NCBI GenBank assembly: GCA_048882325.1
Contig: JBHLRS010000001.1
Span: 85,557-149,556 of the forward strand
Length of the DNA stretch: 64,000 nt
Direction of reading: 5' to 3'
Source: Candidatus Thorarchaeota archaeon
GTDB lineage: Archaea; Asgardarchaeota; Thorarchaeia; Thorarchaeales; Thorarchaeaceae
The position numbers and the translations under genes were made by a program. Under the pieces are notes generated by a model that saw only the letters and a list, made by a program, of their open reading frames with translations, was not told the DNA's origin and searched no databases. This document shows, one piece after another, positions 1 through 64,000 of this stretch (within the stretch, counting starts at the first letter, position 1; the number at the start of each line of letters is the position of its first letter).

Positions 1-2375
1 TCCTCTGGGAACCTGATAATACCACCTATGCTGATGAGTTCTACCTACACTCATACACAGGAATGGTCACATTCAACTGGACCTATGACTGGAGTGAGTT
101 AAACATCTGGACTCATGCAGACACTGGAGCGACCTTGACTTCAGGTGAATACGCAACAATTTACAATGTGTTGTTCGATTCATATGGGAATCCACAACCA
201 GGGTATTGGGGCATAGCATGGATGTTTGAGAATCGGACATATGCTGATGTGATCAATCAGGCTAAGGATGAAGGTTGGGACTGGGTAGAAGACAATTCTC
301 AGGAATGGAGTTGGCTTTGGTGGGAGCTTGATGAGCAATACAGCACTGTGGTGAGCAATGGTACTCATTCAGATCTAATGGATATCAATCTCGCATACCA
401 GTATGCAGGTATGTTTGCGTGGAATGACACAAACAGTGACAACTTCATGGACATCTCTTCTGAAAGTTTGGGTGACGCAGAGCTAACCCACTATTGGATG
501 CCTATAAATGTCGAATCTGTGAGTTTCACCACGCCCGGTGAAGCTTGGGGCAATCTCAACACAACAGATTCAGAGTATCGATCCGTTGATGAAACAATAG
601 ACTTTGGCGTCACATTCAACAACGTGACTGGAGAGGTCTATCCATTCGGTGTACGATCATACTTTGATTGGTACGAAGATGCATACTATGGCTCTGACTT
701 TGTTGACTTTGATGAACGACCCACCGAGTGTCTTACAGAAGAGTTCTCGATTGATGTACACTTTACAGGTGCAGTTAACCAGACCGATGACTCTGGTATC
801 GCAGAGGTCAAGTTTGACATCACCGTAGGAGACTGGGAGATGTACACACCTGGTGGAGATGATGCTCTAGATGGGCGAAGTCTCGCAGTTTCGTTTTATA
901 GTGACATCACTATCCTCACGAGTGGTGGAATGACTGCTAATGCTACCTACATTGATGACTTAGGTCAGACAGTAACCAATGACCAAGCTGCAGCATCTTA
1001 CAACTTCACAATGGCTAGTGGCCTGAGTGATGTCGCTTTGATGAGCTTGGGTGGTTCACCCTACACCTGGACAAAGAACACGTCTATGCCAGTTACAGTT
1101 GACGCTCAGACAATTCCAGTCGATGCGTTCAGTGCAATCTATGTGTCTGGTGGAGGACATTCAGCTACGACATTCTCAGTAGCATCCACACAGTTCTACA
1201 CCGTAATTGGTTTCCCACAATGGGATGGTTGGGCAGTAACAGTTGACCCAATCTTTGTTGGTTACATCTCACCAGGAACTCCAGATAGTGAGGCACCGAG
1301 TTTCGGTACTACAATACACTCAGCTGTTCAGATAACAGGTGTGGATAATGTCCACATTGAAGCAAGCGTCACAGATGGTGGAGGTTCTGGTCTTGCGGGA
1401 GTCAAAGTTTGGGACATTGACAACAATATTAATCATACAATGACCTACGATGAAGGCCGAAGTGTGTGGGAGGTTGACATTGCTCGAACGATTGATGGTC
1501 GTTACAACTTCAACTATAGAATTGTAGCTGAAGACAATGCTGGTAATGAAGCCACAACCACAATTCAGTCCTTCCTGTTCAGAGATAATCTTCCTCCAAC
1601 GATAGACTCCCTGAACATTGTCAATGGAACTGATATCTACGGTGACGAGATTGCTACAGTCACTGCAACTGCATCTGACACTGGTGGGTCAGGTATTGAC
1701 TATGTTGTCTTATCTTACTGGAACACAACTGGAGTATACAACATAACCATGGCATACTCCGCAGGTGAATACAGTGGTGAGATTCCAAACCATGCACCTG
1801 GAACCATTGTACAATATGGTATTACCGTGTACGACATTGATGGCAACCTCGACTGGAGTGGATGGGACACGTTCACCTTTGCAACTGGCGGAGCTCCTGA
1901 TACAGTAAGTCCGTCGATTACGCTGGTGTTTCACGACCCAGCTAGTCCAGCATCAACTGATGCTGTTACTGTTTCAGCTGACATTCAGGATGTTTCTGGA
2001 GTTGCATCAGCTGTTCTACAGTACAAGGTTGATGGTGGAGCATGGAACAATGTGACAATGACTTCAGTAGGAACAACCTACAGTGCTACCATTCCTTCGC
2101 AGGCTGATGGCGTAACTGTCACATACCGAATTGTTGCATATGATACAGTCGGGAATGAGGCAGTTTCTGGTGAATTCTCCTACAATGTAGAGGATGTTGC
2201 CACAACAACTATACCAACTGGGCCAACAACCACCGAAACTCCAACATCACCAACCGAACCAACAGGACCTCCTGGTCCCGGACCTGGTGATCAAGAAACC
2301 CTGCTCATGGTTTACGGAGCCTTTGGAGCACTTGTTGTGATTGTTCTGGCTCTAGCAGCTCGTAGACGTAAGTAG
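1..2375 (+). CDS. Large cell-surface/S-layer-like glycoprotein, 5'-truncated; paralog of 17964..23816
   Basis: Frame is open from the window edge (LWEPDNTTYADEFYLHSYTGM aligns with LMWDPNGTIFGDEMLTDSWMGV of the 1977-aa ORF). Many N-x-S/T sequons, three C-terminal Ig-like repeats, PT-rich linker, TM helix and RRRK tail. Confidence 0.8.
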   Translation, partial: LWEPDNTTYADEFYLHSYTGMVTFNWTYDWSELNIWTHADTGATLTSGEYATIYNVLFDSYGNPQPGYWGIAWMFENRTYADVINQAKDEGWDWVEDNSQEWSWLWWELDEQYSTVVSNGTHSDLMDINLAYQYAGMFAWNDTNSDNFMDISSESLGDAELTHYWMPINVESVSFTTPGEAWGNLNTTDSEYRSVDETIDFGVTFNNVTGEVYPFGVRSYFDWYEDAYYGSDFVDFDERPTECLTEEFSIDVHFTGAVNQTDDSGIAEVKFDITVGDWEMYTPGGDDALDGRSLAVSFYSDITILTSGGMTANATYIDDLGQTVTNDQAAASYNFTMASGLSDVALMSLGGSPYTWTKNTSMPVTVDAQTIPVDAFSAIYVSGGGHSATTFSVASTQFYTVIGFPQWDGWAVTVDPIFVGYISPGTPDSEAPSFGTTIHSAVQITGVDNVHIEASVTDGGGSGLAGVKVWDIDNNINHTMTYDEGRSVWEVDIARTIDGRYNFNYRIVAEDNAGNEATTTIQSFLFRDNLPPTIDSLNIVNGTDIYGDEIATVTATASDTGGSGIDYVVLSYWNTTGVYNITMAYSAGEYSGEIPNHAPGTIVQYGITVYDIDGNLDWSGWDTFTFATGGAPDTVSPSITLVFHDPASPASTDAVTVSADIQDVSGVASAVLQYKVDGGAWNNVTMTSVGTTYSATIPSQADGVTVTYRIVAYDTVGNEAVSGEFSYNVEDVATTTIPTGPTTTETPTSPTEPTGPPGPGPGDQETLLMVYGAFGALVVIVLALAARRRK

Positions 2376-2383
2376 AATATATG

Positions 2384-2414
2384 GCGGGCCTTGTGCCCGC
2401 TTTACTCTCTTTTT
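2384..2414 (+). terminator. Hairpin plus T-rich tract after the surface protein gene
   Basis: GCGGGC-CTTGT-GCCCGC followed by TTTACTCTCTTTTT, between convergent genes. Confidence 0.6.
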
Positions 2415-2430
2415 CAAGCTCTGAGTCATG

Positions 2431-2829
2431 TCACTCGAGTTGAGATTTTAACTTCTCATGGAAAAATCTTACACCTGCAAGGTGTGCTTCATAAGTGCAG
2501 TTGAAAAGGTCATAGGAGATACCAGTAACAGGTATGGCATTGCGAATCATCAGAAAGTCTCTCTTATCAATTCCAAAATTGACCTCAACAAGTGTCGCAT
2601 TTGATTTCAATAATTTCTCATAGATCCCTTTCTTGCTCTTGGTAGGAACATTAGATAAGTCCATTAATCTAGTTGTGAGTGTGATCCAATTTTTTCCGGG
2701 AAAGACTTCAATAATCTTGGCTTCAATTGGTCCATATGGATACAGACTGAATGTCTTTCGACCATGCTCTTCAAAGTCAATCTCTAATCTTTTCAGATAC
2801 TCTTTCGCAATGAACCATGTTGTGCTCAT
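2431..2829 (-). CDS. YbjN/CesT (T3SS-chaperone-fold)-like small protein
   Basis: 132 aa; the pattern 'IYEKLLKSNATLVEVNFGIDKRD' resembles YbjN-domain proteins. Confidence 0.5.
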   Translation of the reverse strand: MSTTWFIAKEYLKRLEIDFEEHGRKTFSLYPYGPIEAKIIEVFPGKNWITLTTRLMDLSNVPTKSKKGIYEKLLKSNATLVEVNFGIDKRDFLMIRNAIPVTGISYDLFNCTYEAHLAGVRFFHEKLKSQLE

Positions 2830-2970
2830 CTATTCTCGTTCCTGCCTGAGGACTCTCCTCACTTCACCAATTGTTTCCGCAGTTTAGACTAGTGACCTAT
2901 GGGCAAATACTAGTAAAAGTCTTCGCTTTTCCAGAAGGCTAGGTTTCTAAGGTATATTCTTTTTCGTTCT

Positions 2971-4206
2971 TTATGAGGTTGGCAGTCGGATGATGAATTT
3001 TGTACCACCTAGGTCTGGATCATCAACTAATTCAATGGAACCTTTGTGAGATTCTAGGACAAATTTAGAGAGATATAGTCCGACGCCCCCTTCCTCTGAT
3101 TGAGATTTTGATCCCCGTCGAAAGAGAAATTCTCTCTTTTCAATAGGAATGCCCGGCCCATCATCACTTATAGAGATTACAAAGTTATCTTCTTCAAGAG
3201 AAATATCAACAAAAACAGTTGGTGATTCTCCAGCATATTGCGCCGCATTTCTGAAGATATTTTGCCAAACCATTGGAAGAAGTCTGCTTGCAGTGAAAGC
3301 ACACTTGCTAACTTCTTTTTCGCCAGTGACTTTTATTTTCAGATGTCTATGTGTCTTTTGAGAATCGAGTGCAACTTCCTCTATATGTTTGACTAAATCC
3401 ATTTCTGGTAGCTCAAGTGGCATAGAAAAGACATGAAGTAATTGCACCATTCTATTGCCAAGGTCAATTGATTGAGTGAGATTCTGATTGACTTTATTGA
3501 TGTCGATATCAAGAAACAGCTGAGCCAGCTCAATTGAGCTTAGAATGGCCTGCAAATCATTCCTTAGATCGTGTCGCAACAGCTGGGTATACACCTCAAG
3601 CTCCCACTGTTGTCTTGTCAAGTCACTATTGCTCTGCTCAACCTGCTCAATGTATTGCTCCAATGTATAGGATGCTACAAGAATGAAGAATGTAACAACG
3701 ATAGCAGTACCAATGTGACTGTCAAATTCCGTAATTGGAATGCCAAATATGACATTCACAATGAAAACCATTGTTGAAATCATAACTACTCCTTGAGCAA
3801 AAACAACAGTAGTCCTTGTGAGTAATGCACCACCCACTAGTGCAACCATAAACCAGACCATTAATCGAGGTAGATCATTTGGTTGCCAGCTAGTCCCAAA
3901 TAGAAAGATGGTGACTGGTAATATTGTGATTGCAGCTACCGTAGTTGTCTGAACCACATCATAATACTTGGTTCTTGTTCCCAAATACATGAAGAACACT
4001 AGTAGAATCGCACTAAGATATGTGGGAGTGGAGAAGAAAACGAGTTCACTTGTGAATTGCGCGAAGGAGAATATTGGAATTGCGATGAGAAGAAATGACG
4101 AGAGGAGACGTGATTGCTGTCTTTTTCTCAAACCCTGTACGGATGGATGTGGTTCGATAAGACTGGAAAGGAATTTACCCACATCACTGAGAAACCCCTC
4201 ATTCAT
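2971..4206 (-). CDS. Membrane-bound sensor histidine kinase
   Basis: About 6 N-terminal TM helices; H-box LRHDLRN, N-box NIFRNAAQY, G1 DDGPGI, G2 GGVGLYL. Confidence 0.9.
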   Translation of the reverse strand: MNEGFLSDVGKFLSSLIEPHPSVQGLRKRQQSRLLSSFLLIAIPIFSFAQFTSELVFFSTPTYLSAILLVFFMYLGTRTKYYDVVQTTTVAAITILPVTIFLFGTSWQPNDLPRLMVWFMVALVGGALLTRTTVVFAQGVVMISTMVFIVNVIFGIPITEFDSHIGTAIVVTFFILVASYTLEQYIEQVEQSNSDLTRQQWELEVYTQLLRHDLRNDLQAILSSIELAQLFLDIDINKVNQNLTQSIDLGNRMVQLLHVFSMPLELPEMDLVKHIEEVALDSQKTHRHLKIKVTGEKEVSKCAFTASRLLPMVWQNIFRNAAQYAGESPTVFVDISLEEDNFVISISDDGPGIPIEKREFLFRRGSKSQSEEGGVGLYLSKFVLESHKGSIELVDDPDLGGTKFIIRLPTS

Positions 4207-4371
4207 ATTAGCACCTTTTTCATTGCTCAGTCTAAATCAGAGTTTGTGAAATATAAGGAAAGTTCGTCTAGTTCTTCTAATCATAAAACAGAATCTGGTA
4301 AAATGGGATAGAGAATACGACCATCCATACAGTAACTAAAGATAAATCAATGACATCAATTTCGTTTTACT

Positions 4372-5391
4372 ATGGACTCATCCGCCCTCTTAAGATATCT
4401 TCAATCAAAATTCACCGATCGTAACTCTCTACAAATCGTAAACTACAAAGACATCACTAGCGGATGGGAAACTCAAATCTACGCATTCGATTTGAGGTGG
4501 GAAGTCAATCAAAAGGAAGAGAGCGAGCATCTTATTGTGAGGGTGTATGCTCCTGGAATCAGCGAGAAGACTGAACATGAAGCTAGAGTCATGAAGCAAC
4601 TATCCACGATGGACTACCCTGTACCAATGGTACATATCACAGAAACTGATGAGTCTCTACTCGGTAAACCCTTCATGATAATGGACAGAATAACTGGGAG
4701 TACTCTTGAAGACAAAATATCGGTGCCTAATGCTGACTTCTCAAAATGGTTGCGAGTTTTTAGTGAGTTGTTTGTTAAACTGCACAATCTTGACTGGACA
4801 GTCTTCCTTTCTGATCCTAACATCATACCTAAAGATGACCCTTATTTCATAATCAACACAATGCTCTCAGACTATCGAGTCAAGATAACACAATATGATA
4901 AGGAGGAGCTCTTGCCTATTGTTGAGTGGCTTGAAACTAATGCGAATCGAGTGCCATGCTACAGGCCCTCTGTCACTCACGGCGATTTCCATCCAATGAA
5001 CATCATGATTGATGACGATGAACTTCCATATGTGATTGATTGGGGCGCAGCTGGCGTGAGAGATTTTAGAATGGACCTTGCGTGGACATTACTACTTACT
5101 AGAGCATACTCGACTCAAGAGAATCATGATTTCATCCTCAAAGGGTACGAGGATGAGGTAGGGCATCAGATCAATGAAATCGAATATTTCGAAGTTCTTG
5201 CCATACTCCGTCGTCTGTTTGATGTACTAGTTTCTATGGATGAGGGAGCAACTTCGCGAGGAATGCGAGAAGGTGCAGTAGAACTAATTAGGGAACAAAT
5301 GGGTCACGTCAAGGTCGTTTACTCTTTGCTTGTTGAGATGACTGAGATTCAAATTCCAGAAGTGGAATCTTGGATTGACAGCTTTCTCTAA
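4372..5391 (+). CDS. Aminoglycoside-phosphotransferase (APH)-family kinase
   Basis: Catalytic HGDFHPMN and IDW motifs; N-lobe GWET. Confidence 0.85.
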   Translation: MDSSALLRYLQSKFTDRNSLQIVNYKDITSGWETQIYAFDLRWEVNQKEESEHLIVRVYAPGISEKTEHEARVMKQLSTMDYPVPMVHITETDESLLGKPFMIMDRITGSTLEDKISVPNADFSKWLRVFSELFVKLHNLDWTVFLSDPNIIPKDDPYFIINTMLSDYRVKITQYDKEELLPIVEWLETNANRVPCYRPSVTHGDFHPMNIMIDDDELPYVIDWGAAGVRDFRMDLAWTLLLTRAYSTQENHDFILKGYEDEVGHQINEIEYFEVLAILRRLFDVLVSMDEGATSRGMREGAVELIREQMGHVKVVYSLLVEMTEIQIPEVESWIDSFL

Positions 5392-5430
5392 TTATTGAGG
5401 TCGTTCCTGCTATCACTATGATTTATCACT

Positions 5431-6732
5431 ATGTTTCGAAATGCAATGAATGGGATGGGTTTGATGAGTGATGACAGATCTCTTGAGTATCTAACTGTAA
5501 AATCATTGCACTTGGTTGAGCAGGGACGACTAGGTGAGGCTGAGTCGCTTCTTGCAACAGTTGTCAAGGAAACTCCAAATTCTGCAATACATTGGTCATT
5601 ATATGCATATGTCGCAAGCTGCTTTGGCCGCAAATCTGAGTATGACAAGGCACTCGAATCAGCAAAGAAGCTGGCCGAGAGTAATGCGGTTGTACACTTC
5701 AATATTGGAGTAGCAATGAAACGCATTAAGGACCCTTCATGGAAAGGCATGCTAAAGAAAGCAGCAAAACTTGATGACGGACTCAAGGACCAAGTAAAAT
5801 CCGCAATGAAAGTTGATTATCCTACCCCTCTCATTGTATATCCAACTGGATCTGAGGAGCTACTAGCTCAAATAGCAGAAGGTGAACCCTCAGGACCTCA
5901 GCTCTCTAAAGCAAAACCAGTTGATCACGATGTGGATGTCATTTCTGGGATGATCCGAAAAGTTAGAGGTCGTCTCTTGAGAGATGATGTAGAAGAGCGA
6001 GCAGGATATCTCATGGGTGGAGTCGTAGTACGTTTGGAAGATGTGACTCTTGAGATGAGGTATGGTCCTGAGAGCAAAGGAGAGATATATCCCGCAGGAA
6101 CCATGGTCACGGTCACGATTGAGGATGGTAGAGTACCAAGAATCATTGAGATAACAGATAATACAGAGGAACCACTTGAAGGACCTGCTTACGTTGAGGT
6201 TCCAAAGTTCTCCTACCAAGCTAGATGGCCAAAGATGTGCTGTGGTTGTGGCGAAACTCAACTGAAGCAGCTTAAACTGCAGGGTGTGAATTGGGATGCA
6301 GAGTTCACACTTCCAAAAACAGAAGTCGTTGAAGTGGCTGTTCGAAGACTCAACTGGAAACGAATTGGTGCTGTTGCTCTTACATATGTCATAGGAACGA
6401 TATTTGGTGTTCAACCAGCTGTCACAAGCTCATTTGCGCTTGAGATCTCTTCTGAGATAGAAGACAAGTACGACTATTACCTGAAAGAATTGGAAACACT
6501 CAATGAGGTTAAGATGCATCTCTCCATGAATCTCTATCTCTGCAAGGAATGTAAGAAAGAGAAGAAAGACTATGGAGCATATGTTTCAGTCACTCCTCGT
6601 GAGTTTGATGATGGCTTTCCAGCATTGATTATTGAGTTTGGTAATGAAGTGTTCATGAGAGTCTTTCATGATCACAATCCAGGAGATATCTTTGCCACGG
6701 TCACTAGAGAGAAGATTCAGATCCTATCCTAA
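5431..6732 (+). CDS. Hypothetical protein with TPR-like N-terminus and Cys-pair (Zn-binding) C-terminal domain
   Basis: TPR-like helices (GRLGEAESLL..., YDKALESAKK); WPKMCCGCG and LCKECKK flank a hydrophobic segment. True start may be a downstream Met. Confidence 0.5.
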   Translation: MFRNAMNGMGLMSDDRSLEYLTVKSLHLVEQGRLGEAESLLATVVKETPNSAIHWSLYAYVASCFGRKSEYDKALESAKKLAESNAVVHFNIGVAMKRIKDPSWKGMLKKAAKLDDGLKDQVKSAMKVDYPTPLIVYPTGSEELLAQIAEGEPSGPQLSKAKPVDHDVDVISGMIRKVRGRLLRDDVEERAGYLMGGVVVRLEDVTLEMRYGPESKGEIYPAGTMVTVTIEDGRVPRIIEITDNTEEPLEGPAYVEVPKFSYQARWPKMCCGCGETQLKQLKLQGVNWDAEFTLPKTEVVEVAVRRLNWKRIGAVALTYVIGTIFGVQPAVTSSFALEISSEIEDKYDYYLKELETLNEVKMHLSMNLYLCKECKKEKKDYGAYVSVTPREFDDGFPALIIEFGNEVFMRVFHDHNPGDIFATVTREKIQILS

Positions 6733-6741
6733 ACAATACAA

Positions 6742-7557
6742 TCACTGATTTGAGAATCCACCATGATGGAACTCTATTTTGCATTGTACTTTCGTCAACG
6801 CACAGTAGCTCTCAATATCCTCTTCCATCTCATTCCACATTAAGGGTCGATTTCGAATCTTCTTATAATAGTCTTTTAACTCTGGAAATCTATTTTCAAC
6901 TAGACTCATTATTCGAGAAATATTATGTGATCTGAAGTTCAGATTTTCAAAACGAAAGTCATCTGTTGTTTGAACTGCTGCTTTTATTATCGCTTGCCAA
7001 TCAGTTATCATTGGAAAGATTGGGGAAACAAAAACATATGTTGGTATTCCTGCTTGCGAGATGGTCTGCAATGCTTCAAGCCGTTCCATTGGTTTCGAAG
7101 CTCTTGGTTCAATGACTCTGCTAACTCTCTCATCAAGAGTACTTATGGAGATTCCAATACGGATTTTTCCAAATTGTTCGAAAAGATCAATGTCTCTTGT
7201 CACCAGTTTGGATTTTGTCAATATCTGTATTGATGCCGTCGTGCCAATGAGCTTCTCTAGAACTCGCTTCGTGTTCTCGTACTTCACCTCTAAGGGTGTA
7301 TATGGATCAGTAACTGAGCTAAAAAGGAGGGTTTTGCCATCGTATTTCTCAGGTTTTATCCGACTCATATCATACTGTTTCACATCAAGAAATTCGCCCC
7401 ATTGATCACCGCTATGATTGGTGAATCGTTTCATGAATTCTGCATAGCAGTAGATACAGCCATGCTGACATCCAATGTAAGGATTAATCACAAAATCTAT
7501 TCCTGGTATCCTGCTTTTTGTAATGATACTCTTTGCTGATACCCTATTGACCTTCAT
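6742..7557 (-). CDS. Radical SAM protein, spore-photoproduct-lyase-like family
   Basis: INPYIGCQHGCIYCYA (CxxxCxxC), SSVTDPY, ILTKS, EPRAS. Confidence 0.85.
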   Translation of the reverse strand: MKVNRVSAKSIITKSRIPGIDFVINPYIGCQHGCIYCYAEFMKRFTNHSGDQWGEFLDVKQYDMSRIKPEKYDGKTLLFSSVTDPYTPLEVKYENTKRVLEKLIGTTASIQILTKSKLVTRDIDLFEQFGKIRIGISISTLDERVSRVIEPRASKPMERLEALQTISQAGIPTYVFVSPIFPMITDWQAIIKAAVQTTDDFRFENLNFRSHNISRIMSLVENRFPELKDYYKKIRNRPLMWNEMEEDIESYCALTKVQCKIEFHHGGFSNQ

Positions 7558-7618
7558 CGACTTTACAAGATACAGTAGGCTTCAAAACTTTGCCTTAACA
7601 GTTTTCATATTCAATCAA

Positions 7619-8047
7619 CTATGAAACAAAGATTTTGTCAGCAATGTGTCTGACTATGGCTCTAGTGATACCACTAACAAAACCCGTCGCAATTGTTTTG
7701 TCTAAGCATTCTATAAGTACGGGATTTTCCACCACCTTTCTGACAAATTCATTCAGACTTTGAATAGCATGTGATGTCTGTCCCTTGAAGACATAACTAA
7801 ACAAGAGTGAGGATTCATGTTTCATAATCATGGTATATTCACCAATAGTGACACTATCAAGAGGTCTTGCGAATATCTTGTCAGTCAGAAAAACAAGGGC
7901 AGTCAAAAAACTAGAAACAAGATTTTCATTATCTTTCAGGTATGGGTGGAACTCTACAGACGCAAGATTAACACCTGTTTGGGCGGCTGAGAGAAACAGT
8001 TGAACTGGCTCTTCTTTCATGTTTTCCACGTCAGTAATTGCTAACAT
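7619..8047 (-). CDS. Longin-like domain protein
   Basis: Beta-beta-alpha pattern 'LFLSAAQTGVNLASVEF...NLVSSFLTALVFLTDKIF...YTMIMKH...FSYVFKG', typical of Asgard longin-like domains. Fold assignment is by pattern only. Confidence 0.55.
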   Translation of the reverse strand: MLAITDVENMKEEPVQLFLSAAQTGVNLASVEFHPYLKDNENLVSSFLTALVFLTDKIFARPLDSVTIGEYTMIMKHESSLLFSYVFKGQTSHAIQSLNEFVRKVVENPVLIECLDKTIATGFVSGITRAIVRHIADKIFVS

Positions 8048-8144
8048 TGTTCACACCTTGCCAAATGGGGTATGGGAGGAGAGAAGGAGTAGAGCCCTTC
8101 TCTGTTTGTATGAAGCTCAACTCACAACTCCTCCTAGATTTAGT

Positions 8145-9539
8145 TCACAGTCTGGTGGATGCTGTTGTTGTTATCCGATCCAACCTCCCAGTCAGTGCAG
8201 ACCAGAACAATAGATAGCTTACCACAACCCAACCGTAGCCATAGTCAATTCCTGCAAGTCCAATCACAATTGGAGGCAATCTGATGACGAAGAAGAGGAT
8301 TATTGCAATAGCTACTCCCAAGGGTTTTAGACTACCAGAAGCACCACTTTTTCTCATACGCCTCCAAACTCCGAGGAATATCACGGAAGGCAACAACATA
8401 ATCCCAATGGTCGGGAGAATGATGTATAGGAGATCCAGGAACGCTTGGCCAATACTTGTTGGATAAGCTTGACCGATAAGTAATGAGATCGGTGCATAGA
8501 CAATCATAGGTCCTAATGCCGCACTCCTCCACCCAGCAGCATAAATGGCTCCCACTGAGAGGAATGTCAATGCGTATCCAGTAAGGATGAATTCTATGTA
8601 AATCCCAAGTGGATCCGGAAACATCGAGAGGTTCTGAAGCATCCCCGTCATCTGTCCAATTCCTAACATAAAGAACGCAATCATGAACATGAGCGTAGGA
8701 ATCTGCTTTGTTTCAGCCCACCTACCAAAGAGATATGATGCTGTTCCTATTGACAGGAGAATTGCTACTGCTCCCATCGATGTGATGCTCAAGAGGAAGA
8801 AGTCTGATGTGAACCCTGCTGATTGGATACTGACAAGAATAAGCACTGGAAATGCAAAAGAGGCTCCATAACCAACCAGTTCAAAAGTGATTTTCTGGTC
8901 CGGTCGCAAGAATGTGAAGACAACCATTGCGGGACCCATTAGTGCTATGAATAAGGTTACTAATGACTCAGGTCCAATGAGCAAGTCGAAGTAAAGTACC
9001 GGAAGACCAGCTATTTGGGCAATGAGTGCAAAGGCGAGAGATGCACTTGTTCCACGCTTGGTCTCTCGTGTTATGTAGACAAACAATCCTCCCACAACAA
9101 TGAGAATTACTGATGGAAATAGAACTCCTATCAGTAGTAGGAAATCCCCTGTCTGCGGATACATTTCTGCGAGTGCAAACAGCAAAACCGAAACAAGTCC
9201 AGTTGATGCTGGAATGGAATAGAATTGTCTTGCATTCAGAATCATCGCTGCGGCTACACCTAACAAAACCACCTCTACAGCTGATGCAGCGTAAAAGGCA
9301 TAATAGGTGTCAACCAAGATGGCTTGTCCAATTGTTTCTTCGATGAATGTTGCCATTGCACCAAGGCTAAGGACAACAAAACCGACTGCGACAACGTATA
9401 GTGGTCGAAAAGCTTTTCGAGACTCTGAATCCATTCCAGCAGATTTGGATCTGCTGTACATGATAATGGTCAGAGCAGCCACTAAAGTTGCCAATCCAAG
9501 ATAGAGTTGAGTTGTTTCATATATTCCCATAGCTAACAC
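8145..9539 (-). CDS. Polytopic membrane protein (~15 TM, apparent 7TM+1+7TM)
   Basis: About 15 hydrophobic segments counted by eye; no soluble catalytic domain; 3 bp downstream of 9543..9986. Confidence 0.65.
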   Translation of the reverse strand: MLAMGIYETTQLYLGLATLVAALTIIMYSRSKSAGMDSESRKAFRPLYVVAVGFVVLSLGAMATFIEETIGQAILVDTYYAFYAASAVEVVLLGVAAAMILNARQFYSIPASTGLVSVLLFALAEMYPQTGDFLLLIGVLFPSVILIVVGGLFVYITRETKRGTSASLAFALIAQIAGLPVLYFDLLIGPESLVTLFIALMGPAMVVFTFLRPDQKITFELVGYGASFAFPVLILVSIQSAGFTSDFFLLSITSMGAVAILLSIGTASYLFGRWAETKQIPTLMFMIAFFMLGIGQMTGMLQNLSMFPDPLGIYIEFILTGYALTFLSVGAIYAAGWRSAALGPMIVYAPISLLIGQAYPTSIGQAFLDLLYIILPTIGIMLLPSVIFLGVWRRMRKSGASGSLKPLGVAIAIILFFVIRLPPIVIGLAGIDYGYGWVVVSYLLFWSALTGRLDRITTTASTRL

Positions 9540-9542
9540 ATC

Positions 9543-9986
9543 CTAAAACACAGTTTTTCCCCAGTCGCTAGCGGATTTCTTAGCCTTTTCAACCTGCGAC
9601 TCGGTCCATTCCTTCACACTCTCAGTTACCTCTGCAGAAGCTTCCTTATCATCCGAGAATAGCTCTCTCATCAAGGCGAGAGTACCATCATCGAACTGCC
9701 CACCATTCTCTTGAATCAGTTTGACTACTTCCTGGTTTGCAGCTAATGCGCTTGCCTCATTGGCTTCATGGAGTGTGACGATATGGTATTCATCGGAATT
9801 GCCAATCAGCAGTTTCATGTCTCCAAAGCGGAGTTCTTCCACTCTTGTGCCACCAGCGATCTTCTTGATGAACATCTGCACAGCTGACACAAAACCTCCA
9901 AACAGGGTGACGTCACCCTCTAGGTGTTCCCACCCAACCGATGCAACGGTTTCCCCTGCTTGGTTCACCAACATAATGCCGTACAT
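9543..9986 (-). CDS. Longin-like domain protein
   Basis: 'YGIMLVNQAGETVAS...DVTLFGGFVSAVQMFIKKI...VEELRFGDMKLLI' matches the Asgard longin/sedlin-like pattern. Confidence 0.65.
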   Translation of the reverse strand: MYGIMLVNQAGETVASVGWEHLEGDVTLFGGFVSAVQMFIKKIAGGTRVEELRFGDMKLLIGNSDEYHIVTLHEANEASALAANQEVVKLIQENGGQFDDGTLALMRELFSDDKEASAEVTESVKEWTESQVEKAKKSASDWGKTVF

Positions 9987-10034
9987 TTCGTTTTTCTCCG
10001 ATTGATAGCTAACTGTGTTATCATGATCAAGTTG

Positions 10035-10304
10035 TTACAATGAACTGAACCAGTCCTCCGTCTTCTCGATGGCATCCTTTTTGCCATCATCTTCCCCTGA
10101 AGTTCCCAAAGCAGCTTCAACGTCCCTGATTTTGAATTGACCATCCACGAACAAGACAAGTGTATGATTTTTCGAGCAGCTCGTCGTGACCATTGCAGGC
10201 AAACGTTTAGCTTTCTTTATCGAATCTTCATCAACATCAACTTTTACTAGAGTTCCGTCTTTGCATTCTGGACATGTGAATGGACTCAATGACACTTTCG
10301 CCAT
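10035..10304 (-). CDS. Small Zn-ribbon protein
   Basis: CPEC ... CSKNH followed by LVLFVDGQFKIRDVE; 3 bp downstream of the GTPase stop. Confidence 0.65.
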   Translation of the reverse strand: MAKVSLSPFTCPECKDGTLVKVDVDEDSIKKAKRLPAMVTTSCSKNHTLVLFVDGQFKIRDVEAALGTSGEDDGKKDAIEKTEDWFSSL

Positions 10305-10307
10305 TTT

Positions 10308-10844
10308 TTACACCCCTTCTAGATGCTCTTTGATTAGTCCCTGAGCAATGAGATCAAACATATCTGAAATTCCCTCACCCGTTTTTGCTGAAACCTCTAC
10401 ACAATGAGCACCATAATTCTGTGCGAACACTACTCCGTCCTCGTATGACACACCAGAACCATTCTCTCGTTCATCAGTTTTGTTTCCGACAAGGAGAATC
10501 TTGCTATCTGGGGCACTCTCTTTGAGCCGATCAATCCAATCTGTTAGTCGACCTAAGGAATATGACCGATTGACATCATAGACTGCAATGGCATACTTTG
10601 ATCCCCTGAAATAATCTGACACGACATCACGAAACCGTGGCTGTCCTCCAAGATCCCAAATCATTAGGGTTAGAGTAGAGCCATTTGACTCGATTTTCTT
10701 TGATGCGAAATTTGCACCTATGGTGAGTCTCATGTTATCATCAAAACGGTCTTCCGTATATCGGAGGGTAATGCTGGTTTTACCAACGCCGCCCTCACCG
10801 ATTATCACCGTTTTGAAGACTGGAGCTCTAGTTGTGTTAATCAT
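10308..10844 (-). CDS. Rab-like small GTPase (Ras superfamily)
   Basis: G1 GEGGVGKT, G2 TIG, G3 WDLGGQ, G4 NKTD, G5 SAK. Start placed at ATG 10844 (GAGGT upstream, overlaps upstream stop as ATGATTAA). No C-terminal Cys. Confidence 0.92.
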   Translation of the reverse strand: MINTTRAPVFKTVIIGEGGVGKTSITLRYTEDRFDDNMRLTIGANFASKKIESNGSTLTLMIWDLGGQPRFRDVVSDYFRGSKYAIAVYDVNRSYSLGRLTDWIDRLKESAPDSKILLVGNKTDERENGSGVSYEDGVVFAQNYGAHCVEVSAKTGEGISDMFDLIAQGLIKEHLEGV

Positions 10845-11658
10845 TGGCTTTACCTCTGGTTTCTTTTCCTTCGACAGTGTTGACAGACCAAAGAATCTCC
10901 CCTCCAGAACGAAGTAGGATTCTTTTGGCATCTCTGTATCTTTCAATGAATTCATCATTGTCAGATAGCAAAACATGAGCAAGTCTCTCAAGCAATACTG
11001 AGAATGACACACTATCTATTGCTGATGCGTTCATTTGGTTCACGAGTTTTTCGAGGGCATTGAATAGTACCATGTCTTGTTCCAGAATCAGATTAGTCAG
11101 TTCTTTACAGTCCTCTTCCGAAGGCTCAATTCCCCAACCATTCTGTAAGAAATCAATACAGGGATATGGGCTATCAGTGGAGAATTTTGGTCGATGGTAG
11201 ATGAAGAACCGAGCTACTGATCGAAACTGCAACCCTCTTGTCCTCTTCTTCCTGCCATCATCGTCAAACTCTGATGGGGGATCTTGTTCAACGAGATCCT
11301 GTTCTTCCAACTTCTGGAGATGATAATAACACTGATGACTAGTGATTTTGAGCTCTGGGTACTTGTTTTCAAGTTCCTCAACAATTTCCGGGACTGTCAA
11401 CCAATATCTTTGGATTGGTCTCCTCACCTCTACCGAATGAGTGAGTCCAGTACCATCGTCAAGTGTCTGTACCTCTGTTGTGACCTCAGTTTCAAAATCA
11501 TTAATTCCGGCAGAGAGGACCCGAATGATGTGCTTACGAATTGGATGGTGGAGTGATTCCTTCTGCTCATCATGTTCAATCAGAAGCAGCGTTCTTGGAC
11601 TGCTTTCTGCTTGACTGATAAGAGTTGTTTCATCCACATTAATTCCCACGGTTATCAC
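10837..11658 (-). CDS. Winged-helix (ArsR-like) transcription regulator
   Basis: 'SLHHPIRKHIIRVL...TVPEIVEEL...CYYHLQKLEEQDLVEQ'; strongly similar to the N-terminus of 11827..13671. Confidence 0.7.
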   Translation of the reverse strand: MITVGINVDETTLISQAESSPRTLLLIEHDEQKESLHHPIRKHIIRVLSAGINDFETEVTTEVQTLDDGTGLTHSVEVRRPIQRYWLTVPEIVEELENKYPELKITSHQCYYHLQKLEEQDLVEQDPPSEFDDDGRKKRTRGLQFRSVARFFIYHRPKFSTDSPYPCIDFLQNGWGIEPSEEDCKELTNLILEQDMVLFNALEKLVNQMNASAIDSVSFSVLLERLAHVLLSDNDEFIERYRDAKRILLRSGGEILWSVNTVEGKETRGKAND

Positions 11659-11669
11659 TTCATTCTGTC

Positions 11670-11689
11670 AACACTTGCTGTCAAGTGTT
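11670..11689. promoter_or_regulatory. Perfect inverted repeat, candidate operator between divergent wHTH genes
   Basis: AACACTTG-CTGT-CAAGTGTT, beside AT-rich TATA-like tracts (11720-11790). Confidence 0.5.
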
Positions 11690-11826
11690 ATTGTAACGAG
11701 TTGCAATAAAAAAATAACAGTATTTAAATCTATTTCATTAGTAAGAATAATTAATATAGTAAATCACAATAACCAAATCTTTTAAGTTTGGACAAATACA
11801 CGTTATAATCAGAGAGGAGAACTTCC

Positions 11827-13671
11827 TTGGATAGTAAACTTGCAGCGCTCCCAGAATTTCCTGACACACAAAGGAGGGACTTCATGGTTCTTGAAACTCC
11901 CGATCAAAAGGAGTCTCTCTACCACGCACTAAGACTCGAGATTCTCCGGGCACTGAGTACTGGTGTTGAGGATTTTGAAACAGAAGTGAGGAAGAATGAG
12001 AAAGAACTTGATGATGGGACTTTGATCTTGGAAGAGGTAACAATTCGAAAGCCATCCCAAAGATATTGGATGAGTGTTCATGAGGTTCTTGAGGCTATCG
12101 CAAAAACCAAACCAGATCTCAAAATCTCTAACTACAACTGTTACTATCATCTCAGGAAATTACGAAACCAGGGATTGGTTGAGCAGTATCCTCCTCCCAA
12201 ACGAGGTAGAAAGGGAGATAGAAAAAGAGTCCGCGGGATGTTCTTTAGAACAACAGCGAGGTTCTTCGTACCAACCACCTTTGAGATATCTCCTGATTTA
12301 GCGGAGCAAGATGTCCTACCTCCTGAAGTGACGGAGAAAGCCGTTCAACTCGCACAAAAGGTCAAAGAAACCGGGAGGGCTGATGCCTACGAATATCAGA
12401 TAAAGATTGGAAGGACTACGTATTGGTTTTCAGTCACAATGAGTCTTCATGATGATGGTGAAAGTATTGTTTCAGTAGTCCGAGACATAACGAAACAGAG
12501 GAATACCCAAGAGGCATTAAGACAAAGTCAGGAACGACTTGATCTTGCACTCAAGGGTGCTGATCTCGCGCCTTGGGACTGGTTGCATACAGCTAAACGA
12601 ATGACGTTCAGTGATCGGTATGCTGAAATGTTGGGATTTAGTCTTAACGAATTGAAGGTGTATGCTGATAAGTGGGAGGAATTAATTCATCCTGATGATC
12701 TGGAAACAGTGCTACAGAAGTGGGATGATCATCTGGAGAGAAGAACACCATCTTACTCCTCTGAACATCGAATGATGACTAAACACGGACATTACATCTG
12801 GGTTTTAGATAGAGGTAGAGTTGTCGAAAGAGATGAAGATGGCAATCCTGTCAGGTCTGCTGGAACAATGCTTGATGTCACTCATGAGAAAGTTGTACTT
12901 CAAGCCCTGGATCAAAGCGAGGAACGATATCGAAGGCTTGTAAATGATTCCAATCAAGGTATAGCCATATTCGTTGCAGGCAATCTTGTCTTTGCCAACA
13001 CTGCATACACAGAAACAGTTGGTAGACCTCTGAGGGATTTACTTGAGATGACTCCTGAGAGTATTTGGAATATTGTACATCCAGATGATAGACCAGAGTT
13101 GGAACGAAGGAATGAAGAGATCGTTTCTGGAGCAAAATCGCTTCCACATTACAGATTCAGATACATACGCCCTAATGGCGAGGAGCGATGGGTAGACTCC
13201 TATGCCAAAGTCGTTGATCATGATGGCCGAAGAGCCTTACAGGTTCTTGAGGTTGATGTCACTGAGCAATACAAGGCAGAGAATGAATTGCGAGAGAGTG
13301 AGCGACGTTTCAAAAGCGTCTTCGAGCTGTCACCTATCGGTATCATTCTATTAGATCAACAAGGAAAAATCATTCAGCTCAACCAGGCGGCTAAGGATAT
13401 CTTGGGCGTGTCTGATCCTAAGGATTATGAGAATTATAGCTTGGAGGCAGACCAGAATATTCCTCCAACAGTTTTGATCGATATACGAGAGGGCGATGTA
13501 AACAGGTTTGAAGTCGATTATGATCTACAAAAAGCAGGTCTCAAGTCAAAGAGGAGAGAACCAATTAGATTACAAGTTATCGGGATTGCATTGAATGTAT
13601 CAGATGATGGGACTGTCAATACATATCTCGCGCAGATTTTGGATGTTGGCAAAACCGAGAATCAGAGTTAG
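11827..13671 (+). CDS. One-component regulator: wHTH plus tandem PAS/PAC domains
   Basis: N-terminal wHTH (CYYHLRKL). PAS hallmarks WEELIHPDD, IVHPDD, FRYIRPNGEERWV, FELSPIGI. No kinase domain. Confidence 0.85.
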   Translation: MDSKLAALPEFPDTQRRDFMVLETPDQKESLYHALRLEILRALSTGVEDFETEVRKNEKELDDGTLILEEVTIRKPSQRYWMSVHEVLEAIAKTKPDLKISNYNCYYHLRKLRNQGLVEQYPPPKRGRKGDRKRVRGMFFRTTARFFVPTTFEISPDLAEQDVLPPEVTEKAVQLAQKVKETGRADAYEYQIKIGRTTYWFSVTMSLHDDGESIVSVVRDITKQRNTQEALRQSQERLDLALKGADLAPWDWLHTAKRMTFSDRYAEMLGFSLNELKVYADKWEELIHPDDLETVLQKWDDHLERRTPSYSSEHRMMTKHGHYIWVLDRGRVVERDEDGNPVRSAGTMLDVTHEKVVLQALDQSEERYRRLVNDSNQGIAIFVAGNLVFANTAYTETVGRPLRDLLEMTPESIWNIVHPDDRPELERRNEEIVSGAKSLPHYRFRYIRPNGEERWVDSYAKVVDHDGRRALQVLEVDVTEQYKAENELRESERRFKSVFELSPIGIILLDQQGKIIQLNQAAKDILGVSDPKDYENYSLEADQNIPPTVLIDIREGDVNRFEVDYDLQKAGLKSKRREPIRLQVIGIALNVSDDGTVNTYLAQILDVGKTENQS

Positions 13672-13675
13672 ATAT

Positions 13676-14212
13676 TCACACTATGTATAGATAGATTGAT
13701 TCATCCTCATTAGTCTTTACTGGTTCCCATCCCTCAAGGATGAACCGGTATGATACAACACGAGTTCCTGTTCTTAGTTCTCCTGCAAGTTTCTCTCTTA
13801 TCTTCTTGTTAATCTCATGCCCTTGATACAATGTGACCACAGTTGCATCCTCAAGACTCACCTTGAAGAAATTGGCTCTTAGAACTTTCACTTTTTCGCT
13901 TAGACCATGACGTCGTATTGAAAAGCGTGACCAGAACAGACGAACAGGATCAATTTCGATTCCAATTGACTTTGCACCAAACTCCATAGCCGCCATGACA
14001 ATTATTCGCCCATCTCCTGAGCCAAGGTCATACAATAAATCGTCCTGACCTACCTCAGCAATCTCAAGCATGGCTCTGACTTTCTTTTTTGGGGTTGGTA
14101 CCCAAGGCGCACCAATTACACCTGACCATGCAATCCAGATAACAAATACAATGAGAATGAGCTCAATTCCGAGGATGAAGAGAACTTGTTCAAATGTCAT
14201 TTCCAAACACAT
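13676..14212 (-). CDS. Class I SAM-dependent methyltransferase, FAM173-like, with N-terminal TM helix
   Basis: APWVPT, DLGSGDGR, GIEID, RVVSYRF. Confidence 0.8.
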   Translation of the reverse strand: MCLEMTFEQVLFILGIELILIVFVIWIAWSGVIGAPWVPTPKKKVRAMLEIAEVGQDDLLYDLGSGDGRIIVMAAMEFGAKSIGIEIDPVRLFWSRFSIRRHGLSEKVKVLRANFFKVSLEDATVVTLYQGHEINKKIREKLAGELRTGTRVVSYRFILEGWEPVKTNEDESIYLYIV

Positions 14213-14348
14213 CTCGTCGGGACAGAGTAGTACTTCTTTCTTCCGTAGGATGGATTACTTGATAGATTCTGTATGGTTCCCTAAGTTACATGAATGATGT
14301 TCAATGCGAGTGAAAGGTTGCCAAAATACTCTCCATTCACTCTTCATT

Positions 14349-16160
14349 CTACTGAATCCTGTGCCTTTTTCTGAACCGGTCAATAGCGTCATGTCCCAAT
14401 CTGCCAACAGCCTTGTCCATATTGTCCTTCCTTATTCTGACCATTGATGGACGCCCATGACAACATGTATACGTACCCTGGGTTTTGGAGAACTCTTCTA
14501 TAAGATTACGAATTTCTTCAACACTCATTGTCTGACCAGATCTGATTGCTGAATGACAGGCTGTGAGTTTCACAAGCTCATCCATAAATGAGTCTCGCGC
14601 TTCATCGATTCCAATTGTCACAATTTGATCTATGAGTGAGATGAGTTCGATCTCCGAGGCCATTCGCCCAAAGATTTCAGGCACAGCGGCAACCGAAACC
14701 TCATTGCCACCAAAACTCGAGAACGAAAAACCGAGGTCCTCAAGAGTGTCAACAAGTTCAAGAATCCGCTCCGTGTCGTTAGGACTCAAGCTTAATACAA
14801 ACGGCTCTAGTAGTTCTTGAATCGCTACTCTGTTTTCATTGACTTCTCTTCTCAGCTGTTCATAGAGCACTCTCTCATGAGCTGCGTGCTGGTCTATGAT
14901 TAAGAGCCCTTCTTCATATTCAAGAAGGATATAGAGTTGGTGAATTTGACCTATGATTCTGAATACACCGCCTAACAGACTTACAGGGTCTTCATCATCA
15001 CCAATCTGAGTTAGTGGTTCAAGGATGGTCTGTTCTATCAATGGTACCGTCCTGAGGCTTGTTTCACCAACACCTTTTGACGTGGATGTCTTTGACTCTC
15101 CGTTTTGCTTGTTGCTATCATATTGGTCCTCTTCTAAGAACTCTTCCAATGTCTGGCTCTCATCTTGTGAAACATCCACACCCAATGCATCTCTCACAGC
15201 TTTGGTGACTATGGAACTCACTTTTTCAAGATTCAGGATTCTTACCTCTCGTTTGGTGGGGTGTACATTAACATCAACATCACCAGCATTCATCGCGATA
15301 TCAAGTGAGCACACGGGATATTGTCCCTTCATGAGCATTGTTGAGTATGCTGATTCAACAGCCAGACTCAAACGCTCATCTGCTATCGGTCTCTTCATTA
15401 CTGCAAAGTATTCGCGAGATCTATTTCCTCTCGACACTGGAGGCATCGCAACAAATCCCTCTACCCACACGCCTGCATCTGAATAGTATACCTCGACCAG
15501 TCCTTTAGCTACATCGCTACCCCACAGGTAAGTTATCCTGTCAATGGAGTTTTGAGTTGGAGGGCAATCGATTACGACTTTCTCATCTCTGGTCAGTCTG
15601 AATCCAACATCTGTTCGGATGACTGCATGTTTCATGATGACTTCCAGAATACGCTGTCCCTCAACCTTTGCACTCGCGAGATGCTTTCGTCTTGCAGGAA
15701 TCTTCTTGAATAAGTCCTGCACTTCAACCGTAGTTCCGATGGGTCTGGATGAATCGGTTATTGTGGGGCTTTCTCCAGCTCTCGAAACGATGAGTGTACC
15801 TACATCTTCATCTGTAGTCTGAGTGGTTATTCTTAATTCTGCCACTGAAGCAATGCTTGCAAGAGCTTCTCCCCTGAACCCGTATGTAGAAATCGCATCA
15901 ATATCCTTCTTGGTTTCAATTTTACTTGTCGAGTGTCTTGCGAGACAAACCTCACAGTCACTTCTTGCGATACCAGACCCATTGTCTGAGACTACTATCT
16001 TGTCTATTCCTCCACCTTCAATGATAATGTCAATCATATCTGTTCCTGCATCTAGTGAGTTTTCAATGAGTTCCTTAACAATCGAAGATGGATTTTCAAT
16101 TACTTCTCCAGCTGATATAAGCGAAACCAATTCCTCGCTCAGGACTTTTATCTTTCCCAC
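14349..16160 (-). CDS. mutL: DNA mismatch repair endonuclease MutL
   Basis: ISAGEVIENP, ENSLDAG, GFRGEALASI, DVNVHPTK, DQHAAHER, ACH, CCHGRP. Confidence 0.97.
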   Translation of the reverse strand: MGKIKVLSEELVSLISAGEVIENPSSIVKELIENSLDAGTDMIDIIIEGGGIDKIVVSDNGSGIARSDCEVCLARHSTSKIETKKDIDAISTYGFRGEALASIASVAELRITTQTTDEDVGTLIVSRAGESPTITDSSRPIGTTVEVQDLFKKIPARRKHLASAKVEGQRILEVIMKHAVIRTDVGFRLTRDEKVVIDCPPTQNSIDRITYLWGSDVAKGLVEVYYSDAGVWVEGFVAMPPVSRGNRSREYFAVMKRPIADERLSLAVESAYSTMLMKGQYPVCSLDIAMNAGDVDVNVHPTKREVRILNLEKVSSIVTKAVRDALGVDVSQDESQTLEEFLEEDQYDSNKQNGESKTSTSKGVGETSLRTVPLIEQTILEPLTQIGDDEDPVSLLGGVFRIIGQIHQLYILLEYEEGLLIIDQHAAHERVLYEQLRREVNENRVAIQELLEPFVLSLSPNDTERILELVDTLEDLGFSFSSFGGNEVSVAAVPEIFGRMASEIELISLIDQIVTIGIDEARDSFMDELVKLTACHSAIRSGQTMSVEEIRNLIEEFSKTQGTYTCCHGRPSMVRIRKDNMDKAVGRLGHDAIDRFRKRHRIQ

Positions 16161-16169
16161 TGCAACACC

Positions 16170-17750
16170 TCACGTACCTAGCGAAGAGTGTTCAACGATT
16201 CCTCCGACAACAGTCATTTCAATATCTATCTCAATAATCCTGTCTGGTGCCACTTCCAGAATGTTCTCAGAAAGCACGACAAAGTCTGCTCTCTTACCTA
16301 CTGTGATACTCCCTAGAGTATTTTCTTGAAAGACCGAGTATGCGCTCTCCATCGTGTAGCATCGAAGTGCCTCCTCTACAGTCAATCTGACTCTATCATT
16401 TTTATGTGTCACCGCAGACCAGATTCCGTATAATGGACTATAGGGCATACCATCTGAACCGAAACAGACCCTGGCTCCATTGTCGAGAGCCACTCGAAAC
16501 ATGTTCATACCACGGACTCGTTCCTCATCAAACCTGTCGTCATAGAGACCTCCTGGTTGTTGCCATCTTCCAACGAAATTGGGCTGCATCGAAAGAATAA
16601 GGCCAAGCCCTACTGCTCTACGAATCTGATATTCATTGATCATCTCTGCATGTTCGATTCTATGTCTCTGCTCTCTCAATATACTCTTGTCTGGCAGCTT
16701 TTCAAAAGTAGAGATAACCATCTCGAGTGCTTCATCACCAATTGCATGTGTGACTGTCTGGATGTTATTTGCTACTGCCTTTTTGATAACCGCCTCATAC
16801 TCATCCTGAGGAAACAAAAGCATTCCTTTGTTTTTGGGGTCGTCGTTGTATCCTTTTGAAACAAAAGCAGTCTTCGCGCCAATGGATCCATCTGTGAAGA
16901 TTTTAACTCCTCCAATCCTAACCATTGGACTCCCCATCCCAGACGTTAAACCTAGTTCAATCATGTGGTCGATTTGATCTACAGGTATGTTCACGATCAT
17001 GCGAGTGGAAAGTTGATGTTTTGTTTCTATCTCACGAATATGTCTGAGTGTCCCACTTGAAGCATTGTCAATAACGGTAGTGATGCCTTTTTCATTTGCA
17101 ATTTTATTGCCAACCTTGACCCCCTCCTCAATCTGTTCGCCTGTAGGCTTGACCTTCTCCCAGACTTCATCAATGTCTTTCAGAATTCCCGTTGGTCTTC
17201 CAAGTTTATCTCGCTGAACTCCCTTTTGCTTCAGGTCTATGTTGAGCTTCTTGAGACCGATGATGTTCACCGTCGCAAGATGCCCACACACTCGAGTAAC
17301 CATTATTGGATGATCTTTACTGACAGGATCTAGATCTTTTGCTGTTATGTATCTCTTCTCAGTCCATGTACTCTCGTCCCAGTTATAGCCGAGAATCCAC
17401 TCGCCTTTGGGATATTTGGGAACTGCTCCTTTTAGAAATTCTACAGCTTCTTCAACAGATCCAACCTTGCCCAGTTGAACATGAGGTGCTTTTATTCCTG
17501 CACTAGTCAAATGGGTGTGTGCATCAATGAATCCTGGGATTACAGTCTTCCCACCGAGATCGATAACCCTTTTTGCATTGGGAATAAGGTCCATCACTTC
17601 CTCTTCCCCTCCCACCGCGAGTACCTTATAGCTCTTTACTGCAAGCGCATTCGCTGTGGGTTTTTGTGCATCCATCGTAATGATATTGCCATTGAAGACA
17701 ACTAGGTCAGCTTCCACCTTCATATCAGACACGACCACATTTGGAATCAT
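16170..17750 (-). CDS. YtcJ-like amidohydrolase (amidohydrolase 3)
   Basis: PGFIDAHTH, KIFTDGS, HAIGD, HRIEHA, GSD. Confidence 0.9.
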   Translation of the reverse strand: MIPNVVVSDMKVEADLVVFNGNIITMDAQKPTANALAVKSYKVLAVGGEEEVMDLIPNAKRVIDLGGKTVIPGFIDAHTHLTSAGIKAPHVQLGKVGSVEEAVEFLKGAVPKYPKGEWILGYNWDESTWTEKRYITAKDLDPVSKDHPIMVTRVCGHLATVNIIGLKKLNIDLKQKGVQRDKLGRPTGILKDIDEVWEKVKPTGEQIEEGVKVGNKIANEKGITTVIDNASSGTLRHIREIETKHQLSTRMIVNIPVDQIDHMIELGLTSGMGSPMVRIGGVKIFTDGSIGAKTAFVSKGYNDDPKNKGMLLFPQDEYEAVIKKAVANNIQTVTHAIGDEALEMVISTFEKLPDKSILREQRHRIEHAEMINEYQIRRAVGLGLILSMQPNFVGRWQQPGGLYDDRFDEERVRGMNMFRVALDNGARVCFGSDGMPYSPLYGIWSAVTHKNDRVRLTVEEALRCYTMESAYSVFQENTLGSITVGKRADFVVLSENILEVAPDRIIEIDIEMTVVGGIVEHSSLGT

Positions 17751-17825
17751 ATTGACATATCTTTCTTGTCATACGGGGCATCGCGAAAGGTCTTTTTTTT
17801 CGCACATTTCATCCAACATATCCTC

Positions 17826-17856
17826 ATATATATAAAAATATACTATTATAAATAGA
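17826..17856 (+). promoter_or_regulatory. AT-rich TATA-box region between divergent genes
   Basis: ATATATATAAAAATATACTATTATAAATAG; TTATAAAT at 17846-17853. Confidence 0.4.
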
Positions 17857-17963
17857 TAGACCATATTCATCAATGCCGCCGATTGCATATTCAGGTTTGT
17901 CTGATCCACCACCGCGTTCTACTGCGGAACTTGCATTTTGGCTGCATTTTGGAGATGATTCAG

Positions 17964-20900
17964 ATGCGATCAATGCGATTATTCAACAAGACGTTTACCT
18001 TGCTCATAGTGTCATTGTTCGTAGTTTCTTTTTCCATTGCTGGAAGCTCAGCAGCACTGCCTTCTCAAACCGTGGCAGGGAGCTCCGCAATCTTTCAACA
18101 ACCAATCGATGTTGTAGTTCCTGCAGACGAAGGAACCAATTTGGATTGGTATACAGATACTGGGAACTATAATGACACCTGGACTTGGTCAAACAACTAC
18201 TGGCTCTTTGGTCCTCGGGCGAACTATGAGCTCTTCTTCAACAATGGTTCACAGATTCATGATGATGATTATGTACCTATAAATGAAGAGATCACTTGGA
18301 GGATCAACATTCCAAAAAGTATTCTCCGAGGCGCAAGTATAGATAACGTATACATCAATGGATGGTATGTATCTCCTGACATGAATTTCAGTGCAAGTTT
18401 CGCTTTTGATTTCTACAATAGTACGCCTATAACCTGGTCAGCGAGTTCGTCAAGTGAGAACTATACAACAGGAGTCTTTGATTATACACCATATGTCGAA
18501 GTCAATGCTGGAGCTAGTTCCTTAACAAGTGACTCTTCAATGTATTATGTCAACTTCAAAGTTCGATTCCTTTCTTCTGCACCAATGGGACTCTACAATT
18601 CATATATCAACCTCTATGATCGTGATGGTAACTACTATGATGTTCGCTCTCGTTGGGCAACAGACATGATGATGTCTGAATACATGGCAGTCGGAATCCC
18701 ACGAAGTGAGGCGTGGACTTACTCATACTATGGTGGATATACCCTTGAGAAACAAGACCTGGCTGGTGATCAGATTTACAGTGTGAGTCGGGGTACTGAC
18801 TTCATGATGCGATTCAACATCACCGGAAATGGTGAGCTTGATTATGCCATGCTTTGGACCTACCTACCGACAGGTGATGTCAGAATTCCAATCAACAGGA
18901 CTGGATTTCATACAGAGATGATAACACACACTGGTGGCTGGGTCTTTGATCCTGCAATCCAAACTTATGTCTATAATAGTTCAATCCAATATACAGTCCC
19001 AGAAGGAGTCTATGGTGATTATATCGAATATGACTACTACTATGGCTCTGACTGGCGTGATTATGAATATCGATACATTATGTGGAACGAAACGTCAGGT
19101 ATGATGGAGGTCGAGAGTTATACAACCTCTCAAGAAATGAACCTGATGTACATCTACAACTTTACTTCCAATACCTTTGAGCTGCTATATGGCTTTCAGT
19201 ACTGGAGTTATCCTCTAGACTACTACCAACCAGATGTCTATGAGGAATATATTTGGTACCTTGAGCCCGTTGAGAATGCTCCACTCCAGATATATGCGTT
19301 GAATGACACTCTTAGCAATAAGTACGTCAACAATGGAATCATCAGCGTTGAGTTCGTTGGACACTTTACTGACCAAGCACCAAAAGGAGCAACCATCAAC
19401 TTCAATGATAGAGTTGTCAGCAAGGATGGCTATGAATTCAATGTTCTAGCTGATGACTATGGTAACGCTCCAATGACCTATCAAGAATATCTTGATGCAA
19501 AACAAGTTGCAGTGGAATCACCAGTTACAATTGCGAAGCTCTTGAAACAAGACCACTCCGATGTATATGGTTGGTTCTTCCCTGCTGACCCAGGTACACC
19601 TTTCGAGGTTCAGGGTCGACTTCAGGGTGGTGCTGATCTTGCAACTGATATCGATGGTGCGCTCTTCTCGATGAAGTCCTATGACAGCATCTGGACAGAA
19701 AATATGTACATGTACACTGACATGTACTATGAGATTCTCGTGGGGGCTGACAACAGTGTAACTTTCTCAGCCTACAACTATACTGCAATGGAAAACAGAA
19801 CGTTTGGCTACCACTGGGAGTGGCAGGAGGTCCAAGTAACCGACTGGCACTGGGAGTACAATGTTACAAGTGGTGAAACAGAGTGGGTCTACGGGGAATA
19901 CTGGACCTCAGAGGACGTCTGGGTTGAGGGTTGGTACTGGGAATGGTTCTACTTCAACCAAAAAGATGGTGAATGGGTCAGCTCTCAGGATTGGTATTGT
20001 AATGATGTTCGTTCTGAGATGACCAAAGTGAATATTGATTTTGCAGAGGTTATTGGTATCACCCATTACAATGCTGGTGGAGACCTTTACTACTCATTCC
20101 TCGTTAACTTGACTAATTCAGTCCGTGAGATTACTCACTGGTGGGATTTCAACTTTGCAAACAACACATGGGTCATTGATCCGTCATCCGGTACTGGTTT
20201 CCATGATGTTGCAGTTTGGAGACCTGGATGGGTCCACACCTTTGACTACATGGGTGAGGATGTGTTTGTTGAAATATCTTCCAAGATTGGTGTCTTCAAT
20301 AGCACTATTCCGGGCTCATCTGATTGGATGTCTGTTGATGAAGTCCCATACATCACAATTGATGGTGTTGACTACCCTATCAAGGTAAGAAACATCATGT
20401 ACCCATACTCATCTGAAACTGAACAAAGAATCATGTTCTGGGACAATGGTGGTGACTACTATGAGTTGCTGAACGGGACAAAAATCTACATTCAAGAGCA
20501 GCGAAGTGCTTTCTTTTACAATGTCACTATTCCTGGATACGGTTCCTTCATCTCTGCTCAGAAAGATTACATCTTTTGGGATGATGGTGTTAATGGGTGG
20601 TATAGCTGGTGGGATATTTATGGCAACATTCACCAAGGCACCGACTACATGATCTGGGGTTATAATGTGACTGTTGAATTCCTTGAAGCCTCTGACGCTA
20701 TTCGTGATGGCTACTACCTTCGTATTGGTGAAGCTAATGTGCTCAAGGTGAAGGACTACCCAATCAATGATCCGCGAACTGGCACTGTCTATGTCATCGA
20801 CGAATATGGAACTCGGTACGACATGACATATGATCCATACTCAGGATACTACTACATGGAATATGAGACCCTCCTGCAACGAGTTTCCTATGTGTCTGAG

Positions 20901-23816
20901 AGTTACGAGGGTACCTTTCAGGCAGCTCCTGCGTTTATCGCAGACTGGGGTATTCTTCAAGCTCAATGGTTCACGACTGATGGTCATCACGAGATGCCAT
21001 ATCCAGGAGCTCTAGCTGATTGGCGTGGTGTATACTATACCACAACTGAATACGATGGTAAGGTTCCTACAACCAAGACCATTACTGTTTCAGATGTCAC
21101 CTATTTCCTTGGTGGCAATCCTGACACAAGCACATGGTACGAATCTGACCACTTCAACCATACAGGTTTCTGGGTCATCATAGATTCAACCAACTACACA
21201 CTAGATGGTCAGAAGATGTGGCATGCACTTGTTAATGGCACTTCAACATGGCAACCAATGACTGTTGGAGGATCATTAGAGTATGGTTCGTTTGCTCAAT
21301 TAGCCTTCCAAACAGAGGGTACACTTGAAACACCCTATACCTATTATGTTGAATACAATTGGAATTCAACATATTACTACGAGTCCAACTGGACAGTTTC
21401 ACTCGGAAATGGTTCAGTGTATTCTTGTGAACCACGAATACTCTTTGAGGTGTATCTTGTCGATGCGAATGGAACGCTTGTCTACACATATGACCGATAC
21501 CCATACGAAGAATGGCTTGGTGGTGACAACTATGTCTACTATATCGTTGATCTTGATGGAGCATTACACTATGTTGACTACTACTATGAATTACCAGCAC
21601 TGGATGTCGTCATCACCGAAGGTTGGGATGTTTGGGGTCCAAATGGTACAGCTACATTCCATTATTTCGTCAATGGCACAGAGCACATCGAACCTTACTC
21701 AGGTGGTCATGGCGGAATGTCAACCATGGTCTTCACAAATGGAACTCTGAGTGGCAAGTACTTCTTCAGATACGCCAATTATGACAATGCCATCTATAAT
21801 GTGTCATACATGGGTGGAACATACAAAGCAGTCGCAAGGTCCGATTACATCTATCAGATTGGTAGTGTTGAAGGCCAAGCATACACCTACACACTTGCTC
21901 CAATCGAGAGTGTCGTTTTCAAAAACTTCCAAGAGATAATCGTTGGCAACCCACGATGGGCACTTTGGGGTGTTCAAACTTGGGCTGAATCAGAGTCCAA
22001 TAATGCTCTCGACTTAGATGGTGATCTATCGACAACTGATGACCAGTACTACGTACTCTCTGAGTATCAGTCGACAAACAGCTACTATCAAGAATGGACG
22101 CGCATGTGGGTCAACCTCATGTGGGATCCAAATGGAACTATTTTTGGTGATGAGATGCTCACTGATTCATGGATGGGTGTTGAGACCTATTCGTGGTCTT
22201 ATCAGTGGCAGGAGACCTTTTACTGGTTCCATGCAGATGACCTTACACCAGTAGGTTCAGCTGAGTGGGACACAATCAATAACACTATCTTTGATGCTGA
22301 AGGGCTTCCTCGGGCTGGTTATTGGGATATTGCACATATGGGTCGTAATGTCACTTGGGAGGACATCCTTGCTGAGGCTGAAGCCAATGGTTGGGACTGG
22401 TTTGATCAAGGTGAACAGGAATGGACCTGGTTGTCTTTTGGTGTTGGTCAACATTATGGTGTTGACTCAGAAACCGGATATAGTGGCATTGATTTACGCT
22501 ACGAGTACTCGGGTCTCATGATTTGGGAAGACACAAACAACAACTCTATCATGGAGGCATTTCTGACAAATCCAGGAGACGGTGAACTTACTCACTATTT
22601 CATACCTGATTCAGTTGGAAGTGTGAGCTTTGTCACACCAGGCATGTCATTTGGCGTTACTGATGCATCTGGTCATCTGTTGGTTGGCGTTGAGGATGAG
22701 ATAACATGGGGTGTCACTTTCAGTGATATCAACGGTACTGTATTCCCATTCAATGCATATGCATACTGGGACTGGTACGGTGGTGTAGTGACTGGAAGTG
22801 ATCTAAAGACATTCGATGAGCGACCAACCAAGGTCACAATCGATGAGCTCTCATTTCTGGTCCACTTCCAAGGTTTCATCAATGAAACCGAAGGCGCCAC
22901 AAACAATTATGCAACTCTCAAGGTTGACAACACAGTTGGACAGTGGGGTGTAAATCTAATCGGTGGTATCGCTAATCTCGAAGGCAAGTCGCTTGCTCTC
23001 AACTATCTTGCAGATGTGAGCACTTCACAATTCAGGGTAGAAGAAGTCGGTGTTGATCCGGAACAAACAATTGTTTCAGACCGATTCCAGATAGGTGATA
23101 ACCGTGCAAGATTCGCTGAGATGATTATCGGTGGAGTAACATACGAGTGGGCCGCTGATCCATACACTGCATATAATGTCACAAGCCAGACAACTCCATT
23201 CAGTACTTTCACTAGTGCTTACCAGTCTGAGGATGGCAAATCTGCCACCTCATGGTCATTCACCTCAACACAGTATTACGTTTCGATTGGATTTCCGCAT
23301 TGGGATGGCTATTACGTCTATCAGGACCCAATCTTCGTTGGTTATGTCAGTAACTCTGGCAATCCTGGTGGTGCTGTAGCATTCAACAATCTGGGATTCA
23401 GTCCTTCAGTTCCATCCTCTACTGATGCTGTGACTGTTGGCGTGGACCTAGTGACCGACGATGAGATCTTCAGTGTGGCGCTTCAGTACAGTACTGATGG
23501 CTACAACTTCAATGGCATCTCCGGAATGTGGTCTGACTCACCAAACCATTGGGTTGGTGAAATTCCTTCCTATCCTGAGGATACTCAAGTCTGGTACAAG
23601 GTAGTTGTCACAACCAACTCTGGAACCTACGAATCTGACATCAAGTCTTACATCGTTGGCCAAGGCGCAGTGACGGAACCAACAGAGCCTCCAACCACCC
23701 CACGACCAACTGGACCAAGTGGTCCGATTGAGCTATCAACAGAGATGTTGTTGATGCTTGGTGGTGTAGGCGTTGTGGTTGTCGTCCTCGGTGTGATGGC
23801 TAAGAGACGCAAGTAG
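17964..23816 (+). CDS. Giant (~1950 aa) Trp/Tyr-rich cell-surface/S-layer-like glycoprotein
   Basis: Signal peptide (RLFNKTFTLLIVSLFVVSFSIAG), many sequons, C-terminal Ig-like domain, PT linker, TM helix, KRRK tail. Start chosen after SD-like GGAGATGA (ORF track starts at 17883). Confidence 0.8.
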   Translation: MRSMRLFNKTFTLLIVSLFVVSFSIAGSSAALPSQTVAGSSAIFQQPIDVVVPADEGTNLDWYTDTGNYNDTWTWSNNYWLFGPRANYELFFNNGSQIHDDDYVPINEEITWRINIPKSILRGASIDNVYINGWYVSPDMNFSASFAFDFYNSTPITWSASSSSENYTTGVFDYTPYVEVNAGASSLTSDSSMYYVNFKVRFLSSAPMGLYNSYINLYDRDGNYYDVRSRWATDMMMSEYMAVGIPRSEAWTYSYYGGYTLEKQDLAGDQIYSVSRGTDFMMRFNITGNGELDYAMLWTYLPTGDVRIPINRTGFHTEMITHTGGWVFDPAIQTYVYNSSIQYTVPEGVYGDYIEYDYYYGSDWRDYEYRYIMWNETSGMMEVESYTTSQEMNLMYIYNFTSNTFELLYGFQYWSYPLDYYQPDVYEEYIWYLEPVENAPLQIYALNDTLSNKYVNNGIISVEFVGHFTDQAPKGATINFNDRVVSKDGYEFNVLADDYGNAPMTYQEYLDAKQVAVESPVTIAKLLKQDHSDVYGWFFPADPGTPFEVQGRLQGGADLATDIDGALFSMKSYDSIWTENMYMYTDMYYEILVGADNSVTFSAYNYTAMENRTFGYHWEWQEVQVTDWHWEYNVTSGETEWVYGEYWTSEDVWVEGWYWEWFYFNQKDGEWVSSQDWYCNDVRSEMTKVNIDFAEVIGITHYNAGGDLYYSFLVNLTNSVREITHWWDFNFANNTWVIDPSSGTGFHDVAVWRPGWVHTFDYMGEDVFVEISSKIGVFNSTIPGSSDWMSVDEVPYITIDGVDYPIKVRNIMYPYSSETEQRIMFWDNGGDYYELLNGTKIYIQEQRSAFFYNVTIPGYGSFISAQKDYIFWDDGVNGWYSWWDIYGNIHQGTDYMIWGYNVTVEFLEASDAIRDGYYLRIGEANVLKVKDYPINDPRTGTVYVIDEYGTRYDMTYDPYSGYYYMEYETLLQRVSYVSESYEGTFQAAPAFIADWGILQAQWFTTDGHHEMPYPGALADWRGVYYTTTEYDGKVPTTKTITVSDVTYFLGGNPDTSTWYESDHFNHTGFWVIIDSTNYTLDGQKMWHALVNGTSTWQPMTVGGSLEYGSFAQLAFQTEGTLETPYTYYVEYNWNSTYYYESNWTVSLGNGSVYSCEPRILFEVYLVDANGTLVYTYDRYPYEEWLGGDNYVYYIVDLDGALHYVDYYYELPALDVVITEGWDVWGPNGTATFHYFVNGTEHIEPYSGGHGGMSTMVFTNGTLSGKYFFRYANYDNAIYNVSYMGGTYKAVARSDYIYQIGSVEGQAYTYTLAPIESVVFKNFQEIIVGNPRWALWGVQTWAESESNNALDLDGDLSTTDDQYYVLSEYQSTNSYYQEWTRMWVNLMWDPNGTIFGDEMLTDSWMGVETYSWSYQWQETFYWFHADDLTPVGSAEWDTINNTIFDAEGLPRAGYWDIAHMGRNVTWEDILAEAEANGWDWFDQGEQEWTWLSFGVGQHYGVDSETGYSGIDLRYEYSGLMIWEDTNNNSIMEAFLTNPGDGELTHYFIPDSVGSVSFVTPGMSFGVTDASGHLLVGVEDEITWGVTFSDINGTVFPFNAYAYWDWYGGVVTGSDLKTFDERPTKVTIDELSFLVHFQGFINETEGATNNYATLKVDNTVGQWGVNLIGGIANLEGKSLALNYLADVSTSQFRVEEVGVDPEQTIVSDRFQIGDNRARFAEMIIGGVTYEWAADPYTAYNVTSQTTPFSTFTSAYQSEDGKSATSWSFTSTQYYVSIGFPHWDGYYVYQDPIFVGYVSNSGNPGGAVAFNNLGFSPSVPSSTDAVTVGVDLVTDDEIFSVALQYSTDGYNFNGISGMWSDSPNHWVGEIPSYPEDTQVWYKVVVTTNSGTYESDIKSYIVGQGAVTEPTEPPTTPRPTGPSGPIELSTEMLLMLGGVGVVVVVLGVMAKRRK

Positions 23817-23822
23817 AACAAG

Positions 23823-23858
23823 AAGAGGGGCCATATTGCCCCTCTTTCCCTCTTTTTT
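23823..23858 (+). terminator. Hairpin plus T tract between convergent genes
   Basis: AAGAGGGGC-CATATT-GCCCCTCTT then TCCCTCTTTTTT. Confidence 0.7.
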
Positions 23859-24504
23859 ATTTCTTTGGAACCTTTTTCCAATCGTCCAAGAATTTCTTGA
23901 TACCGACGTCCGTAAGTGGATGATTGACCATCTTGTCTAGTACTGCTGGGGGAATCGTGGCGATATCTGCGCCGATTAATGCAGCCTCATAGACATGTAT
24001 CGGATGTCGAATACTAGCAACTATGATTTCAGTTTCAAATCCATAGTTCGCATAAATCTGGGCTGTTCCCTCAATTACATCCATTCCAACTTGTCCGATA
24101 TCATCGAGTCTTCCTATGAAAGGCGAAACGAAAGTTGCACCTGCTTTTGCTGCAAGGATAGCTTGGTTTGGACTAAAGACAAGCGTGACATTGGTTTGGA
24201 TTCCCTCATCTGCACAGACCTTGACTGCCTTAAGCCCCTCCCATGTCATGGGTATTTTGATGGCAGCATTATCAATCCAACTGTTGAGCTCCCGAGCTTC
24301 TTTCAGCATACCTTCGGAGTCCTCGCTCACGACCTCCAGACTAATTGGTCCCTTTACAAAAGAAGCAATCTCATCAATGACCTCTCGGAAGTCACGACCC
24401 TCCTTTGCTACCAGGGATGGATTGGTTGTCACTCCATCAACCATTCCTCGATCATATGCTTTGCGTATTGCTTCAACATTGGCAGTATCAATGAAGAATT
24501 TCAA
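23857..24504 (-). CDS. tal: Transaldolase (short TalC/Fsa-family type)
   Basis: [17 protein letters not shown] Schiff-base Lys, NVTLVFS. Glu in SLEV and Phe in VSPF favour transaldolase over FSA. Confidence 0.9.
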
Positions 24505-24592
24505 CTCTAGTTATCTCCTGTCTTGACCAGAACATGGTCTCTACTATCCGAGTAGGTGTGTTTGCTGAATTTAAAGCGTGGGGTCTGGGTCT

Positions 24593-25252
24593 CTATTTCA
24601 TTGCCTTCTTGAAATCGCGAACTCTCTGCTCGATGTCTGGAGCCTTAAACACTGCTGATCCTGCGATAAAGAAGTCAGCACCTGCCTTCCGAAGGTCAGC
24701 AACATTATCTAGAGTCACACCACCATCCACAGCAATCCTGACCTCCGGTTTTAACTCATCAAGCAGTGCCCGAAGGTCTGCTACCTTCGCCATTGTAGAA
24801 GGGATGAACTTCTGTCCTCCAAATCCCGGGCAGACGCTCATCAGAAGAACTGAGTCAATAAGGTCAATTACTCCTTCAACTGTCTGAACTGAGGTCGCTG
24901 GGTTCAAAGTGATTCCTGCCCGTGCACCATGGTCGATTATCAATTGGACTGTTCTATAGACATCGAAGGACGCCTCCATGTGTGGATAAATCAGCTCCAC
25001 TCCTGCATCAATGAACTTGGGGATGTACTCCCGAGGATTAGTTATCATAAGATGGGCATCGAGAGGAAGGTCGGTGATTGCCCTCATCTGCTTTGCTACC
25101 CAGGGACCAAAGCTGATGTTGGGTACAAAATGTCCGTCCATGATGTCAAGATGGAAATAGTCTGCTCCACCCTTCTCAGCCGCCTTGATGTCTGCTTCAA
25201 GGTTGGCAAAGTTAGCTGCTAGAATTGAGGGTGTGAGTAGAGGTTTATGCAT
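24593..25252 (-). CDS. rpe: Ribulose-phosphate 3-epimerase
   Basis: PSILAANF, HLDIMDGHFVPN, DAHLM, MSVCPGFGGQ, VDGG. Start at MHKP after GAGGT. Confidence 0.95.
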   Translation of the reverse strand: MHKPLLTPSILAANFANLEADIKAAEKGGADYFHLDIMDGHFVPNISFGPWVAKQMRAITDLPLDAHLMITNPREYIPKFIDAGVELIYPHMEASFDVYRTVQLIIDHGARAGITLNPATSVQTVEGVIDLIDSVLLMSVCPGFGGQKFIPSTMAKVADLRALLDELKPEVRIAVDGGVTLDNVADLRKAGADFFIAGSAVFKAPDIEQRVRDFKKAMK

Positions 25253-25341
25253 AACCAAACCTCTGACTGCCTTGATTTTAATCTTCTCTAATGTCAACAG
25301 CAGTAACACAGAAACTTAACTATAGTTTTTTATACCTCTAG

Positions 25342-25968
25342 TTGCCTGATATAATAAGGATGATTGGAATGACAGAAAGGAAGGTCAAGAAGGAGCTACA
25401 ACCAGTTCAACGTCAAGATTTACTCGATGCGTTGAGAATCCGTTTTGAAGAAAACATGAACCGTCATAAGGGTCTTGTATGGGCGAATGTAGAAGCAAGG
25501 CTGAAGGCTGATCCTGAGAAACTGTGGTCGCTAAACGAAATGGAAAGGACTGGCGGTGAACCTGATGTAGCTGAATATGACAAGAAAACGAACGAATTCA
25601 TTTTCTATGATTGTTCAGCACAGAGTCCCGAAGGTCGCAGATATGTCTGTTACGATCGTGAAGGGCAGGATGCGAGAAGAAAGATGAAAGGTACCAAAAG
25701 TACGAGCTCGGAAGGTCTGAAAGGCAACGCAATCGATATGGCAGGTACTATAGGTATTGAGATCTTAACAGAAGAGCAGTATCGAAAGTTGCAGAAACTT
25801 GGAGAATTCGACACTAAGACTTCAAGCTGGGTGAAAACACCTTCTGCTATCAGAGAACTAGGTGGTGCCATCTTTGCTAGTCGCCGCTACAACCATGTCT
25901 TTACGTTTCACAATAGTGCTCCTTCTTTCTATAGAGATAGAGGGTTCCGTGGCTCGTTAAGAGTCTAA
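25342..25968 (+). CDS. DUF4256-type protein
   Basis: RFEENMNRH, LNEMERTGGEPD, DCSAQSP, KTSSW, RGFRGSLRV match this mostly bacterial family. Confidence 0.75.
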   Translation: MPDIIRMIGMTERKVKKELQPVQRQDLLDALRIRFEENMNRHKGLVWANVEARLKADPEKLWSLNEMERTGGEPDVAEYDKKTNEFIFYDCSAQSPEGRRYVCYDREGQDARRKMKGTKSTSSEGLKGNAIDMAGTIGIEILTEEQYRKLQKLGEFDTKTSSWVKTPSAIRELGGAIFASRRYNHVFTFHNSAPSFYRDRGFRGSLRV

Positions 25969-25980
25969 ACTTTGTGCGCG

Positions 25981-28581
25981 TCACGACTTTCGACGCTTTA
26001 TCTCATCTTGGATTTCCTTGAGTTCGTTTAAAGCATCCATTGGTGTTGTTCTGTCCAGGTCCATATGTTCTATTTTCTCAACGATTGGATCATCAATGAC
26101 AAGAGCCTCTAGACTCGCTTGCTCAGTATTCTCAAAGTCCGCATCTGTCAGGTCGACCGCTGAGATGTTCTCCTTCTCAAGTCTGACCAAAAGCTCCTTT
26201 GCGCGTCTGACTACTTCATCTGGAACACCAGCTAATGCCGCCACATGCACTCCATAGCTCCTATCGGTTCCGCCATCTACCACCTTATGAAGGAAGACAA
26301 TGGTATCACCTGACTCCTTAGCTAGAGTGTGTACATTTTTGACCCCATGATATAGTTTCGACATATCTGTCAACTGATGAAAGTGAGTAGCAAAGAGAGC
26401 TCTTGTCTTCATCTGGACAATTCGCTCAGCAACAGCCCACGCTAGAGCCATCCCATCAAATGTTGATGTCCCTCGACCTATCTCATCCAGTATAACCAGA
26501 CTCTTCTCGGTTGCATTGTTCAGGATGTTTGCGGTTTCAACCATTTCAACCATGAACGTACTCTGTCGGGCAGTGAGATCATCAAATGCACCAACTCTGG
26601 TGAATATCCTATCAACGAGTCCTATCTCTGCACTCTTTGCAGGGACGAAGGTTCCCATCTGAGCTAGTAACACTATGATGGCACATTGACGCATGTAGGT
26701 ACTTTTCCCAGCCATATTGGGACCTGTCACAATCATCAGTGTTGTCCCTCCATCACCAATCTCAATGCTATTGGGCACGAACTCATTAGGTCCAAGCATG
26801 ACCTCAAGTGATGCATGTCTTCCATCAGTTATCTTGATGCGTGTGCTGTCTGTGATCTTTGGTCTGCTATAGCGTCTAGTGACTGCAACATCTGCTAGAG
26901 ACACCAGAACATCTGCAGTTGCTACAGCATCTGAGTCCTGCCGTAAGCTGCTGGTGACTTTCCTGATTTGTTCGCGGAGACCCTCGTACAACTCGTACTC
27001 AACCTTGTTGATCCGTTCCTCTCCTGCAAGAACAGTGGACTCTTTCTCCTTAAGGTCGGGTGTGATGAACCTCTCTGCATTGGCTAAGGTCTGCTTGCGT
27101 TCATACTCATCAGGCACCATTGAAAGGTTGGCTTTCGTAACCTCAATATAGTAACCAAAGACCTTGTTGAAGCCAACTTTTAATGTCTTGATTCCAGTTC
27201 TTCTTCGCTCAGACGTTTGCAGAGATGCAATCCATTTCTTGTCGGAAGAAATTGTGTCCTTCAGCTCATCAAGTTCTTGGCTGAAACCTCTTAGTATCAT
27301 GCCTCCATCTCGCACTGAAACAGGTGGGTCATCCACAATTGCGGACTTCAATGTTTTGTGAAGCTTGGTGAATGGGTCAATAGAACTTGCTGACTCCTTC
27401 AATATCTCACTTTTGCACTCTGAGAGGGACATCTTGATCTTAGGGAGTTTCGCAAGAGCATTCCTAAGAGCCAAGAGGTCTCGTGCGTTGGCCGAACCAA
27501 ACACAATCCTGCTGGTGATTCTCTCCAGGTCTCCCAAATCTCTAAGACTGTTTGAGATTTCCTTTCTATGAAGGGCATCTCGTGCTAGTTCCTCTATAGC
27601 ATCCTGTCTTTTCTCTATCTCCTTGAGGTTACGGAGGGGTCTCAGCATCCATTGTTTCAACTTCCGTTTCCCCATGGGAGTTACTGTCTTTGAGAGCACC
27701 GAGAGTAATGTCCCCCTAGTACTGCCATCCCTCGCATTCTTGACAAGCTCTAGATTGCGTTGTGTTGTTGGATCGACTATCATATGCGCCTCAACGCTAT
27801 AGGTACGAATTCCAGAAACTGTCATAGTCCCTGTTTTGTGAACATCATTCAAATACGATAGGACCGCACCAACAGCTCCAAGAGCCACACGCTTATCGCT
27901 CAGTCCATATCCATCCAGAGTTGTTACTCCAAATTGTTCTTTCACAAGTTCTTCCGCATTCCGTACTGAATAGTCAGTGTCAGCTCGGAAAGTGACTTTA
28001 ACACCCATCTCCTCAAGGATCGTCTTGAGATTCGATTTTGCTGTCGAGTCAGGAAGGAGAATCTCCGAGGGTGAGAACTTACCTATCTCGTTCATCGTTG
28101 TTTCGCCATCAAGTGAGGCTTCGAACTCTGTGGCAAGAAACTCTCCGGTTGAAACATCAACTGCTGACAGTCCAATCAAGTCCTCATGTTGCACCAAAGA
28201 AACTAGATAGTTGTTGGTTGTGTCATCAAGCATTGTACTCTCAAGAACTGTGCCTGGTGTTACAACTCGAACGACATCTCGTTTCACTAGCCCCTTTGCC
28301 TGCGATGCCTCCTCAACCTGTCGTGCGATGGCCACAGTATAACCTGCCTGTAGAAGTTTGGCGATGTACCCATCTACAGAATGATTAGGTACTCCACACA
28401 TTGGCCACTTGTCTATCCCTTCTCCCCGTGCAGTGAGTACAATATCCAAGATTTTACTTGCAATCTTGGCATCCTCATTGAACATCTCATGAAAATCCCC
28501 AAGTTGATACATGAGTATGCAATCGGGATATTGTCTCTTCAACTGAAGATATTGCCTCTGCATAGGGGTTTCTTTACTCAC
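25981..28581 (-). CDS. mutS: DNA mismatch repair protein MutS (MutS1)
   Basis: TPMQRQY, GDFHEMF (F-x-E), TGPNMAGKSTY, STFMVEM, DEIGRGTST, ATHFH, SYG. Confidence 0.97.
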   Translation of the reverse strand: MSKETPMQRQYLQLKRQYPDCILMYQLGDFHEMFNEDAKIASKILDIVLTARGEGIDKWPMCGVPNHSVDGYIAKLLQAGYTVAIARQVEEASQAKGLVKRDVVRVVTPGTVLESTMLDDTTNNYLVSLVQHEDLIGLSAVDVSTGEFLATEFEASLDGETTMNEIGKFSPSEILLPDSTAKSNLKTILEEMGVKVTFRADTDYSVRNAEELVKEQFGVTTLDGYGLSDKRVALGAVGAVLSYLNDVHKTGTMTVSGIRTYSVEAHMIVDPTTQRNLELVKNARDGSTRGTLLSVLSKTVTPMGKRKLKQWMLRPLRNLKEIEKRQDAIEELARDALHRKEISNSLRDLGDLERITSRIVFGSANARDLLALRNALAKLPKIKMSLSECKSEILKESASSIDPFTKLHKTLKSAIVDDPPVSVRDGGMILRGFSQELDELKDTISSDKKWIASLQTSERRRTGIKTLKVGFNKVFGYYIEVTKANLSMVPDEYERKQTLANAERFITPDLKEKESTVLAGEERINKVEYELYEGLREQIRKVTSSLRQDSDAVATADVLVSLADVAVTRRYSRPKITDSTRIKITDGRHASLEVMLGPNEFVPNSIEIGDGGTTLMIVTGPNMAGKSTYMRQCAIIVLLAQMGTFVPAKSAEIGLVDRIFTRVGAFDDLTARQSTFMVEMVETANILNNATEKSLVILDEIGRGTSTFDGMALAWAVAERIVQMKTRALFATHFHQLTDMSKLYHGVKNVHTLAKESGDTIVFLHKVVDGGTDRSYGVHVAALAGVPDEVVRRAKELLVRLEKENISAVDLTDADFENTEQASLEALVIDDPIVEKIEHMDLDRTTPMDALNELKEIQDEIKRRKS

Positions 28582-28797
28582 TCTTGCTCCCTGCTTCTCT
28601 TATTTCCGACTGCTTCTTTAATAATGGCATCGACAAAATGGTTCCGGTTAATAATTCATGTCTTGAGTAAAATTTGTCCATAATCGAACACTGACACTTT
28701 TCATTTTGCAACTTACTGATCTAATTTTTTAACGTGTAGATTACAGTTAGTCCATTATCAAATAAGCTTGAGTTAAAAGGAACAATTAAGAGGGTCT

Positions 28798-29457
28798 TTG
28801 AATCGATTTGAGAGCGACAGGGTGCAATTCTTGAGAACACGCATTCTAGGACTCTCCGGAAGTCCGAGGACGAGCAGCAACACCGCGATACTTGTGGAAA
28901 CAGCTCTCGATGCTGCAGAGAAAGCAGGTGCAGTAATAGAGTTTCTAGACTTGTCTGCACTCGATATTCGAATGTGTGAACATTGCAGTGAGTGCTCTCA
29001 AACTGAAAGGTGCAAACTTAATGATGACTTGAACAAAGTTGCTGATAAGATGAGAGTTGCTGATGGCATCATCTTTGGCTCTCCAGACCACCATGCATCC
29101 GTGGCCGCACCTTTGAAAAATGTGATGGATCGTACAGGCCGTTTCATGAAGCTTGAGGGCAAGGTTGGTGCTAGCATTGTCGTTGGTCGTAGATCAGGTA
29201 CTGACATCACAATGACTCAGATGTTGTTTTTCATGTTAGTCAAAGAGATGATTGTACCTGGTGGAGTACATTGGCCAATAGGTTTTGCATTGAATGCTGG
29301 AGACATTCGAGCTGATACTGAAGCTATTGCCATGGCAAAACAAATGGGGACACGCATTACTCAACTTGCTACGAATTTAGTTAGAAATCCTGTGCCTTGG
29401 GCGCATGAACCAAGACCAACCGGACAAAAAGTCCGTTTTGGACATGAGTGGCAATAA
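28798..29457 (+). CDS. Iron-sulfur flavoprotein (Isf/WrbA flavodoxin-like)
   Basis: GSPRTSSNT FMN loop, CEHCSECSQTERC cluster motif, ADGIIFGSP. Confidence 0.85.
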   Translation: MNRFESDRVQFLRTRILGLSGSPRTSSNTAILVETALDAAEKAGAVIEFLDLSALDIRMCEHCSECSQTERCKLNDDLNKVADKMRVADGIIFGSPDHHASVAAPLKNVMDRTGRFMKLEGKVGASIVVGRRSGTDITMTQMLFFMLVKEMIVPGGVHWPIGFALNAGDIRADTEAIAMAKQMGTRITQLATNLVRNPVPWAHEPRPTGQKVRFGHEWQ

Positions 29458-29844
29458 TCACGTCGTCGTGGACGCTTCATACTTACTCGGACAAGATGTC
29501 AATATTTTCGTAGCGTGTATGAGCGACGCTGACTGCAACTGACCAATGGCTACTATCTCCTGACCATCTATCAGATTCGGAGTATCTCCAAGTATAAGCA
29601 CCGTGATTGTGTGATTCTCACCTTCCATCACCAATGTCACATTCTCTGATGTTGTTGCCAGTGAACCAGCTTGATATGCTCCCTTGACCTGAATGTTGCG
29701 ACCCATGTACGGATCGGGATTTGTGACAACCTCATCAACTGCTAGATATGGATCTACGAATAGGTTCAGCATAGCAAATGCAACGAAACCAATTGTTGCA
29801 ACCAAGATGATTGCTACAGCTGCCATTCGCGTTCTCTTCTTCAT
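29458..29844 (-). CDS. ccmE: Heme chaperone CcmE, CxxxY variant
   Basis: N-terminal TM helix, OB-fold-like core, C-terminal ILTSCPSKY. Confidence 0.9.
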   Translation of the reverse strand: MKKRTRMAAVAIILVATIGFVAFAMLNLFVDPYLAVDEVVTNPDPYMGRNIQVKGAYQAGSLATTSENVTLVMEGENHTITVLILGDTPNLIDGQEIVAIGQLQSASLIHATKILTSCPSKYEASTTT

Positions 29845-29846
29845 TA

Positions 29847-29987
29847 CTACTGGTCTCCTTCTAGCTGTGAATCCACCATCTTGAGTTGCTTCTCTATTCC
29901 TATCATCCTCAATAAAAGATATGCTAGGAATACAAAGATGCCTCCCCAGAGGATAACGGCTACAATGAACAATTCAAATTGCTGCAT
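29847..29987 (-). CDS. ccmD: CcmD-like small membrane protein (46 aa, absent from ORF track)
   Basis: Hand-translated MQQFELFIVAVILWGGIFVFLAYLLLRMIGIEKQLKMVDSQLEGDQ*. One TM helix plus charged tail, located exactly between ccmC and ccmE with 4 and 2 bp gaps. Confidence 0.8.
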   Translation of the reverse strand: MQQFELFIVAVILWGGIFVFLAYLLLRMIGIEKQLKMVDSQLEGDQ

Positions 29988-29991
29988 GACG

Positions 29992-30660
29992 TTAACTCCT
30001 TTCCATTCTTATTCTCATCAATTTTTCTTGAGCTGAATCAATTTTGTATGACAAATCCACCATGATCAAAGCGATGAACGTAACTGCGATCATCGCAACG
30101 AACAAAGTCATCATATGTTCAACTTCCATTTGGAGCCCTGATGGCTCAATGACTATTGGGTGTAGAGTATCCCAAATTCGAATTGAAAGATAGCTCAATA
30201 TTACCATTGGGAATGCTACAATTCCAAAAATTGAACCAAACTGAGCTCTGGACTCACGATCACCAACTGAGGCTCGATATGCTAGAATACACGCGTACGC
30301 CACCCACAGTATTAGAGTGGTTGTTTCTCGAGGATCCCAGTTCCAGTATGAATTCCAAGCTGCATTGGCCCACATCATTCCAGAAAGCAAGGTTATCGTT
30401 GTGAACAACAAGCCAAGCTTGATTGCTACTGCTCCAAGGATATCATATTTCAAATCTCCTTTCCAGAGATACATTACACTGCAGAGTAATGTCCCCCCAA
30501 ATAGTCCATATGCCACAAGTGCGGGTGCTACGTGCTGAAAGAAGATTCGAACATTCTCTCCCAGCTGGACATCTGGTGGTGCGAAGATCCAAGTCATATA
30601 GACATACAAGAGTGCTATCGCTGCGGTGATTCCAAGAAAAATCAGCTGGGTTTTTCTCAC
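29992..30660 (-). CDS. ccmC: Heme exporter/WWD protein CcmC
   Basis: WWD motif WANAAWNSYWNWDPRET; His ligands in FQHVAP and TLHP. Confidence 0.92.
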   Translation of the reverse strand: MRKTQLIFLGITAAIALLYVYMTWIFAPPDVQLGENVRIFFQHVAPALVAYGLFGGTLLCSVMYLWKGDLKYDILGAVAIKLGLLFTTITLLSGMMWANAAWNSYWNWDPRETTTLILWVAYACILAYRASVGDRESRAQFGSIFGIVAFPMVILSYLSIRIWDTLHPIVIEPSGLQMEVEHMMTLFVAMIAVTFIALIMVDLSYKIDSAQEKLMRIRMERS

Positions 30661-30738
30661 GGTTTTTCAACTCGAATTGTCGGCGGACAACACAGTTCGT
30701 AATATGAAGGTTTTGTTAACAGTGTTAACATCAAAGCT

Positions 30739-31437
30739 TCACGGTGAAAGTGCGAAGTGAAACACTGATGCTGATAGTGTCAACATTGCTATCAGATGTG
30801 CTAGTAGAATTTCGAAAATGAACAAAACTGTTAGACCCATCCCTAATACTAGTGCGCCTGTTCCAAGGACAGCAATTTTGGTGAGTTCGATTAACAACAT
30901 CAGACCTGAGATTGCTGTTGGGAAGTATACCAAGGGAAAAATGGTCGACTTCGACTCTGATGGCATCGTCAAGGCTGATGCCATTGATCCCACTGCTGCC
31001 AAGTCCAATGTACCGATGAGAATAGTGGCCATCATTAGTGGGAGGTCATTGAATATAGAGAAACCAAACAATACCGAGATGATAGGAACCAGAAAAATCT
31101 CCACGAGTCCCATTAGTAAAAATCCATAGACTACCTTTCCTAGATATACAGACCATGCTGGAATTGGAGCTGTGGCTAAACCTCGAAGTGTGCCTGTTTC
31201 TGCTTCTGAAAGGAATATAGGTGCAAATCCAAACATGCCTGTGAAGAATATGATGACCCAAAGCAAAGCGCTACCAACTTCTTGTGGCACTATTCCTCCT
31301 GTGACTACTGCAAAGGAAAAGGCTAGAACTGCAATCAATGCAAAGAGGAACATCGAGAACATTTCGAACTTCTTACGAAATTGAGTGAGAATGTCTTTCT
31401 TCGCGATTGCCAGTGCTGCACCTAGTCCTGATGTCAT
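30739..31437 (-). CDS. ccmB: ABC permease CcmB
   Basis: About 6 TM; FLSEAETGTLRGL; position between ccmA and ccmC. Confidence 0.85.
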   Translation of the reverse strand: MTSGLGAALAIAKKDILTQFRKKFEMFSMFLFALIAVLAFSFAVVTGGIVPQEVGSALLWVIIFFTGMFGFAPIFLSEAETGTLRGLATAPIPAWSVYLGKVVYGFLLMGLVEIFLVPIISVLFGFSIFNDLPLMMATILIGTLDLAAVGSMASALTMPSESKSTIFPLVYFPTAISGLMLLIELTKIAVLGTGALVLGMGLTVLFIFEILLAHLIAMLTLSASVFHFALSP

Positions 31438-31446
31438 CCTTACACC

Positions 31447-32124
31447 TCACAGAGATTGGTCAAATTCAGATATTGGACCTTGGCTTACAACCACACCCTT
31501 TCTAAGTGTCACATACTCATCACACAATGCTGCACCATATGCAAGATTGTGTGTTGTTACAATAGTCGTTCTTGCATTCCTATACTCATTCAGGTATTCC
31601 CAGAAGTCTTCAGTTGTGTCTTTATCCAGCCCACTGAAAGGCTCATCCAGAAGCAACAATTCAGGATCGTGTATCAGACTTCGGACAATATCGAACCTTT
31701 TCTTCAGACCCGTTGAGAGATTCTTCACAGGTTCTTCAAGCCATGTATTAATGGAAAATCGTGTGGTCAAATCCGCGACCTGAGATTCAAAAAACTCTGC
31801 TGCGAGCCCGTAGAGTTTCCCGTAGAACTTAAGATTCTCCAGACCTGTCAGTTCCTCGTAGAGAAGCACTTTGTCACCTACCAGCCCGATTCTGCTTTTC
31901 ACCTCTTCAGGCTCTTCCTGAGGATCAAATCCCATCACAGAGATTTGCCCTCCATGAGGTCTCAGAAGGGTGGAGATGACTCGCATGAGCGTTGTCTTGC
32001 CCGCTCCATTGGATCCAAAGAGACCATGAACCCCTCCCTTCGAAAACCTGAGTGAAACTTTCCTTAATGCGACTCTGTAGCCATAGCGTCTTGTGAGTTC
32101 GTTTGTTTCTATGGCTACTGTCAC
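31447..32124 (-). CDS. ccmA: ABC ATPase CcmA
   Basis: Walker A GSNGAGKTT, signature LSTG, Walker B LLLDEP. Start placed at GTG 32124 after AGGTGG (ORF track starts at 32196). Confidence 0.85.
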   Translation of the reverse strand: MTVAIETNELTRRYGYRVALRKVSLRFSKGGVHGLFGSNGAGKTTLMRVISTLLRPHGGQISVMGFDPQEEPEEVKSRIGLVGDKVLLYEELTGLENLKFYGKLYGLAAEFFESQVADLTTRFSINTWLEEPVKNLSTGLKKRFDIVRSLIHDPELLLLDEPFSGLDKDTTEDFWEYLNEYRNARTTIVTTHNLAYGAALCDEYVTLRKGVVVSQGPISEFDQSL

Positions 32125-32231
32125 TAGTTGATCCACCTTTGATGTCAGCTGAACGCACTTGAAACCCTTATTTAATGTGCTGGATGAATGCCTCATGCTT
32201 TAACTTGGTTCAGCTGATGCTGAGGATGTTG

Positions 32232-33449
32232 TTACTCAAGTCCCATCAAACTCATGAATAGGTCCTCAATATTGAGTACCTTGATATCCACTCCACGTTT
32301 TTTCACGGCATCAAGAAAGTTCAACTTACAGAACACACAGGATGAAACAACAGTTGTTGCTCCAGTTTCGAGGGCCTGATTTAACCTTCTCTCAGCCACA
32401 TTGATCGCATTCTCGCCGAATCCAGCCTTGAATCCTCCTCCGGCTCCGCAACAAACAGAGTTTTGCCTGTTCCGCTCCATTTCAACGAAATTAATTCCAG
32501 GGATACTTTTTAGTATCTCTCTAGGTGGTTCAAAGATGCCAACATGTCGGCCGAGATGGCAAGGATCGTGGTATGTTACTGTTTCGGGGTAATCCTTCTT
32601 CCACTCGAGCTCTCCTTTTTTCAGCTTGAGAGCCAAGAATTGTGTAAGATGTTGGGTAGAGAAGGGGAGAATACCATGTCTTTCTCTGTAATATCTGGGC
32701 CAATCTAAAGTTGTTGTCCGATAACATCCTGAGCATGAGAAGATGACATGCTTGATACCTCTAGACTTCATTTGCTCAACATTATGAACGATGAACTTCT
32801 CAGCCTCGAGTGTTCCTAGCAGCTCCATCTCACCATCCTCTGACTCCTCGTGAATCGGACGAACCACCTGTCCTGTTCTAATCAATGGGCTACAACAACA
32901 GTATTCATCAGCTCCAAGAATCTGAGGTTCAACTCCAAAGTAGTTGAGCATTCGAAGAGTCGCATCAGCAATCTCTGGTCTCTTGTACGATGCTGTGCAT
33001 CCTACAAAATAACCCCACTCAGAATCTTCCGAGATTCTTGTATCTGGTTGGACCCAGTCACCTCGTTCCCTAGGGTTCTCTCCAAACACATTGTTGAATT
33101 TAAATGCCATATCACCCATGACATGCAATTTTCCATAGGGCCCCTTGCCCATCTGAACGAGTTTTTTCCGAACATCCTCGATTATTCTGACATATGGTAC
33201 TTTGATAGGACACCTCTCGACACACTGTTCGCAGGTACTGCACGCATATACTGCTCGTATGAATCCTTCATCAACAGGTAGATTCTTCTCAACATATGAT
33301 CGTAAAAGTCTAAGACGTCCTCCAGCGAAGTACGCTTCCGACTTAAACTCCTCATAACTAGTGCATGTCCATCTGCATGTCGAGCAATTACTACATAGGA
33401 CAATCTGGTCAGGATCCACATCAAGCTCAGGTGTAAAGAATCGCGCCAT
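32232..33449 (-). CDS. (Fe-S)-binding CCG-domain protein (HdrD/GlcF/GlpC-like)
   Basis: CSNCSTCRWTC and CSTCEQCVERCP ferredoxin motifs; YCCCSP, CSGC, HDPCHLGR, CCGAGGG. Confidence 0.9.
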   Translation of the reverse strand: MARFFTPELDVDPDQIVLCSNCSTCRWTCTSYEEFKSEAYFAGGRLRLLRSYVEKNLPVDEGFIRAVYACSTCEQCVERCPIKVPYVRIIEDVRKKLVQMGKGPYGKLHVMGDMAFKFNNVFGENPRERGDWVQPDTRISEDSEWGYFVGCTASYKRPEIADATLRMLNYFGVEPQILGADEYCCCSPLIRTGQVVRPIHEESEDGEMELLGTLEAEKFIVHNVEQMKSRGIKHVIFSCSGCYRTTTLDWPRYYRERHGILPFSTQHLTQFLALKLKKGELEWKKDYPETVTYHDPCHLGRHVGIFEPPREILKSIPGINFVEMERNRQNSVCCGAGGGFKAGFGENAINVAERRLNQALETGATTVVSSCVFCKLNFLDAVKKRGVDIKVLNIEDLFMSLMGLE

Positions 33450-34931
33450 CTAGAAACTTCCCTCCTGGTATGATACTGGAATCTGTAGAATCTTCTTCGC
33501 TCTTCGGAGTAATGCCTGCAACCTCCGGAAGTTTCCATTCATTGTAAACATGAGATTCAATCGTGTGTATGACATGACACAATGTGTCAACTTGTCAGGA
33601 TTCATTATTCCTTTCGGATCCCAAGTTTTACGAAGTTCCTTATAGCGCTTGTAATCTTCAGGTTGGTATTTCTTGATGTAGACGGTGTTCTGGAGCCCTA
33701 AAGTATAGAGCCTACCACCTCGTCGATACATCATTTTTACAAGTTTGTGAAGCATAGATTTTCCAGACATAAAATGCATCCAATGCCTGTGGTCTGAGGG
33801 AGCAAACACGCAAAGTCGGGCCATTGAAGAGCTACCAAGAACGCAATAGAAACAAGAATTGATGTGGTAGTTGCTTGCGATTTTGTACATCTTCCTTACG
33901 ATTGGCTCAATATGCTGAATCGGAATCCAGAAATTCTGCATTGACAGTGTGGGGACCTCGAGCTTCAGTTTCATCTCGACGATGTTTCTGTCTTCCCAAT
34001 TCTTGTTGTAGTAATCCTGTTGCATCTCCTCTCCACCCGCAACCTCAAAAATACCGCGGGCAGTTTTCATTGATTCAGCTACTTCATCTGCGGGTCCGCC
34101 ATATGTTACCATAACAAAGAACAGCCCCGATGTCCCCGGTGGTAGACCTCCTTGAATCCGCCACTCGTATTCAAGGTCCGTCAGTCTTAAGTAGACTGGT
34201 TGTGTTTTCGTCTTACTTAACCGGGAAAGAGCATCCACGGCTTTATGCAGGTCGTCGAACGCAAACATAAAGCCCTGAATTTCTTCTGGTATCGGAATCA
34301 CTTTCATCTTTATGGTTGTGACAACCCCAGCAATCCCAGAAGTTCCAAAGAATGGCTTCATGTCTTCTCCCGTTACCGTATCGATAGTGCCATCTGGTCT
34401 AACAACTTCCATCTCAAGCACATTTTCAATCATTGAACCATACTTCGGGGTTCCGACTCCAGCCGAACCACCAATTGCTAACCAACCAGCAAGGGTAGAT
34501 GCCACACCACTCTGAGGTGCAGATGGTATTGCCAAGCCATGTTTGCTTAAATCATTGTTGAGAATCTCCCAAACAGCGCCTGCTTCTACTATTATCCACC
34601 CATCATCTTTGTTTACTTCTTTGAGTTTATCCATGCGTTTTGTGTCAATCACAATTCCGCCCCTTGTCGGACTTGCTGAACCATAGTAGCACGTCCCTCC
34701 ACCTCTTGGAATGATGGGTATTTTCTTCTTTGAGGCGAATTGAATAATTTGTGATACTTCTTCACTTGACTCTGGCCACGCTACATAGTCTGCAAGCCAT
34801 TTCTTTTTCCATCTATAGTGATAATATGGGATTCCGGTTGTATCTCCACTTGCAGATAGACGCTCAGCAATCAGGTCACTAACCCATGGCACTTCGGAAA
34901 GTTTTGTGATTTGGTCTGTTGAATTCATCAT
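33450..34931 (-). CDS. FAD-binding oxidoreductase (GlcD/D-LDH/VAO family), type A
   Basis: PRGGGT, STLAGWLAIGG, GIAGVVT, WDPKGIMNP; paralog of 45247..46728. Confidence 0.88.
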   Translation of the reverse strand: MMNSTDQITKLSEVPWVSDLIAERLSASGDTTGIPYYHYRWKKKWLADYVAWPESSEEVSQIIQFASKKKIPIIPRGGGTCYYGSASPTRGGIVIDTKRMDKLKEVNKDDGWIIVEAGAVWEILNNDLSKHGLAIPSAPQSGVASTLAGWLAIGGSAGVGTPKYGSMIENVLEMEVVRPDGTIDTVTGEDMKPFFGTSGIAGVVTTIKMKVIPIPEEIQGFMFAFDDLHKAVDALSRLSKTKTQPVYLRLTDLEYEWRIQGGLPPGTSGLFFVMVTYGGPADEVAESMKTARGIFEVAGGEEMQQDYYNKNWEDRNIVEMKLKLEVPTLSMQNFWIPIQHIEPIVRKMYKIASNYHINSCFYCVLGSSSMARLCVFAPSDHRHWMHFMSGKSMLHKLVKMMYRRGGRLYTLGLQNTVYIKKYQPEDYKRYKELRKTWDPKGIMNPDKLTHCVMSYTRLNLMFTMNGNFRRLQALLRRAKKILQIPVSYQEGSF

Positions 34932-34940
34932 TATTCACCT

Positions 34941-35351
34941 CTAGGCAATATATAGAAGATATCCCATGACAAAGACTATTGTCCAACATGTTGCAGCAGT
35001 CAGACCAGGTATTTGTGTTCGAATGCCTGATATGCCAGTAAGAAAGGCACCAACACCAGCCAAGTACCCAATCACACCTAAACCAATATGGATTAGATGA
35101 AACAGATCCGCGCTTCCTGATCTCAACACCGTGTCTGTAAGTGGGAGAATCGCTACGATATTGACTGATGTCAGTAACAAGGCCAGTCCTGCACATACTC
35201 CATGGACAAAGGTGTATTTCTCTTTAGAAATGTAATATAATGAAGTACCAATATAGAGGAGTATCAGTGCGGGAAGTCCAAGTATGACGCTCATGTGTAC
35301 ATTGCCGATTTGTAATGCCTGAAGTTGACTAGTTATCATAGTTGTAGTCAT
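34941..35351 (-). CDS. 4-TM His-rich cytochrome b-like membrane protein
   Basis: Four TM helices with His in HMSV, FVHG and FHLIH; homologous to the C-terminus of 46730..47929. Confidence 0.6.
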   Translation of the reverse strand: MTTTMITSQLQALQIGNVHMSVILGLPALILLYIGTSLYYISKEKYTFVHGVCAGLALLLTSVNIVAILPLTDTVLRSGSADLFHLIHIGLGVIGYLAGVGAFLTGISGIRTQIPGLTAATCWTIVFVMGYLLYIA

Positions 35352-35513
35352 TCAGATACCTCCTTGAGTGAGAAATGATGTTTTGATGGCTTGCACGAAA
35401 GAAAAACAAGTTGCAGAAGGTCACCTCTTTCTGAAAATGGATAGAATAAGTATTGAATTGGTGCTTTCATTACATTCAAGCCCTGGTCACATCCAACATT
35501 CATTCTACCTCCT

Positions 35514-37232
35514 TTAATGGAAGATTTTCCTTCCTAGTCTAAGGAATGGTGTACCAATTGAAAGTACGACCGTTATTGGAATAAGATTAGCAAACTCTGA
35601 AACAGCATATCCAACAAGTAACCCTACAGCGAACCAGATGAGAAAGCTCGTTAGATCATTGACTACTATCCATGGAACATATGCCTGAAATATGGTTGGT
35701 ACAAACAATCTTGCAACCCAGATGACGACTGGTGCAATTAATCCTGCAGCGAACATGATGAGCAGATTTATCCTAATACTCAGTACCAATGGTCCTGGAA
35801 ATACTTTGTGTGAATTGAGATATCCCTTTTTGTCAGTTTTACGTTTCAGATTTGACATCTTAGCGTATTCTTCTTTACCATAGAAGCTCCTCGAATGTGC
35901 AGCGTTCCACATTCCGATAGAGTAAGCCCTGCCACCATGTTTCAATCCTAGATTGATCACATCCAAGGAACGATACCAACCCATGAGGAATGATATTCTG
36001 CGACGTTCATCATCTGGGAACCATGTCAGAACTGCAACCTCTCCTCTGTCGGTTATTGCCCCTTCTAGGGCAAAATCCTCATCTTTGAAATGCTTGTTCA
36101 TATGAGTGATATACTCATCAAGATTCTCTAGTGGAACGTATACCTCAGAAGGCGCTAGACTCGGTCCCAGTCTCTTAATCCGCATGGGATAGAACCGCTC
36201 ACCCCATTCATGCTCTGCAACCTCCTTTGATTCAAGGGATCCACTATACCGACTTACAATATGTTCAAGTTTTTCAATCTCGGTAGCTATTTCATCCTCG
36301 GTACCTTCGAAAGCGCACGAGATTACAAATTCACCAGTCGTTGGTGGAGCTTGATTCACCTCTCTTAGCATACCATAGAATTTGTCCGTTATGAAATGCA
36401 GATAGAAGGGTCTTGTAGCCTCAAGAATATCCTGAAGTGCTCCAACCATTAGACTCTGGCTTCTAAAGGAGGATGTTGTTGGTCTGATGTTTCGAAGTGG
36501 AATGATTTTTAGGACGACTTTTGTGATCACACCAAGTGTACCATTGCTGTCCAGAAAGAGCTGCGTTGAATCAGGATTATACATAAACTCGCCGACATCA
36601 CCATAGAATGTATCTCCTCCACCAAAGTTCTTAGTTTCTTTTTCTATCATGAATTCCTCTTCGGACGTTTCCTTTGTTCGAATAACTCTACCATCTGGAA
36701 GTACTACTTCAAGGTCTACCACCTGTTCTGATATACCACCATATTTTGTACTTCCGATTCCAGATCCGCCTGCTGCAACCCAACCTCCAACCGTGCTTGA
36801 TGGAGCGCTGGAAGGATAAGCGGCTACGGTGACACCCTCATCCTCTAGCTCTTCAATCAGTTTTCCCCAGATTATTCCAGCACCTACCTCAATTGTCATT
36901 GTCTGTTTGTCAATGTTCAGGATCTGATTCATTCTGGTCATTTCAACAACAAGTCCACCTCTTGTAGGAAGTGCGCCCCCATATCCACTTGTCCCATGAC
37001 CTCTGGGAACCACAGGGATATTATTCTCTTTGCAATAAACCAACAGATTCGACACAACTTCAGTTGTTGTTGGTTGAGCTACGGCTTCCGCGTGCGGATT
37101 TAATACATCATTGACAATTCCAGGCAGTGCTGCAATATCACTTGAGTAAAGTTTGGTCATGTATTTCTCAGCTGAGAAATAGTCTTCACCTACGATGTCA
37201 GCCAAATTCTGAATGTGTTTCTTCCCAATCAT
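35514..37232 (-). CDS. FAD-binding oxidoreductase, type B with C-terminal TM helices
   Basis: PRGHGTSGYGG, YPSSAPSSTVGGW, GTLGVIT, RFYPMRIKR; hydrophobic C-terminus; paralog of 39727..41448. Confidence 0.88.
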   Translation of the reverse strand: MIGKKHIQNLADIVGEDYFSAEKYMTKLYSSDIAALPGIVNDVLNPHAEAVAQPTTTEVVSNLLVYCKENNIPVVPRGHGTSGYGGALPTRGGLVVEMTRMNQILNIDKQTMTIEVGAGIIWGKLIEELEDEGVTVAAYPSSAPSSTVGGWVAAGGSGIGSTKYGGISEQVVDLEVVLPDGRVIRTKETSEEEFMIEKETKNFGGGDTFYGDVGEFMYNPDSTQLFLDSNGTLGVITKVVLKIIPLRNIRPTTSSFRSQSLMVGALQDILEATRPFYLHFITDKFYGMLREVNQAPPTTGEFVISCAFEGTEDEIATEIEKLEHIVSRYSGSLESKEVAEHEWGERFYPMRIKRLGPSLAPSEVYVPLENLDEYITHMNKHFKDEDFALEGAITDRGEVAVLTWFPDDERRRISFLMGWYRSLDVINLGLKHGGRAYSIGMWNAAHSRSFYGKEEYAKMSNLKRKTDKKGYLNSHKVFPGPLVLSIRINLLIMFAAGLIAPVVIWVARLFVPTIFQAYVPWIVVNDLTSFLIWFAVGLLVGYAVSEFANLIPITVVLSIGTPFLRLGRKIFH

Positions 37233-37243
37233 TCTAGCACCAC

Positions 37244-38422
37244 CTAGAGACCCAACGCCTCCACCACAATCTGAGACAGGTCTTTGAACTTGATCTTAGA
37301 TTCGCGGTTTTCAATTCCATCATTAAGAGACATTGTACATGATGGACATTCACTCGCCAATATAGTCGCACCCGTCTTTTCAGCCTCCTCAATCCGTCTT
37401 GCTGAAACTCTAACTGACGCTACTGGATATGTTCCTTTGAGTAATCCGCCACCACCACAACATCTAGCTTTGTTCCGATTGTGTTTCATCTCTTTCAATG
37501 TAAGGCCCGGAATTGCACTAAGAAGCTCGCGAGCTGGATTGTAGATATTCTGATGTCTTCCCAATTCACAAGGATCGTGCCACACCACTTCATGTGGGTA
37601 CTCTTTATCGAACTTGATCTTTCCTTCTTTCAGTAGCCTAAGTGCGAACTCAGAAAATGGAAGGAATTCGAGACCTTCAACCACCTCTTTCCCGAGGAGA
37701 TGTGGATATTCTTCAGCAAATGCTCGATGACAGCCTGGACAATTGAATACAACTGTCTTGACACCGAGATTCTTTAGAGCTTTAATGTTGTGCATGGCCA
37801 GTTCTTTTCCTTTGTCAAAACCACCTGCAACGAAGTAAGGATTTCCACAACAGAATTCATCATCTCCTAGAATTGTGAAATCCACTCCTGCAGCATCCAT
37901 TACCCTTATGGTGTTCTCACCCATGTGGGCAAGAGTACCTTTGAATGAAATGTTACATCCTGCGAAATAAGCAACCTCTGCTTCAATACCAATCCTATCT
38001 TCCACGAGATCATCAACCATATCTGTCCAGAGGGTCCTGTCAGCTTGGTCCATCTCCATAATGTTCTGAGTCTGCTGTAGCGAATCATCAATGTAATTGA
38101 CAATCTCTGGCCATTGATTTAGATTACCTATCTCTTGTCTTGTTAGTTGCCAAAATCTTAGGAGAGGAATGTTTGTCTGACAAATCTCTTGACAGGCTCC
38201 ACATAGTGTACAATAGAAGATCCTCTGAGCGAAGTCGGGTGGAATCGGTTTGTTTTCTTTGATAAGGGTTCTAAGTTGCTGTAACTTTCCTCTAGGTGAT
38301 TGCGAGTCCCAAAGTGTGTCCAAATATGCTGGACAAACGAATGTACAGAATCCACACTTTGCACACACTGTTGGCTCTATGTCGAGTCCTTCAAGTTTGT
38401 GAGGTTCGTATGGTTTTGTCAT
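37244..38422 (-). CDS. (Fe-S)-binding CCG-domain protein
   Basis: CAKCGFCTFVCP, CTLCGACQEIC, CCGNP, HDPCELGR, CCGGGG. Confidence 0.9.
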   Translation of the reverse strand: MTKPYEPHKLEGLDIEPTVCAKCGFCTFVCPAYLDTLWDSQSPRGKLQQLRTLIKENKPIPPDFAQRIFYCTLCGACQEICQTNIPLLRFWQLTRQEIGNLNQWPEIVNYIDDSLQQTQNIMEMDQADRTLWTDMVDDLVEDRIGIEAEVAYFAGCNISFKGTLAHMGENTIRVMDAAGVDFTILGDDEFCCGNPYFVAGGFDKGKELAMHNIKALKNLGVKTVVFNCPGCHRAFAEEYPHLLGKEVVEGLEFLPFSEFALRLLKEGKIKFDKEYPHEVVWHDPCELGRHQNIYNPARELLSAIPGLTLKEMKHNRNKARCCGGGGLLKGTYPVASVRVSARRIEEAEKTGATILASECPSCTMSLNDGIENRESKIKFKDLSQIVVEALGL

Positions 38423-38437
38423 TACTGAATCTCCTTA

Positions 38438-38938
38438 TCACGGCCATGGTATTCCGATCCAGTCTAGGATTGGTTTTAGGATTGAGGTATCATAGACAAA
38501 TATACCTCCTAATGCTCCCATGATCATCATCAAGACCCCACCAAAGATTACTAGAATCGCGTAGGGGAAATAGGTGGACGCCTTAACCCACACTCTGTCT
38601 CCAAGCCTTGCGCGAACAATAATCAGATAGACATAGATCTCCATAGATACTACCGACCAGAGAATCTTGAACCGCATTATTGATGATTCAACCAAGTCGA
38701 GGAATGTGTACTCGTCCATGAAACCTGTTAATGCCCCAGCGAACAGTCCTAGAAGACCGATGATACCCCCTACATATATGAATACATCAAATTGATGAAA
38801 TATCTTCGATAATCTAGTCCCTGGTGTGTTTATGTTGTCCCTAAAGAGTATACGAAGTAAGAGATTTACCAAAGCCACAGCAGCTGTGGCAGTCAAAATT
38901 CCAGTATGAAAGTGTACGAAAACAGGATGAATCGCCAT
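38438..38938 (-). CDS. DUF2231-like 4-TM membrane protein, putative heme b binder
   Basis: N-terminal IHPVFVHF motif, ...LTG..., GALGGIFVY. Confidence 0.6.
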   Translation of the reverse strand: MAIHPVFVHFHTGILTATAAVALVNLLLRILFRDNINTPGTRLSKIFHQFDVFIYVGGIIGLLGLFAGALTGFMDEYTFLDLVESSIMRFKILWSVVSMEIYVYLIIVRARLGDRVWVKASTYFPYAILVIFGGVLMMIMGALGGIFVYDTSILKPILDWIGIPWP

Positions 38939-38951
38939 TCATATCACCTCT

Positions 38952-39530
38952 TCATTGACCTCTCCTGAATGCTAGGTATCCAAAGATTATCAGCAGCACT
39001 CCGGTGACAATAGGAACCCCAATCATCATCATTCTCCAAATTTCCACTCGATCCAATGGTGGGGGAGTTGTTGGCAAAGTACCAGGTTCGCCTGTTACAT
39101 TGACTGCAACATCAAATGAATCTGAAAGAGCTCCTGCTGCTGCGGTCCAGATTCGAATTGTATAGGTGCCATTGGTAAATGGTGTAAAAGTTATCGCTAC
39201 TGATATTTCTCCAGCAGCTCCATTAGTGTCATTTGTTGATCCGTCTTGGACTAGAGGTTCAGAAACCATGAAATAATCATTGTCAGCCCATCCACTCTTG
39301 ATTGCGATATATTCAGCTCCATTTCCTGCTTCTATCTGAAGTGTAAAGGAGTCTCCAGTTTCCGCATCAACTGTGGAGTTTGTTGTAACTGTGAGTGTAC
39401 CTGTGTTTGTATGACAATTTCCACACTCACTTGTGTAATCAGAATTTGCCACAACTGAATTTGCTGCAGCAATAACCAAAACAAGAAAGCTCATGACTAC
39501 AATGAGCTTCGTAGCGTGGTTCCGTTTCAT
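38952..39530 (-). CDS. Exported monoheme c-type cytochrome with C-terminal TM anchor
   Basis: Signal peptide, CGNCH, beta-rich domain, PTTPPP linker, TM helix, RRGQ. Confidence 0.7.
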   Translation of the reverse strand: MKRNHATKLIVVMSFLVLVIAAANSVVANSDYTSECGNCHTNTGTLTVTTNSTVDAETGDSFTLQIEAGNGAEYIAIKSGWADNDYFMVSEPLVQDGSTNDTNGAAGEISVAITFTPFTNGTYTIRIWTAAAGALSDSFDVAVNVTGEPGTLPTTPPPLDRVEIWRMMMIGVPIVTGVLLIIFGYLAFRRGQ

Positions 39531-39726
39531 ATATTCGTCACCTAGACTTGGTTACATATTGCATCTATAGAACGATTCAAGGCATTATCCAAGTTTCGAT
39601 TTTGAACATAAATCCCGTATAAGAGCATATTGGTAAACCATGTTAATAGTAATATTGCACACAATGGTGCATGTCAATTTTCTATAGTGCAACACAGTTT
39701 TGTAAGCTCATCAATCACTTCAATGT

Positions 39727-41448
39727 TTACCTACGAAAAATCTTGCTTAGAATTCTTAGTAGAGGAATACCTATTGAGAGTGACAGATTAAGTGACATTA
39801 GTCTAATGACAAATATACCAAAAAGACCAGCTCCCAATGATAGCCACACCAGTAATGGAATAGGACTTAATCCAACCAGACTCGATCCCAACAGTTGTGA
39901 CAACCACTCCCAACCAATAAAATCCGGTCCAATCAGACCTGCAAATAGCACAACAAAGAATCCAAGCAGAAATCCGAATACCATCGATGCACGACCAACC
40001 GTAACTCTTCCACCAAACACCTTCACAGGATTCATGAGATTGTCAGGGTCTAACCTCTTCTTCATAATCTTCAGGTCTTGATAGTTTTTACTACCATAGT
40101 ACTTTTCCGCATGTCGCGAGTTCCAAAGACCAACAGCATATGGGAGACCGCCAAATCTCTCAGCTAAAGCTGCTATCCGAAAAGACCTGTACCACCCAAT
40201 TGTGAATGAAAAACTCTTTCGCTCATCATCTAGTATCCAGACCATGAAGGAGCTAGAATGATCATTGCTTATAGTTCCCTCAATTGCTACCTTGGATCTT
40301 CTTAATTCATCTTTAGTCTTCTCAAGTATTTCTGGAAGCTTGTTCAGTGGAGCAAGCATCTCAGCTGGTACAAGACTTGGTCCATGACGTTTAATTCTTA
40401 GTGGATAAAGTCGTTCATCCCAATAGAACCATGCTCTATCATCATCTAACTTTATCCCGCCTTCTTTCTTTGTAATGTCTTCAATCTGCTCTATGTTCTC
40501 TTCATTTTGATAAATCGTATCGAGAAGTGCGCCTGTCAGAACATAACTCCCTTGTTCCAATTCAAAACCATCAAGAGCTCTTAATTTTGCTGTGTAGTTG
40601 TCTGCAAGAAACCTCAGAAAGTACGGTTGAGTTTCTGAGATAATCTTCGTGGCAGCGGTAATCAGTTCCCTCATCGATTCGAAAGAACATGCAAAGGGAA
40701 CAAGCTGCAAATTAGGTATGGTCTTGAGTGTCACTTTGGTGATTATTCCAAGCGTTCCATACGTCCCTGTAATAAGCTTTGACTCTTGTTCGGGAGTCCC
40801 TAAACCTGCATCAGTCAGTTCCTGACTAAGCCACTTGTTTCCCTTTTCCACCTCTTCTTGAAGATTATCAGTCTGAGGGTCTAACAAGACTTTTCCAAGT
40901 CTTACAACCTTGCCATTTGGAAGGACTGCCTCAATCCCTAGAACCTGCTTTAGGATTTCCCCGTATCGTGTTGAACCAATACCAAGACCCCCACTTGCAA
41001 CAAAACCTCCGACGGTGGCAGCAGTCGCACTTGAGGGATAAACTGGAAGAGTGAATCCCAGACGCTCAAGAAATTCAAGAAGGTTTCTCCAAGTAATTCC
41101 AGATTCCACTGTAATCGCTTGTTCAAATTCGTTGAAGTAGAGTATATTCGACATACTCGACATATCAACACACAGCCCCCCTCTTGTCGGGATTGATCCG
41201 CCCCAGCCAGATGTTCCATTACCCCGGGGAACAATTGGTATTTTGTAATCAAGAGCATACCAGATTAATTTCTGAATCGAAAGGACATCAACGGGCTGTG
41301 TTACAACATCGAATCTTGGACTAACTATCTGATACGCAATACCTGGGAGACTTGTGACATCTTTCGAATAGAGTGTACGAGTCTCATATGTTGTTGAAAC
41401 ATTATCAGCTCCTACAATGTCTCCAATACGCATTTCATCTATCCTCAT
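39727..41448 (-). CDS. FAD-binding oxidoreductase, type B with C-terminal TM helices
   Basis: PRGNGTSGWGG, YPSSATAATVGGF, RLYPLRIKR, DPDNLMNP; hydrophobic C-terminus; ATGA overlap with the upstream CCG gene. Confidence 0.88.
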   Translation of the reverse strand: MRIDEMRIGDIVGADNVSTTYETRTLYSKDVTSLPGIAYQIVSPRFDVVTQPVDVLSIQKLIWYALDYKIPIVPRGNGTSGWGGSIPTRGGLCVDMSSMSNILYFNEFEQAITVESGITWRNLLEFLERLGFTLPVYPSSATAATVGGFVASGGLGIGSTRYGEILKQVLGIEAVLPNGKVVRLGKVLLDPQTDNLQEEVEKGNKWLSQELTDAGLGTPEQESKLITGTYGTLGIITKVTLKTIPNLQLVPFACSFESMRELITAATKIISETQPYFLRFLADNYTAKLRALDGFELEQGSYVLTGALLDTIYQNEENIEQIEDITKKEGGIKLDDDRAWFYWDERLYPLRIKRHGPSLVPAEMLAPLNKLPEILEKTKDELRRSKVAIEGTISNDHSSSFMVWILDDERKSFSFTIGWYRSFRIAALAERFGGLPYAVGLWNSRHAEKYYGSKNYQDLKIMKKRLDPDNLMNPVKVFGGRVTVGRASMVFGFLLGFFVVLFAGLIGPDFIGWEWLSQLLGSSLVGLSPIPLLVWLSLGAGLFGIFVIRLMSLNLSLSIGIPLLRILSKIFRR

Positions 41449-42653
41449 GAATCCCTATCCCCTCCTGCATTCTTTGGTAACAAGGATTCTGAAACAATCT
41501 GTGAGATGTCTTGTACTGTCGTTTGATAACCTGTAGTAAACATTGCAAGATTAAACGCAAGGATGCACCGTGGGCATTCCGTGATTATTCTTGATGCTGG
41601 TGTTACTGTTGCGTCTCTCAGGCGCATTTCTGCTATTCTTGATGATAGAACGGGATCTACAACATCAAGCAGTCCATGAGACCCACAACATCGTGTACTC
41701 TGCCGGGACGGAGTCATCTCAACATTATATACGCCAGGAATTTTCTCTATGATTTCCCTAGGTTCTTCAGTTGCTTTCAGTACTCTTGCGGAGATACAGG
41801 GATCATGATAGGTCACTGTCACCATGGGTTGTTCTTCGAAATTGAGTCGTCCCTCTCGAACTAAGCGGCTGATGAACTGAGAAGCTGTCAATAGTTCAAG
41901 ATTGCTCTCTTCCTTCAGTAACTTGCTATATTCTGACCAAGTCTGAATACATGATGGACAACTAAAGACAACTGTTTCCACTCCAAGACTATGAATCAGC
42001 TCCAAGTTTTTGGTAGCCATTTCATTAATTCCTTCGAAGTTCCCTGCCCAACCTAAGGGTGCTCCGCAACAGATCTCTTTGTCCCCGAGAAGTGTATAAT
42101 CGACTTCCGCATATTCCATTATTTTAATCATAGATTTAGCAACATCATGGAGCTGAGATTTGAGAGAAACATTACAACCTAGAAAATATGCTACTTTGGC
42201 TTGTTTCAAGACTCGATGACTAACTGTATCCTCAATCTCCTCCATCCAGAGAAGTCGGTCAGCTGAACCCATCCACATGATGTCTCCTCTGGATTTTACT
42301 GATTCCAATACAAACCTCGCAGGTCGGGGCAATAACCCTCGCTCTCGAGCTTCAGCACGAGCAACCTCCCAGAATCTATCAAGACTGATACCTGTTGTGC
42401 AGACTGATGTGCAATGTTCACACAGGTTACAAAGGAAGATTTTATTCGCGAAATCTTGGCCGAATTTCCCTTCTCCCTCAATGATTGATTTTACAATGTG
42501 TAGCTTTCCCCTTGGTCCAAAAGATTCCCATTTTAGATCACGAAATACTGGACAGACTAGTGTGCAATTACCACACGAGGCACAGACATATGGTTCGTTT
42601 GCTTGCCCATACCTTTCAAGAAAGTCCATTTTGGTCATCTCTAAGACCACCAT
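41445..42653 (-). CDS. (Fe-S)-binding CCG-domain protein
   Basis: CASCGNCTLVCP, CNLCEHCTSVC, CCGAP, HDPC, CCGSHG. Confidence 0.9.
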   Translation of the reverse strand: MVVLEMTKMDFLERYGQANEPYVCASCGNCTLVCPVFRDLKWESFGPRGKLHIVKSIIEGEGKFGQDFANKIFLCNLCEHCTSVCTTGISLDRFWEVARAEARERGLLPRPARFVLESVKSRGDIMWMGSADRLLWMEEIEDTVSHRVLKQAKVAYFLGCNVSLKSQLHDVAKSMIKIMEYAEVDYTLLGDKEICCGAPLGWAGNFEGINEMATKNLELIHSLGVETVVFSCPSCIQTWSEYSKLLKEESNLELLTASQFISRLVREGRLNFEEQPMVTVTYHDPCISARVLKATEEPREIIEKIPGVYNVEMTPSRQSTRCCGSHGLLDVVDPVLSSRIAEMRLRDATVTPASRIITECPRCILAFNLAMFTTGYQTTVQDISQIVSESLLPKNAGGDRDS

Positions 42654-42698
42654 AAGATGATGACTATATCTGGGATGTTTCCTCCTAAGTATATAGTT

Positions 42699-42727
42699 AT
42701 GCCAAGGGTAGTTTCCTACCCTGGCAT
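42699..42727 (-). terminator. Stem-loop downstream of 42750..44093
   Basis: ATGCCAAGGGTAG-TTTC-CTACCCTGGCAT (12-bp stem with a one-base bulge). Confidence 0.45.
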
Positions 42728-42749
42728 TCTAGTTGGTTTTCTATCAACT

Positions 42750-44093
42750 CTACTTTAGGTCTTTAATCATCTCACCAGCACATGCGATACCAGACCTTGA
42801 TGCAGCTTCCATCGATGCGTAATACATTCCACAGTTAGCGTGAGCTCCTGCGACGTAAAGCCCGTCGACACCTGTTCTGTTAGTTGTAAGTCTGTCTCCC
42901 ATGATGCCTGGTGGTTGCTTAAGAACTGACTTCCATATCTTCCAGCTCTTCTGCCATGTGACCTTCTCCTTGACACCAGGTATTAGAATCTCGAGTTCAT
43001 CAAGTATGGCAGCTGTTGCCTCTTCATCACTCATCTTGAGGAGTTCTTTATCGATACCTGTCACCGTTAGAAGCGATTCTCCGATGGGTGCCAATACTCC
43101 TGAAACTCTCTTAGCCTCTGCAACTATGTTGATCTTGCGTCCTGGTACAAAAGCACCTACATTGAAATCAAGGACTCTCGATTTTAATCCAAAGTATGCA
43201 ACAGTCGATGGGGCATATTCAAATTTACTAGTTTTTTCAACGAAGTCCTTTGGCAAATCGCTCATCTTGACAAAGTTAGCTAACATGTCTATTGGAGTTG
43301 TCAAAACTACTGCATCAGTGTCAAGATGTTTGCTTTCTCCATCTTGCTCATAGTCAACTCCAACTACCTTGCCATCTTCAATGATTACCTGCTTCACAGC
43401 ACAGTTGACCTGTGGTTCAACACCGAAGTTGCGAGCTTGTAGCATCAGAGTGTATGCAACGCTACCTAAACCACCACGCTCTGGATACATAGCACTAAAG
43501 CCATCTTCATATGCGAATCTTAGGTGCTCAGAGTAAAGGTATTGTCCTGCAGAAACCTCATCAGGTTTCATGAAAGTTACTGTCTTGATTAGCGGTTCGT
43601 AGAACTCATTCTGAATTGATTCTGGTATCTTCTTGTCCTCTGCATACTCCGAGAAGGTCATCTTGTCAAGCTCTCTAAACTCTTCTTCTGACCTTCCTAT
43701 GTTTTCTTGCACTAACAATCCAAGTCTTGCCCTATCTGTGGTAGGCAGAAGACCAAACCTGGCTAGTTCCACAGCCGATCTCCGAATAATGTGTCTATCT
43801 CCATCCTTAAGCCAGACAGCACCCTCTCCTACGGTGGTCATTCGAACTCCGCTTCGTTCAAGAATCGGAATTAGTGACTTGAAACCACCGACGAAAAAGT
43901 GTAGACCCTGATCAAACACATAGCCTGATTCGGTATACGACCTAGCACGTCCGCCAACGGTCTTCTCTTTCTCAAGAATAGTACATCGAGCCTTAAGGCC
44001 TTTCAATTCTAGTGCGCAGCTGAATCCTGAGATTCCTCCGCCAACGATAACAACGCGTGTGCCCTTTTCTTTGCTCATAGTTGATATCTCCAT
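42750..44093 (-). CDS. FAD-dependent oxidoreductase, phytoene desaturase/HpnE/amine oxidase superfamily
   Basis: IVGGGISG, EKEKTVGGRARS, FDQGLHFF, GLYVAG, SMEAASRSG. Confidence 0.8.
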   Translation of the reverse strand: MEISTMSKEKGTRVVIVGGGISGFSCALELKGLKARCTILEKEKTVGGRARSYTESGYVFDQGLHFFVGGFKSLIPILERSGVRMTTVGEGAVWLKDGDRHIIRRSAVELARFGLLPTTDRARLGLLVQENIGRSEEEFRELDKMTFSEYAEDKKIPESIQNEFYEPLIKTVTFMKPDEVSAGQYLYSEHLRFAYEDGFSAMYPERGGLGSVAYTLMLQARNFGVEPQVNCAVKQVIIEDGKVVGVDYEQDGESKHLDTDAVVLTTPIDMLANFVKMSDLPKDFVEKTSKFEYAPSTVAYFGLKSRVLDFNVGAFVPGRKINIVAEAKRVSGVLAPIGESLLTVTGIDKELLKMSDEEATAAILDELEILIPGVKEKVTWQKSWKIWKSVLKQPPGIMGDRLTTNRTGVDGLYVAGAHANCGMYYASMEAASRSGIACAGEMIKDLK

Positions 44094-44112
44094 TTCTTAC
44101 TGTTAATTCTTC

Positions 44113-45237
44113 CTACTCCTCCACCTGAGACGCTCGAGCCTTATCAAGAATAAGTTCATCGAGCTGCATTACTTCCAGATTTGTATCCCTGGCATTATAA
44201 CTCAGGTTTTTGTAACACGACACGCAGGTCGTGATTATTCCATCAACACCCAACTCTTCTGCTTCTGCGACCCTCCGCCTTCCAACCGACTCGGAAAGTT
44301 CAGGATCCAATACCGTTAGAAAACCGCCACAGCAGTTTGAGTTTGCCCGATTATTCTTCATCTCCACAAGCTCAAGACCCGGGACTGCTTGAATAATCTC
44401 TCGCGGGGCTTCATAGATACCAAGAGCTCTACCAAGATGGCAACTATCATGGAAAGTGTATTTTCCCTCTAAGCCCTCAAAGGTTAGAACTCCATTCCTG
44501 ACTTGGTCAGCCAGGACTTCTACTGTATGTAGAATCTTAATATCGAAATTAGGAATGATGCGAGGGTAGTGTTCTGCTAAAGTACCATAGCAACCACCGC
44601 ATCCTGTAACAATGTGGTCAACACCAGCCTTCTTGAACATTTCATAGTTCTTCTTCACCACTTCCTCAAATCCTTTGTCATCTCCAGCCCAATAGTTAAA
44701 CAGACCACAGCAAACCTCACTTGGTACGTAGCCTGCATTGACTTTCAACTTGTGCAGCATATCGACCACAGTTTCAGGCTGGTCTGGGTACCAGAATGAG
44801 CCCATGCATCCTGAGAAGATAGCTGTGTTTGATTCAGGTGGTAGTTCCAAGTCTTCTGCCCAAACGGTTCTATCTTCAGACTCATATCCAATAAAGGGTG
44901 TGCCCTCTTTCTCAATCCATTCCAGGACTTTCTGAATTGGTTCTGACATTTCAGCACCAGTCTTTAGGAGCTGTCCCTTTGCCTCATGCCAAATTTCCGT
45001 GACCGGAACACCCGCTGGACATATAGCTTCGCATCGGCGGCAGTCAGCACAATATAGTCTCTGAAGAAGCTCAGCAGGAGGGTTCCTCATCTTTGTTGCA
45101 TAAGCTCGAAGCGCTCGGAGTTTTCCTCCTGGGCTATCGAGCTCAGATCTCAGTTCGATATACATTGGACAAGTGTCCCTACAGTAGTTGCATGAACCAC
45201 AGTTTCGTAGTACTTCTGATAGATTATCGATATTCAT
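44113..45237 (-). CDS. (Fe-S)-binding CCG-domain protein
   Basis: CGSCNYCRDTCP, CADCRRCEAICP, CCG, HDSCHLGR, CCGG. Confidence 0.9.
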   Translation of the reverse strand: MNIDNLSEVLRNCGSCNYCRDTCPMYIELRSELDSPGGKLRALRAYATKMRNPPAELLQRLYCADCRRCEAICPAGVPVTEIWHEAKGQLLKTGAEMSEPIQKVLEWIEKEGTPFIGYESEDRTVWAEDLELPPESNTAIFSGCMGSFWYPDQPETVVDMLHKLKVNAGYVPSEVCCGLFNYWAGDDKGFEEVVKKNYEMFKKAGVDHIVTGCGGCYGTLAEHYPRIIPNFDIKILHTVEVLADQVRNGVLTFEGLEGKYTFHDSCHLGRALGIYEAPREIIQAVPGLELVEMKNNRANSNCCGGFLTVLDPELSESVGRRRVAEAEELGVDGIITTCVSCYKNLSYNARDTNLEVMQLDELILDKARASQVEE

Positions 45238-45246
45238 TGTAACACC

Positions 45247-46728
45247 TCACTTCCCCACATATCTTGAAAGCCTCCGAAATGCGGCGGCCAGTGCAAACAG
45301 CACATCTATTCTCCTGAACGATGTCAAACATGTTGTGACCCTATCGGGATTCATCAATCCTGCTGGGTCCCATCTCTCCTTAGCTAATTTCATCTGTTCT
45401 AGTCGTTCTGGGTATGCTCTTGACATGTAGATAGAGTTCTGCAATCCAATCGTATATGGCACTCCTCCGATTGCTATTGCTTTCTTCATCATCTTATGGA
45501 GAATGGCCTTACTTGCAATGAATTTCAGATAGTGGTCTGCATTTATCATTGTCATGAGTTCCAGTCGCATTCCATCCGGAGTACCAAGCATTCCGAACCA
45601 CAGTGCTGAGATCTTGTGTGACTTTCGATATGCATCATAGGCCTCAAGCATCTCTTGCACTTTATCGATAGACATCCATAACTCTTGAAACATCAATGTT
45701 TCAGTGTGTTCCTTTGGATTGAACTCAGCATCATATCGGAGTTCCCATTCCTTCTCGGAATATTCGTTCCCGAGAAAAACTCCTGAGTAATTACTCGTGA
45801 TGGAGTTAAGTTCATCTGCTGGAATGGTTTCTGCTGAATCTATGTAAGTGGTTGAGAGTACATAATTTCCATTCTCAAGTGGATTGCTGTACTTCTGAAG
45901 CTCCTCATCTGCGATTTTTAGATAGATGGGTCTCTTCTCCAAGCTCGCGATTTCTTTCATTGCATTACAGAGGTTTTCGAGGTCTGTGAAACCATAACTG
46001 AATGTCTTGTATCCATCTGGTCTTTCATGAACTCGTAGAGTAATTTCAGTGATGATGCCGAGTATTCCATAAGAGTGCAGGAAAAGATCGATTTCACTTC
46101 CTTCAACTTGATGGACCGAGAAATCTCCTCCAATGACTGATAGTGATACCGTGTGGTCCTTGAGGGAGCCAAAGTAAGGGGTACCAACGCCACCTCTTCC
46201 TCCGCATGCAATCCAACCTCCTAACACCGCTGATTTGGCACTAGATGGATAGATTCCGAGAGTCAGATTCTCCTTCTCAAGTTCGTTCTCCAGCCTTTCA
46301 AAGGTGACACCAGGTTCAACTCGTACGGTCATGGCTGACTTGTCAATCTCAAGGATTTTGTTCATAGGTTTGATATCAAGAGAAATGCCACCTCTCGATG
46401 GACTTGAAGAACCCATGCAGCTTGAAGCTCCACCTCTTGGGATAACTGGCATGCTGTTCTGATGAGCGATTCTGAGTACCTGTTGGATCTCTTCAACGGT
46501 TTCTACTCGAACAACATAGTCTGCTAAGTACTTCCCCTTCCAGCGATAGTGATACTGAGGGAGAGCAGATGGGTCTCCACTGTACACCACTCTTTCTAGC
46601 TCAGAGTCTGAAACTCTGTTCTCACCAACAATCTCCTTGAGTTGATCAAACAAGCTGGTTGTTGTGGATGCAGTTGTTGGCTCAGTTTCGGGTTTACTTC
46701 CTTGTTCTGTATCTGTCATCTCGAACAC
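45247..46728 (-). CDS. FAD-binding oxidoreductase, type A
   Basis: YHYRWKGKYLADYV (shared with 33450..34931), PRGGASS, YPSSA, WDPAGLMNP. Confidence 0.88.
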   Translation of the reverse strand: MFEMTDTEQGSKPETEPTTASTTTSLFDQLKEIVGENRVSDSELERVVYSGDPSALPQYHYRWKGKYLADYVVRVETVEEIQQVLRIAHQNSMPVIPRGGASSCMGSSSPSRGGISLDIKPMNKILEIDKSAMTVRVEPGVTFERLENELEKENLTLGIYPSSAKSAVLGGWIACGGRGGVGTPYFGSLKDHTVSLSVIGGDFSVHQVEGSEIDLFLHSYGILGIITEITLRVHERPDGYKTFSYGFTDLENLCNAMKEIASLEKRPIYLKIADEELQKYSNPLENGNYVLSTTYIDSAETIPADELNSITSNYSGVFLGNEYSEKEWELRYDAEFNPKEHTETLMFQELWMSIDKVQEMLEAYDAYRKSHKISALWFGMLGTPDGMRLELMTMINADHYLKFIASKAILHKMMKKAIAIGGVPYTIGLQNSIYMSRAYPERLEQMKLAKERWDPAGLMNPDRVTTCLTSFRRIDVLFALAAAFRRLSRYVGK

Positions 46729-46729
46729 C

Positions 46730-47929
46730 TCACATCACAAAGGCTTCTCCAAGATAGATTCCCATGATTCCAAGTATTGTCCAAAGCACAACCGCTGGTA
46801 ATCCAAGGTTGCATGTTTTCCATCCACCAAGATGAGTAAGTAGTGCTAGAGACCCGAGAATCATGCTAATGATTCCAAGCCATACGTGCCAGGCGTGCAT
46901 GAACCGAAGCATATTGCTTAGATCGAATAAGTAAGCAGGATTCATGACACTCCATATGCCAGCTGGTTCCATCAACAGAGCTAGGACATTGAAGAGAGTC
47001 AGGAAATAAGCTATAGTAAGCATAATGCCATGCATCTTCGTGAAGCGTTCTTCGTCATAGTACTCTAAGGCAGTTCCAGTATAGGCAAAGATCAATGCAG
47101 GCAATCCAAGGAGCCATCCATAGTGAAATTGTGGAATCTCGATTGGTTCCACTGGTATCTGACCCACCACATATGATAGAGTCGGACTTACACTCTCCTC
47201 ACCATTGGTATCTGTCGCAACAATCCGCCAAAGTACTTCTACGTTCTTTGCTAAACCTGGAATAGTTCCTGTATAGAAACCAGCTTCTGTGGTTTCTGTC
47301 ATTGACCGATTTGTCCAAGTGGTCCCGTTATCTGTACTATATTGGAGTTTTACCTCTGCAACGCCTACCGTAGAGGTGACCTCTACAGTTACCGCAAAGT
47401 CTTGTTGGGCTCTAGGAACTTCAGGATCGGTTGAAGGAGCTCCGATGGCTGGACCTGCTCCGACCTGTGCAACATTGACAGTTATAGAATGGCTTCTACC
47501 GAAGCCAAAATCCTGAACAGCATAGACAGTTAGGGTATAGGTATCTGCAAAGGCTGGTGCAGTAATATTGTAAATTACATGAATCTCTTTGACGTCAGTA
47601 TCCAAGTCATTAGCGTCATTGTCATCAACAAGACTACCTGAACTTGGAACTACGACACTAAACTGGTCATTATCTGCTACATCAGCTGGTATCTTCAAAA
47701 TGAAACTTGCTTCTGATACACTTCCAGTTGCTTGAATGTCCAACTGAAAAGTCGCACCTGCATCAACATCAATGGTCGAAAGAGCAGATATTGATATTCC
47801 GGAATTATTATCGTGACAGTCACTGCAGTTATTCTCATACGTTCGACTAGCCAATACATTACTGGATGCAAGAATAACTAGCAAGAAAACTGAAACTAGA
47901 AGAAGAGCGAACTTGGCGTTTCGTTTCAT
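46730..47929 (-). CDS. Fusion of exported monoheme c domain, Ig-like stalk and 4-TM cytochrome b-like domain
   Basis: Signal peptide, CSDCH, beta domain homologous to 38952..39530, stalk homologous to surface-protein Ig repeats, C-terminus homologous to 34941..35351. Confidence 0.72.
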   Translation of the reverse strand: MKRNAKFALLLVSVFLLVILASSNVLASRTYENNCSDCHDNNSGISISALSTIDVDAGATFQLDIQATGSVSEASFILKIPADVADNDQFSVVVPSSGSLVDDNDANDLDTDVKEIHVIYNITAPAFADTYTLTVYAVQDFGFGRSHSITVNVAQVGAGPAIGAPSTDPEVPRAQQDFAVTVEVTSTVGVAEVKLQYSTDNGTTWTNRSMTETTEAGFYTGTIPGLAKNVEVLWRIVATDTNGEESVSPTLSYVVGQIPVEPIEIPQFHYGWLLGLPALIFAYTGTALEYYDEERFTKMHGIMLTIAYFLTLFNVLALLMEPAGIWSVMNPAYLFDLSNMLRFMHAWHVWLGIISMILGSLALLTHLGGWKTCNLGLPAVVLWTILGIMGIYLGEAFVM

Positions 47930-47960
47930 GTAGTAGTCACCGAATTTTATATGGTCGGTC

Positions 47961-48119
47961 TTATCCCGGATATATTTCCCGGATAATTGAGCCCGGCAGG
48001 AAACGACCTTGCTTAAAATCTTACGGAATGGAATTGGGTACTATAGTTTAGATTTTTGGCAGGTTACACTTGATGGGGATAACTATAGTTGGTTTCAGAA
48101 ACTGAAACTTCAACTAGTT
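47961..48119. promoter_or_regulatory. Palindromic sites in the divergent promoter region between cytochrome genes
   Basis: TTATCCCGGATATATTTCCCGGATAA (47961-47986), ACTATAGT (48040-48047), AACTATAGTT (48081-48090), AACTAGTT (48112-48119). Confidence 0.4.
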
Positions 48120-48245
48120 TATTTACTTACAGAAATTGCAAAGAAAGCTTCGTTTACTAACTATCCGTAACCAATTTATTACATCTTGTAAGTGTAATTT
48201 AACACACATCACCCTTGGAGGGAACAAATTTTTATTGAGCATGTT

Positions 48246-49637
48246 GTGGAAATTACAAGCCCAAATCTTGGGAAAATGGTGAAAAAACCAATGGTGTACT
48301 ACACTGATGAGACCCCAGGGGTCAATAAGCGGTTGGTTGCAGGTTACTACCTGTTCCTCTGCTTGATTGGTTTCAGCATTCTCCTAGGACCGACTGGATC
48401 CGGGATTCCAATCACCGTGATTGGAAATGAGGTCCGCGATGAGCATTATGTTGCTACTCCAGGACTTGGAACTGATCCAAGTGATTGCAATGTTTGTCAC
48501 CCAGACAAGTATGGCAACTGGAGTGGAACTGAACATGCTACACACATGGACACATACAACTCCACGCATGTGCGCATCGGCGCATTTGCCTGGGTCACAT
48601 GGACTATGTTCAATAGTACATGTTCTGAGTGCCACACAAGTGGTTGGGACAACTCCACAGGAACACCAACATACGACTTCCTTGGAGTCAACTGCTTTGC
48701 ATGTCACACTGGCGACCCAGTCGTGGATTATTCTGGTGATGCATGTGCACCTTGCCACCTACCCAGTGGTGAAGAGCATCCACATCAGATGGTTCCATGG
48801 CAGAACTCTGCTCACGCCAACTCTCTAACGGATCTAAGGACGAGCAGTCATGCTGGTTCATCCTGTATGCACTGTATGTCCACGGAAGGCTTCATAGACC
48901 AAGAAGGTACATACGACCCACAAGGTGATTTCAGCCCGGTCAGCTGTCCTGCCTGTCACTCAGTTCACAGCAACTGGTCAGCAGGCGAAGCTATGATTCG
49001 TGCTGACTCGCCTTCTGAGCTATGTGGTTCCTGCCATGTTGGTGATCGTCACACGACATACCAAACATGGGTAGGTGGTCCACACGCTCTAGCTGGCGTT
49101 GAATGTATCGACTGTCATGGCTATGATATAGCACCCGGTGACAACGTTTTCCTGAACCACACATTCGTCGTCGATCCTGATGTCGCATGCGGTCAGGCTG
49201 AAGAATGTCACATGGGCCTAGAAAGTTGGGCGGTCGATCAGCTCGAAACCTATCAGACCTCATATGAGGACCTGACTGCGGAAATCGAGGCTGAGGCTGC
49301 AGCATTCGAAACTACAGTACTAGCATACAATGCCACAGCTGGTGCAAACTATACCCTTGTCGATTATGTCTTGGGTATAGCTGACGATGCTACTGGTATG
49401 GTTGAGTACTACAATGGCGATGGATCCGAAGGATTCCATCATCCTCACCAGATTTTTGGTGACCTGAATGCGGCATACGCTGACCTTCTAGATGCTAAAG
49501 CGTACTTCTATGAGATGACTGGTGGCACCGGTGGTGGACCAGGTCTCCCTGCAAATACGCTAATTATCGTAGGTGGAGCCGTAGGTGGAATTGTTGTCGG
49601 CCTACTCCTAGGAGTTTTGGTTGGCAGACGTCGATAG
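48246..49637 (+). CDS. Membrane-anchored multiheme c-type cytochrome (NrfA/octaheme-like C-terminus)
   Basis: Seven CxxCH motifs (CNVCH, CSECH, CFACH, CAPCH, CPACH, CGSCH, CIDCH) plus CMHCM and CGQAEECH. Helical C-terminus with DGSEGFHHP; N-terminal signal and C-terminal TM + RRR. Start uncertain. Confidence 0.9.
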   Translation: MEITSPNLGKMVKKPMVYYTDETPGVNKRLVAGYYLFLCLIGFSILLGPTGSGIPITVIGNEVRDEHYVATPGLGTDPSDCNVCHPDKYGNWSGTEHATHMDTYNSTHVRIGAFAWVTWTMFNSTCSECHTSGWDNSTGTPTYDFLGVNCFACHTGDPVVDYSGDACAPCHLPSGEEHPHQMVPWQNSAHANSLTDLRTSSHAGSSCMHCMSTEGFIDQEGTYDPQGDFSPVSCPACHSVHSNWSAGEAMIRADSPSELCGSCHVGDRHTTYQTWVGGPHALAGVECIDCHGYDIAPGDNVFLNHTFVVDPDVACGQAEECHMGLESWAVDQLETYQTSYEDLTAEIEAEAAAFETTVLAYNATAGANYTLVDYVLGIADDATGMVEYYNGDGSEGFHHPHQIFGDLNAAYADLLDAKAYFYEMTGGTGGGPGLPANTLIIVGGAVGGIVVGLLLGVLVGRRR

Positions 49638-49663
49638 ACGCTGCGAGAAACAAACATTCGTAC

Positions 49664-49707
49664 GGGTGTTGCCAGATGCGAATGCATCTGGGAACCCTTT
49701 TTCTTTC
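49664..49707 (+). terminator. Hairpin plus T tract after the multiheme cytochrome gene
   Basis: CCAGATGC-GAAT-GCATCTGG, extendable by GGGT/ACCC, then TTTTTCTTTC. Confidence 0.65.
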
Positions 49708-49794
49708 AGCTACTAGAAGTCCGATAATAGCCACATCCTGATTCTTATAAAGTGCACAATTTGTGACACGCAACCCAAAAGGACCGAATAATCA

Positions 49795-51966
49795 ATGAAC
49801 TCGAGAACAATATCGATTGCAATCGCGACTCTTGTGATGTTTAATGCACTTATGTCGGGCACAAACATCACAGTTAGAGGAGAGTATAGACTAGTGGAGA
49901 CGAGGTTGAATACTGCATCAACCCTTGCGCAACAGGAAGAGTTCAATATATCATCATACTATGATTTCTCAGTCGCTTCAATGGACATAATTGTATCACG
50001 TCTGATTAATTTGACAACTGGTGTTGTTTTTCATTCAAGTGATGCGGACTGGGAATTATTTGAGCTCACATCTAGTCTCTCGAATTATCACTGGACAATT
50101 AGAGCTCTCGCTCAAGCTTATGAAACAACGAATAATATCACATACTCTATTGCAATGAGTAGAGCTGCACTCAAAATGGTGGAATTATTCTACGACCCTG
50201 TATATCCTGGTTTTTACGTAAATGCATACTCAGACCCAGAGGTCGCAACCACTAAACGAGCAGGTGTTCAAGCTTATGCGTATTGGGCACTTGATAGAGC
50301 TGAAACAGTTAATGCCTCACTTGATTTCTCAGTTCAAAAAGAGAGCGCAATACACTGTTTAGCTGATATGCTAAATGATCCAATTTATGGTGGATTTTTC
50401 TTTTTCACAATGAGGAATGGGTCTCTCTCGATACCAGAGTACATCTGGGAGGTTTATCCTAATAATGGCAAGAGATTGGACCACTTGGCCCTTGGAGCGA
50501 CAGCGCTCTTCGATGCTGGAGTCGCAACCGGTAATACTACACTCATCAATATTGCTCAACAAGCATTGGAATTCCTTTCAATTCAGATGAGATATTATTA
50601 CGATATGGAATTTGTTGGTTTGCGATTGGCTGTTCTTAGAAATGGCGGAACCCTTGTGTTGGATGAGGGACTGCGACCCGGCCATACTGTTGTGACTGAT
50701 CTTAATGCTATAGCGATAAGAGCACTTTTGAAAGGATACGAAACAACTGGTGACTCCAGTTACCTGGATTTGGCTAGAGATGTATTTGAAGCATTATTAG
50801 CGAATAATTGGGATCAAACATCAGGCGGTTGGTTTGCAGAGGTACTAAATGGTGTACCTTATGATCCAAATAATGATGAAGATGTGAAATTCTACAAATA
50901 TTCGGAAATTCAATTTCAAATGATACTTGCACTTGAAGAACTCTATGAAACTACACTTGACCAATTTCCACTTCGTTTGATTATTGATACTTTGGAACTT
51001 GTTCTTGCTAAATTGTGGGAACCTGTTGATGAGGGTTTTGTAAGCAATGGAAATCAAGATTGGGATGTAATCGATCCAAATTGGGAGATTCATTATACTG
51101 CTGTCCAAAGTCAAGCTGTTCTTGTTCTTGAGCGAGTGTGGAGCTATGGACTTCCTTTTGTGAGCAATGTCCGAATTCAACCAACAAATCCGCGCCCCCA
51201 GGACCTCATTAACTTCATTGCTACTGCTCATGATGAAGATGGAATTAGTCTTGTATATGTGAATTACACCATGAATATTAACGGGAGTGAAACGAACGGT
51301 GTACTTGTATTAGAACCAAATCCATTTGCTGGAGGTGTATTCAACAGCTCAATGAGTAATCTCCCAGACCAGACAAGCTGCAACTTTATTGTAGTGGCAA
51401 ACGACACTACCGGCAGGGAATATGTCGCTGGATCTTACTACTTTCTTGTGCGTGAAGATATCTACGCACCTAGTGTAAATCTCCGAGCTATATATCCAAC
51501 AGATGAAGTTCGAGTAGGTGATGATGTGATTATTGACTTCAATGTCGTTGAATTTCCTTCACACAGCTTTGTTTATGATTGTCAGATCTGGTGGAGGGTA
51601 AATTCAGGATCGTTTGAAATTCAGAATATGACCTTCATGGGTGTGGACCAGGATAATATGGTCTTTCGTTACAATCTTGGACAATTTCATCGCAATGATG
51701 TAGTTGAGTTTGAAGGTCAATGCTTGGATGAATCTGGCAACCTTGGCATCAGCTCGAGGTTCAAACTGACCATACTCGGACCAAAGTTTGTTTTCACACC
51801 AACCACCCTATGGCAAATTTCACTAACTATTGGGTTGGTTGCTGCACCTGGAATAGGTTATTTGTATCTCAGGACCCGGAAAAGAGGCTATAGCGAGGCA
51901 CAACGTGAGGGGAAGAAAGCCGCGAAACGAAGGGCACGACGGCGGGGGCCAAGGGGGAGAAGGTAA
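49795..51966 (+). CDS. Exported (alpha/alpha)6-barrel-like protein (AGE/six-hairpin glycosidase-like) with Ig-like domains and TM anchor
   Basis: Repeated FYDPVYPGFY / LNDPIYGGFF / NWDQTSGGWF / LWEPVDEGFV and YETTGDSSYLDLA helices; C-terminal TM helix and very basic tail. Confidence 0.6.
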   Translation: MNSRTISIAIATLVMFNALMSGTNITVRGEYRLVETRLNTASTLAQQEEFNISSYYDFSVASMDIIVSRLINLTTGVVFHSSDADWELFELTSSLSNYHWTIRALAQAYETTNNITYSIAMSRAALKMVELFYDPVYPGFYVNAYSDPEVATTKRAGVQAYAYWALDRAETVNASLDFSVQKESAIHCLADMLNDPIYGGFFFFTMRNGSLSIPEYIWEVYPNNGKRLDHLALGATALFDAGVATGNTTLINIAQQALEFLSIQMRYYYDMEFVGLRLAVLRNGGTLVLDEGLRPGHTVVTDLNAIAIRALLKGYETTGDSSYLDLARDVFEALLANNWDQTSGGWFAEVLNGVPYDPNNDEDVKFYKYSEIQFQMILALEELYETTLDQFPLRLIIDTLELVLAKLWEPVDEGFVSNGNQDWDVIDPNWEIHYTAVQSQAVLVLERVWSYGLPFVSNVRIQPTNPRPQDLINFIATAHDEDGISLVYVNYTMNINGSETNGVLVLEPNPFAGGVFNSSMSNLPDQTSCNFIVVANDTTGREYVAGSYYFLVREDIYAPSVNLRAIYPTDEVRVGDDVIIDFNVVEFPSHSFVYDCQIWWRVNSGSFEIQNMTFMGVDQDNMVFRYNLGQFHRNDVVEFEGQCLDESGNLGISSRFKLTILGPKFVFTPTTLWQISLTIGLVAAPGIGYLYLRTRKRGYSEAQREGKKAAKRRARRRGPRGRR

Positions 51967-51987
51967 AACTAATTCGGAGTTGATACT

Positions 51988-54045
51988 TTGGATATCGGAA
52001 CTATATTTCTAATCGTTGCTGTTACAGTAGGGATTTTGGATGCCATTATTTTACTAATTGGTCCGAGAATTGAGAACTATGATCGATACTCATTTCTTGC
52101 TTCTCTAGTTTCTTTCGGAGCTGCAGTTGGCGCCCTATTATGGATGACTACTTTGATTTTCACCAATCAGTTCCAATACGACTATGTTGCGCAAGTAACA
52201 AGTCGGAATACTGGCCTACTGTTGAAGCTATCAGCAATATGGGCTGGACAGTCAGGTTCCTTGATCTTCTGGACTTTCCTGTCATTCACTTTCTATTTCG
52301 GGTTTAGACTTGTTACTAGAGGGTATGAAGATGACAAACTCATCTATCGCGCTGGAATAATCATTGTTGTGGAATCTATCCTAGTGGCTGTGAACACACT
52401 TGTGGCTGAACCATTCAGGCTTATTGACGGAACTGTTCCTACAGATGGACTTGGTCTTAATCCGCTTTTGTCCACGATTTGGAATGTGATTCACCCACCG
52501 ATAATATTCATTGGATACGCATTGATCCTTATTCCTTTCTCAGTAAAGTTAGCTGGTTATACATTGCCTAGTGAGGAACGAAATCAAGATCCAATTCCTG
52601 TTCTGGGTTCTTATGTTCGATTCACAACGATATTTGCTTGGCTAATGCTCTCATGTGGAATTGCAATTGGTGGATATTGGGCCTATATTGTTCTTGGTTG
52701 GGGTGGTTACTGGGCTTGGGACCCTGTTGAGACAACATCGCTCATTCCGTGGTTATTACTCACTGCATACTACCACGCTAAGCCTACGCTAAAGAATAAT
52801 GATGTGGTCCGTGATTCTTTTTTGGTGATGGCATATAGCGCTGTTGTTTTCGCGACTTGGACTACAAGAAGTGGAGTGCTTACAACAGTGCATGGATTTG
52901 GACTCTCAAATGTCAGCTGGTCCATGTTGACAACACTCGTAGCTAACTTTGTGATAGGTACTATCCTAATTCTATACTCAGGATTCCGCGACATGGAAGA
53001 TGACCAAGCAGATGGACCTGGTTGGTTTGATCTGTCAGATGTTCGGCTATTTTCAATTAAGATGGCGTTGATTGGTGTGCTCGTGGTAACTGCCACTTCC
53101 ACAATTGGTGTTGTTCTTCCTGCAGTTCACAATGTATGGCAAGCTATCGTCGATCCAGCAAACCTCTCTGATAACATGATTGGGATCGATATTGAATTCT
53201 TTAGGATGGGATTCTACGCAGCATGTGTCTTCCTAATAGGATCAGCATTCTTTTGCATGAGAACGAATTTCTTGACTTATACGATAAGAGGAATAATTAT
53301 CGCTATAGCTGGTGGTGCTGGTGTTATGCTTGTGGCCTTCTCTGTTTTTGGAGGATTTGGTCCATTACCAACAAACTACTGGCCTGCGAATCTTTTGGTC
53401 ATACCAGTAGTTGCAGCAATCGTTTTTCTTGTGATAGCATTCATACGTCAAATGATTGGAAGAGACGCGATAGCCAGTACACGGCAGATGGGACGTTTAA
53501 TGCTTCATCTAGGCCTGTTACTATTGCTTTTCGGTGTCTTCATGAGCGAGAATGTTGTCCACGAGACCAATTTTGGCTATCGAGAAAATGACATGCAGGA
53601 AATCGCTCCAAATATTCTCATTCAAGTGACGGATATCAACCTGATGTATTGGGTCCATGATCGGGACTTCAATATGGTCGTAACGATAAGTGTCATCCAC
53701 AACACAAGTCGAGGTCTTGAGAGTGTTGGCGTTGGGTATGCCTCGGTCACAGGACATCCTGGCTGGAATATGGTCAGCCATAGGGTCTTTCTACATTCAA
53801 CTGCCTTTAGAGATGTCTTCATCGCTGTCACTGGTTTCTCGACAATTGTTCCAGGCATATATCAGGTCACTGTTCATACAAAGATACTACCTATGGTATC
53901 TTTCGTGTGGATTGGCGCGTTTTTGATGGTATCAGCGATGCTTCCGATATTTGGTATAGAGATTCAGAGACTAGTAAAATCTCTACGAGGAAAGGAGGCG
54001 CATCTCTATGAGGATGCTCAAGAAGGTCAAGAAGCGATAATGTAG
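51988..54045 (+). CDS. ccmF: Cytochrome c synthase CcmF
   Basis: WAGQSGSL, GLNPLL, IHPP, WGGYWAWDPVET, TRSG...VHGF, MLHLG. Confidence 0.93.
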   Translation: MDIGTIFLIVAVTVGILDAIILLIGPRIENYDRYSFLASLVSFGAAVGALLWMTTLIFTNQFQYDYVAQVTSRNTGLLLKLSAIWAGQSGSLIFWTFLSFTFYFGFRLVTRGYEDDKLIYRAGIIIVVESILVAVNTLVAEPFRLIDGTVPTDGLGLNPLLSTIWNVIHPPIIFIGYALILIPFSVKLAGYTLPSEERNQDPIPVLGSYVRFTTIFAWLMLSCGIAIGGYWAYIVLGWGGYWAWDPVETTSLIPWLLLTAYYHAKPTLKNNDVVRDSFLVMAYSAVVFATWTTRSGVLTTVHGFGLSNVSWSMLTTLVANFVIGTILILYSGFRDMEDDQADGPGWFDLSDVRLFSIKMALIGVLVVTATSTIGVVLPAVHNVWQAIVDPANLSDNMIGIDIEFFRMGFYAACVFLIGSAFFCMRTNFLTYTIRGIIIAIAGGAGVMLVAFSVFGGFGPLPTNYWPANLLVIPVVAAIVFLVIAFIRQMIGRDAIASTRQMGRLMLHLGLLLLLFGVFMSENVVHETNFGYRENDMQEIAPNILIQVTDINLMYWVHDRDFNMVVTISVIHNTSRGLESVGVGYASVTGHPGWNMVSHRVFLHSTAFRDVFIAVTGFSTIVPGIYQVTVHTKILPMVSFVWIGAFLMVSAMLPIFGIEIQRLVKSLRGKEAHLYEDAQEGQEAIM

Positions 54046-54152
54046 GATTACGAAGGAAATCTTAACATTCAGGATGGCCAAGCTTTCAATTCGGCCATCG
54101 CTTCTCTATTTCAAGAAGAGTTATACATTCGACTCTATCATGAAGAATAGTA

Positions 54153-55358
54153 TTGGACGGTTGCCAATTGACTCATTCCTATGATATTGCAATTGTTGGT
54201 GCGGGTCCAGCTGGTTCTAGTGTAGCAAAGGTGACCGCAAGAAATGGATTGCGCACAATAGTCTTTGATCGACGCTCCACAGTTGGTGTTCCAATCCAGT
54301 GTGGAGAGTTGATTCCATCACCTAGGGAAGCTAAAAACCTCTTCCCAAATTCAAAGAGAATGCCTCGAGTTGTTCATATACCGCCAAAATTCATCACAAA
54401 CAAGACTCGATGTATACGGTTGATATCCCCAAATGGGACCACATACGAGTTTCCGTTTGAAGCTAATATTGTGGATAGAGCCAAGTTTGATGAACATCTA
54501 ACGCTTCAAGCTGAAGAGGTTGGAGCTGAGTTCCATTATAGCTCGACTGTAAAGAGCCGAAATAAGACTAACGAGTTAGCAATCAGGACCCATCAATCAT
54601 TTACTACCAAAAAAGCTGGTATCATTGTTGGAGCTGATGGTGCTCAATCTATTGTAGGTAAATCTCTTGGGTCTTCATACATGCATGCAGAGGCTGATTT
54701 GAGCGCATCTCTTCAGTATGTGATGTCTGGTACAGATGTTGATCCAACCGTTGTTGAGATGTATTTTGGCGAAAAGATTGCGCCAGGTGGATATTCTTGG
54801 GTCATTCCTAAAGGTGATGGTATTGCAAACATCGGATTTGGTATGAGGAGAAGTATCGCAACTGATGATACATCTCTCCAAACGTACCTAAAACGATTTG
54901 TTCACAAAACTTTGGCGACTGTCTTGATGAATGCGAAAATAGAAAGTAGGATTGGAGCTATTATTCCTGTCGGAGGTCCCCTTCCACGAACATGGTCGAA
55001 GAATGTGATTTTAGTTGGAGACGCCGCTGGCCATGTTATGGCATCGAATGGTGGAGGTATTCCAACAGCTTTGTGTGGAGGTGAAATAGCTGGAGATGTA
55101 ATTTCAAACCATTTCCATACAAATATCTCACTTTCTGAATATGAAGAAAATTGGAGAGATGAATTTGGCAGGGAGCTTGAAACTGCTCTTCGCGTCTTAA
55201 GAATTGCAGACAACGTGATGCCTTCCGATAGATTAACTGACATATGCATGAAACTTGCAGGAGTTCGATTTCTCGAACCGTTGATTCGCTGTCGATTACC
55301 TCTCCCGGTTGATATTGCGTCCAAAACGATGGTCAAAATCATGAATCAGTTTCTTTGA
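54153..55358 (+). CDS. Geranylgeranyl reductase family protein
   Basis: IVGAGPAGS, CGE, GADGAQS, PGGYSWVIPK, VGDAAG, GGGI. Confidence 0.9.
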   Translation: MDGCQLTHSYDIAIVGAGPAGSSVAKVTARNGLRTIVFDRRSTVGVPIQCGELIPSPREAKNLFPNSKRMPRVVHIPPKFITNKTRCIRLISPNGTTYEFPFEANIVDRAKFDEHLTLQAEEVGAEFHYSSTVKSRNKTNELAIRTHQSFTTKKAGIIVGADGAQSIVGKSLGSSYMHAEADLSASLQYVMSGTDVDPTVVEMYFGEKIAPGGYSWVIPKGDGIANIGFGMRRSIATDDTSLQTYLKRFVHKTLATVLMNAKIESRIGAIIPVGGPLPRTWSKNVILVGDAAGHVMASNGGGIPTALCGGEIAGDVISNHFHTNISLSEYEENWRDEFGRELETALRVLRIADNVMPSDRLTDICMKLAGVRFLEPLIRCRLPLPVDIASKTMVKIMNQFL

Positions 55359-55359
55359 A

Positions 55360-56415
55360 CTAGTAGAGTCGTTTCATAGCAAAGTCTGCAAGGAGTAGAA
55401 GTAGCTCCTCGTTCATCAAATCATATCCTCTTATCGCTTGCTTCGCTTCAAGCATGTAATCCCTTGCTACTGAGGTAGAGTGCTCAACTGACTTGCACTC
55501 TTTGATTCTCTTTAATGCGTATTTCACATCGCCATCATTCAATTTCTGAACAAAAATCTCTTTCTCTTTAGGTGAACATTTTTCAATTGCATGGGCCAGG
55601 ACGTAGTTACTCCGGCTGCCTCTTAGATCCGACAGAACTGTCTTTCCGGTTCCATTTTGAGTGGCAATAATATCTAGAATATCATCTCGAATCTGAAACG
55701 AGTAGCCAAGCTTCTCTGAGAATTTTATCAAAGCCTCAAGTTGGTTCTCGTTAGCATCTCCAAGCATTGCGCCAACCTTTGCAGCAGAAGTCATGAATGA
55801 GACGGTTTTCATACGGATGATATCCAAAGCCGCGGTAGTCGTGTACGATTGTACTTTGTCCTTGCTCATTAGAAGGTCTGCAGCCTCTCCCTCACACATT
55901 CTGATTCCACCAGCCGCCACATAGGTGAGAAGCTGAGGTGTCGACCTCTCTCCAATCAATTTGATTGCTAATGCTACCAGTAGGTCTCCTGCAATCACTG
56001 CCATTTTCCTACCATACTTCTCATGAGTGGCCTCGACCCCACGTCGAACTTCGTCCTCATCAATGACATCATCATGAATCAGACTAGCTGTTTGAACAAA
56101 CTCTGTTGCGACTGCAAAGGGTAGCGCATCAACCACAGTTCCACCAACTGCTTCACAACAAAGGATCAGTAAAAGAGATCGTAGTCTCTTACCACCTGCA
56201 AGTATCAGATGACGTGTGGTTTCATAGAGGATTGCTGGTTCTCCATCCTCATCCAAAAGACATCGTTTGATCTCCTCATTTATGAGGTTGATTCGAGTAC
56301 GAATCTTTTCATTAGTAAGCAGCTCGGTTGTATCCATCAACCTCAGGGATTCATCTTCAAGCTGAGGATTAGAACCAGTTTTAACAGAGGGTCGTTCTGA
56401 CATTTGATGGTACAC
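55360..56415 (-). CDS. Polyprenyl diphosphate synthase (IdsA/IspA family)
   Basis: GGKRLR, FARM LIHDDVID..RRG, AGDLL, KT, SARM FQIRDDILD. Confidence 0.92.
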   Translation of the reverse strand: MYHQMSERPSVKTGSNPQLEDESLRLMDTTELLTNEKIRTRINLINEEIKRCLLDEDGEPAILYETTRHLILAGGKRLRSLLLILCCEAVGGTVVDALPFAVATEFVQTASLIHDDVIDEDEVRRGVEATHEKYGRKMAVIAGDLLVALAIKLIGERSTPQLLTYVAAGGIRMCEGEAADLLMSKDKVQSYTTTAALDIIRMKTVSFMTSAAKVGAMLGDANENQLEALIKFSEKLGYSFQIRDDILDIIATQNGTGKTVLSDLRGSRSNYVLAHAIEKCSPKEKEIFVQKLNDGDVKYALKRIKECKSVEHSTSVARDYMLEAKQAIRGYDLMNEELLLLLADFAMKRLY

Positions 56416-56536
56416 CTAGCGACTGTTTCAATTCTTAAGCACCTTAAAGCAGTTACCTTTCCTCATGCAATTATCAAACCAAAGGCAATCCTTTTCTATG
56501 ATTAGAAATTGTGATGTATTAATCTTGGTGACCATC

Positions 56537-57583
56537 ATGGCTTCCAATGTTGACACCTCTCTCAAAAAACCATCCCGATTTCGAATATGGCTTGCTGAGA
56601 TGAGGGCTCCTTTTCTGACAGCAGCCATTGTCCCAGTCATTCTGGGTACGTGCGTGGCATGGGCGTCAAGCGGAGTTTTCTTACTAGATGTGTTTCTTCT
56701 GACACTAATTGCAGGAGTGTTCATTCACATAGGCGTAAACGTTGCGAATGATTACTATGATCACAAGAGTGGCACTGATGACATTAATGTCGACTATGTT
56801 CGCCCGTTCACTGGCGGAAGTCGAATGATTCAAAGAGGTTGGATGACTCCCAGAGAGGTTTTTACAGAATCTATGGTCTTCTTCATCCTTGGTGGTGGGA
56901 TCGGTATCTATCTAGCCTATACGAGAGGAGTAGAAGTTCTAATACTGGGAATCATTGGTGTTGGCTCAGGTTTTTTCTATACTGCGCCGCCTTTTCGGTT
57001 CGTTAGCCGTGGGTATGGCGAGGTGTTCATAGGACTGGACTTTGGTGTACTCATGACACTTGGGGCGTATTTCGTTCAGACTCAAGTATTGGCATGGGAG
57101 GCTGTATGGCCATCAATTCCAGTGGCTATTCTGATCACGGCAGTGCTTTACATCAATGAGTTTCCAGATCATGATGCAGATCGTGATGCTGGAAAGAGAA
57201 CCATTGTGGTACGTCTTGGTCGAAAACTTGCTGCAAAAGGATATGCTGTCTTGATGGTGTCTGTCTATCTTTCTATACTGGTCCCTATCGTTTTCAATCC
57301 AGGAATCTGGTTCACAATTCTGGGACTAGCCACAATACCAGTGGCTATTCTTTCTACAAGGTATGCATTAACCCACTATGATCATCCACTTCCCCTAACA
57401 CCTGCATATGCAGGAACGGTGACTAATCACCTCCTCACTGGTCTGTTCTTAGCATGGTCATACATTCTCATTGGACTCGGAAGAGAACCGATCTGTGTTT
57501 TAATCTGGGGGATTGTCTTCACAACTGTTTCTCTATTGTTTTACATCTTCACAGAACGAAAGGCAAAGGCTGTAGCAGGCTAA
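56537..57583 (+). CDS. menA: 1,4-dihydroxy-2-naphthoate polyprenyltransferase (MenA, UbiA family)
   Basis: RAPFL, NVANDYYDHKSGTD, FTGGSR, YTAPP, GYGEV, INEFPDHDADRDAGKRT. Start at ATG 56537 after GGTGA. Confidence 0.85.
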   Translation: MASNVDTSLKKPSRFRIWLAEMRAPFLTAAIVPVILGTCVAWASSGVFLLDVFLLTLIAGVFIHIGVNVANDYYDHKSGTDDINVDYVRPFTGGSRMIQRGWMTPREVFTESMVFFILGGGIGIYLAYTRGVEVLILGIIGVGSGFFYTAPPFRFVSRGYGEVFIGLDFGVLMTLGAYFVQTQVLAWEAVWPSIPVAILITAVLYINEFPDHDADRDAGKRTIVVRLGRKLAAKGYAVLMVSVYLSILVPIVFNPGIWFTILGLATIPVAILSTRYALTHYDHPLPLTPAYAGTVTNHLLTGLFLAWSYILIGLGREPICVLIWGIVFTTVSLLFYIFTERKAKAVAG

Positions 57584-57608
57584 GCGAATCTTCTGGTGAG
57601 TTTGTCTA

Positions 57609-58097
57609 TCACTGGACCCTAGAGGCTGTCCATTTGTAGAAATTGGCTCCCATCCAGTATGAGATCTTTCGAGGTTTGATTTGTATTGCAATTCTTGAAC
57701 CCATTGGGTAACCCGGCCCTAGGAAATGAATGTACTTGGCAAGAAATTCAACCATCACCTGATTGTCTGCAATCTCCATTTCTATCAATTGTGCTCGTCC
57801 TTGAATCATGACCCCACGATTTCTAGCAGGAGATCTCGCATCTCTTTCATCCACTGTTACGCATACTCGAGTGTTGCGACGGATGTTTCTAACCTTTCGA
57901 CTCTGCCTAGTTGAAACCAAGTAGATAGACTCTGAATCATCATCCCAGATGAAGAACATAGCTGTTAGATGTGGATCACATTCTGGTTCAGCTGTTCCAA
58001 GATATGCAAAGAAACCATCTCTCAGTATATCGAGGGCTGGTCTTGGAATTTTCTTTGTGCTCTTGGTGAAGGCCTTTTGTGGCTTTGATAGAAACAT
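57609..58097 (-). CDS. Pyridoxamine 5'-phosphate oxidase-like split beta-barrel protein (FMN/F420/heme-binding family)
   Basis: FAYLGTA..PHLTAMFF, SRKVRNIRRNTRVCVTVD, GVMIQGRA. Confidence 0.8.
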   Translation of the reverse strand: MFLSKPQKAFTKSTKKIPRPALDILRDGFFAYLGTAEPECDPHLTAMFFIWDDDSESIYLVSTRQSRKVRNIRRNTRVCVTVDERDARSPARNRGVMIQGRAQLIEMEIADNQVMVEFLAKYIHFLGPGYPMGSRIAIQIKPRKISYWMGANFYKWTASRVQ

Positions 58098-58101
58098 GAT
58101 G

Positions 58102-59364
58102 TCACGCTCTCAATGTTGTTGGCTTTGCCTCTCTCCAATAAGTAATCCTCTCGGGTTCGATTCTGACCATCACCCTGGAGATGAAGGGTTTGTTTTGCCA
58201 TGCTAGCGGTAGTTCTCGCACGTTTGTTTCGTAGTACTTCATATATCGGGGGTACTTCCCCGCAAACAAGGAACGGACTCTCACCATCCAAAGTCCGTAG
58301 ATGAACATTCTGGCTATTCCCATTAGTGTTATTTCACCGAGGACCAAAGCTTTTCCCCTCACCATCACTGCTCGATTTCGCATTGGATTTATAGCATCTC
58401 TCATGTCAACAAGAATCGCAGCCTTTGGATTCTCCTTGATTATCCTATACTTTGCAGAGGCAACTGAAATTCCTATGTAGATATACTTTCCATCATATAC
58501 AAAGATGACTGGAGTTACATGTGCTTGACCTGAGGCACAAAGTCCAACATATGCAAATCGTTCATTGAATAGAATACTCTCTACATCAGGTGGGAACCAT
58601 GGAACAGTTTCCATTGCTAAGAAACTGAGGAAAGAAAACCCAATGATAAAGACCAAATAAGCTAGTAGTCCAAGTAGCAAGAGCGGCGAGTGAACTGCCA
58701 CAGGGATGATAAGCGCCGCTGAGGCTCCCCAATATAGATTCACTGAGTCCAGAAACTTTAGCGTACGAATCTCAGAATATGCTGTGTATTGCAAACCTCT
58801 TCTTCTTCTTGCAGCGAAGCTTAAAGCGATTGATCTACGTGCCGCAAAAAGTGTGGTAATGAAAGAAAGGCCCAATCTGTAGCTAACATCCCAACTTAGA
58901 ACGAGGACCAAAATGAACAATAATGGATTTCCATATCCTGGACCTAAGAAATGCTGTAAGAATTCTGAGTCTCTCATGGCATAAACAATTAATCCCAAAA
59001 AAAGGAGGACCCCAGGAGCTAGCTCATAACTCCTTTTCATAAGAAGATCCTCTTTATACTCTTGAAGCACTCTCAGCTCCTGCTTGTTTGTCGGATCTCT
59101 CAGTCGTCTCATCGATGGTATAATGTATAGGCAACCAGCAGACCAGATGACTGTATACATTATGGTCAGTGTGCCAAGAATTACCGATTCAACTGGCATT
59201 TGAAAATAGATGAACGCAAAGATGCCCACTGCCTCGACTAGGAAAAGCTGTGCAATGACATCCCAGGTAGGCGGCAACCATCGAAACGGTGGGATGTACT
59301 CTACAATCTCCTCATAGATCCATTTTCTCTGACTCCGCCTTTGCTGTTCAGAATCGACAGTCAT
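58102..59364 (-). CDS. Membrane protein (~6 TM) fused to a C-terminal PPOX-like split beta-barrel
   Basis: Hydrophobic N-terminal ~250 aa; C-terminus FAYVG..AHVTPVIF, SAKYRIIKENPKAAILVD, AVMVRGKA. Confidence 0.75.
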   Translation of the reverse strand: MTVDSEQQRRSQRKWIYEEIVEYIPPFRWLPPTWDVIAQLFLVEAVGIFAFIYFQMPVESVILGTLTIMYTVIWSAGCLYIIPSMRRLRDPTNKQELRVLQEYKEDLLMKRSYELAPGVLLFLGLIVYAMRDSEFLQHFLGPGYGNPLLFILVLVLSWDVSYRLGLSFITTLFAARRSIALSFAARRRRGLQYTAYSEIRTLKFLDSVNLYWGASAALIIPVAVHSPLLLLGLLAYLVFIIGFSFLSFLAMETVPWFPPDVESILFNERFAYVGLCASGQAHVTPVIFVYDGKYIYIGISVASAKYRIIKENPKAAILVDMRDAINPMRNRAVMVRGKALVLGEITLMGIARMFIYGLWMVRVRSLFAGKYPRYMKYYETNVRELPLAWQNKPFISRVMVRIEPERITYWREAKPTTLRA

Positions 59365-59432
59365 TATTTTGTAGCTTTACACGGCTGTATATTTACATGT
59401 CGAAACTGAGTAGAGGAACCAATAGGTTCAGT

Positions 59433-60656
59433 TCAACCGTAAATCTCGTCGAGACCATCCCACGATAGTCCCATAGCTTGCGCAACTAACACTGCTAGAT
59501 CTTTGACGCTCTTACTTGAACCTGCATGAGGTAGTTGGTCATGCATGAAGTCCACACATGAGGGACAAGAGGCTATCACTGTGTCTGCATTAGTTTCTTC
59601 AATATCCTCAACTTTCAGTTTGTTTATCTGCAATGCAAAGTCCGCATCGACAGCTCTTAGAACCCCACCTGACCCACAACAATAGCAGTTGGCCTTGTTA
59701 TGAGGTAGCTCCTCGAATGTCACTCCTGGAAGGTGTTCCAAGACTTTGCGCGGCTGCTCATAGAATCCTGAATTCCGTCCTGCATCACAACCATCATGGA
59801 AAGTCACAGTCAAGTCCAAGGGAGTGTTGAGATCTAGCTTATTCTCGTCAATCTTTTCCTCAAAGTATTCGGGACCGTAGAGAATCTCAAAGCCATGATC
59901 GATGCCTAGGAACTCATGATATTCGTGTGCCCACATCTTATAGCAACCTGGGCAGTTTGTCACGACACGCTCTACACCGAGCTCTTTGTACTTCTTGATA
60001 TTGTGTTCTGCAAAGGCTCGTGCAGTTTCAAAGTTTCCAGTCATGATCATCGGTGCGCCGCAACAATATTCCTCCTCTCCAAGAACGGTATAGTCCTCAC
60101 CGATCTTGTCCATAATCAGTGTTGTAGCTATTGTTGCCTGGATTGATACACCCCTGAATGATGAGGCACAACCAAAGAAGAATGCTGTCTTTCCAGGTTG
60201 TCCCTGTTTGTCAATCAGATCATCTTCATTTGGTGTCCAGTATGACCACCCTTCAATTCTATCCATCTGCGCTTGACCTTGAATATTGAAGTTCTTGAGT
60301 AGCGTCTCTTTCGCCATTTCTAAAGCTTCAGGCCACATTCCTCGTCTCATGAAGTCGTTTCTCAACACCTGGTAGATCTTGACGAACGGAATATCAACCT
60401 GGCATACCTCCTCACAACCTCCACAGAGGGTACAACCAAAGATTGCATCTCTAAGACCTTCGAGACCTTCAGATGGTCTCAGTCTGCCCTGCATCAGGGC
60501 TCGGGTCAACATCATCTTCCCCTTTCCGGAGTAGCTGTCTCTTCGCTTTACCTTGTAAGTGGGACATGCTCCATGACCCACTTGACAGAAACTACATTGA
60601 GCACAAGTAAAAGCGTATTCTTGAAGTTCATGTTCACTCAAAGCTGGGAAGTCCAT
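59433..60656 (-). CDS. (Fe-S)-binding CCG-domain protein (fifth paralog)
   Basis: CAQCSFCQVGHGACP, CTLCGGCEEVC, CCGAP, HDGC, CCGSGG. Start placed at MDFP. Confidence 0.88.
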   Translation of the reverse strand: MDFPALSEHELQEYAFTCAQCSFCQVGHGACPTYKVKRRDSYSGKGKMMLTRALMQGRLRPSEGLEGLRDAIFGCTLCGGCEEVCQVDIPFVKIYQVLRNDFMRRGMWPEALEMAKETLLKNFNIQGQAQMDRIEGWSYWTPNEDDLIDKQGQPGKTAFFFGCASSFRGVSIQATIATTLIMDKIGEDYTVLGEEEYCCGAPMIMTGNFETARAFAEHNIKKYKELGVERVVTNCPGCYKMWAHEYHEFLGIDHGFEILYGPEYFEEKIDENKLDLNTPLDLTVTFHDGCDAGRNSGFYEQPRKVLEHLPGVTFEELPHNKANCYCCGSGGVLRAVDADFALQINKLKVEDIEETNADTVIASCPSCVDFMHDQLPHAGSSKSVKDLAVLVAQAMGLSWDGLDEIYG

Positions 60657-60800
60657 GGTGTAGGTCTCCGTGACTATGACGCAGGTTGGGCAAAGCAAGC
60701 CACCTTAAAATCTTTGCAGTCCGCACCTGTCTAGTATCGATTACCATCTTCTTTTTCTGATGAGAATCTCTAATATCAAATCCTCGCTAGGTTGGAACAC

Positions 60801-63800
60801 CTAGCGAGTTTTTCGAATTATGGCTTCTGCAACTAAGAGGATAATGATACTAGTGCCCACCCAAGTTAGAATAACAATCAAAAACTGATCCATTGGGAAT
60901 GGAGGTGGAGTTGGAGTTGGAGTTTCAGTTGGGGTTGTTTGTGTTGACGACGAAGTTGGTGTGAGTGTTGATGTTGTAGCTGCAGCTTCTACTGTAACAT
61001 TGACTTGATCAACTACCGAGTTGCTTCCTACATCAGTAACAGAAACGGTAAAGTTGTATTCCCCTGGTGAGAGTCCATCCACTGAAATGGAAATCACCTC
61101 ACCACTGGAATTCCATGCACCTGATTTTACTAATATGCCATCTCTGAAGATTTCGTAACTCACTGGATTTAGATCTACAGGACTCCAAGAAATAGAGTGT
61201 CCTGTTTCACCTTCAGTATAGATAATATCATCAGGGCTGTCTATGATCGGGTCTGTGCCATCTTGGACATAGACAAATACTGTATCTGATGCATCGCTTC
61301 CGCCAACATCAACGACTCTAAGAGTATAGTTGTAGGAACCTACCTGATGCCCATCCACTGACACGTTGAATGTTTCTGATGATGAGTTCCACGGTCCTGA
61401 TGCAATCAGAACACCTTCTCGGAATAGCTCATACACTGAGGGGTGAGTGTCACTTGGACTCCAAACAATCGTATAGCCAGTTTCACCTTCGTTGTAGAAC
61501 ACGTCTGGTGGACTATCAATTGTCGGGGCACTTCCATCAGACACATGAACGAAGACAGTATCATTGGCTAAGTTTCCACCTGTATCCAAGACGAAGATTG
61601 TGAAGTTGTAGGTTCCGAGAGCTAACCCATCCACATTGATTGATATTGTTTCAACTGAGGAGTTCCATAGACCAGTCTTGACTTGTACACCTTCCCGAAA
61701 TATCTCATAGTTTGCAGGGTGTAAGTCAGAAGGATCCCATGTGATGCTATTGCCTTGAACCCCTTCATCGTAGAAGACATCTGGAGGACTGTCGATAGTT
61801 GGGTCTGTACCATCTGAAATTGTTACATAGACAGTATCGTTTGCAGTGTTCGAATCAACATCAGTGACAACTAACGTGAAATTGTGTACGCCTAGGTTCA
61901 GTCCATCAAGTGATATTGAGATTGTTTCAGATGTGGAGTTCCAGAGGCCAGTCTTTACTAGAACATTATTTTGATAGATTTCATAACCTGATGGATTTAG
62001 GTCATCAGGAGACCAGACAATCTGTTCTCCAGTCTGGCCTTCGTCAATCCACATATCGATTGGTGCATCTATCGTAGGAGGTGTTGCATCACTCACAGTA
62101 ACCCAAACAATATCTGAGACAGTATTTCCTCCAATATCATAGACTTTGATTGTATAATTATAAAGACCATAGGACAGCCCGTTTACAGACATGGAGATTG
62201 TTTCAGATGTGGAGTTCCAGAGGCCAGTCTTTACTAGAACATCATTTTGATAGATTTCATAACTATCCGGATATGTGTCAGCTGGATCCCATGTAATTGA
62301 TCCGCCTGCATCGCCCTCATTGTAATTGATGTCAATGGGAGAATCGATGGTTGGAGGAGTGCCATCTAACACATAGACAAATACCGTATCTACATCAACA
62401 TTGCCACCAATGTCAACAACCCAAATTGTGTAGTTGAAATCCCCTACCAGATGTCCTGATACTGAGATTGAGATGAATTCGCCGCTAGAGTTCCATGCTC
62501 CAGATTTGATGGGTGAATCATCCAAGTATATCACATAGCTGATAGGATGCGTGTCTGATGGACTCCATGTGAGGGTGCCTCCAGGGTTTCCTTCGTCATA
62601 CGTGATATCAGTGGGACTATCGAGAACAGGTGGAGTACCATCGACAACAGTAACCCATACTGTGTCCTCTGCTGTATTACTGTCAAGGTCAGTGACTAAA
62701 GCTGTGAAATTATAGGAACCAAGAGTTAATCCATCGAGTGAGATGCTGATTGTTTCAACACTGGAATTCCACGCTCCTGATTTTACAAGAACACCATCCA
62801 TGTATACTGCATAAGATGATGGATTCAGGTCCAAAGGATTCCACGTCACAAATAGTCCCGTCACTCCTTCATAAATAGTCTGATTTGCTGGTTGATCTAT
62901 CGTTGGCAGATCCGCATTGTATACCGTTACTATGACCTCATCGGTGACTACGTTGCCTCCTATGTCTAATAAGACAATCGTATAGTTGTAGGATCCTATG
63001 AACAATTCGTCAACAGATATGGTCATTGTTTCACTAGAAGAGTTCCACGTCCCGGATTTCACCTGCACGCCTTCTCGTAGAATCTGATAGCTTACTGGAT
63101 GCAGGTCAGAAGGTGACCATGTTATCGAGTATCCAGAATCGCCATCTGGATAGTCAATGTCTGCTGGGTGATCCACAAGAGGTGGAGTGCCGTCATACAC
63201 TGTGACGAACACCGTATCAATTGCAGTTCTTGAAGTAGTATCAAAGACCACTATTGTCACATTATAGACTCCCAATGAGAGTCCATCGATTGAGAATACT
63301 ATTGTTTCCGAGCTGCTATTCCATGATCTTGATATTATAAGAGCACCATCACGATAGATTTCGTATGATGATGGATGAAGGTCATATGGACTCCAAACTA
63401 TCTGATTGCCGCTTGTTCCCTCAACCACGTCACGGTCAACAGGGGTATCAATAGTAGGATCTGTTCCGTCAACCACATTGATAAGAACAGAATCTGAAGC
63501 TGTGTTTTTTCCGACATCCTCAACAACAATCATGTAGGTGTATGAACCCATGGCAAGCCCATCAACAGAGATGGAAATAGATTCACTACTAGAGTTCCAG
63601 AGACCAGTTTTTACGGGCGATCCGTCCCTATAGATTGTATAATTCTGCGGATTCAAGTCTGAGGGATTCCAAGTAATAGAATATCCAGTTGCACCCTCGT
63701 TGTATGTTATATCAAGCGGACTATCAATTGTTGGGAATGTCCCATCAGAAACAATGACTAAAACCGTGTCCGATGCATTGTTTGACCCAATATCAGTCAC

Positions 63801-64000
63801 TTCCAAGACATAACTGTATGAACCTACTGCAAGCCCATCGACTGAGATGCTGATTGTTTCCAAACTCGAGTTCCATGAGCCAGATTTCACTGGTACTCCG
63901 TCTTTATAGATGACATAACTGACCGGATTCAAGTCTGAGGGATTCCAGCTGATCGAATGTCCTGTGGTTCCTTCATCATATAGAACATCTGCTGGACTGT
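60801..64000 (-). CDS. Large repetitive cell-surface protein, 5'-truncated, with at least 11 tandem 92-aa Ig-like repeats
   Basis: Frame is open to the window edge. Repeat consensus approximately PTIDSPxDxxYxEGxxGxxIxWxPxDxxPxxYxIYxDGxxVKxGxWNSSxETISISVDGL; T/P-rich linker, TM helix, RKTR tail. Confidence 0.88.
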   Translation of the reverse strand, partial: SPADVLYDEGTTGHSISWNPSDLNPVSYVIYKDGVPVKSGSWNSSLETISISVDGLAVGSYSYVLEVTDIGSNNASDTVLVIVSDGTFPTIDSPLDITYNEGATGYSITWNPSDLNPQNYTIYRDGSPVKTGLWNSSSESISISVDGLAMGSYTYMIVVEDVGKNTASDSVLINVVDGTDPTIDTPVDRDVVEGTSGNQIVWSPYDLHPSSYEIYRDGALIISRSWNSSSETIVFSIDGLSLGVYNVTIVVFDTTSRTAIDTVFVTVYDGTPPLVDHPADIDYPDGDSGYSITWSPSDLHPVSYQILREGVQVKSGTWNSSSETMTISVDELFIGSYNYTIVLLDIGGNVVTDEVIVTVYNADLPTIDQPANQTIYEGVTGLFVTWNPLDLNPSSYAVYMDGVLVKSGAWNSSVETISISLDGLTLGSYNFTALVTDLDSNTAEDTVWVTVVDGTPPVLDSPTDITYDEGNPGGTLTWSPSDTHPISYVIYLDDSPIKSGAWNSSGEFISISVSGHLVGDFNYTIWVVDIGGNVDVDTVFVYVLDGTPPTIDSPIDINYNEGDAGGSITWDPADTYPDSYEIYQNDVLVKTGLWNSTSETISMSVNGLSYGLYNYTIKVYDIGGNTVSDIVWVTVSDATPPTIDAPIDMWIDEGQTGEQIVWSPDDLNPSGYEIYQNNVLVKTGLWNSTSETISISLDGLNLGVHNFTLVVTDVDSNTANDTVYVTISDGTDPTIDSPPDVFYDEGVQGNSITWDPSDLHPANYEIFREGVQVKTGLWNSSVETISINVDGLALGTYNFTIFVLDTGGNLANDTVFVHVSDGSAPTIDSPPDVFYNEGETGYTIVWSPSDTHPSVYELFREGVLIASGPWNSSSETFNVSVDGHQVGSYNYTLRVVDVGGSDASDTVFVYVQDGTDPIIDSPDDIIYTEGETGHSISWSPVDLNPVSYEIFRDGILVKSGAWNSSGEVISISVDGLSPGEYNFTVSVTDVGSNSVVDQVNVTVEAAATTSTLTPTSSSTQTTPTETPTPTPPPFPMDQFLIVILTWVGTSIIILLVAEAIIRKTR
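60990..64000 (-). repeat. Intragenic tandem repeat, 276-bp unit
   Basis: 11 WNS(S/T) motifs; near-identical DNA stretches offset by exactly 276 bp (61918/62194 and 63648/63924). Confidence 0.85.

Follow-up and report, generated by a model that had tools for sequence, protein, structure and literature searches.

A linked cassette of Rab-like GTPase, zinc-ribbon-like, longin-fold and polytopic membrane protein genes in Thorarchaeota: a proposed membrane-associated small-GTPase switch

Introduction

The actinobacterial conservon (CvnA-D; Mfp) is a four-gene operon whose products are a Ras-superfamily GTPase, a membrane protein, a protein of the roadblock/longin superfamily and a small protein that belongs to no known fold family, and there is experimental ground for the roadblock protein being the GAP and CvnC the likely GEF (PMC13343842, PMC13621833). 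In Asgard archaea, an operon encoding a LAMTOR1-like roadblock protein, a Rab-like GTPase and a DENN-domain protein is one of a small number of conserved neighbourhoods described for GTPases and their regulators (Liu et al., bioRxiv 10.1101/2020.10.19.343400), and in MK-D1 roadblock and longin genes do not, as a rule, share operons with the GTPase genes (Tran et al. 2024, PMC10933270). Asgard genomes contain dozens of small-GTPase genes and numerous genes for longin or roadblock proteins, and because these are rarely found in operons the GTPases cannot be matched to their regulators (PMC10933270; Liu et al. preprint). The MglA-MglB pair of Myxococcus and Thermus is a further prokaryotic case in which a small GTPase gene adjoins the gene of a roadblock/longin-superfamily regulator. 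In eukaryotes, Rab, Arf and Rag GTPases are regulated by longin platforms such as the TRAPP core Bet5/Trs23, Mon1-Ccz1, Fuzzy-Inturned and the sigma/zeta adaptins. At the eukaryotic lysosome, Rag GTPases, Ragulator and SLC38A9, a transporter of amino acids, bring a small GTPase, a roadblock-fold scaffold and a polytopic membrane protein together in one membrane unit.

Here we analysed a 64,000-nt stretch (the window) of Candidatus Thorarchaeota archaeon (GCA_048882325.1, contig JBHLRS010000001.1, positions 85,557-149,556, forward strand) that carries a cassette of four genes encoding a Rab-like GTPase, a small putative Zn-ribbon protein (Zn protein), a longin-fold protein (L147) and a polytopic membrane protein (MEM). 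The cassette shares the composition of the conservon, and both systems are multiplied within genomes. In contrast to CvnA, which has a histidine-kinase (HATPase) domain, MEM shows no match to a Pfam or NCBIfam domain; CvnB is an MglB-type Roadblock/LC7 protein whereas L147 is of the longin type, related at superfamily level, and matches neither Robl_LC7 nor any other Pfam family; CvnC is a DUF742 protein whereas the small protein of the cassette is a putative Zn ribbon with an invariant CPxC...Cx3H; finally, the cassette GTPase is Rab-like and its host an Asgard archaeon. By this comparison the cassette is best regarded as a functional analogue of the conservon and not as a member, homology between the two being seen at superfamily level only. 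As in the LAMTOR1-like operon, a roadblock/longin-superfamily protein adjoins a Rab-like GTPase; however, the DENN protein has no counterpart in the cassette, which has a polytopic membrane protein and a Zn ribbon in addition and occurs mainly in one Thorarchaeota family. MglA-MglB differs in having two genes, no dedicated membrane or Zn partner and a roadblock-type regulator. Eukaryotic longin GEFs (Mon1-Ccz1, TRAPP, DENN) use two or more longin subunits, whereas the cassette has one conserved longin gene and a Zn-ribbon gene, and L147 was not found to belong to the sequence families of the eukaryotic longin regulators. Rags are heterodimeric with roadblock domains of their own, Ragulator carries a lipid anchor and SLC38A9 has the APC transporter fold; no such features are seen in the cassette.

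Results

Six co-oriented genes, all on the minus strand, occupy positions 7619-11658 of the window, and the ORF listing gives exactly the spacing of the initial annotation (-8, 3, 48, 3 and 97 nt from the wHTH gene to L142). The features of the locus are collected in Table 1, where class A1 designates the window's own subclass of cassette loci. In database records MEM starts at an ATG three codons after the GTG used here. On reading the sequence, no T-run was found after the inverted repeat that precedes L142, and the L142 gene has a ribosome-binding-like AGGTG of its own. Past L142 the co-oriented run extends to a radical-SAM gene (6742-7557); in none of the relatives examined did this gene adjoin the cassette.

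Table 1. Features of the cassette locus, in window coordinates.
Feature	Position	Strand	Length	Remarks
PAS-wHTH gene, divergent	11827..13671	+	614 aa	Pfam PAS_3 6e-40, PAS_8, PAS_9, HTH_20
Conserved upstream block TACTAATG, operon promoter region	11736..11743	-		Alignment of 6 class A1 loci
Candidate archaeal TATA box TTTAAATA	11721..11728	-		About 65 nt upstream of wHTH start codon
Candidate operator, palindrome TATTGCAA-N4-TTACAATA	11689..11708	-		Just downstream of TATA box
wHTH gene	10837..11658	-	273 aa	First gene of operon in class A1
Rab-like small GTPase gene	10308..10844	-	178 aa	Counted from the ATG matching the -8 overlap
Zn-ribbon-like protein gene	10035..10304	-	89 aa
L147, longin-fold protein gene	9543..9986	-	147 aa
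MEM, polytopic membrane protein gene	8145..9539	-	464 aa	Counted from GTG
Hairpin-forming inverted repeat GAGAAGG-N8-CCTTCTC	8081..8102	-		In the 97 nt gap before L142; sequence reading
L142, stand-alone longin-fold protein gene	7619..8047	-	142 aa

The GTPase, Zn protein, L147 and MEM genes were found together in 26 of the 29 MEM-centred loci, the remaining three being interrupted by contig ends. The linkage extends over more than 60 loci, three paralogous classes and two gene orders, persists where the gene order is permuted, and involves gaps of a few nucleotides or overlaps; this adjacency is far beyond chance. The conserved module of the initial annotation is thus upheld for these four genes, whereas wHTH and L142 are not general members. 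The Zn gene, which had been treated as minor, lies immediately upstream of L147 in 40 of the 43 L147-centred loci, and by gene linkage its product appears to be the tightest partner of L147. Conservation of the neighbourhood across Asgard archaea was borne out within one Thorarchaeota family (42 of 85 genomes) but hardly elsewhere in the phylum (2 of about 315 genomes), and this narrow range argues against the cassette as the direct ancestor of any eukaryotic system. Since the window's genome also has an A2-type GTPase without Zn, L147 and MEM genes of its own, and MEM is missing from some loci, the partners are not always obligatory. A 168 aa ORF following the class B GTPase on C12 was considered as a fifth gene and rejected; it has a single relative and gives no longin signal.

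The cassette GTPase matches Pfam Ras (5e-41), and Rab18, Rab14 and Rab35 are its closest relatives of solved structure (about 3e-32), followed by Rab2 and Rab6 (down to 1e-30); the Thorarchaeota Rab 7EZB scores 1.3e-28. Alignment of 23 cassette GTPases showed G1 GEGGVGKT (16-23), T41, DLGGQ (64-68), NKTD (121-124) and SAK (152-154) to be invariant in all of them, so that the catalytic Gln and G1-G5 are intact. The protein ends in ..KEHLEGV, and no Cys suitable for geranylgeranylation is conserved within the last 15 residues of the 23 homologues. These results agree with the Rab-like GTPase, complete in G1-G5 and devoid of a lipidation site, that had been described from the sequence; as the C-terminal Cys motif is missing we call the protein Rab-like and not a Rab. 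In a tree of archaeal sequences only, the cassette GTPases form one clade (support 100/98) separate from 10 other GTPases of the window's genome, and by this tree they constitute a dedicated subfamily.

The Zn protein comprises the CPxC...Cx3H motif and an acidic linker, and its C-terminal tail (..DKTxDWFSSL) is conserved. Among 24 sequences, C11, P12, C14, C43 and H47 are invariant and W85 nearly so. Neither Pfam nor NCBIfam gave a match above threshold (a weak Zn_ribbon_16 hit, E 0.096, fell below it) and no usable PDB sequence match was found; the Zn-ribbon-like assignment is putative. L147 ends in a C-terminal helical extension followed by a conserved tail (..SDWGKTVF) with W142, and a Trp-containing tail after an acidic linker is conserved in both proteins.

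The AF2 models of L147 (DSSP E3-8 E13-17 H26-44 E51-54 E57-63 E67-74 H80-93 H100-110) and L142 (E13-21 E27-32 H41-58 E65-68 E71-78 E81-88 H91-106 H109-121) both have the topology beta-beta-alpha-beta-beta-beta-alpha-alpha, lack the N-terminal helix of roadblocks and superpose on solved longin domains across the whole domain, as had been expected for the two small proteins. Three Rab GEFs of the longin type, TRAPP, Fuzzy-Inturned and Mon1-Ccz1, have subunits among the best structural matches. L147 and L142 are homologous to each other. Neither protein matched any of the curated families of longins or roadblocks (Pfam Longin, Sybindin, Clat_adaptor_s, Robl_LC7) at cut-offs of E <= 0.1 for Pfam and E <= 1 for NCBIfam, and no PDB sequence match was found; in these models the longin assignment holds at the level of the fold only. 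NPRL2 and FLCN are arginine-finger longin GAPs. Because the alignment of L147 homologues contains no invariant Arg, a GAP role of this type is unlikely for L147 and was set aside; from the alignment, we do not take the absence of this Arg as pointing to a GEF.

For MEM, hydropathy and the positive-inside pattern predict 15 TM helices in a 7+1+7 arrangement, with the N-terminus outside and the C-terminus inside; neither hydropathy nor domain searches revealed a soluble domain. Residues 15-178 and 257-419 form an internal repeat (hhalign probability 85%, E 6e-6), in line with the double-7TM protein proposed at the outset. Conservation is higher in the predicted cytoplasmic loops than in the outer loops (0.575 vs 0.39), and several intramembrane prolines are conserved. 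A search with 32 members found no relative of MEM in Pfam, and none was found in NCBIfam or among PDB sequences. Its language-model neighbours are bacterial clusters of 215-219 aa; HisKA_7TM occurs in 10% of a weak one among them (score 0.84). From this architecture we infer a possible role as sensor.

Upstream of the operon, the block listed in Table 1 is invariant or near-invariant in the six class A1 loci and the TTAAAT of the candidate TATA box is invariant; its role is suggested by the archaeal promoter consensus. The palindrome is kept in five of these six loci, in two of them as a perfect palindrome, and is a candidate operator that may be bound by the wHTH proteins. The wHTH protein of the operon matches Pfam HTH_20 at 8e-6, slightly under the curated cut-off. 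Its gene overlaps the GTPase start by 8 nt at its 3' end, lies immediately upstream of the GTPase in 5/5 class A1 relatives and is lacking in the loci of classes A2 and B, its conservation being limited to class A1. The PAS-wHTH gene is head-to-head with it, likewise in 5/5 class A1 relatives, and encodes an N-terminal wHTH paralogous to the operon's first gene followed by several PAS domains; no catalytic output domain was found in it. Expression of the class A1 operon is probably signal-regulated and autoregulated, since its wHTH gene lies behind a conserved candidate TATA box and palindrome and faces a PAS-wHTH paralogue.

Discussion

Building on the four-gene linkage, the folds as described and the dedicated GTPase subfamily, which are established above, we propose that the core of the locus is a Thorarchaeota-specific, four-protein, membrane-associated small-GTPase switch; we put the probability of the full mechanism at roughly 0.55. 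MEM, with two predicted parallel 7-TM repeats and a joining helix, would be the membrane anchor or sensor and would present its conserved cytoplasmic face. L147 and its constant neighbour, the Zn protein, would form a soluble regulatory platform that sets the nucleotide state or the location of the lipid-less GTPase; this role is modelled on the conservons, where CvnB (roadblock GAP) and CvnC (small protein and likely GEF) stand between membrane sensor and GTPase. The Trp tails of L147 and the Zn protein may dock onto MEM or the membrane and thereby replace prenylation, as we propose from their conservation and from a single MEM-less variant. A complex prediction of L147 and the Zn protein with the GTPase as partner (score 0.01, mark 0.32), made without controls, is weighed neither way on binding. 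L142 would be a recently recruited extra longin domain outside the core.

That MEM is a true receptor of two 7-TM bundles, signalling to the GTPase through a Trp-tail-tethered longin and Zn-ribbon adaptor pair, is a tentative reading that we think unlikely. If true, it would be an archaeal 7TM-to-small-G-protein pathway resting on the longin-GTPase logic known from membrane identity in eukaryotes.

MEM could also be a transporter or 'transceptor', with the GTPase, longin and Zn proteins sensing or gating transport in the manner of Rag/Ragulator/SLC38A9. Secondary transporters are typically built of repeated TM bundles, and the 15 predicted TM helices of MEM with their internal repeat, its conserved intramembrane prolines and its lack of a soluble domain fit this habit; its conserved cytoplasmic face would suit the docking of regulators as well as the output of a receptor. 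However, searches of Pfam, NCBIfam and PDB sequences showed no similarity of MEM to a transporter family, its repeats are parallel whereas those of most repeated transporter folds are inverted, and no conserved substrate-related genes were found near the cassette in the relatives' loci examined. We consider a transporter-coupled switch doubtful.

In a spatial or polarity module, L147 would act as an MglB-like GAP confining the GTP-bound GTPase to a site marked by MEM, and the system would organise envelope or cytoskeletal machinery and relay no external signal. The L147 and L142 models fit longins better than roadblocks (110-126 vs 90-102 aligned residues). Rab-like proteins have a catalytic Gln arrangement that MglA lacks, the cassette GTPase is Rab-like with a catalytic Gln, and no motility or cytoskeletal genes were found linked to the cassette in the relatives' loci examined, all of which makes such a module rather improbable.

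In the initial annotation L142 and L147 were taken for a longin heterodimer resembling Mon1-Ccz1, a GEF or scaffold joining MEM to the GTPase. Their shared fold and mutual homology, and the structural matches to subunits of longin-type GEFs, agree with this proposal, as do the AGGTG of L142 and the absence of a T-run terminator ahead of it. L142 is, however, missing from the position downstream of the cassette in three of the four class A1 relatives in which the region is readable (it is present in one) and from all class A2 and B loci; in all, it was found at two class A1 loci. Its relatives, which an exhaustive search recovered and a k-mer-based homologue search did not, are mostly C-terminal domains of larger proteins, Asgard TPR proteins where sampled. 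L142 is a lineage-specific accessory, a local add-on from this family, and L147 has the Zn-ribbon protein as its sole conserved small partner. A scaffold of two longins is consequently not retained, and the heterodimer is highly improbable. That the genes are merely neighbours with no functional link is scarcely credible given the number of loci, classes and gene orders, the tiny gaps or overlaps and the dedicated GTPase clade.

The proposed four-protein switch provides a single GTPase subfamily with three likely partners in a fixed set, a membrane protein included, and thereby names likely GTPase partners in archaea closely related to eukaryotes. The fixed set opens the way to a defined reconstitution addressing which pairs bind, which of the partners has GEF or GAP activity and how a lipid-less GTPase reaches the membrane. 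That this prokaryote-style GTPase operon contains a longin-fold protein and not one of the roadblock type bears on the origin of longin-based GTPase control; the value of the cassette lies in mechanism and comparison, not in genealogy.

Conservation of a GTPase cassette in Thorarchaeota

The ORF listing of the window operon gives spacings of -8, 3, 48, 3 and 97 nt between its six genes, the same figures as in the initial annotation, in a region of ordinary composition (GC about 40-46%). The second ORF encodes a Ras-superfamily GTPase (Pfam Ras, 5e-41) whose nearest solved relatives are Rab18, Rab14 and Rab35 (about 3e-32); the Thorarchaeota Rab 7EZB matches it at 1.3e-28. For the other five proteins Pfam and NCBIfam gave no family above threshold, save a weak HTH_20 match in the first. 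The co-oriented run is extended, 61 nt after the gene of the longin-fold protein L142, by a gene for a radical-SAM protein (Pfam 3.7e-14; DUF5131 and SPL-like matches are weak), which was not found beside the cassette in the relatives examined.

Of the 78 homologues of the longin-fold protein L147 and the 68 of MEM, the membrane protein, nearly all carry a Thorarchaeota label, and neighbouring locus tags among them gave an early hint of a gene pair. At distant loci where MEM is about 40% identical, a GTPase, a protein of 84-86 aa, one of 144-148 aa and a membrane protein of 452-493 aa follow each other in the same order as in the window, with unrelated flanks. MEM was present in 45 of the 400 genomes searched across the phylum, with 42/85 in the family to which the window belongs and two outside it. 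The full set of GTPase, Zn-ribbon-like (Zn) protein, L147 and MEM was found at 26 of 29 MEM-centred loci, the remaining three being truncated by contig ends. Gene order is GTPase-Zn-L147-MEM where MEM is 37-100% identical and Zn-L147-MEM-GTPase where MEM identity is 24-29%. The latter order is also that of both out-of-family genomes; in one locus the GTPase is encoded on the opposite strand. In a separate L147-centred survey, taking one genome per species (43 loci), MEM follows L147 in 35 loci and a contig end truncates most of the others. A few are MEM-less Zn-L147-GTPase variants, and the one in L078 stands in tandem with a complete cassette. That linkage is kept despite permuted order in three paralogous classes (A1, the window's own, A2 and B) is strong evidence that the cassette genes form a functional unit.

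The window's genome (G000) itself holds a class A1 cassette, a class B cassette with permuted gene order, whose MEM is 24% identical to that of the window, and an A2 remnant. In the remnant the GTPase appears intact and is 76% identical to that of the A2 cassette at locus L002, the 244 aa membrane protein is 58% identical to the product of the gene after MEM in L002, and Zn, L147 and MEM are absent between the two genes. A maximum-likelihood tree of 29 cassette GTPases and ten other GTPases of this genome placed all 29, the remnant included, in one dedicated clade (support 100/98) separate from the other ten. As the initial annotation had it for the window copy, the G1-G5 motifs are in place and the lipid anchor is missing. 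The G1-G5 residues and the catalytic Gln (DLGGQ) are invariant in 23/23 cassette GTPases, and a C-terminal Cys is not conserved across these 23.

Coordinates of the cassette genes and related features (window features from the ORF listing where genes; G000, the window's genome; L numbers with colons, other loci)
Feature	Location	Coordinates	Strand
wHTH	window	10837-11658	minus
GTPase	window	10308-10844	minus
Zn protein	window	10035-10304	minus
L147	window	9543-9986	minus
MEM	window	8145-9539	minus
L142	window	7619-8047	minus
Radical-SAM gene	window	6742-7557	minus
Palindrome ACACTTG-N4-CAAGTGT	window	11671-11688	minus
Class B cassette	G000 C12, L035:	3050-5651	minus
Class B Zn protein	G000 C12, L035:	5397-5651	minus
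Class B L147-like	G000 C12, L035:	4993-5382	minus
Class B MEM	G000 C12, L035:	3599-4981	minus
Class B GTPase	G000 C12, L035:	3050-3586	minus
A2 remnant: PhzF, GTPase, 244 aa membrane protein	G000 C5, L036:	3957-6223	
Locus of third L147-like gene (136 aa) and Roadblock/LC7 gene	G000 C1, L037:	1751-2604	minus
Locus of 435 aa ORF, weak L142-type match	G000 C66	3268-5485	
Locus of 530 aa ORF, weak L142-type match	G000 C3	113281-115450	
MEM-less Zn-L147-GTPase	L067:	2719-4056	
MEM-less Zn-L147-GTPase	L078:	733-2227	

Features of the cassette proteins

MEM is a predicted duplicated 7-TM protein, as first proposed: hydropathy predicts 15 helices, and the match of residues 15-178 to 257-419 (hhalign 85%, E 6e-6) indicates two parallel 7-TM repeats and one joining helix. 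The positive-inside pattern fits an outer N-terminus and an inner C-terminus. Conservation over 32 sequences is higher in the predicted cytoplasmic loops (0.575) than in the outer ones (0.39), and nearly invariant residues lie mostly in these cytoplasmic loops or at predicted cytoplasmic helix ends. Pfam, PDB sequences and Atlas neighbours yielded no relative of known function.

L147 and L142 are indeed longin folds, and hhalign detects homology between their families (94.5%, E 7.6e-8). The proposed L142-L147 heterodimer found no support as a conserved feature, an L142 homologue being found downstream of MEM in just one close relative. A k-mer search found no L142 relative. An exhaustive search brought up 404, counted as clusters at 50% identity; in most of them the domain sits at the C-terminus of a protein of 500-750 aa, and 7 of 10 scanned have TPR repeats. 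The named ones are Asgard (Thorarchaeota, Heimdallarchaeota, Hodarchaeales), and the domain family (proteins P0148-P0296) has no Pfam match. The conserved L142 motif G-F-L-x-A-x3-F-S is similar to GGFVSAxQMF in L147; the L147 alignment contains no invariant Arg. Among the Atlas neighbours of L147 is an Asgard cluster with 376 members, of which about 45%, with a protein length of about 308 aa, contain a small-GTPase domain. This suggests fusion of an L147-type fold to a GTPase. Elsewhere in the window's genome, the third L147-like gene adjoins a gene for a true Roadblock/LC7 protein (129 aa, Pfam 2.7e-10), and a 555 aa coiled-coil protein with a terminal zinc ribbon is encoded beside the two. 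The 435 and 530 aa ORFs, with weak L142-type domain matches, precede other small-GTPase genes by 221 and 68 nt and may represent further longin-GTPase pairs.

The importance of the Zn protein was initially underrated: its gene lies directly upstream of L147 in 40/43 loci. Its invariant residues are C11, P12, C14, C43 and H47 (CPxC...Cx3H), plus R34. Both L147 and the Zn protein have an acidic linker followed by a conserved, class-specific C-terminal Trp tail, ..DWGK(T/K)VF and ..WF(D/E)S(L/F) respectively in class A, ..(D/E)WASKML and ..WMD(S/N)F in class B. In L067, the sole clean MEM-less variant and a single case, L147 is without the Trp tail and that of the Zn protein is retained. Distant L147-like proteins outside the cassette (loci L085 and L087) end in ..SWFDEV and ..NWFEEV, like the Zn-protein tail; one of the records carries a bacterial MAG label (Deferrimicrobium).

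Conserved putative regulatory DNA in class A1

The wHTH gene and a divergent PAS-wHTH gene are kept in 5/5 class A1 relatives examined and are absent at class A2 and B loci. The region between them contains three conserved blocks, TACTAATG, a TATA-like TTTAAATA and, directly downstream of the latter, the palindrome TATTGCAA-N4-TTrCAATA. This layout is as expected of an archaeal promoter with its operator, the putative role of the region. A second perfect palindrome, only partially conserved in relatives, stands between the candidate operator and the wHTH start codon.

Comparison with known systems and proposed mechanism

Targeted literature searches and a text search of a recent paper did not find a description of the cassette. 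According to Liu et al. the majority of Asgard ESP genes lie outside conserved neighbourhoods, and the operon that they describe, with roadblock, Rab-like GTPase and DENN genes, differs from the Thorarchaeota cassette (bioRxiv 10.1101/2020.10.19.343400). In MK-D1, GTPase genes are generally not in operons with roadblock or longin genes (Tran et al., PMC10933270). The actinobacterial conservon is, by analogy, the best experimentally grounded parallel: between its membrane sensor and its GTPase stand a roadblock protein acting as GAP and a small protein that is the likely GEF (PMC13343842, PMC13621833). Compared component by component, the cassette did not qualify as a conservon at any of them and is thus an analogue rather than a member. 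In the mechanism that we propose, MEM would be a membrane anchor or sensor, and L147 with the Zn protein, tethered by their C-terminal tails, would form a regulatory platform acting on the GTPase, in which L147 may be GEF, GAP or scaffold; in class A1 the wHTH pair would govern transcription.

Follow-up and report, generated by a model that had tools for sequence, protein, structure and literature searches.

The locus examined here raises the question of whether flavoprotein, iron–sulfur, membrane and cytochrome c genes lying side by side in an archaeal genome constitute one electron-transfer system, and where such a system would obtain its cofactors. The genes lie in a window of 64,000 nucleotides (contig JBHLRS010000001.1), of which an earlier note had described positions 29458–60656 as a single locus in a probable Asgard archaeon, encoding GlcD/GlcF-type donor dehydrogenases, a quinone prenylation step, transmembrane haem b wires, and outward-facing haem c proteins with their maturation machinery. 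Every gene that it listed was found at about the coordinates it gave, on the basis of Pfam and NCBIfam matches and motifs. The contig belongs to an uncultured archaeon of the Asgard group Thorarchaeota, since the nearest relatives of one of its flavoproteins, FAD3tm, come from 13 Thorarchaeota-type MAGs (70–79% identity). As for the interpretation, a co-conserved flavoprotein/CCG/4-TM/cytochrome/Ccm block stands, whereas the GlcD-type donors and the single locus do not, and no known route to the quinone head group was found.

The 18 minus-strand genes that run from 47929 down to 29458 are separated by gaps of −4 to 196 nt, and 13 loci of other Thorarchaeota-type MAGs share the gene order; the arrangement is therefore not due to chance. 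The gene content of the region is as first described, but the system runs past those limits and, beyond the window, takes in a complex I-like operon.

Flavoproteins, iron–sulfur partners and membrane modules

Four proteins with FAD_binding_4 and FAD-oxidase_C domains, all encoded on the minus strand, each adjoin a protein with two [4Fe-4S] clusters and two CCG domains. They are FAD1 (33450–34931), a cytoplasmic flavoprotein of the VAO/GlcD superfamily without the 2-hydroxyacid metal triad, FAD2tm (35514–37232) and FAD3tm (39727–41448), both with C-terminal TM helices, and FAD4 (45247–46728). Their domain architecture and CCG Fe–S partners are those of GlcD, D-lactate dehydrogenase and YdiJ, and their best solved match is mouse LDHD (8JDB); unlike these enzymes, two paralogues carry TM helices and a fifth is fused to NuoB. 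They score 122–156 bits against the GlcD family, for which the cut-off is 568, and the LDHD-aligned metal-site residues (two His and a Glu) are replaced in all five paralogues, the NuoB-fused one included, which argues against the proposed GlcD/GlcF-type dehydrogenases. Because the catalytic metal triad of the nearest characterised relatives is missing, a donor role of the flavoproteins would be only an assumption. Two features go beyond the earlier note, namely the TM helices of FAD2tm and FAD3tm and an amine-oxidase/HpnE/phytoene-desaturase-like flavoprotein (42750–44093, minus strand) located between two CCG genes. The latter, 90–94% identical across the loci that reach it, is one of the best-conserved genes in the block.

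The five CCG proteins, also on the minus strand, are CCG1 (32232–33449; PF02754, Fer4_8), an HdrD/EtfD-like Fe–S protein, and, recognised by their motifs, CCG2 (37244–38422), CCG3 (41445–42653), CCG4 (44113–45237) and CCG5 (59433–60698), a fifth HdrD-like protein. Like proteins of the HdrD/GlpC/EtfD type, they contain two ferredoxin-type CxxCxxCxxxC clusters and two CCG domains, with two full CX~35CCX~35CXXC motifs each. Their best NCBIfam match is in all cases the thiol:fumarate reductase subunit TfrB, far below the cut-off, and the best solved match of CCG4 is an 'iron-sulfur-binding reductase' of 1042 aa (9OJN, E 4.6e-17). As a rule, proteins of the HdrD/GlpC/EtfD type connect a flavoprotein in the cytoplasm with a haem or quinone module in the membrane. 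Unlike in systems such as 9OJN, the CCG proteins found here are separate and soluble (374–421 aa), and their partners come from two unrelated 4-TM families, an Asgard-only TM4 family and a DUF2231-like one, with no NarI/HdrE-type Pfam match among the partners in the island operons.

The three His-bearing 4-TM modules, all on the minus strand, are TM4a (34941–35351), a four-helix protein of 136 aa belonging to the Asgard-only family, the DUF2231-like protein (38438–38938; PF09990, 23.1 bits, below the cut-off), and the C-terminal third of the cytc-TM4 fusion (46730–47929), to whose TM part TM4a is homologous. The invariant histidines are H19, H50, H85 and H88 in TM4a and H4, H9, H11 and H48 in the DUF2231-like protein; each family is predicted to have three of its four on the outer side of the membrane and the fourth on the inner side. 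When AF2 models of the two modules (pLDDT 86 for TM4a) were used as queries in fold searches, only generic helix bundles came back. The conserved histidines fit modules that may hold haem b between them. Exported proteins with one CXXCH each are encoded by cytc1 (38952–39530, minus strand), which ends with a C-terminal TM anchor, and by the N-terminal part of cytc-TM4. Both start with a signal peptide, and orthologues show little or no variation at the Cys and His residues of CXXCH or at the four histidines of each 4-TM family. The exported monohaem cytochromes proposed earlier are thus present as far as CXXCH and export are concerned, but the stretch after CXXCH gives only weak matches to Ig-like domains and is not a classical cytochrome c domain.

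Surface cytochrome and Ccm genes

The exported multihaem cytochrome (48246–49637, plus strand; true start probably 48276 or 48291) has an N-terminal signal, a C-terminal TM anchor and nine sites, comprising seven CXXCH, one CMHCM and one CX5CH. Among solved structures it matches OcwA best (6I5B, E 2.9e-10), with NrfA chains next. Predicted to be exposed on the surface of a cell that has no outer membrane, it can be likened to the cell-surface OcwA of Thermincola potens, which also has nine haem-type sites, although the alignment covers only residues 164–384. It differs from OcwA in an invariant CMHCM where the latter has CxxCH, in CX5CH at another site, in a first site that varies between species (CX2CH or CX4CH), and in its archaeal host and TM anchor. 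The gene that follows encodes an exported, C-terminally anchored surface protein of 723 aa (49795–51966, plus strand) with weak alpha/alpha-toroid matches, and always adjoins the multihaem gene.

As described earlier, ccmA–E lie at one end of the island and ccmF near the other. The haem lyase CcmF (51988–54045, plus strand) carries the WWD motif WGGYWAWDPVE. On the minus strand are the ABC ATPase CcmA (31447–32196; PF00005), CcmB (30739–31437; PF03379), CcmC (29992–30660; PF01578) with the WWD motif WNSYWNWDPRE, and the archaeal-type haem chaperone CcmE (29458–29844; PF03100), in which C118-x3-Y122 forms part of a CPSKY motif. The position of CcmD is occupied by a single-TM ORF of 46 aa (29847–29987, minus strand), which has no Pfam CcmD match and is assigned by position and conservation, being 70–83% identical in eight loci and found also in genome G010. 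A flavodoxin-fold protein similar to FMN reductase/WrbA (28798–29457, plus strand; PF03358, E 3e-30) is a conserved neighbour of CcmE, adjoining it in loci L001 and L007 and lying near it in G010. A genome search found the multihaem cytochrome of the island to be the only multihaem ORF in the genome; Ccm therefore serves the island. The set corresponds to the streamlined System I (CcmABCEF) of Methanosarcina acetivorans (PMC9084895), with no CcmH/I at the island locus and with CxxxY replacing HxxxY in CcmE, a variant described in the same report. Unlike in M. acetivorans, the Ccm genes form one operon joined to client genes, a small conserved TM ORF is found at the position of ccmD, a gene reported absent from archaea, and CcmF is a single gene.

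Quinone-related core and distribution

The genes beyond CcmF agree with the earlier description. They encode a flavoprotein of the geranylgeranyl-reductase family (54153–55358, plus strand; TIGR02032, 236.6 bits, above the cut-off), a polyprenyl diphosphate synthase (55360–56415, minus strand; PF00348, no NCBIfam equivalog cut-off reached), a MenA-type 1,4-dihydroxy-2-naphthoate prenyltransferase (56465–57583, plus strand; TIGR00751, 129 bits against a cut-off of 102), and, on the minus strand, a small PNPOx/F420-PPOX-like flavoprotein (57609–58097), a DUF7530 membrane domain fused to a PNPOx-like domain (58102–59364), and CCG5. The small flavoprotein is conserved with its two neighbours in G010, where CCG5 is divergent from FAD-NuoB and at the head of the cassette array. 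Just downstream of the window are FAD-NuoB, the fifth flavoprotein paralogue, which heads a complex I-like operon, NuoA, J, K, C, D, H and I, and four antiporter-like genes. Like the 11-subunit complex I relatives of the Fpo/Fqo type, whose input module does not take NADH, this set includes NuoA, B, C, D, H, I, J and K with antiporter-like subunits and lacks NuoEFG; its input module is instead a VAO-type flavoprotein in one chain with NuoB, and the antiporter-like genes number four.

Across 87 Thorarchaeia species or genomes, the flavoprotein/CCG/4-TM/cytochrome block and Ccm form one syntenic unit, co-conserved in order, in about 40 species of five genera (FAD3tm in 40, CcmF in 37, the multihaem cytochrome in 35). 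The FAD cassette is accompanied by CcmF in 31 genomes, 41 lack both, and the remaining 15 are discordant; G039 (99% complete) and G058 have CcmF with no cassette match, so the cassettes and Ccm/multihaem genes are separable in some genomes. MenA (62 of 87) is not specific to the cytochrome block, and of the 61–62 genomes with the MenA and FAD-NuoB core (FAD-NuoB in 61), 28 have no such block. All five genera have contigs on which MenA and a cassette gene are 1.4–33 kb apart, in varied gene orders. The notion of one locus thus holds for the proximity of MenA to the cassettes, but MenA and FAD-NuoB belong to a wider core, beside which the cytochrome block is an accessory insertion. One genus, g6, has a different, compact layout, with Nuo, CCG5/PNPOx, all four cassettes, MenA with the polyprenyl synthase, and CcmABC-(D-like)-E within ~33 kb. 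The core cassette (His-rich 4-TM protein, flavoprotein and usually a CCG protein) is also found in Lokiarchaeia, in one genome of which CcmFABE, a CcmG-like gene and CcdA immediately precede it.

Proposed electron route and cofactor supply

The island probably connects flavin/Fe–S enzymes of the cytoplasm, across the membrane, with haem proteins on the cell surface, a reading that we regard as the best explanation of the whole and give about an even chance. The region is the accessory half (about 35–40 of 87 species, five genera) of a neighbourhood of respiratory-type genes that spans at least 50 kb and whose core half (about 61–62 species) comprises MenA with the prenyl-tail genes, the CCG/PNPOx trio, and the 11-subunit complex I-like pump with FAD-NuoB. 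The accessory half consists of four paralogous cytoplasmic VAO-type flavoprotein and HdrD/EtfD-like cassettes, three with a His-rich four-helix membrane module and two with an exported single-haem-c domain, together with the nine-haem OcwA-like cytochrome, the large surface protein and the streamlined archaeal Ccm. Flavoproteins would exchange electrons with cytoplasmic substrates, and their Fe–S/CCG partners would pass them to the membrane, where a menaquinone-like pool would take them up or the 4-TM modules (probably with haem b) would receive them without an intermediate. From there they would reach the outer-face monohaem domains, the nine-haem cytochrome, and an external acceptor or partner cell. 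Complex formation, substrates and energy coupling are likewise what we infer for this route, and electron flow may also be reversed. Against the proposed chain counts the fact that direct electron export from the cytoplasm builds no proton gradient.

The same genes may instead belong to two independent systems sharing a respiratory neighbourhood, with the cassettes acting as membrane-associated, quinone-reducing dehydrogenases (GlcDEF-, YdiJ/Dld-II- or GlpABC-like) that supply nothing but the quinone pool and the 4-TM, monohaem and nine-haem proteins as a separate quinol-oxidising terminal reductase of the NrfA/OcwA type, for example of nitrite, sulfur compounds or metals; we consider this possible, if rather unlikely. 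The CCG proteins do resemble GlpC, LdhH and GlcF as well as TfrB, a quinone-reducing module contains a flavoprotein paralogue in fusion with NuoB, the genome has both MenA and MenG, the multihaem cytochrome also matches NrfA-type nitrite reductases, and in some genomes either CcmF or the cassettes occur with no match to the other. However, the 4-TM and monohaem genes lie among the FAD/CCG genes within tight cassettes (gaps of 1–15 nt), the FAD gene of Lokiarchaeia always has the 4-TM gene immediately upstream, whether cytochromes are present or not, and the NrfA reactive-haem motif CXXCK is absent from the multihaem cytochrome, in which the variant site is CMHCM. It appears improbable that the cassettes are thiol/disulfide oxidoreductases, with the CCG proteins, as in HdrD/TfrB, either forming or reducing a cytoplasmic (hetero)disulfide or other sulfur compound, and with electrons supplied by the flavoproteins or taken up inward through the surface cytochromes. 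While the TfrB matches, the paired full CCG motifs and the HdrB chains among the solved matches of CCG4 would agree with such a role, none of the scores comes near its family cut-off, no genes for CoM/CoB or other thiol cofactors were seen in the island, and CCG domains, found also in quinone-linked enzymes, do not discriminate.

The searches for cofactor pathways bear on a further alternative, in which the cytochrome part would be a non-functional or decaying acquisition in a lineage unable to make haem, and only the flavoprotein/CCG enzymes would matter. HemB and HemC were not found in the genome carrying the island, nor HemB in 86 of the 87 Thorarchaeia, no tetrapyrrole pathway came to light, and the distribution within genera is patchy. 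Nevertheless, the nine haem sites, the monohaem CXXCH, the CxxxY of CcmE and the WWD motifs are all intact and are kept, mostly without stop codons, across orthologues down to 50% identity, and five genera have held on to Ccm along with the cytochromes, making decay very improbable. Neither did the DHNA and futalosine routes, sought as a check on the earlier quinone proposal, come to light, with MenB and MqnC not found in this genome and MenD and MqnA/D not found across all 87, a result that counts against that proposal as far as known routes go; MenG is present. Ccm is thought to draw haem from the cytoplasm, and no haem importer was identified.

Since these routes are absent while Ccm, MenA and MenG are kept, haem and a head-group precursor would be scavenged, or pathways yet to be discovered would supply them. 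In the haem- and quinone-auxotrophic bacteria Streptococcus agalactiae (PMC6030563) and Lactiplantibacillus plantarum (PMC10701730), which encode late quinone steps, respiratory or extracellular electron-transfer proteins are used only with external haem and quinone or DHNA. The genome studied here is similar in having MenA and MenG without HemB/C, MenB/D or MqnA/C/D; unlike in those bacteria, haem c is covalently attached, the host is an archaeon, and uptake and dependence are putative. Returning to the wired route through the membrane, the chain could work only through a putative salvage step, with haem and quinone head group coming from neighbours, unless undiscovered synthesis pathways exist, and the presence of the core cassette in both cultured species of Lokiarchaeia makes it testable.

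Gene order and conservation of the island

The proposed electron-transfer island (positions 29458–60698) contains every element listed for it in the earlier note, as judged by an ORF listing combined with Pfam and NCBIfam scans. Its minus strand carries 18 genes, running from 47929 down to 29458 with intergenic gaps of −4 to 196 nt. This run starts with a fusion of an exported monohaem protein to a 4-TM module (cytc-TM4 fusion, 46730–47929), followed by the VAO-type flavoprotein FAD4, the HdrD-like Fe-S protein CCG4, an amine-oxidase-like flavoprotein, CCG3, and the flavoprotein FAD3tm. The monohaem protein cytc1 (38952–39530), a DUF2231-like 4-TM protein (38438–38938), CCG2, and FAD2tm come next, and lead to the 4-TM protein TM4a (34941–35351), FAD1, CCG1, CcmA, CcmB, CcmC, a 46-residue TM ORF, and CcmE. 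The divergent plus strand comprises a multihaem cytochrome (MHC, 48246–49637), a 723-residue anchored surface protein, CcmF, and a geranylgeranyl reductase, beyond which are found a polyprenyl synthase (minus), MenA (plus), and two PNPOx-like genes with CCG5 (minus).

The amine-oxidase/HpnE-like flavoprotein (42750–44093, minus), positioned between two CCG genes, is 90–94% identical across loci and thus ranks with the best-conserved proteins of the block, while scoring below every family cut-off. Its assignment as HemY (protoporphyrinogen oxidase), which would be part of a haem route, was rejected, the match reaching 42 bits vs a cut-off of 98 and covering the N-terminal dinucleotide fold only; the HpnE and phytoene-desaturase models outscore HemY, likewise below their own cut-offs. 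At coordinates below those of the island, the window carries a bacterial-type MutL (14349–16160, minus) in the same archaeal genome, a 1977-residue ORF (17883–23816, plus) with no Pfam match at E ≤ 1e-5, and a bacterial-type MutS with all five domains (25981–28581, minus), which is syntenic with the island in loci L001 and L007. On the other side, a 1043-residue protein with many PKD/Ig-like repeats and a C-terminal TM anchor (60801–63932, minus) sits between the CCG5/PNPOx trio and a complex I-like operon; it is missing at that position in G010, a single-scaffold genome of another genus.

Thirteen loci emerged from a protein-guided scan in which each prokaryotic species was represented by one genome, and FAD3tm is 70–79% identical in them. 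Eleven of the source MAGs are labelled Candidatus Thorarchaeota, one "Promethearchaeota archaeon", and one "uncultured archaeon". The CxxxY form of CcmE is also consistent with an archaeal origin of the contig, and the Asgard assignment therefore stands. The gene order of the island is retained in all 13 loci; the TM4a–FAD1–CCG1 cassette is absent from three of them. Among 87 Thorarchaeia species genomes, FAD3tm-type genes occur in 40, CcmF in 37, and MHC in 35, all confined to the same five of the 17 genera of the class.

MenA scores 129.2 bits with TIGR00751 (cut-off 102.15), other MenA equivalogs remaining under cut-off, and it is found in 62 of the 87 genomes and 15 of the 17 genera, 28 of these genomes having no cassette block. 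The only NuoL/M/N-type genes of the genome lie 10–16 kb beyond the end of the window, in a complex I-like operon (G000 C1:151106–166055; L026:2106–17055). This operon is headed by a 646-residue protein (FAD-NuoB) that joins a fifth FAD_binding_4/FAD-oxidase_C paralogue in one chain to NuoB, the latter scoring above the cut-offs of both TIGR01957 and NF005012. A 190-residue membrane protein, NuoA, J, K, C, D, H, I, and four antiporter-like subunits follow, and NuoEFG are absent from the operon; this is the composition of an 11-subunit complex I-like enzyme (NuoA, B, C, D, H, I, J, and K with antiporter-like subunits). The fusion is full-length in 61 of the 87 genomes (72–94% identity), two further matches at 55–56% covering the FAD part only, and in cassette-free genomes it lies 2–5 kb from MenA. 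In G010 the genes are contiguous in a different order: Nuo with FAD-NuoB and, divergently, CCG5, DUF7530-PNPOx, PNPOx, and four cassettes, followed by MenA, the prenyl synthase, and CcmA-B-C-(small ORF)-E. Thus, of the single locus originally proposed, the co-conservation of cassettes, Ccm, and cytochromes holds, while MenA and the complex I-like core are more widely distributed and occur without the cassette block. The arrangement is best described in two parts: quinone and complex I-like genes make up a conserved core, and a cytochrome/flavoprotein block has been inserted alongside as an accessory. The 31-kb island covers this block and a portion of the core.

In the literature on Thorarchaeota and Thorarchaeia, searched with most subscription journals outside its reach, the island is undescribed and no cytochrome or quinone chain is reported. 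The components are individually of known kinds; among extracellular or respiratory electron-transfer systems, this one is set apart by its cassette architecture, a 4-TM family confined to Asgard archaea, FAD-NuoB as input module, and the absence of known cofactor pathways.

Cytochromes and their maturation

Both monohaem proteins start with a signal peptide, and a single CXXCH lies about ten residues past the predicted cleavage site. The region after CXXCH gives weak Ig-like Pfam matches only, and is followed by a single TM anchor in cytc1 and by the 4-TM module in the cytc-TM4 fusion. MHC has seven CXXCH motifs, as well as an invariant CMHCM and a CX5CH, giving nine conserved sites; no other ORF of the 3.6-Mb genome exceeds two CXXCH motifs. 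Its best matches among solved structures, OcwA (6I5B, E 2.9e-10) and NrfA (E 1e-7), place it by sequence with the OcwA/NrfA-type multihaem cytochromes. The CXXCK motif of the NrfA active-site haem is absent from MHC, in which the variant site is CMHCM. The two variant motifs occupy residues 207–211 (CMHCM, which aligns with a CxxCH of OcwA) and 315–322 (CX5CH), and the first site of MHC is either CX2CH or CX4CH, depending on the species.

The maturation genes correspond to the streamlined archaeal System I (CcmABCEF), in which CcmE has a CxxxY haem-binding motif in place of HxxxY (PMC9084895); the motif here is C118-P-S-K-Y122. CcmC and CcmF carry the WWD haem-handling motifs WNSYWNWDPRE and WGGYWAWDPVE, respectively, the CcmA/B ABC pair was found by Pfam, and the locus has no CcmH/CcmI-like genes. 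A ccmD gene is reported to be uniformly absent from archaea (PMC9084895). The 46-residue single-TM ORF between CcmC and CcmE (29847–29987, minus) occupies the position of bacterial ccmD, is 70–83% identical in eight relatives, is duplicated in G010, and has no match in Pfam, CcmD included, at E ≤ 10.

Flavoproteins, CCG proteins, and their membrane modules

The best solved relatives of the flavoproteins are mouse D-lactate dehydrogenase (LDHD), LctD, and glycolate oxidase. With the GlcD model TIGR00387 (cut-off 567.9), the four flavoproteins of the window score 122–156 bits and FAD-NuoB 145 bits. In a phmmer alignment of FAD1 with mouse LDHD, Val and Ala occupy the two metal His positions and the Glu is missing; the metal-binding residues of the LDHD cap domain we take to be H398, H405, and E442. 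The three columns (His, His, Glu) are replaced across all five paralogues, with no conserved His or Glu; the PDB includes an LDHD variant with Ala in place of the second metal His. Orthologues of FAD1 are at least 56% identical inside Thorarchaeota, and identity then falls straight to 36% or less elsewhere. The initial view of these proteins as GlcD/GlcF-type donor dehydrogenases is not borne out by the scores below the GlcD cut-off and the loss of the metal triad. With the drop in identity outside Thorarchaeota, these features mark the flavoproteins, by sequence, as a lineage-specific branch of the VAO/GlcD superfamily that is not assignable to 2-hydroxyacid substrates.

The CCG proteins conform to the HdrD/GlpC type, with two ferredoxin-like [4Fe-4S] and two CX31–39CCX35–36CXXC motifs found by regular expression and Pfam; CCG1 has a variant first CCG motif, and CCG5 a variant first ferredoxin motif. 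Among solved structures 9OJN matches them best, and among families TfrB does so, under its cut-off. No island protein has a Pfam match to a dihaem cytochrome b of the NarI/HdrE type. Whereas HdrDE and DsrMK complexes use such a partner, the island has TM4a, which has no Pfam match, and the DUF2231-like protein as membrane partners.

TM4a is homologous to the TM part of the cytc-TM4 fusion, with four invariant His residues. Three of them are predicted on the outside of the membrane and the fourth on the inside, an orientation fixed by the exported domain of the fusion. The DUF2231-like protein is unrelated to this family and shows the same 3 + 1 pattern, as placed by the positive-inside rule. 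It scores 23.1 bits with PF09990 vs the Pfam gathering cut-off of 26.4, and its nearest named Atlas clusters, at scores of 0.84–0.86, carry PF09990 and serve as leads only. Searches with the AF2 models (TM4a, pLDDT 86, by Foldseek and VIA-align; DUF2231-like protein, pLDDT 72, by Foldseek) returned generic four-helix bundles only, with none at E ≤ 0.001; among them were cytochrome oxidase subunit III and designed proteins, and STEAP entries matched weakly, at E of about 0.4–1.8. These matches carry no weight for or against haem b in the two modules; a transmembrane wire of the dihaem cytochrome b type would have paired His ligands on both membrane faces. An alignment of cytc1 orthologues shows no conserved distal His or Met, and we can therefore speculate that a His of the membrane module completes its c-haem.

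The TM4 family comprises 57 clusters among 1.84 billion representatives, and of 400 Asgard genomes its profile matches 82, which belong to Thorarchaeia and three other families. In Promethearchaeum syntrophicum MK-D1, the TM4 protein DSAG12_01125 is followed by the FAD-binding oxidoreductase QEE15299 and then by a CCG protein. Four extra N-terminal TM helices replace the exported domain in this TM4 protein (L030, G229 C1:632000–651000), and the operon adjoins the gene of an acyl-CoA dehydrogenase that has a rubredoxin-like domain in the same chain. In Lokiarchaeum ossiferum, NEF87_003481 is a TM4 protein with a cysteine-free exported domain, followed by an FAD protein that carries a fused dicluster domain, with MFS transporters beyond it. 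In the uncultured Loki-type genome G314, the cassette comes after CcmE, B, A, F, a CcmG-like gene, and CcdA, its exported domain has a single-Cys xxxCH motif, and haem synthesis genes lie about 15 kb away. A single stretch of about 40 kb (G314 C2:50000–89999, L033 and L032) holds a fusion of an AhbA/B-like protein with precorrin-2 dehydrogenase, a radical SAM/SPASM gene, HemL, HemB, two EB_dh (haem b domain) proteins, these Ccm genes with CcdA, and two cassettes of an exported-domain TM4 protein with a flavoprotein, a CCG gene standing behind the first and the second running out of the fetched stretch. The single-Cys xxxCH motif is present in the exported domains of these cassettes. In view of these TM4 cassettes in Lokiarchaeia, the pairing of a 4-TM protein with a flavoprotein is older and wider than the Thorarchaeal island, and the recurrent link of the cassette with Ccm supports haem attachment to the exported domain.

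Cofactor supply and possible routes of electrons

Genes for haem and DHNA/futalosine synthesis, to which the earlier note had pointed, were sought by six-frame family searches of the whole genome (93% complete, 4% contamination), and HemB, HemC, MenB, MenD, MqnA/D, and MqnC are missing from it, MenB and MenD at their cut-offs. MenG/UbiE is over cut-off. The best match for AhbD, a generic radical SAM/SPASM protein, was rejected at 187 bits vs a cut-off of 500, as were enoyl-CoA hydratase and ThDP-enzyme paralogues, under cut-off, as candidates for MenB and MenD. Neither MqnA/D nor MenD over cut-off occurs in any of the 87 Thorarchaeia genomes. HemB is found in one of them (G021, C459:866–1801), where its contig is very short and the MAG, in 670 contigs, is 80% complete, so that contamination may be the source; the single-scaffold G010 lacks HemB. 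As a positive control, HemB was detected in G314, inside an Ahb-type haem cluster, showing that the method is able to find it in Asgard DNA; a tblastn search with the G314 HemB and its AhbAB-like neighbour gave no match in the genome of the window.

All known routes to haem include porphobilinogen synthase. With HemB needed for haem and, that one contig aside, missing from the class, about 37 Thorarchaeia species thus hold intact Ccm and haem c proteins with no known haem route. These species likewise retain MenA and MenG without a known DHNA route. The closest precedents for respiration on borrowed cofactors are Streptococcus agalactiae, which respires only with supplied haem and quinone (PMC6030563), and Lactiplantibacillus plantarum, a haem auxotroph that requires exogenous haem plus DHNA or quinone (PMC10701730). 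An undiscovered head-group route deserves weight, since MenA and the complex I-like core are near-universal in the family; the CCG5/DUF7530-PNPOx/PNPOx trio provides candidate genes for it.

The reading we favour, and to which we give an even chance, is an electron conduit from cytoplasmic flavoproteins to the outside, with both haem and the head group salvaged. Electrons would pass from a flavoprotein to its Fe-S/CCG protein, from there into the membrane, to the quinone pool and/or the His-rich 4-TM modules, and then through monohaem c to the nine-haem surface cytochrome and out of the cell. Direct export of electrons would by itself create no proton gradient; the conduit would serve fermentation as an electron sink, or would operate through the quinone pool in concert with the complex I-like pump. 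The neighbourhood could be shared by two separate systems, which we consider rather unlikely. The FAD cassette and CcmF are both present in 31 of the 87 genomes and both absent from 41; 15 genomes, many of them fragmentary, are discordant, and G039 (99% complete) and G058 carry CcmF with no cassette match, so that the cassettes and CcmF are in part separable. Still less probable is thiol/disulfide chemistry at the CCG sites, for which electrons might flow inward. That the island is a decaying acquisition appears very improbable, as its motifs are intact.

Beyond the conduit as such, we propose more tentatively that a His-rich 4-TM protein with an exported His/haem domain, a triad-less VAO-type flavoprotein, and an HdrD-like CCG protein form an Asgard-specific transmembrane electron-transfer complex. 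This complex would be present in both cultured Lokiarchaeia and multiplied four-fold in Thorarchaeia, where it would be joined to haem c domains and the nine-haem surface cytochrome, and would serve extracellular or interspecies transfer, with the surrounding community as the source of its haem and naphthoquinone precursors.

Asgard archaea outside Heimdallarchaeia are usually modelled as fermenters or acetogens that pass electrons to partners as H2 or formate. Since the core cassette exists in the cultured P. syntrophicum MK-D1 and L. ossiferum, the hypothesis is testable in culture. If true, the conduit would give Thorarchaeota a further option, the direct exchange of electrons with minerals or partner cells, which would bear on syntrophy models of eukaryogenesis. 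It would also provide an archaeal case of respiration dependent on community cofactors, a dependence that could account for the resistance of these organisms to cultivation.
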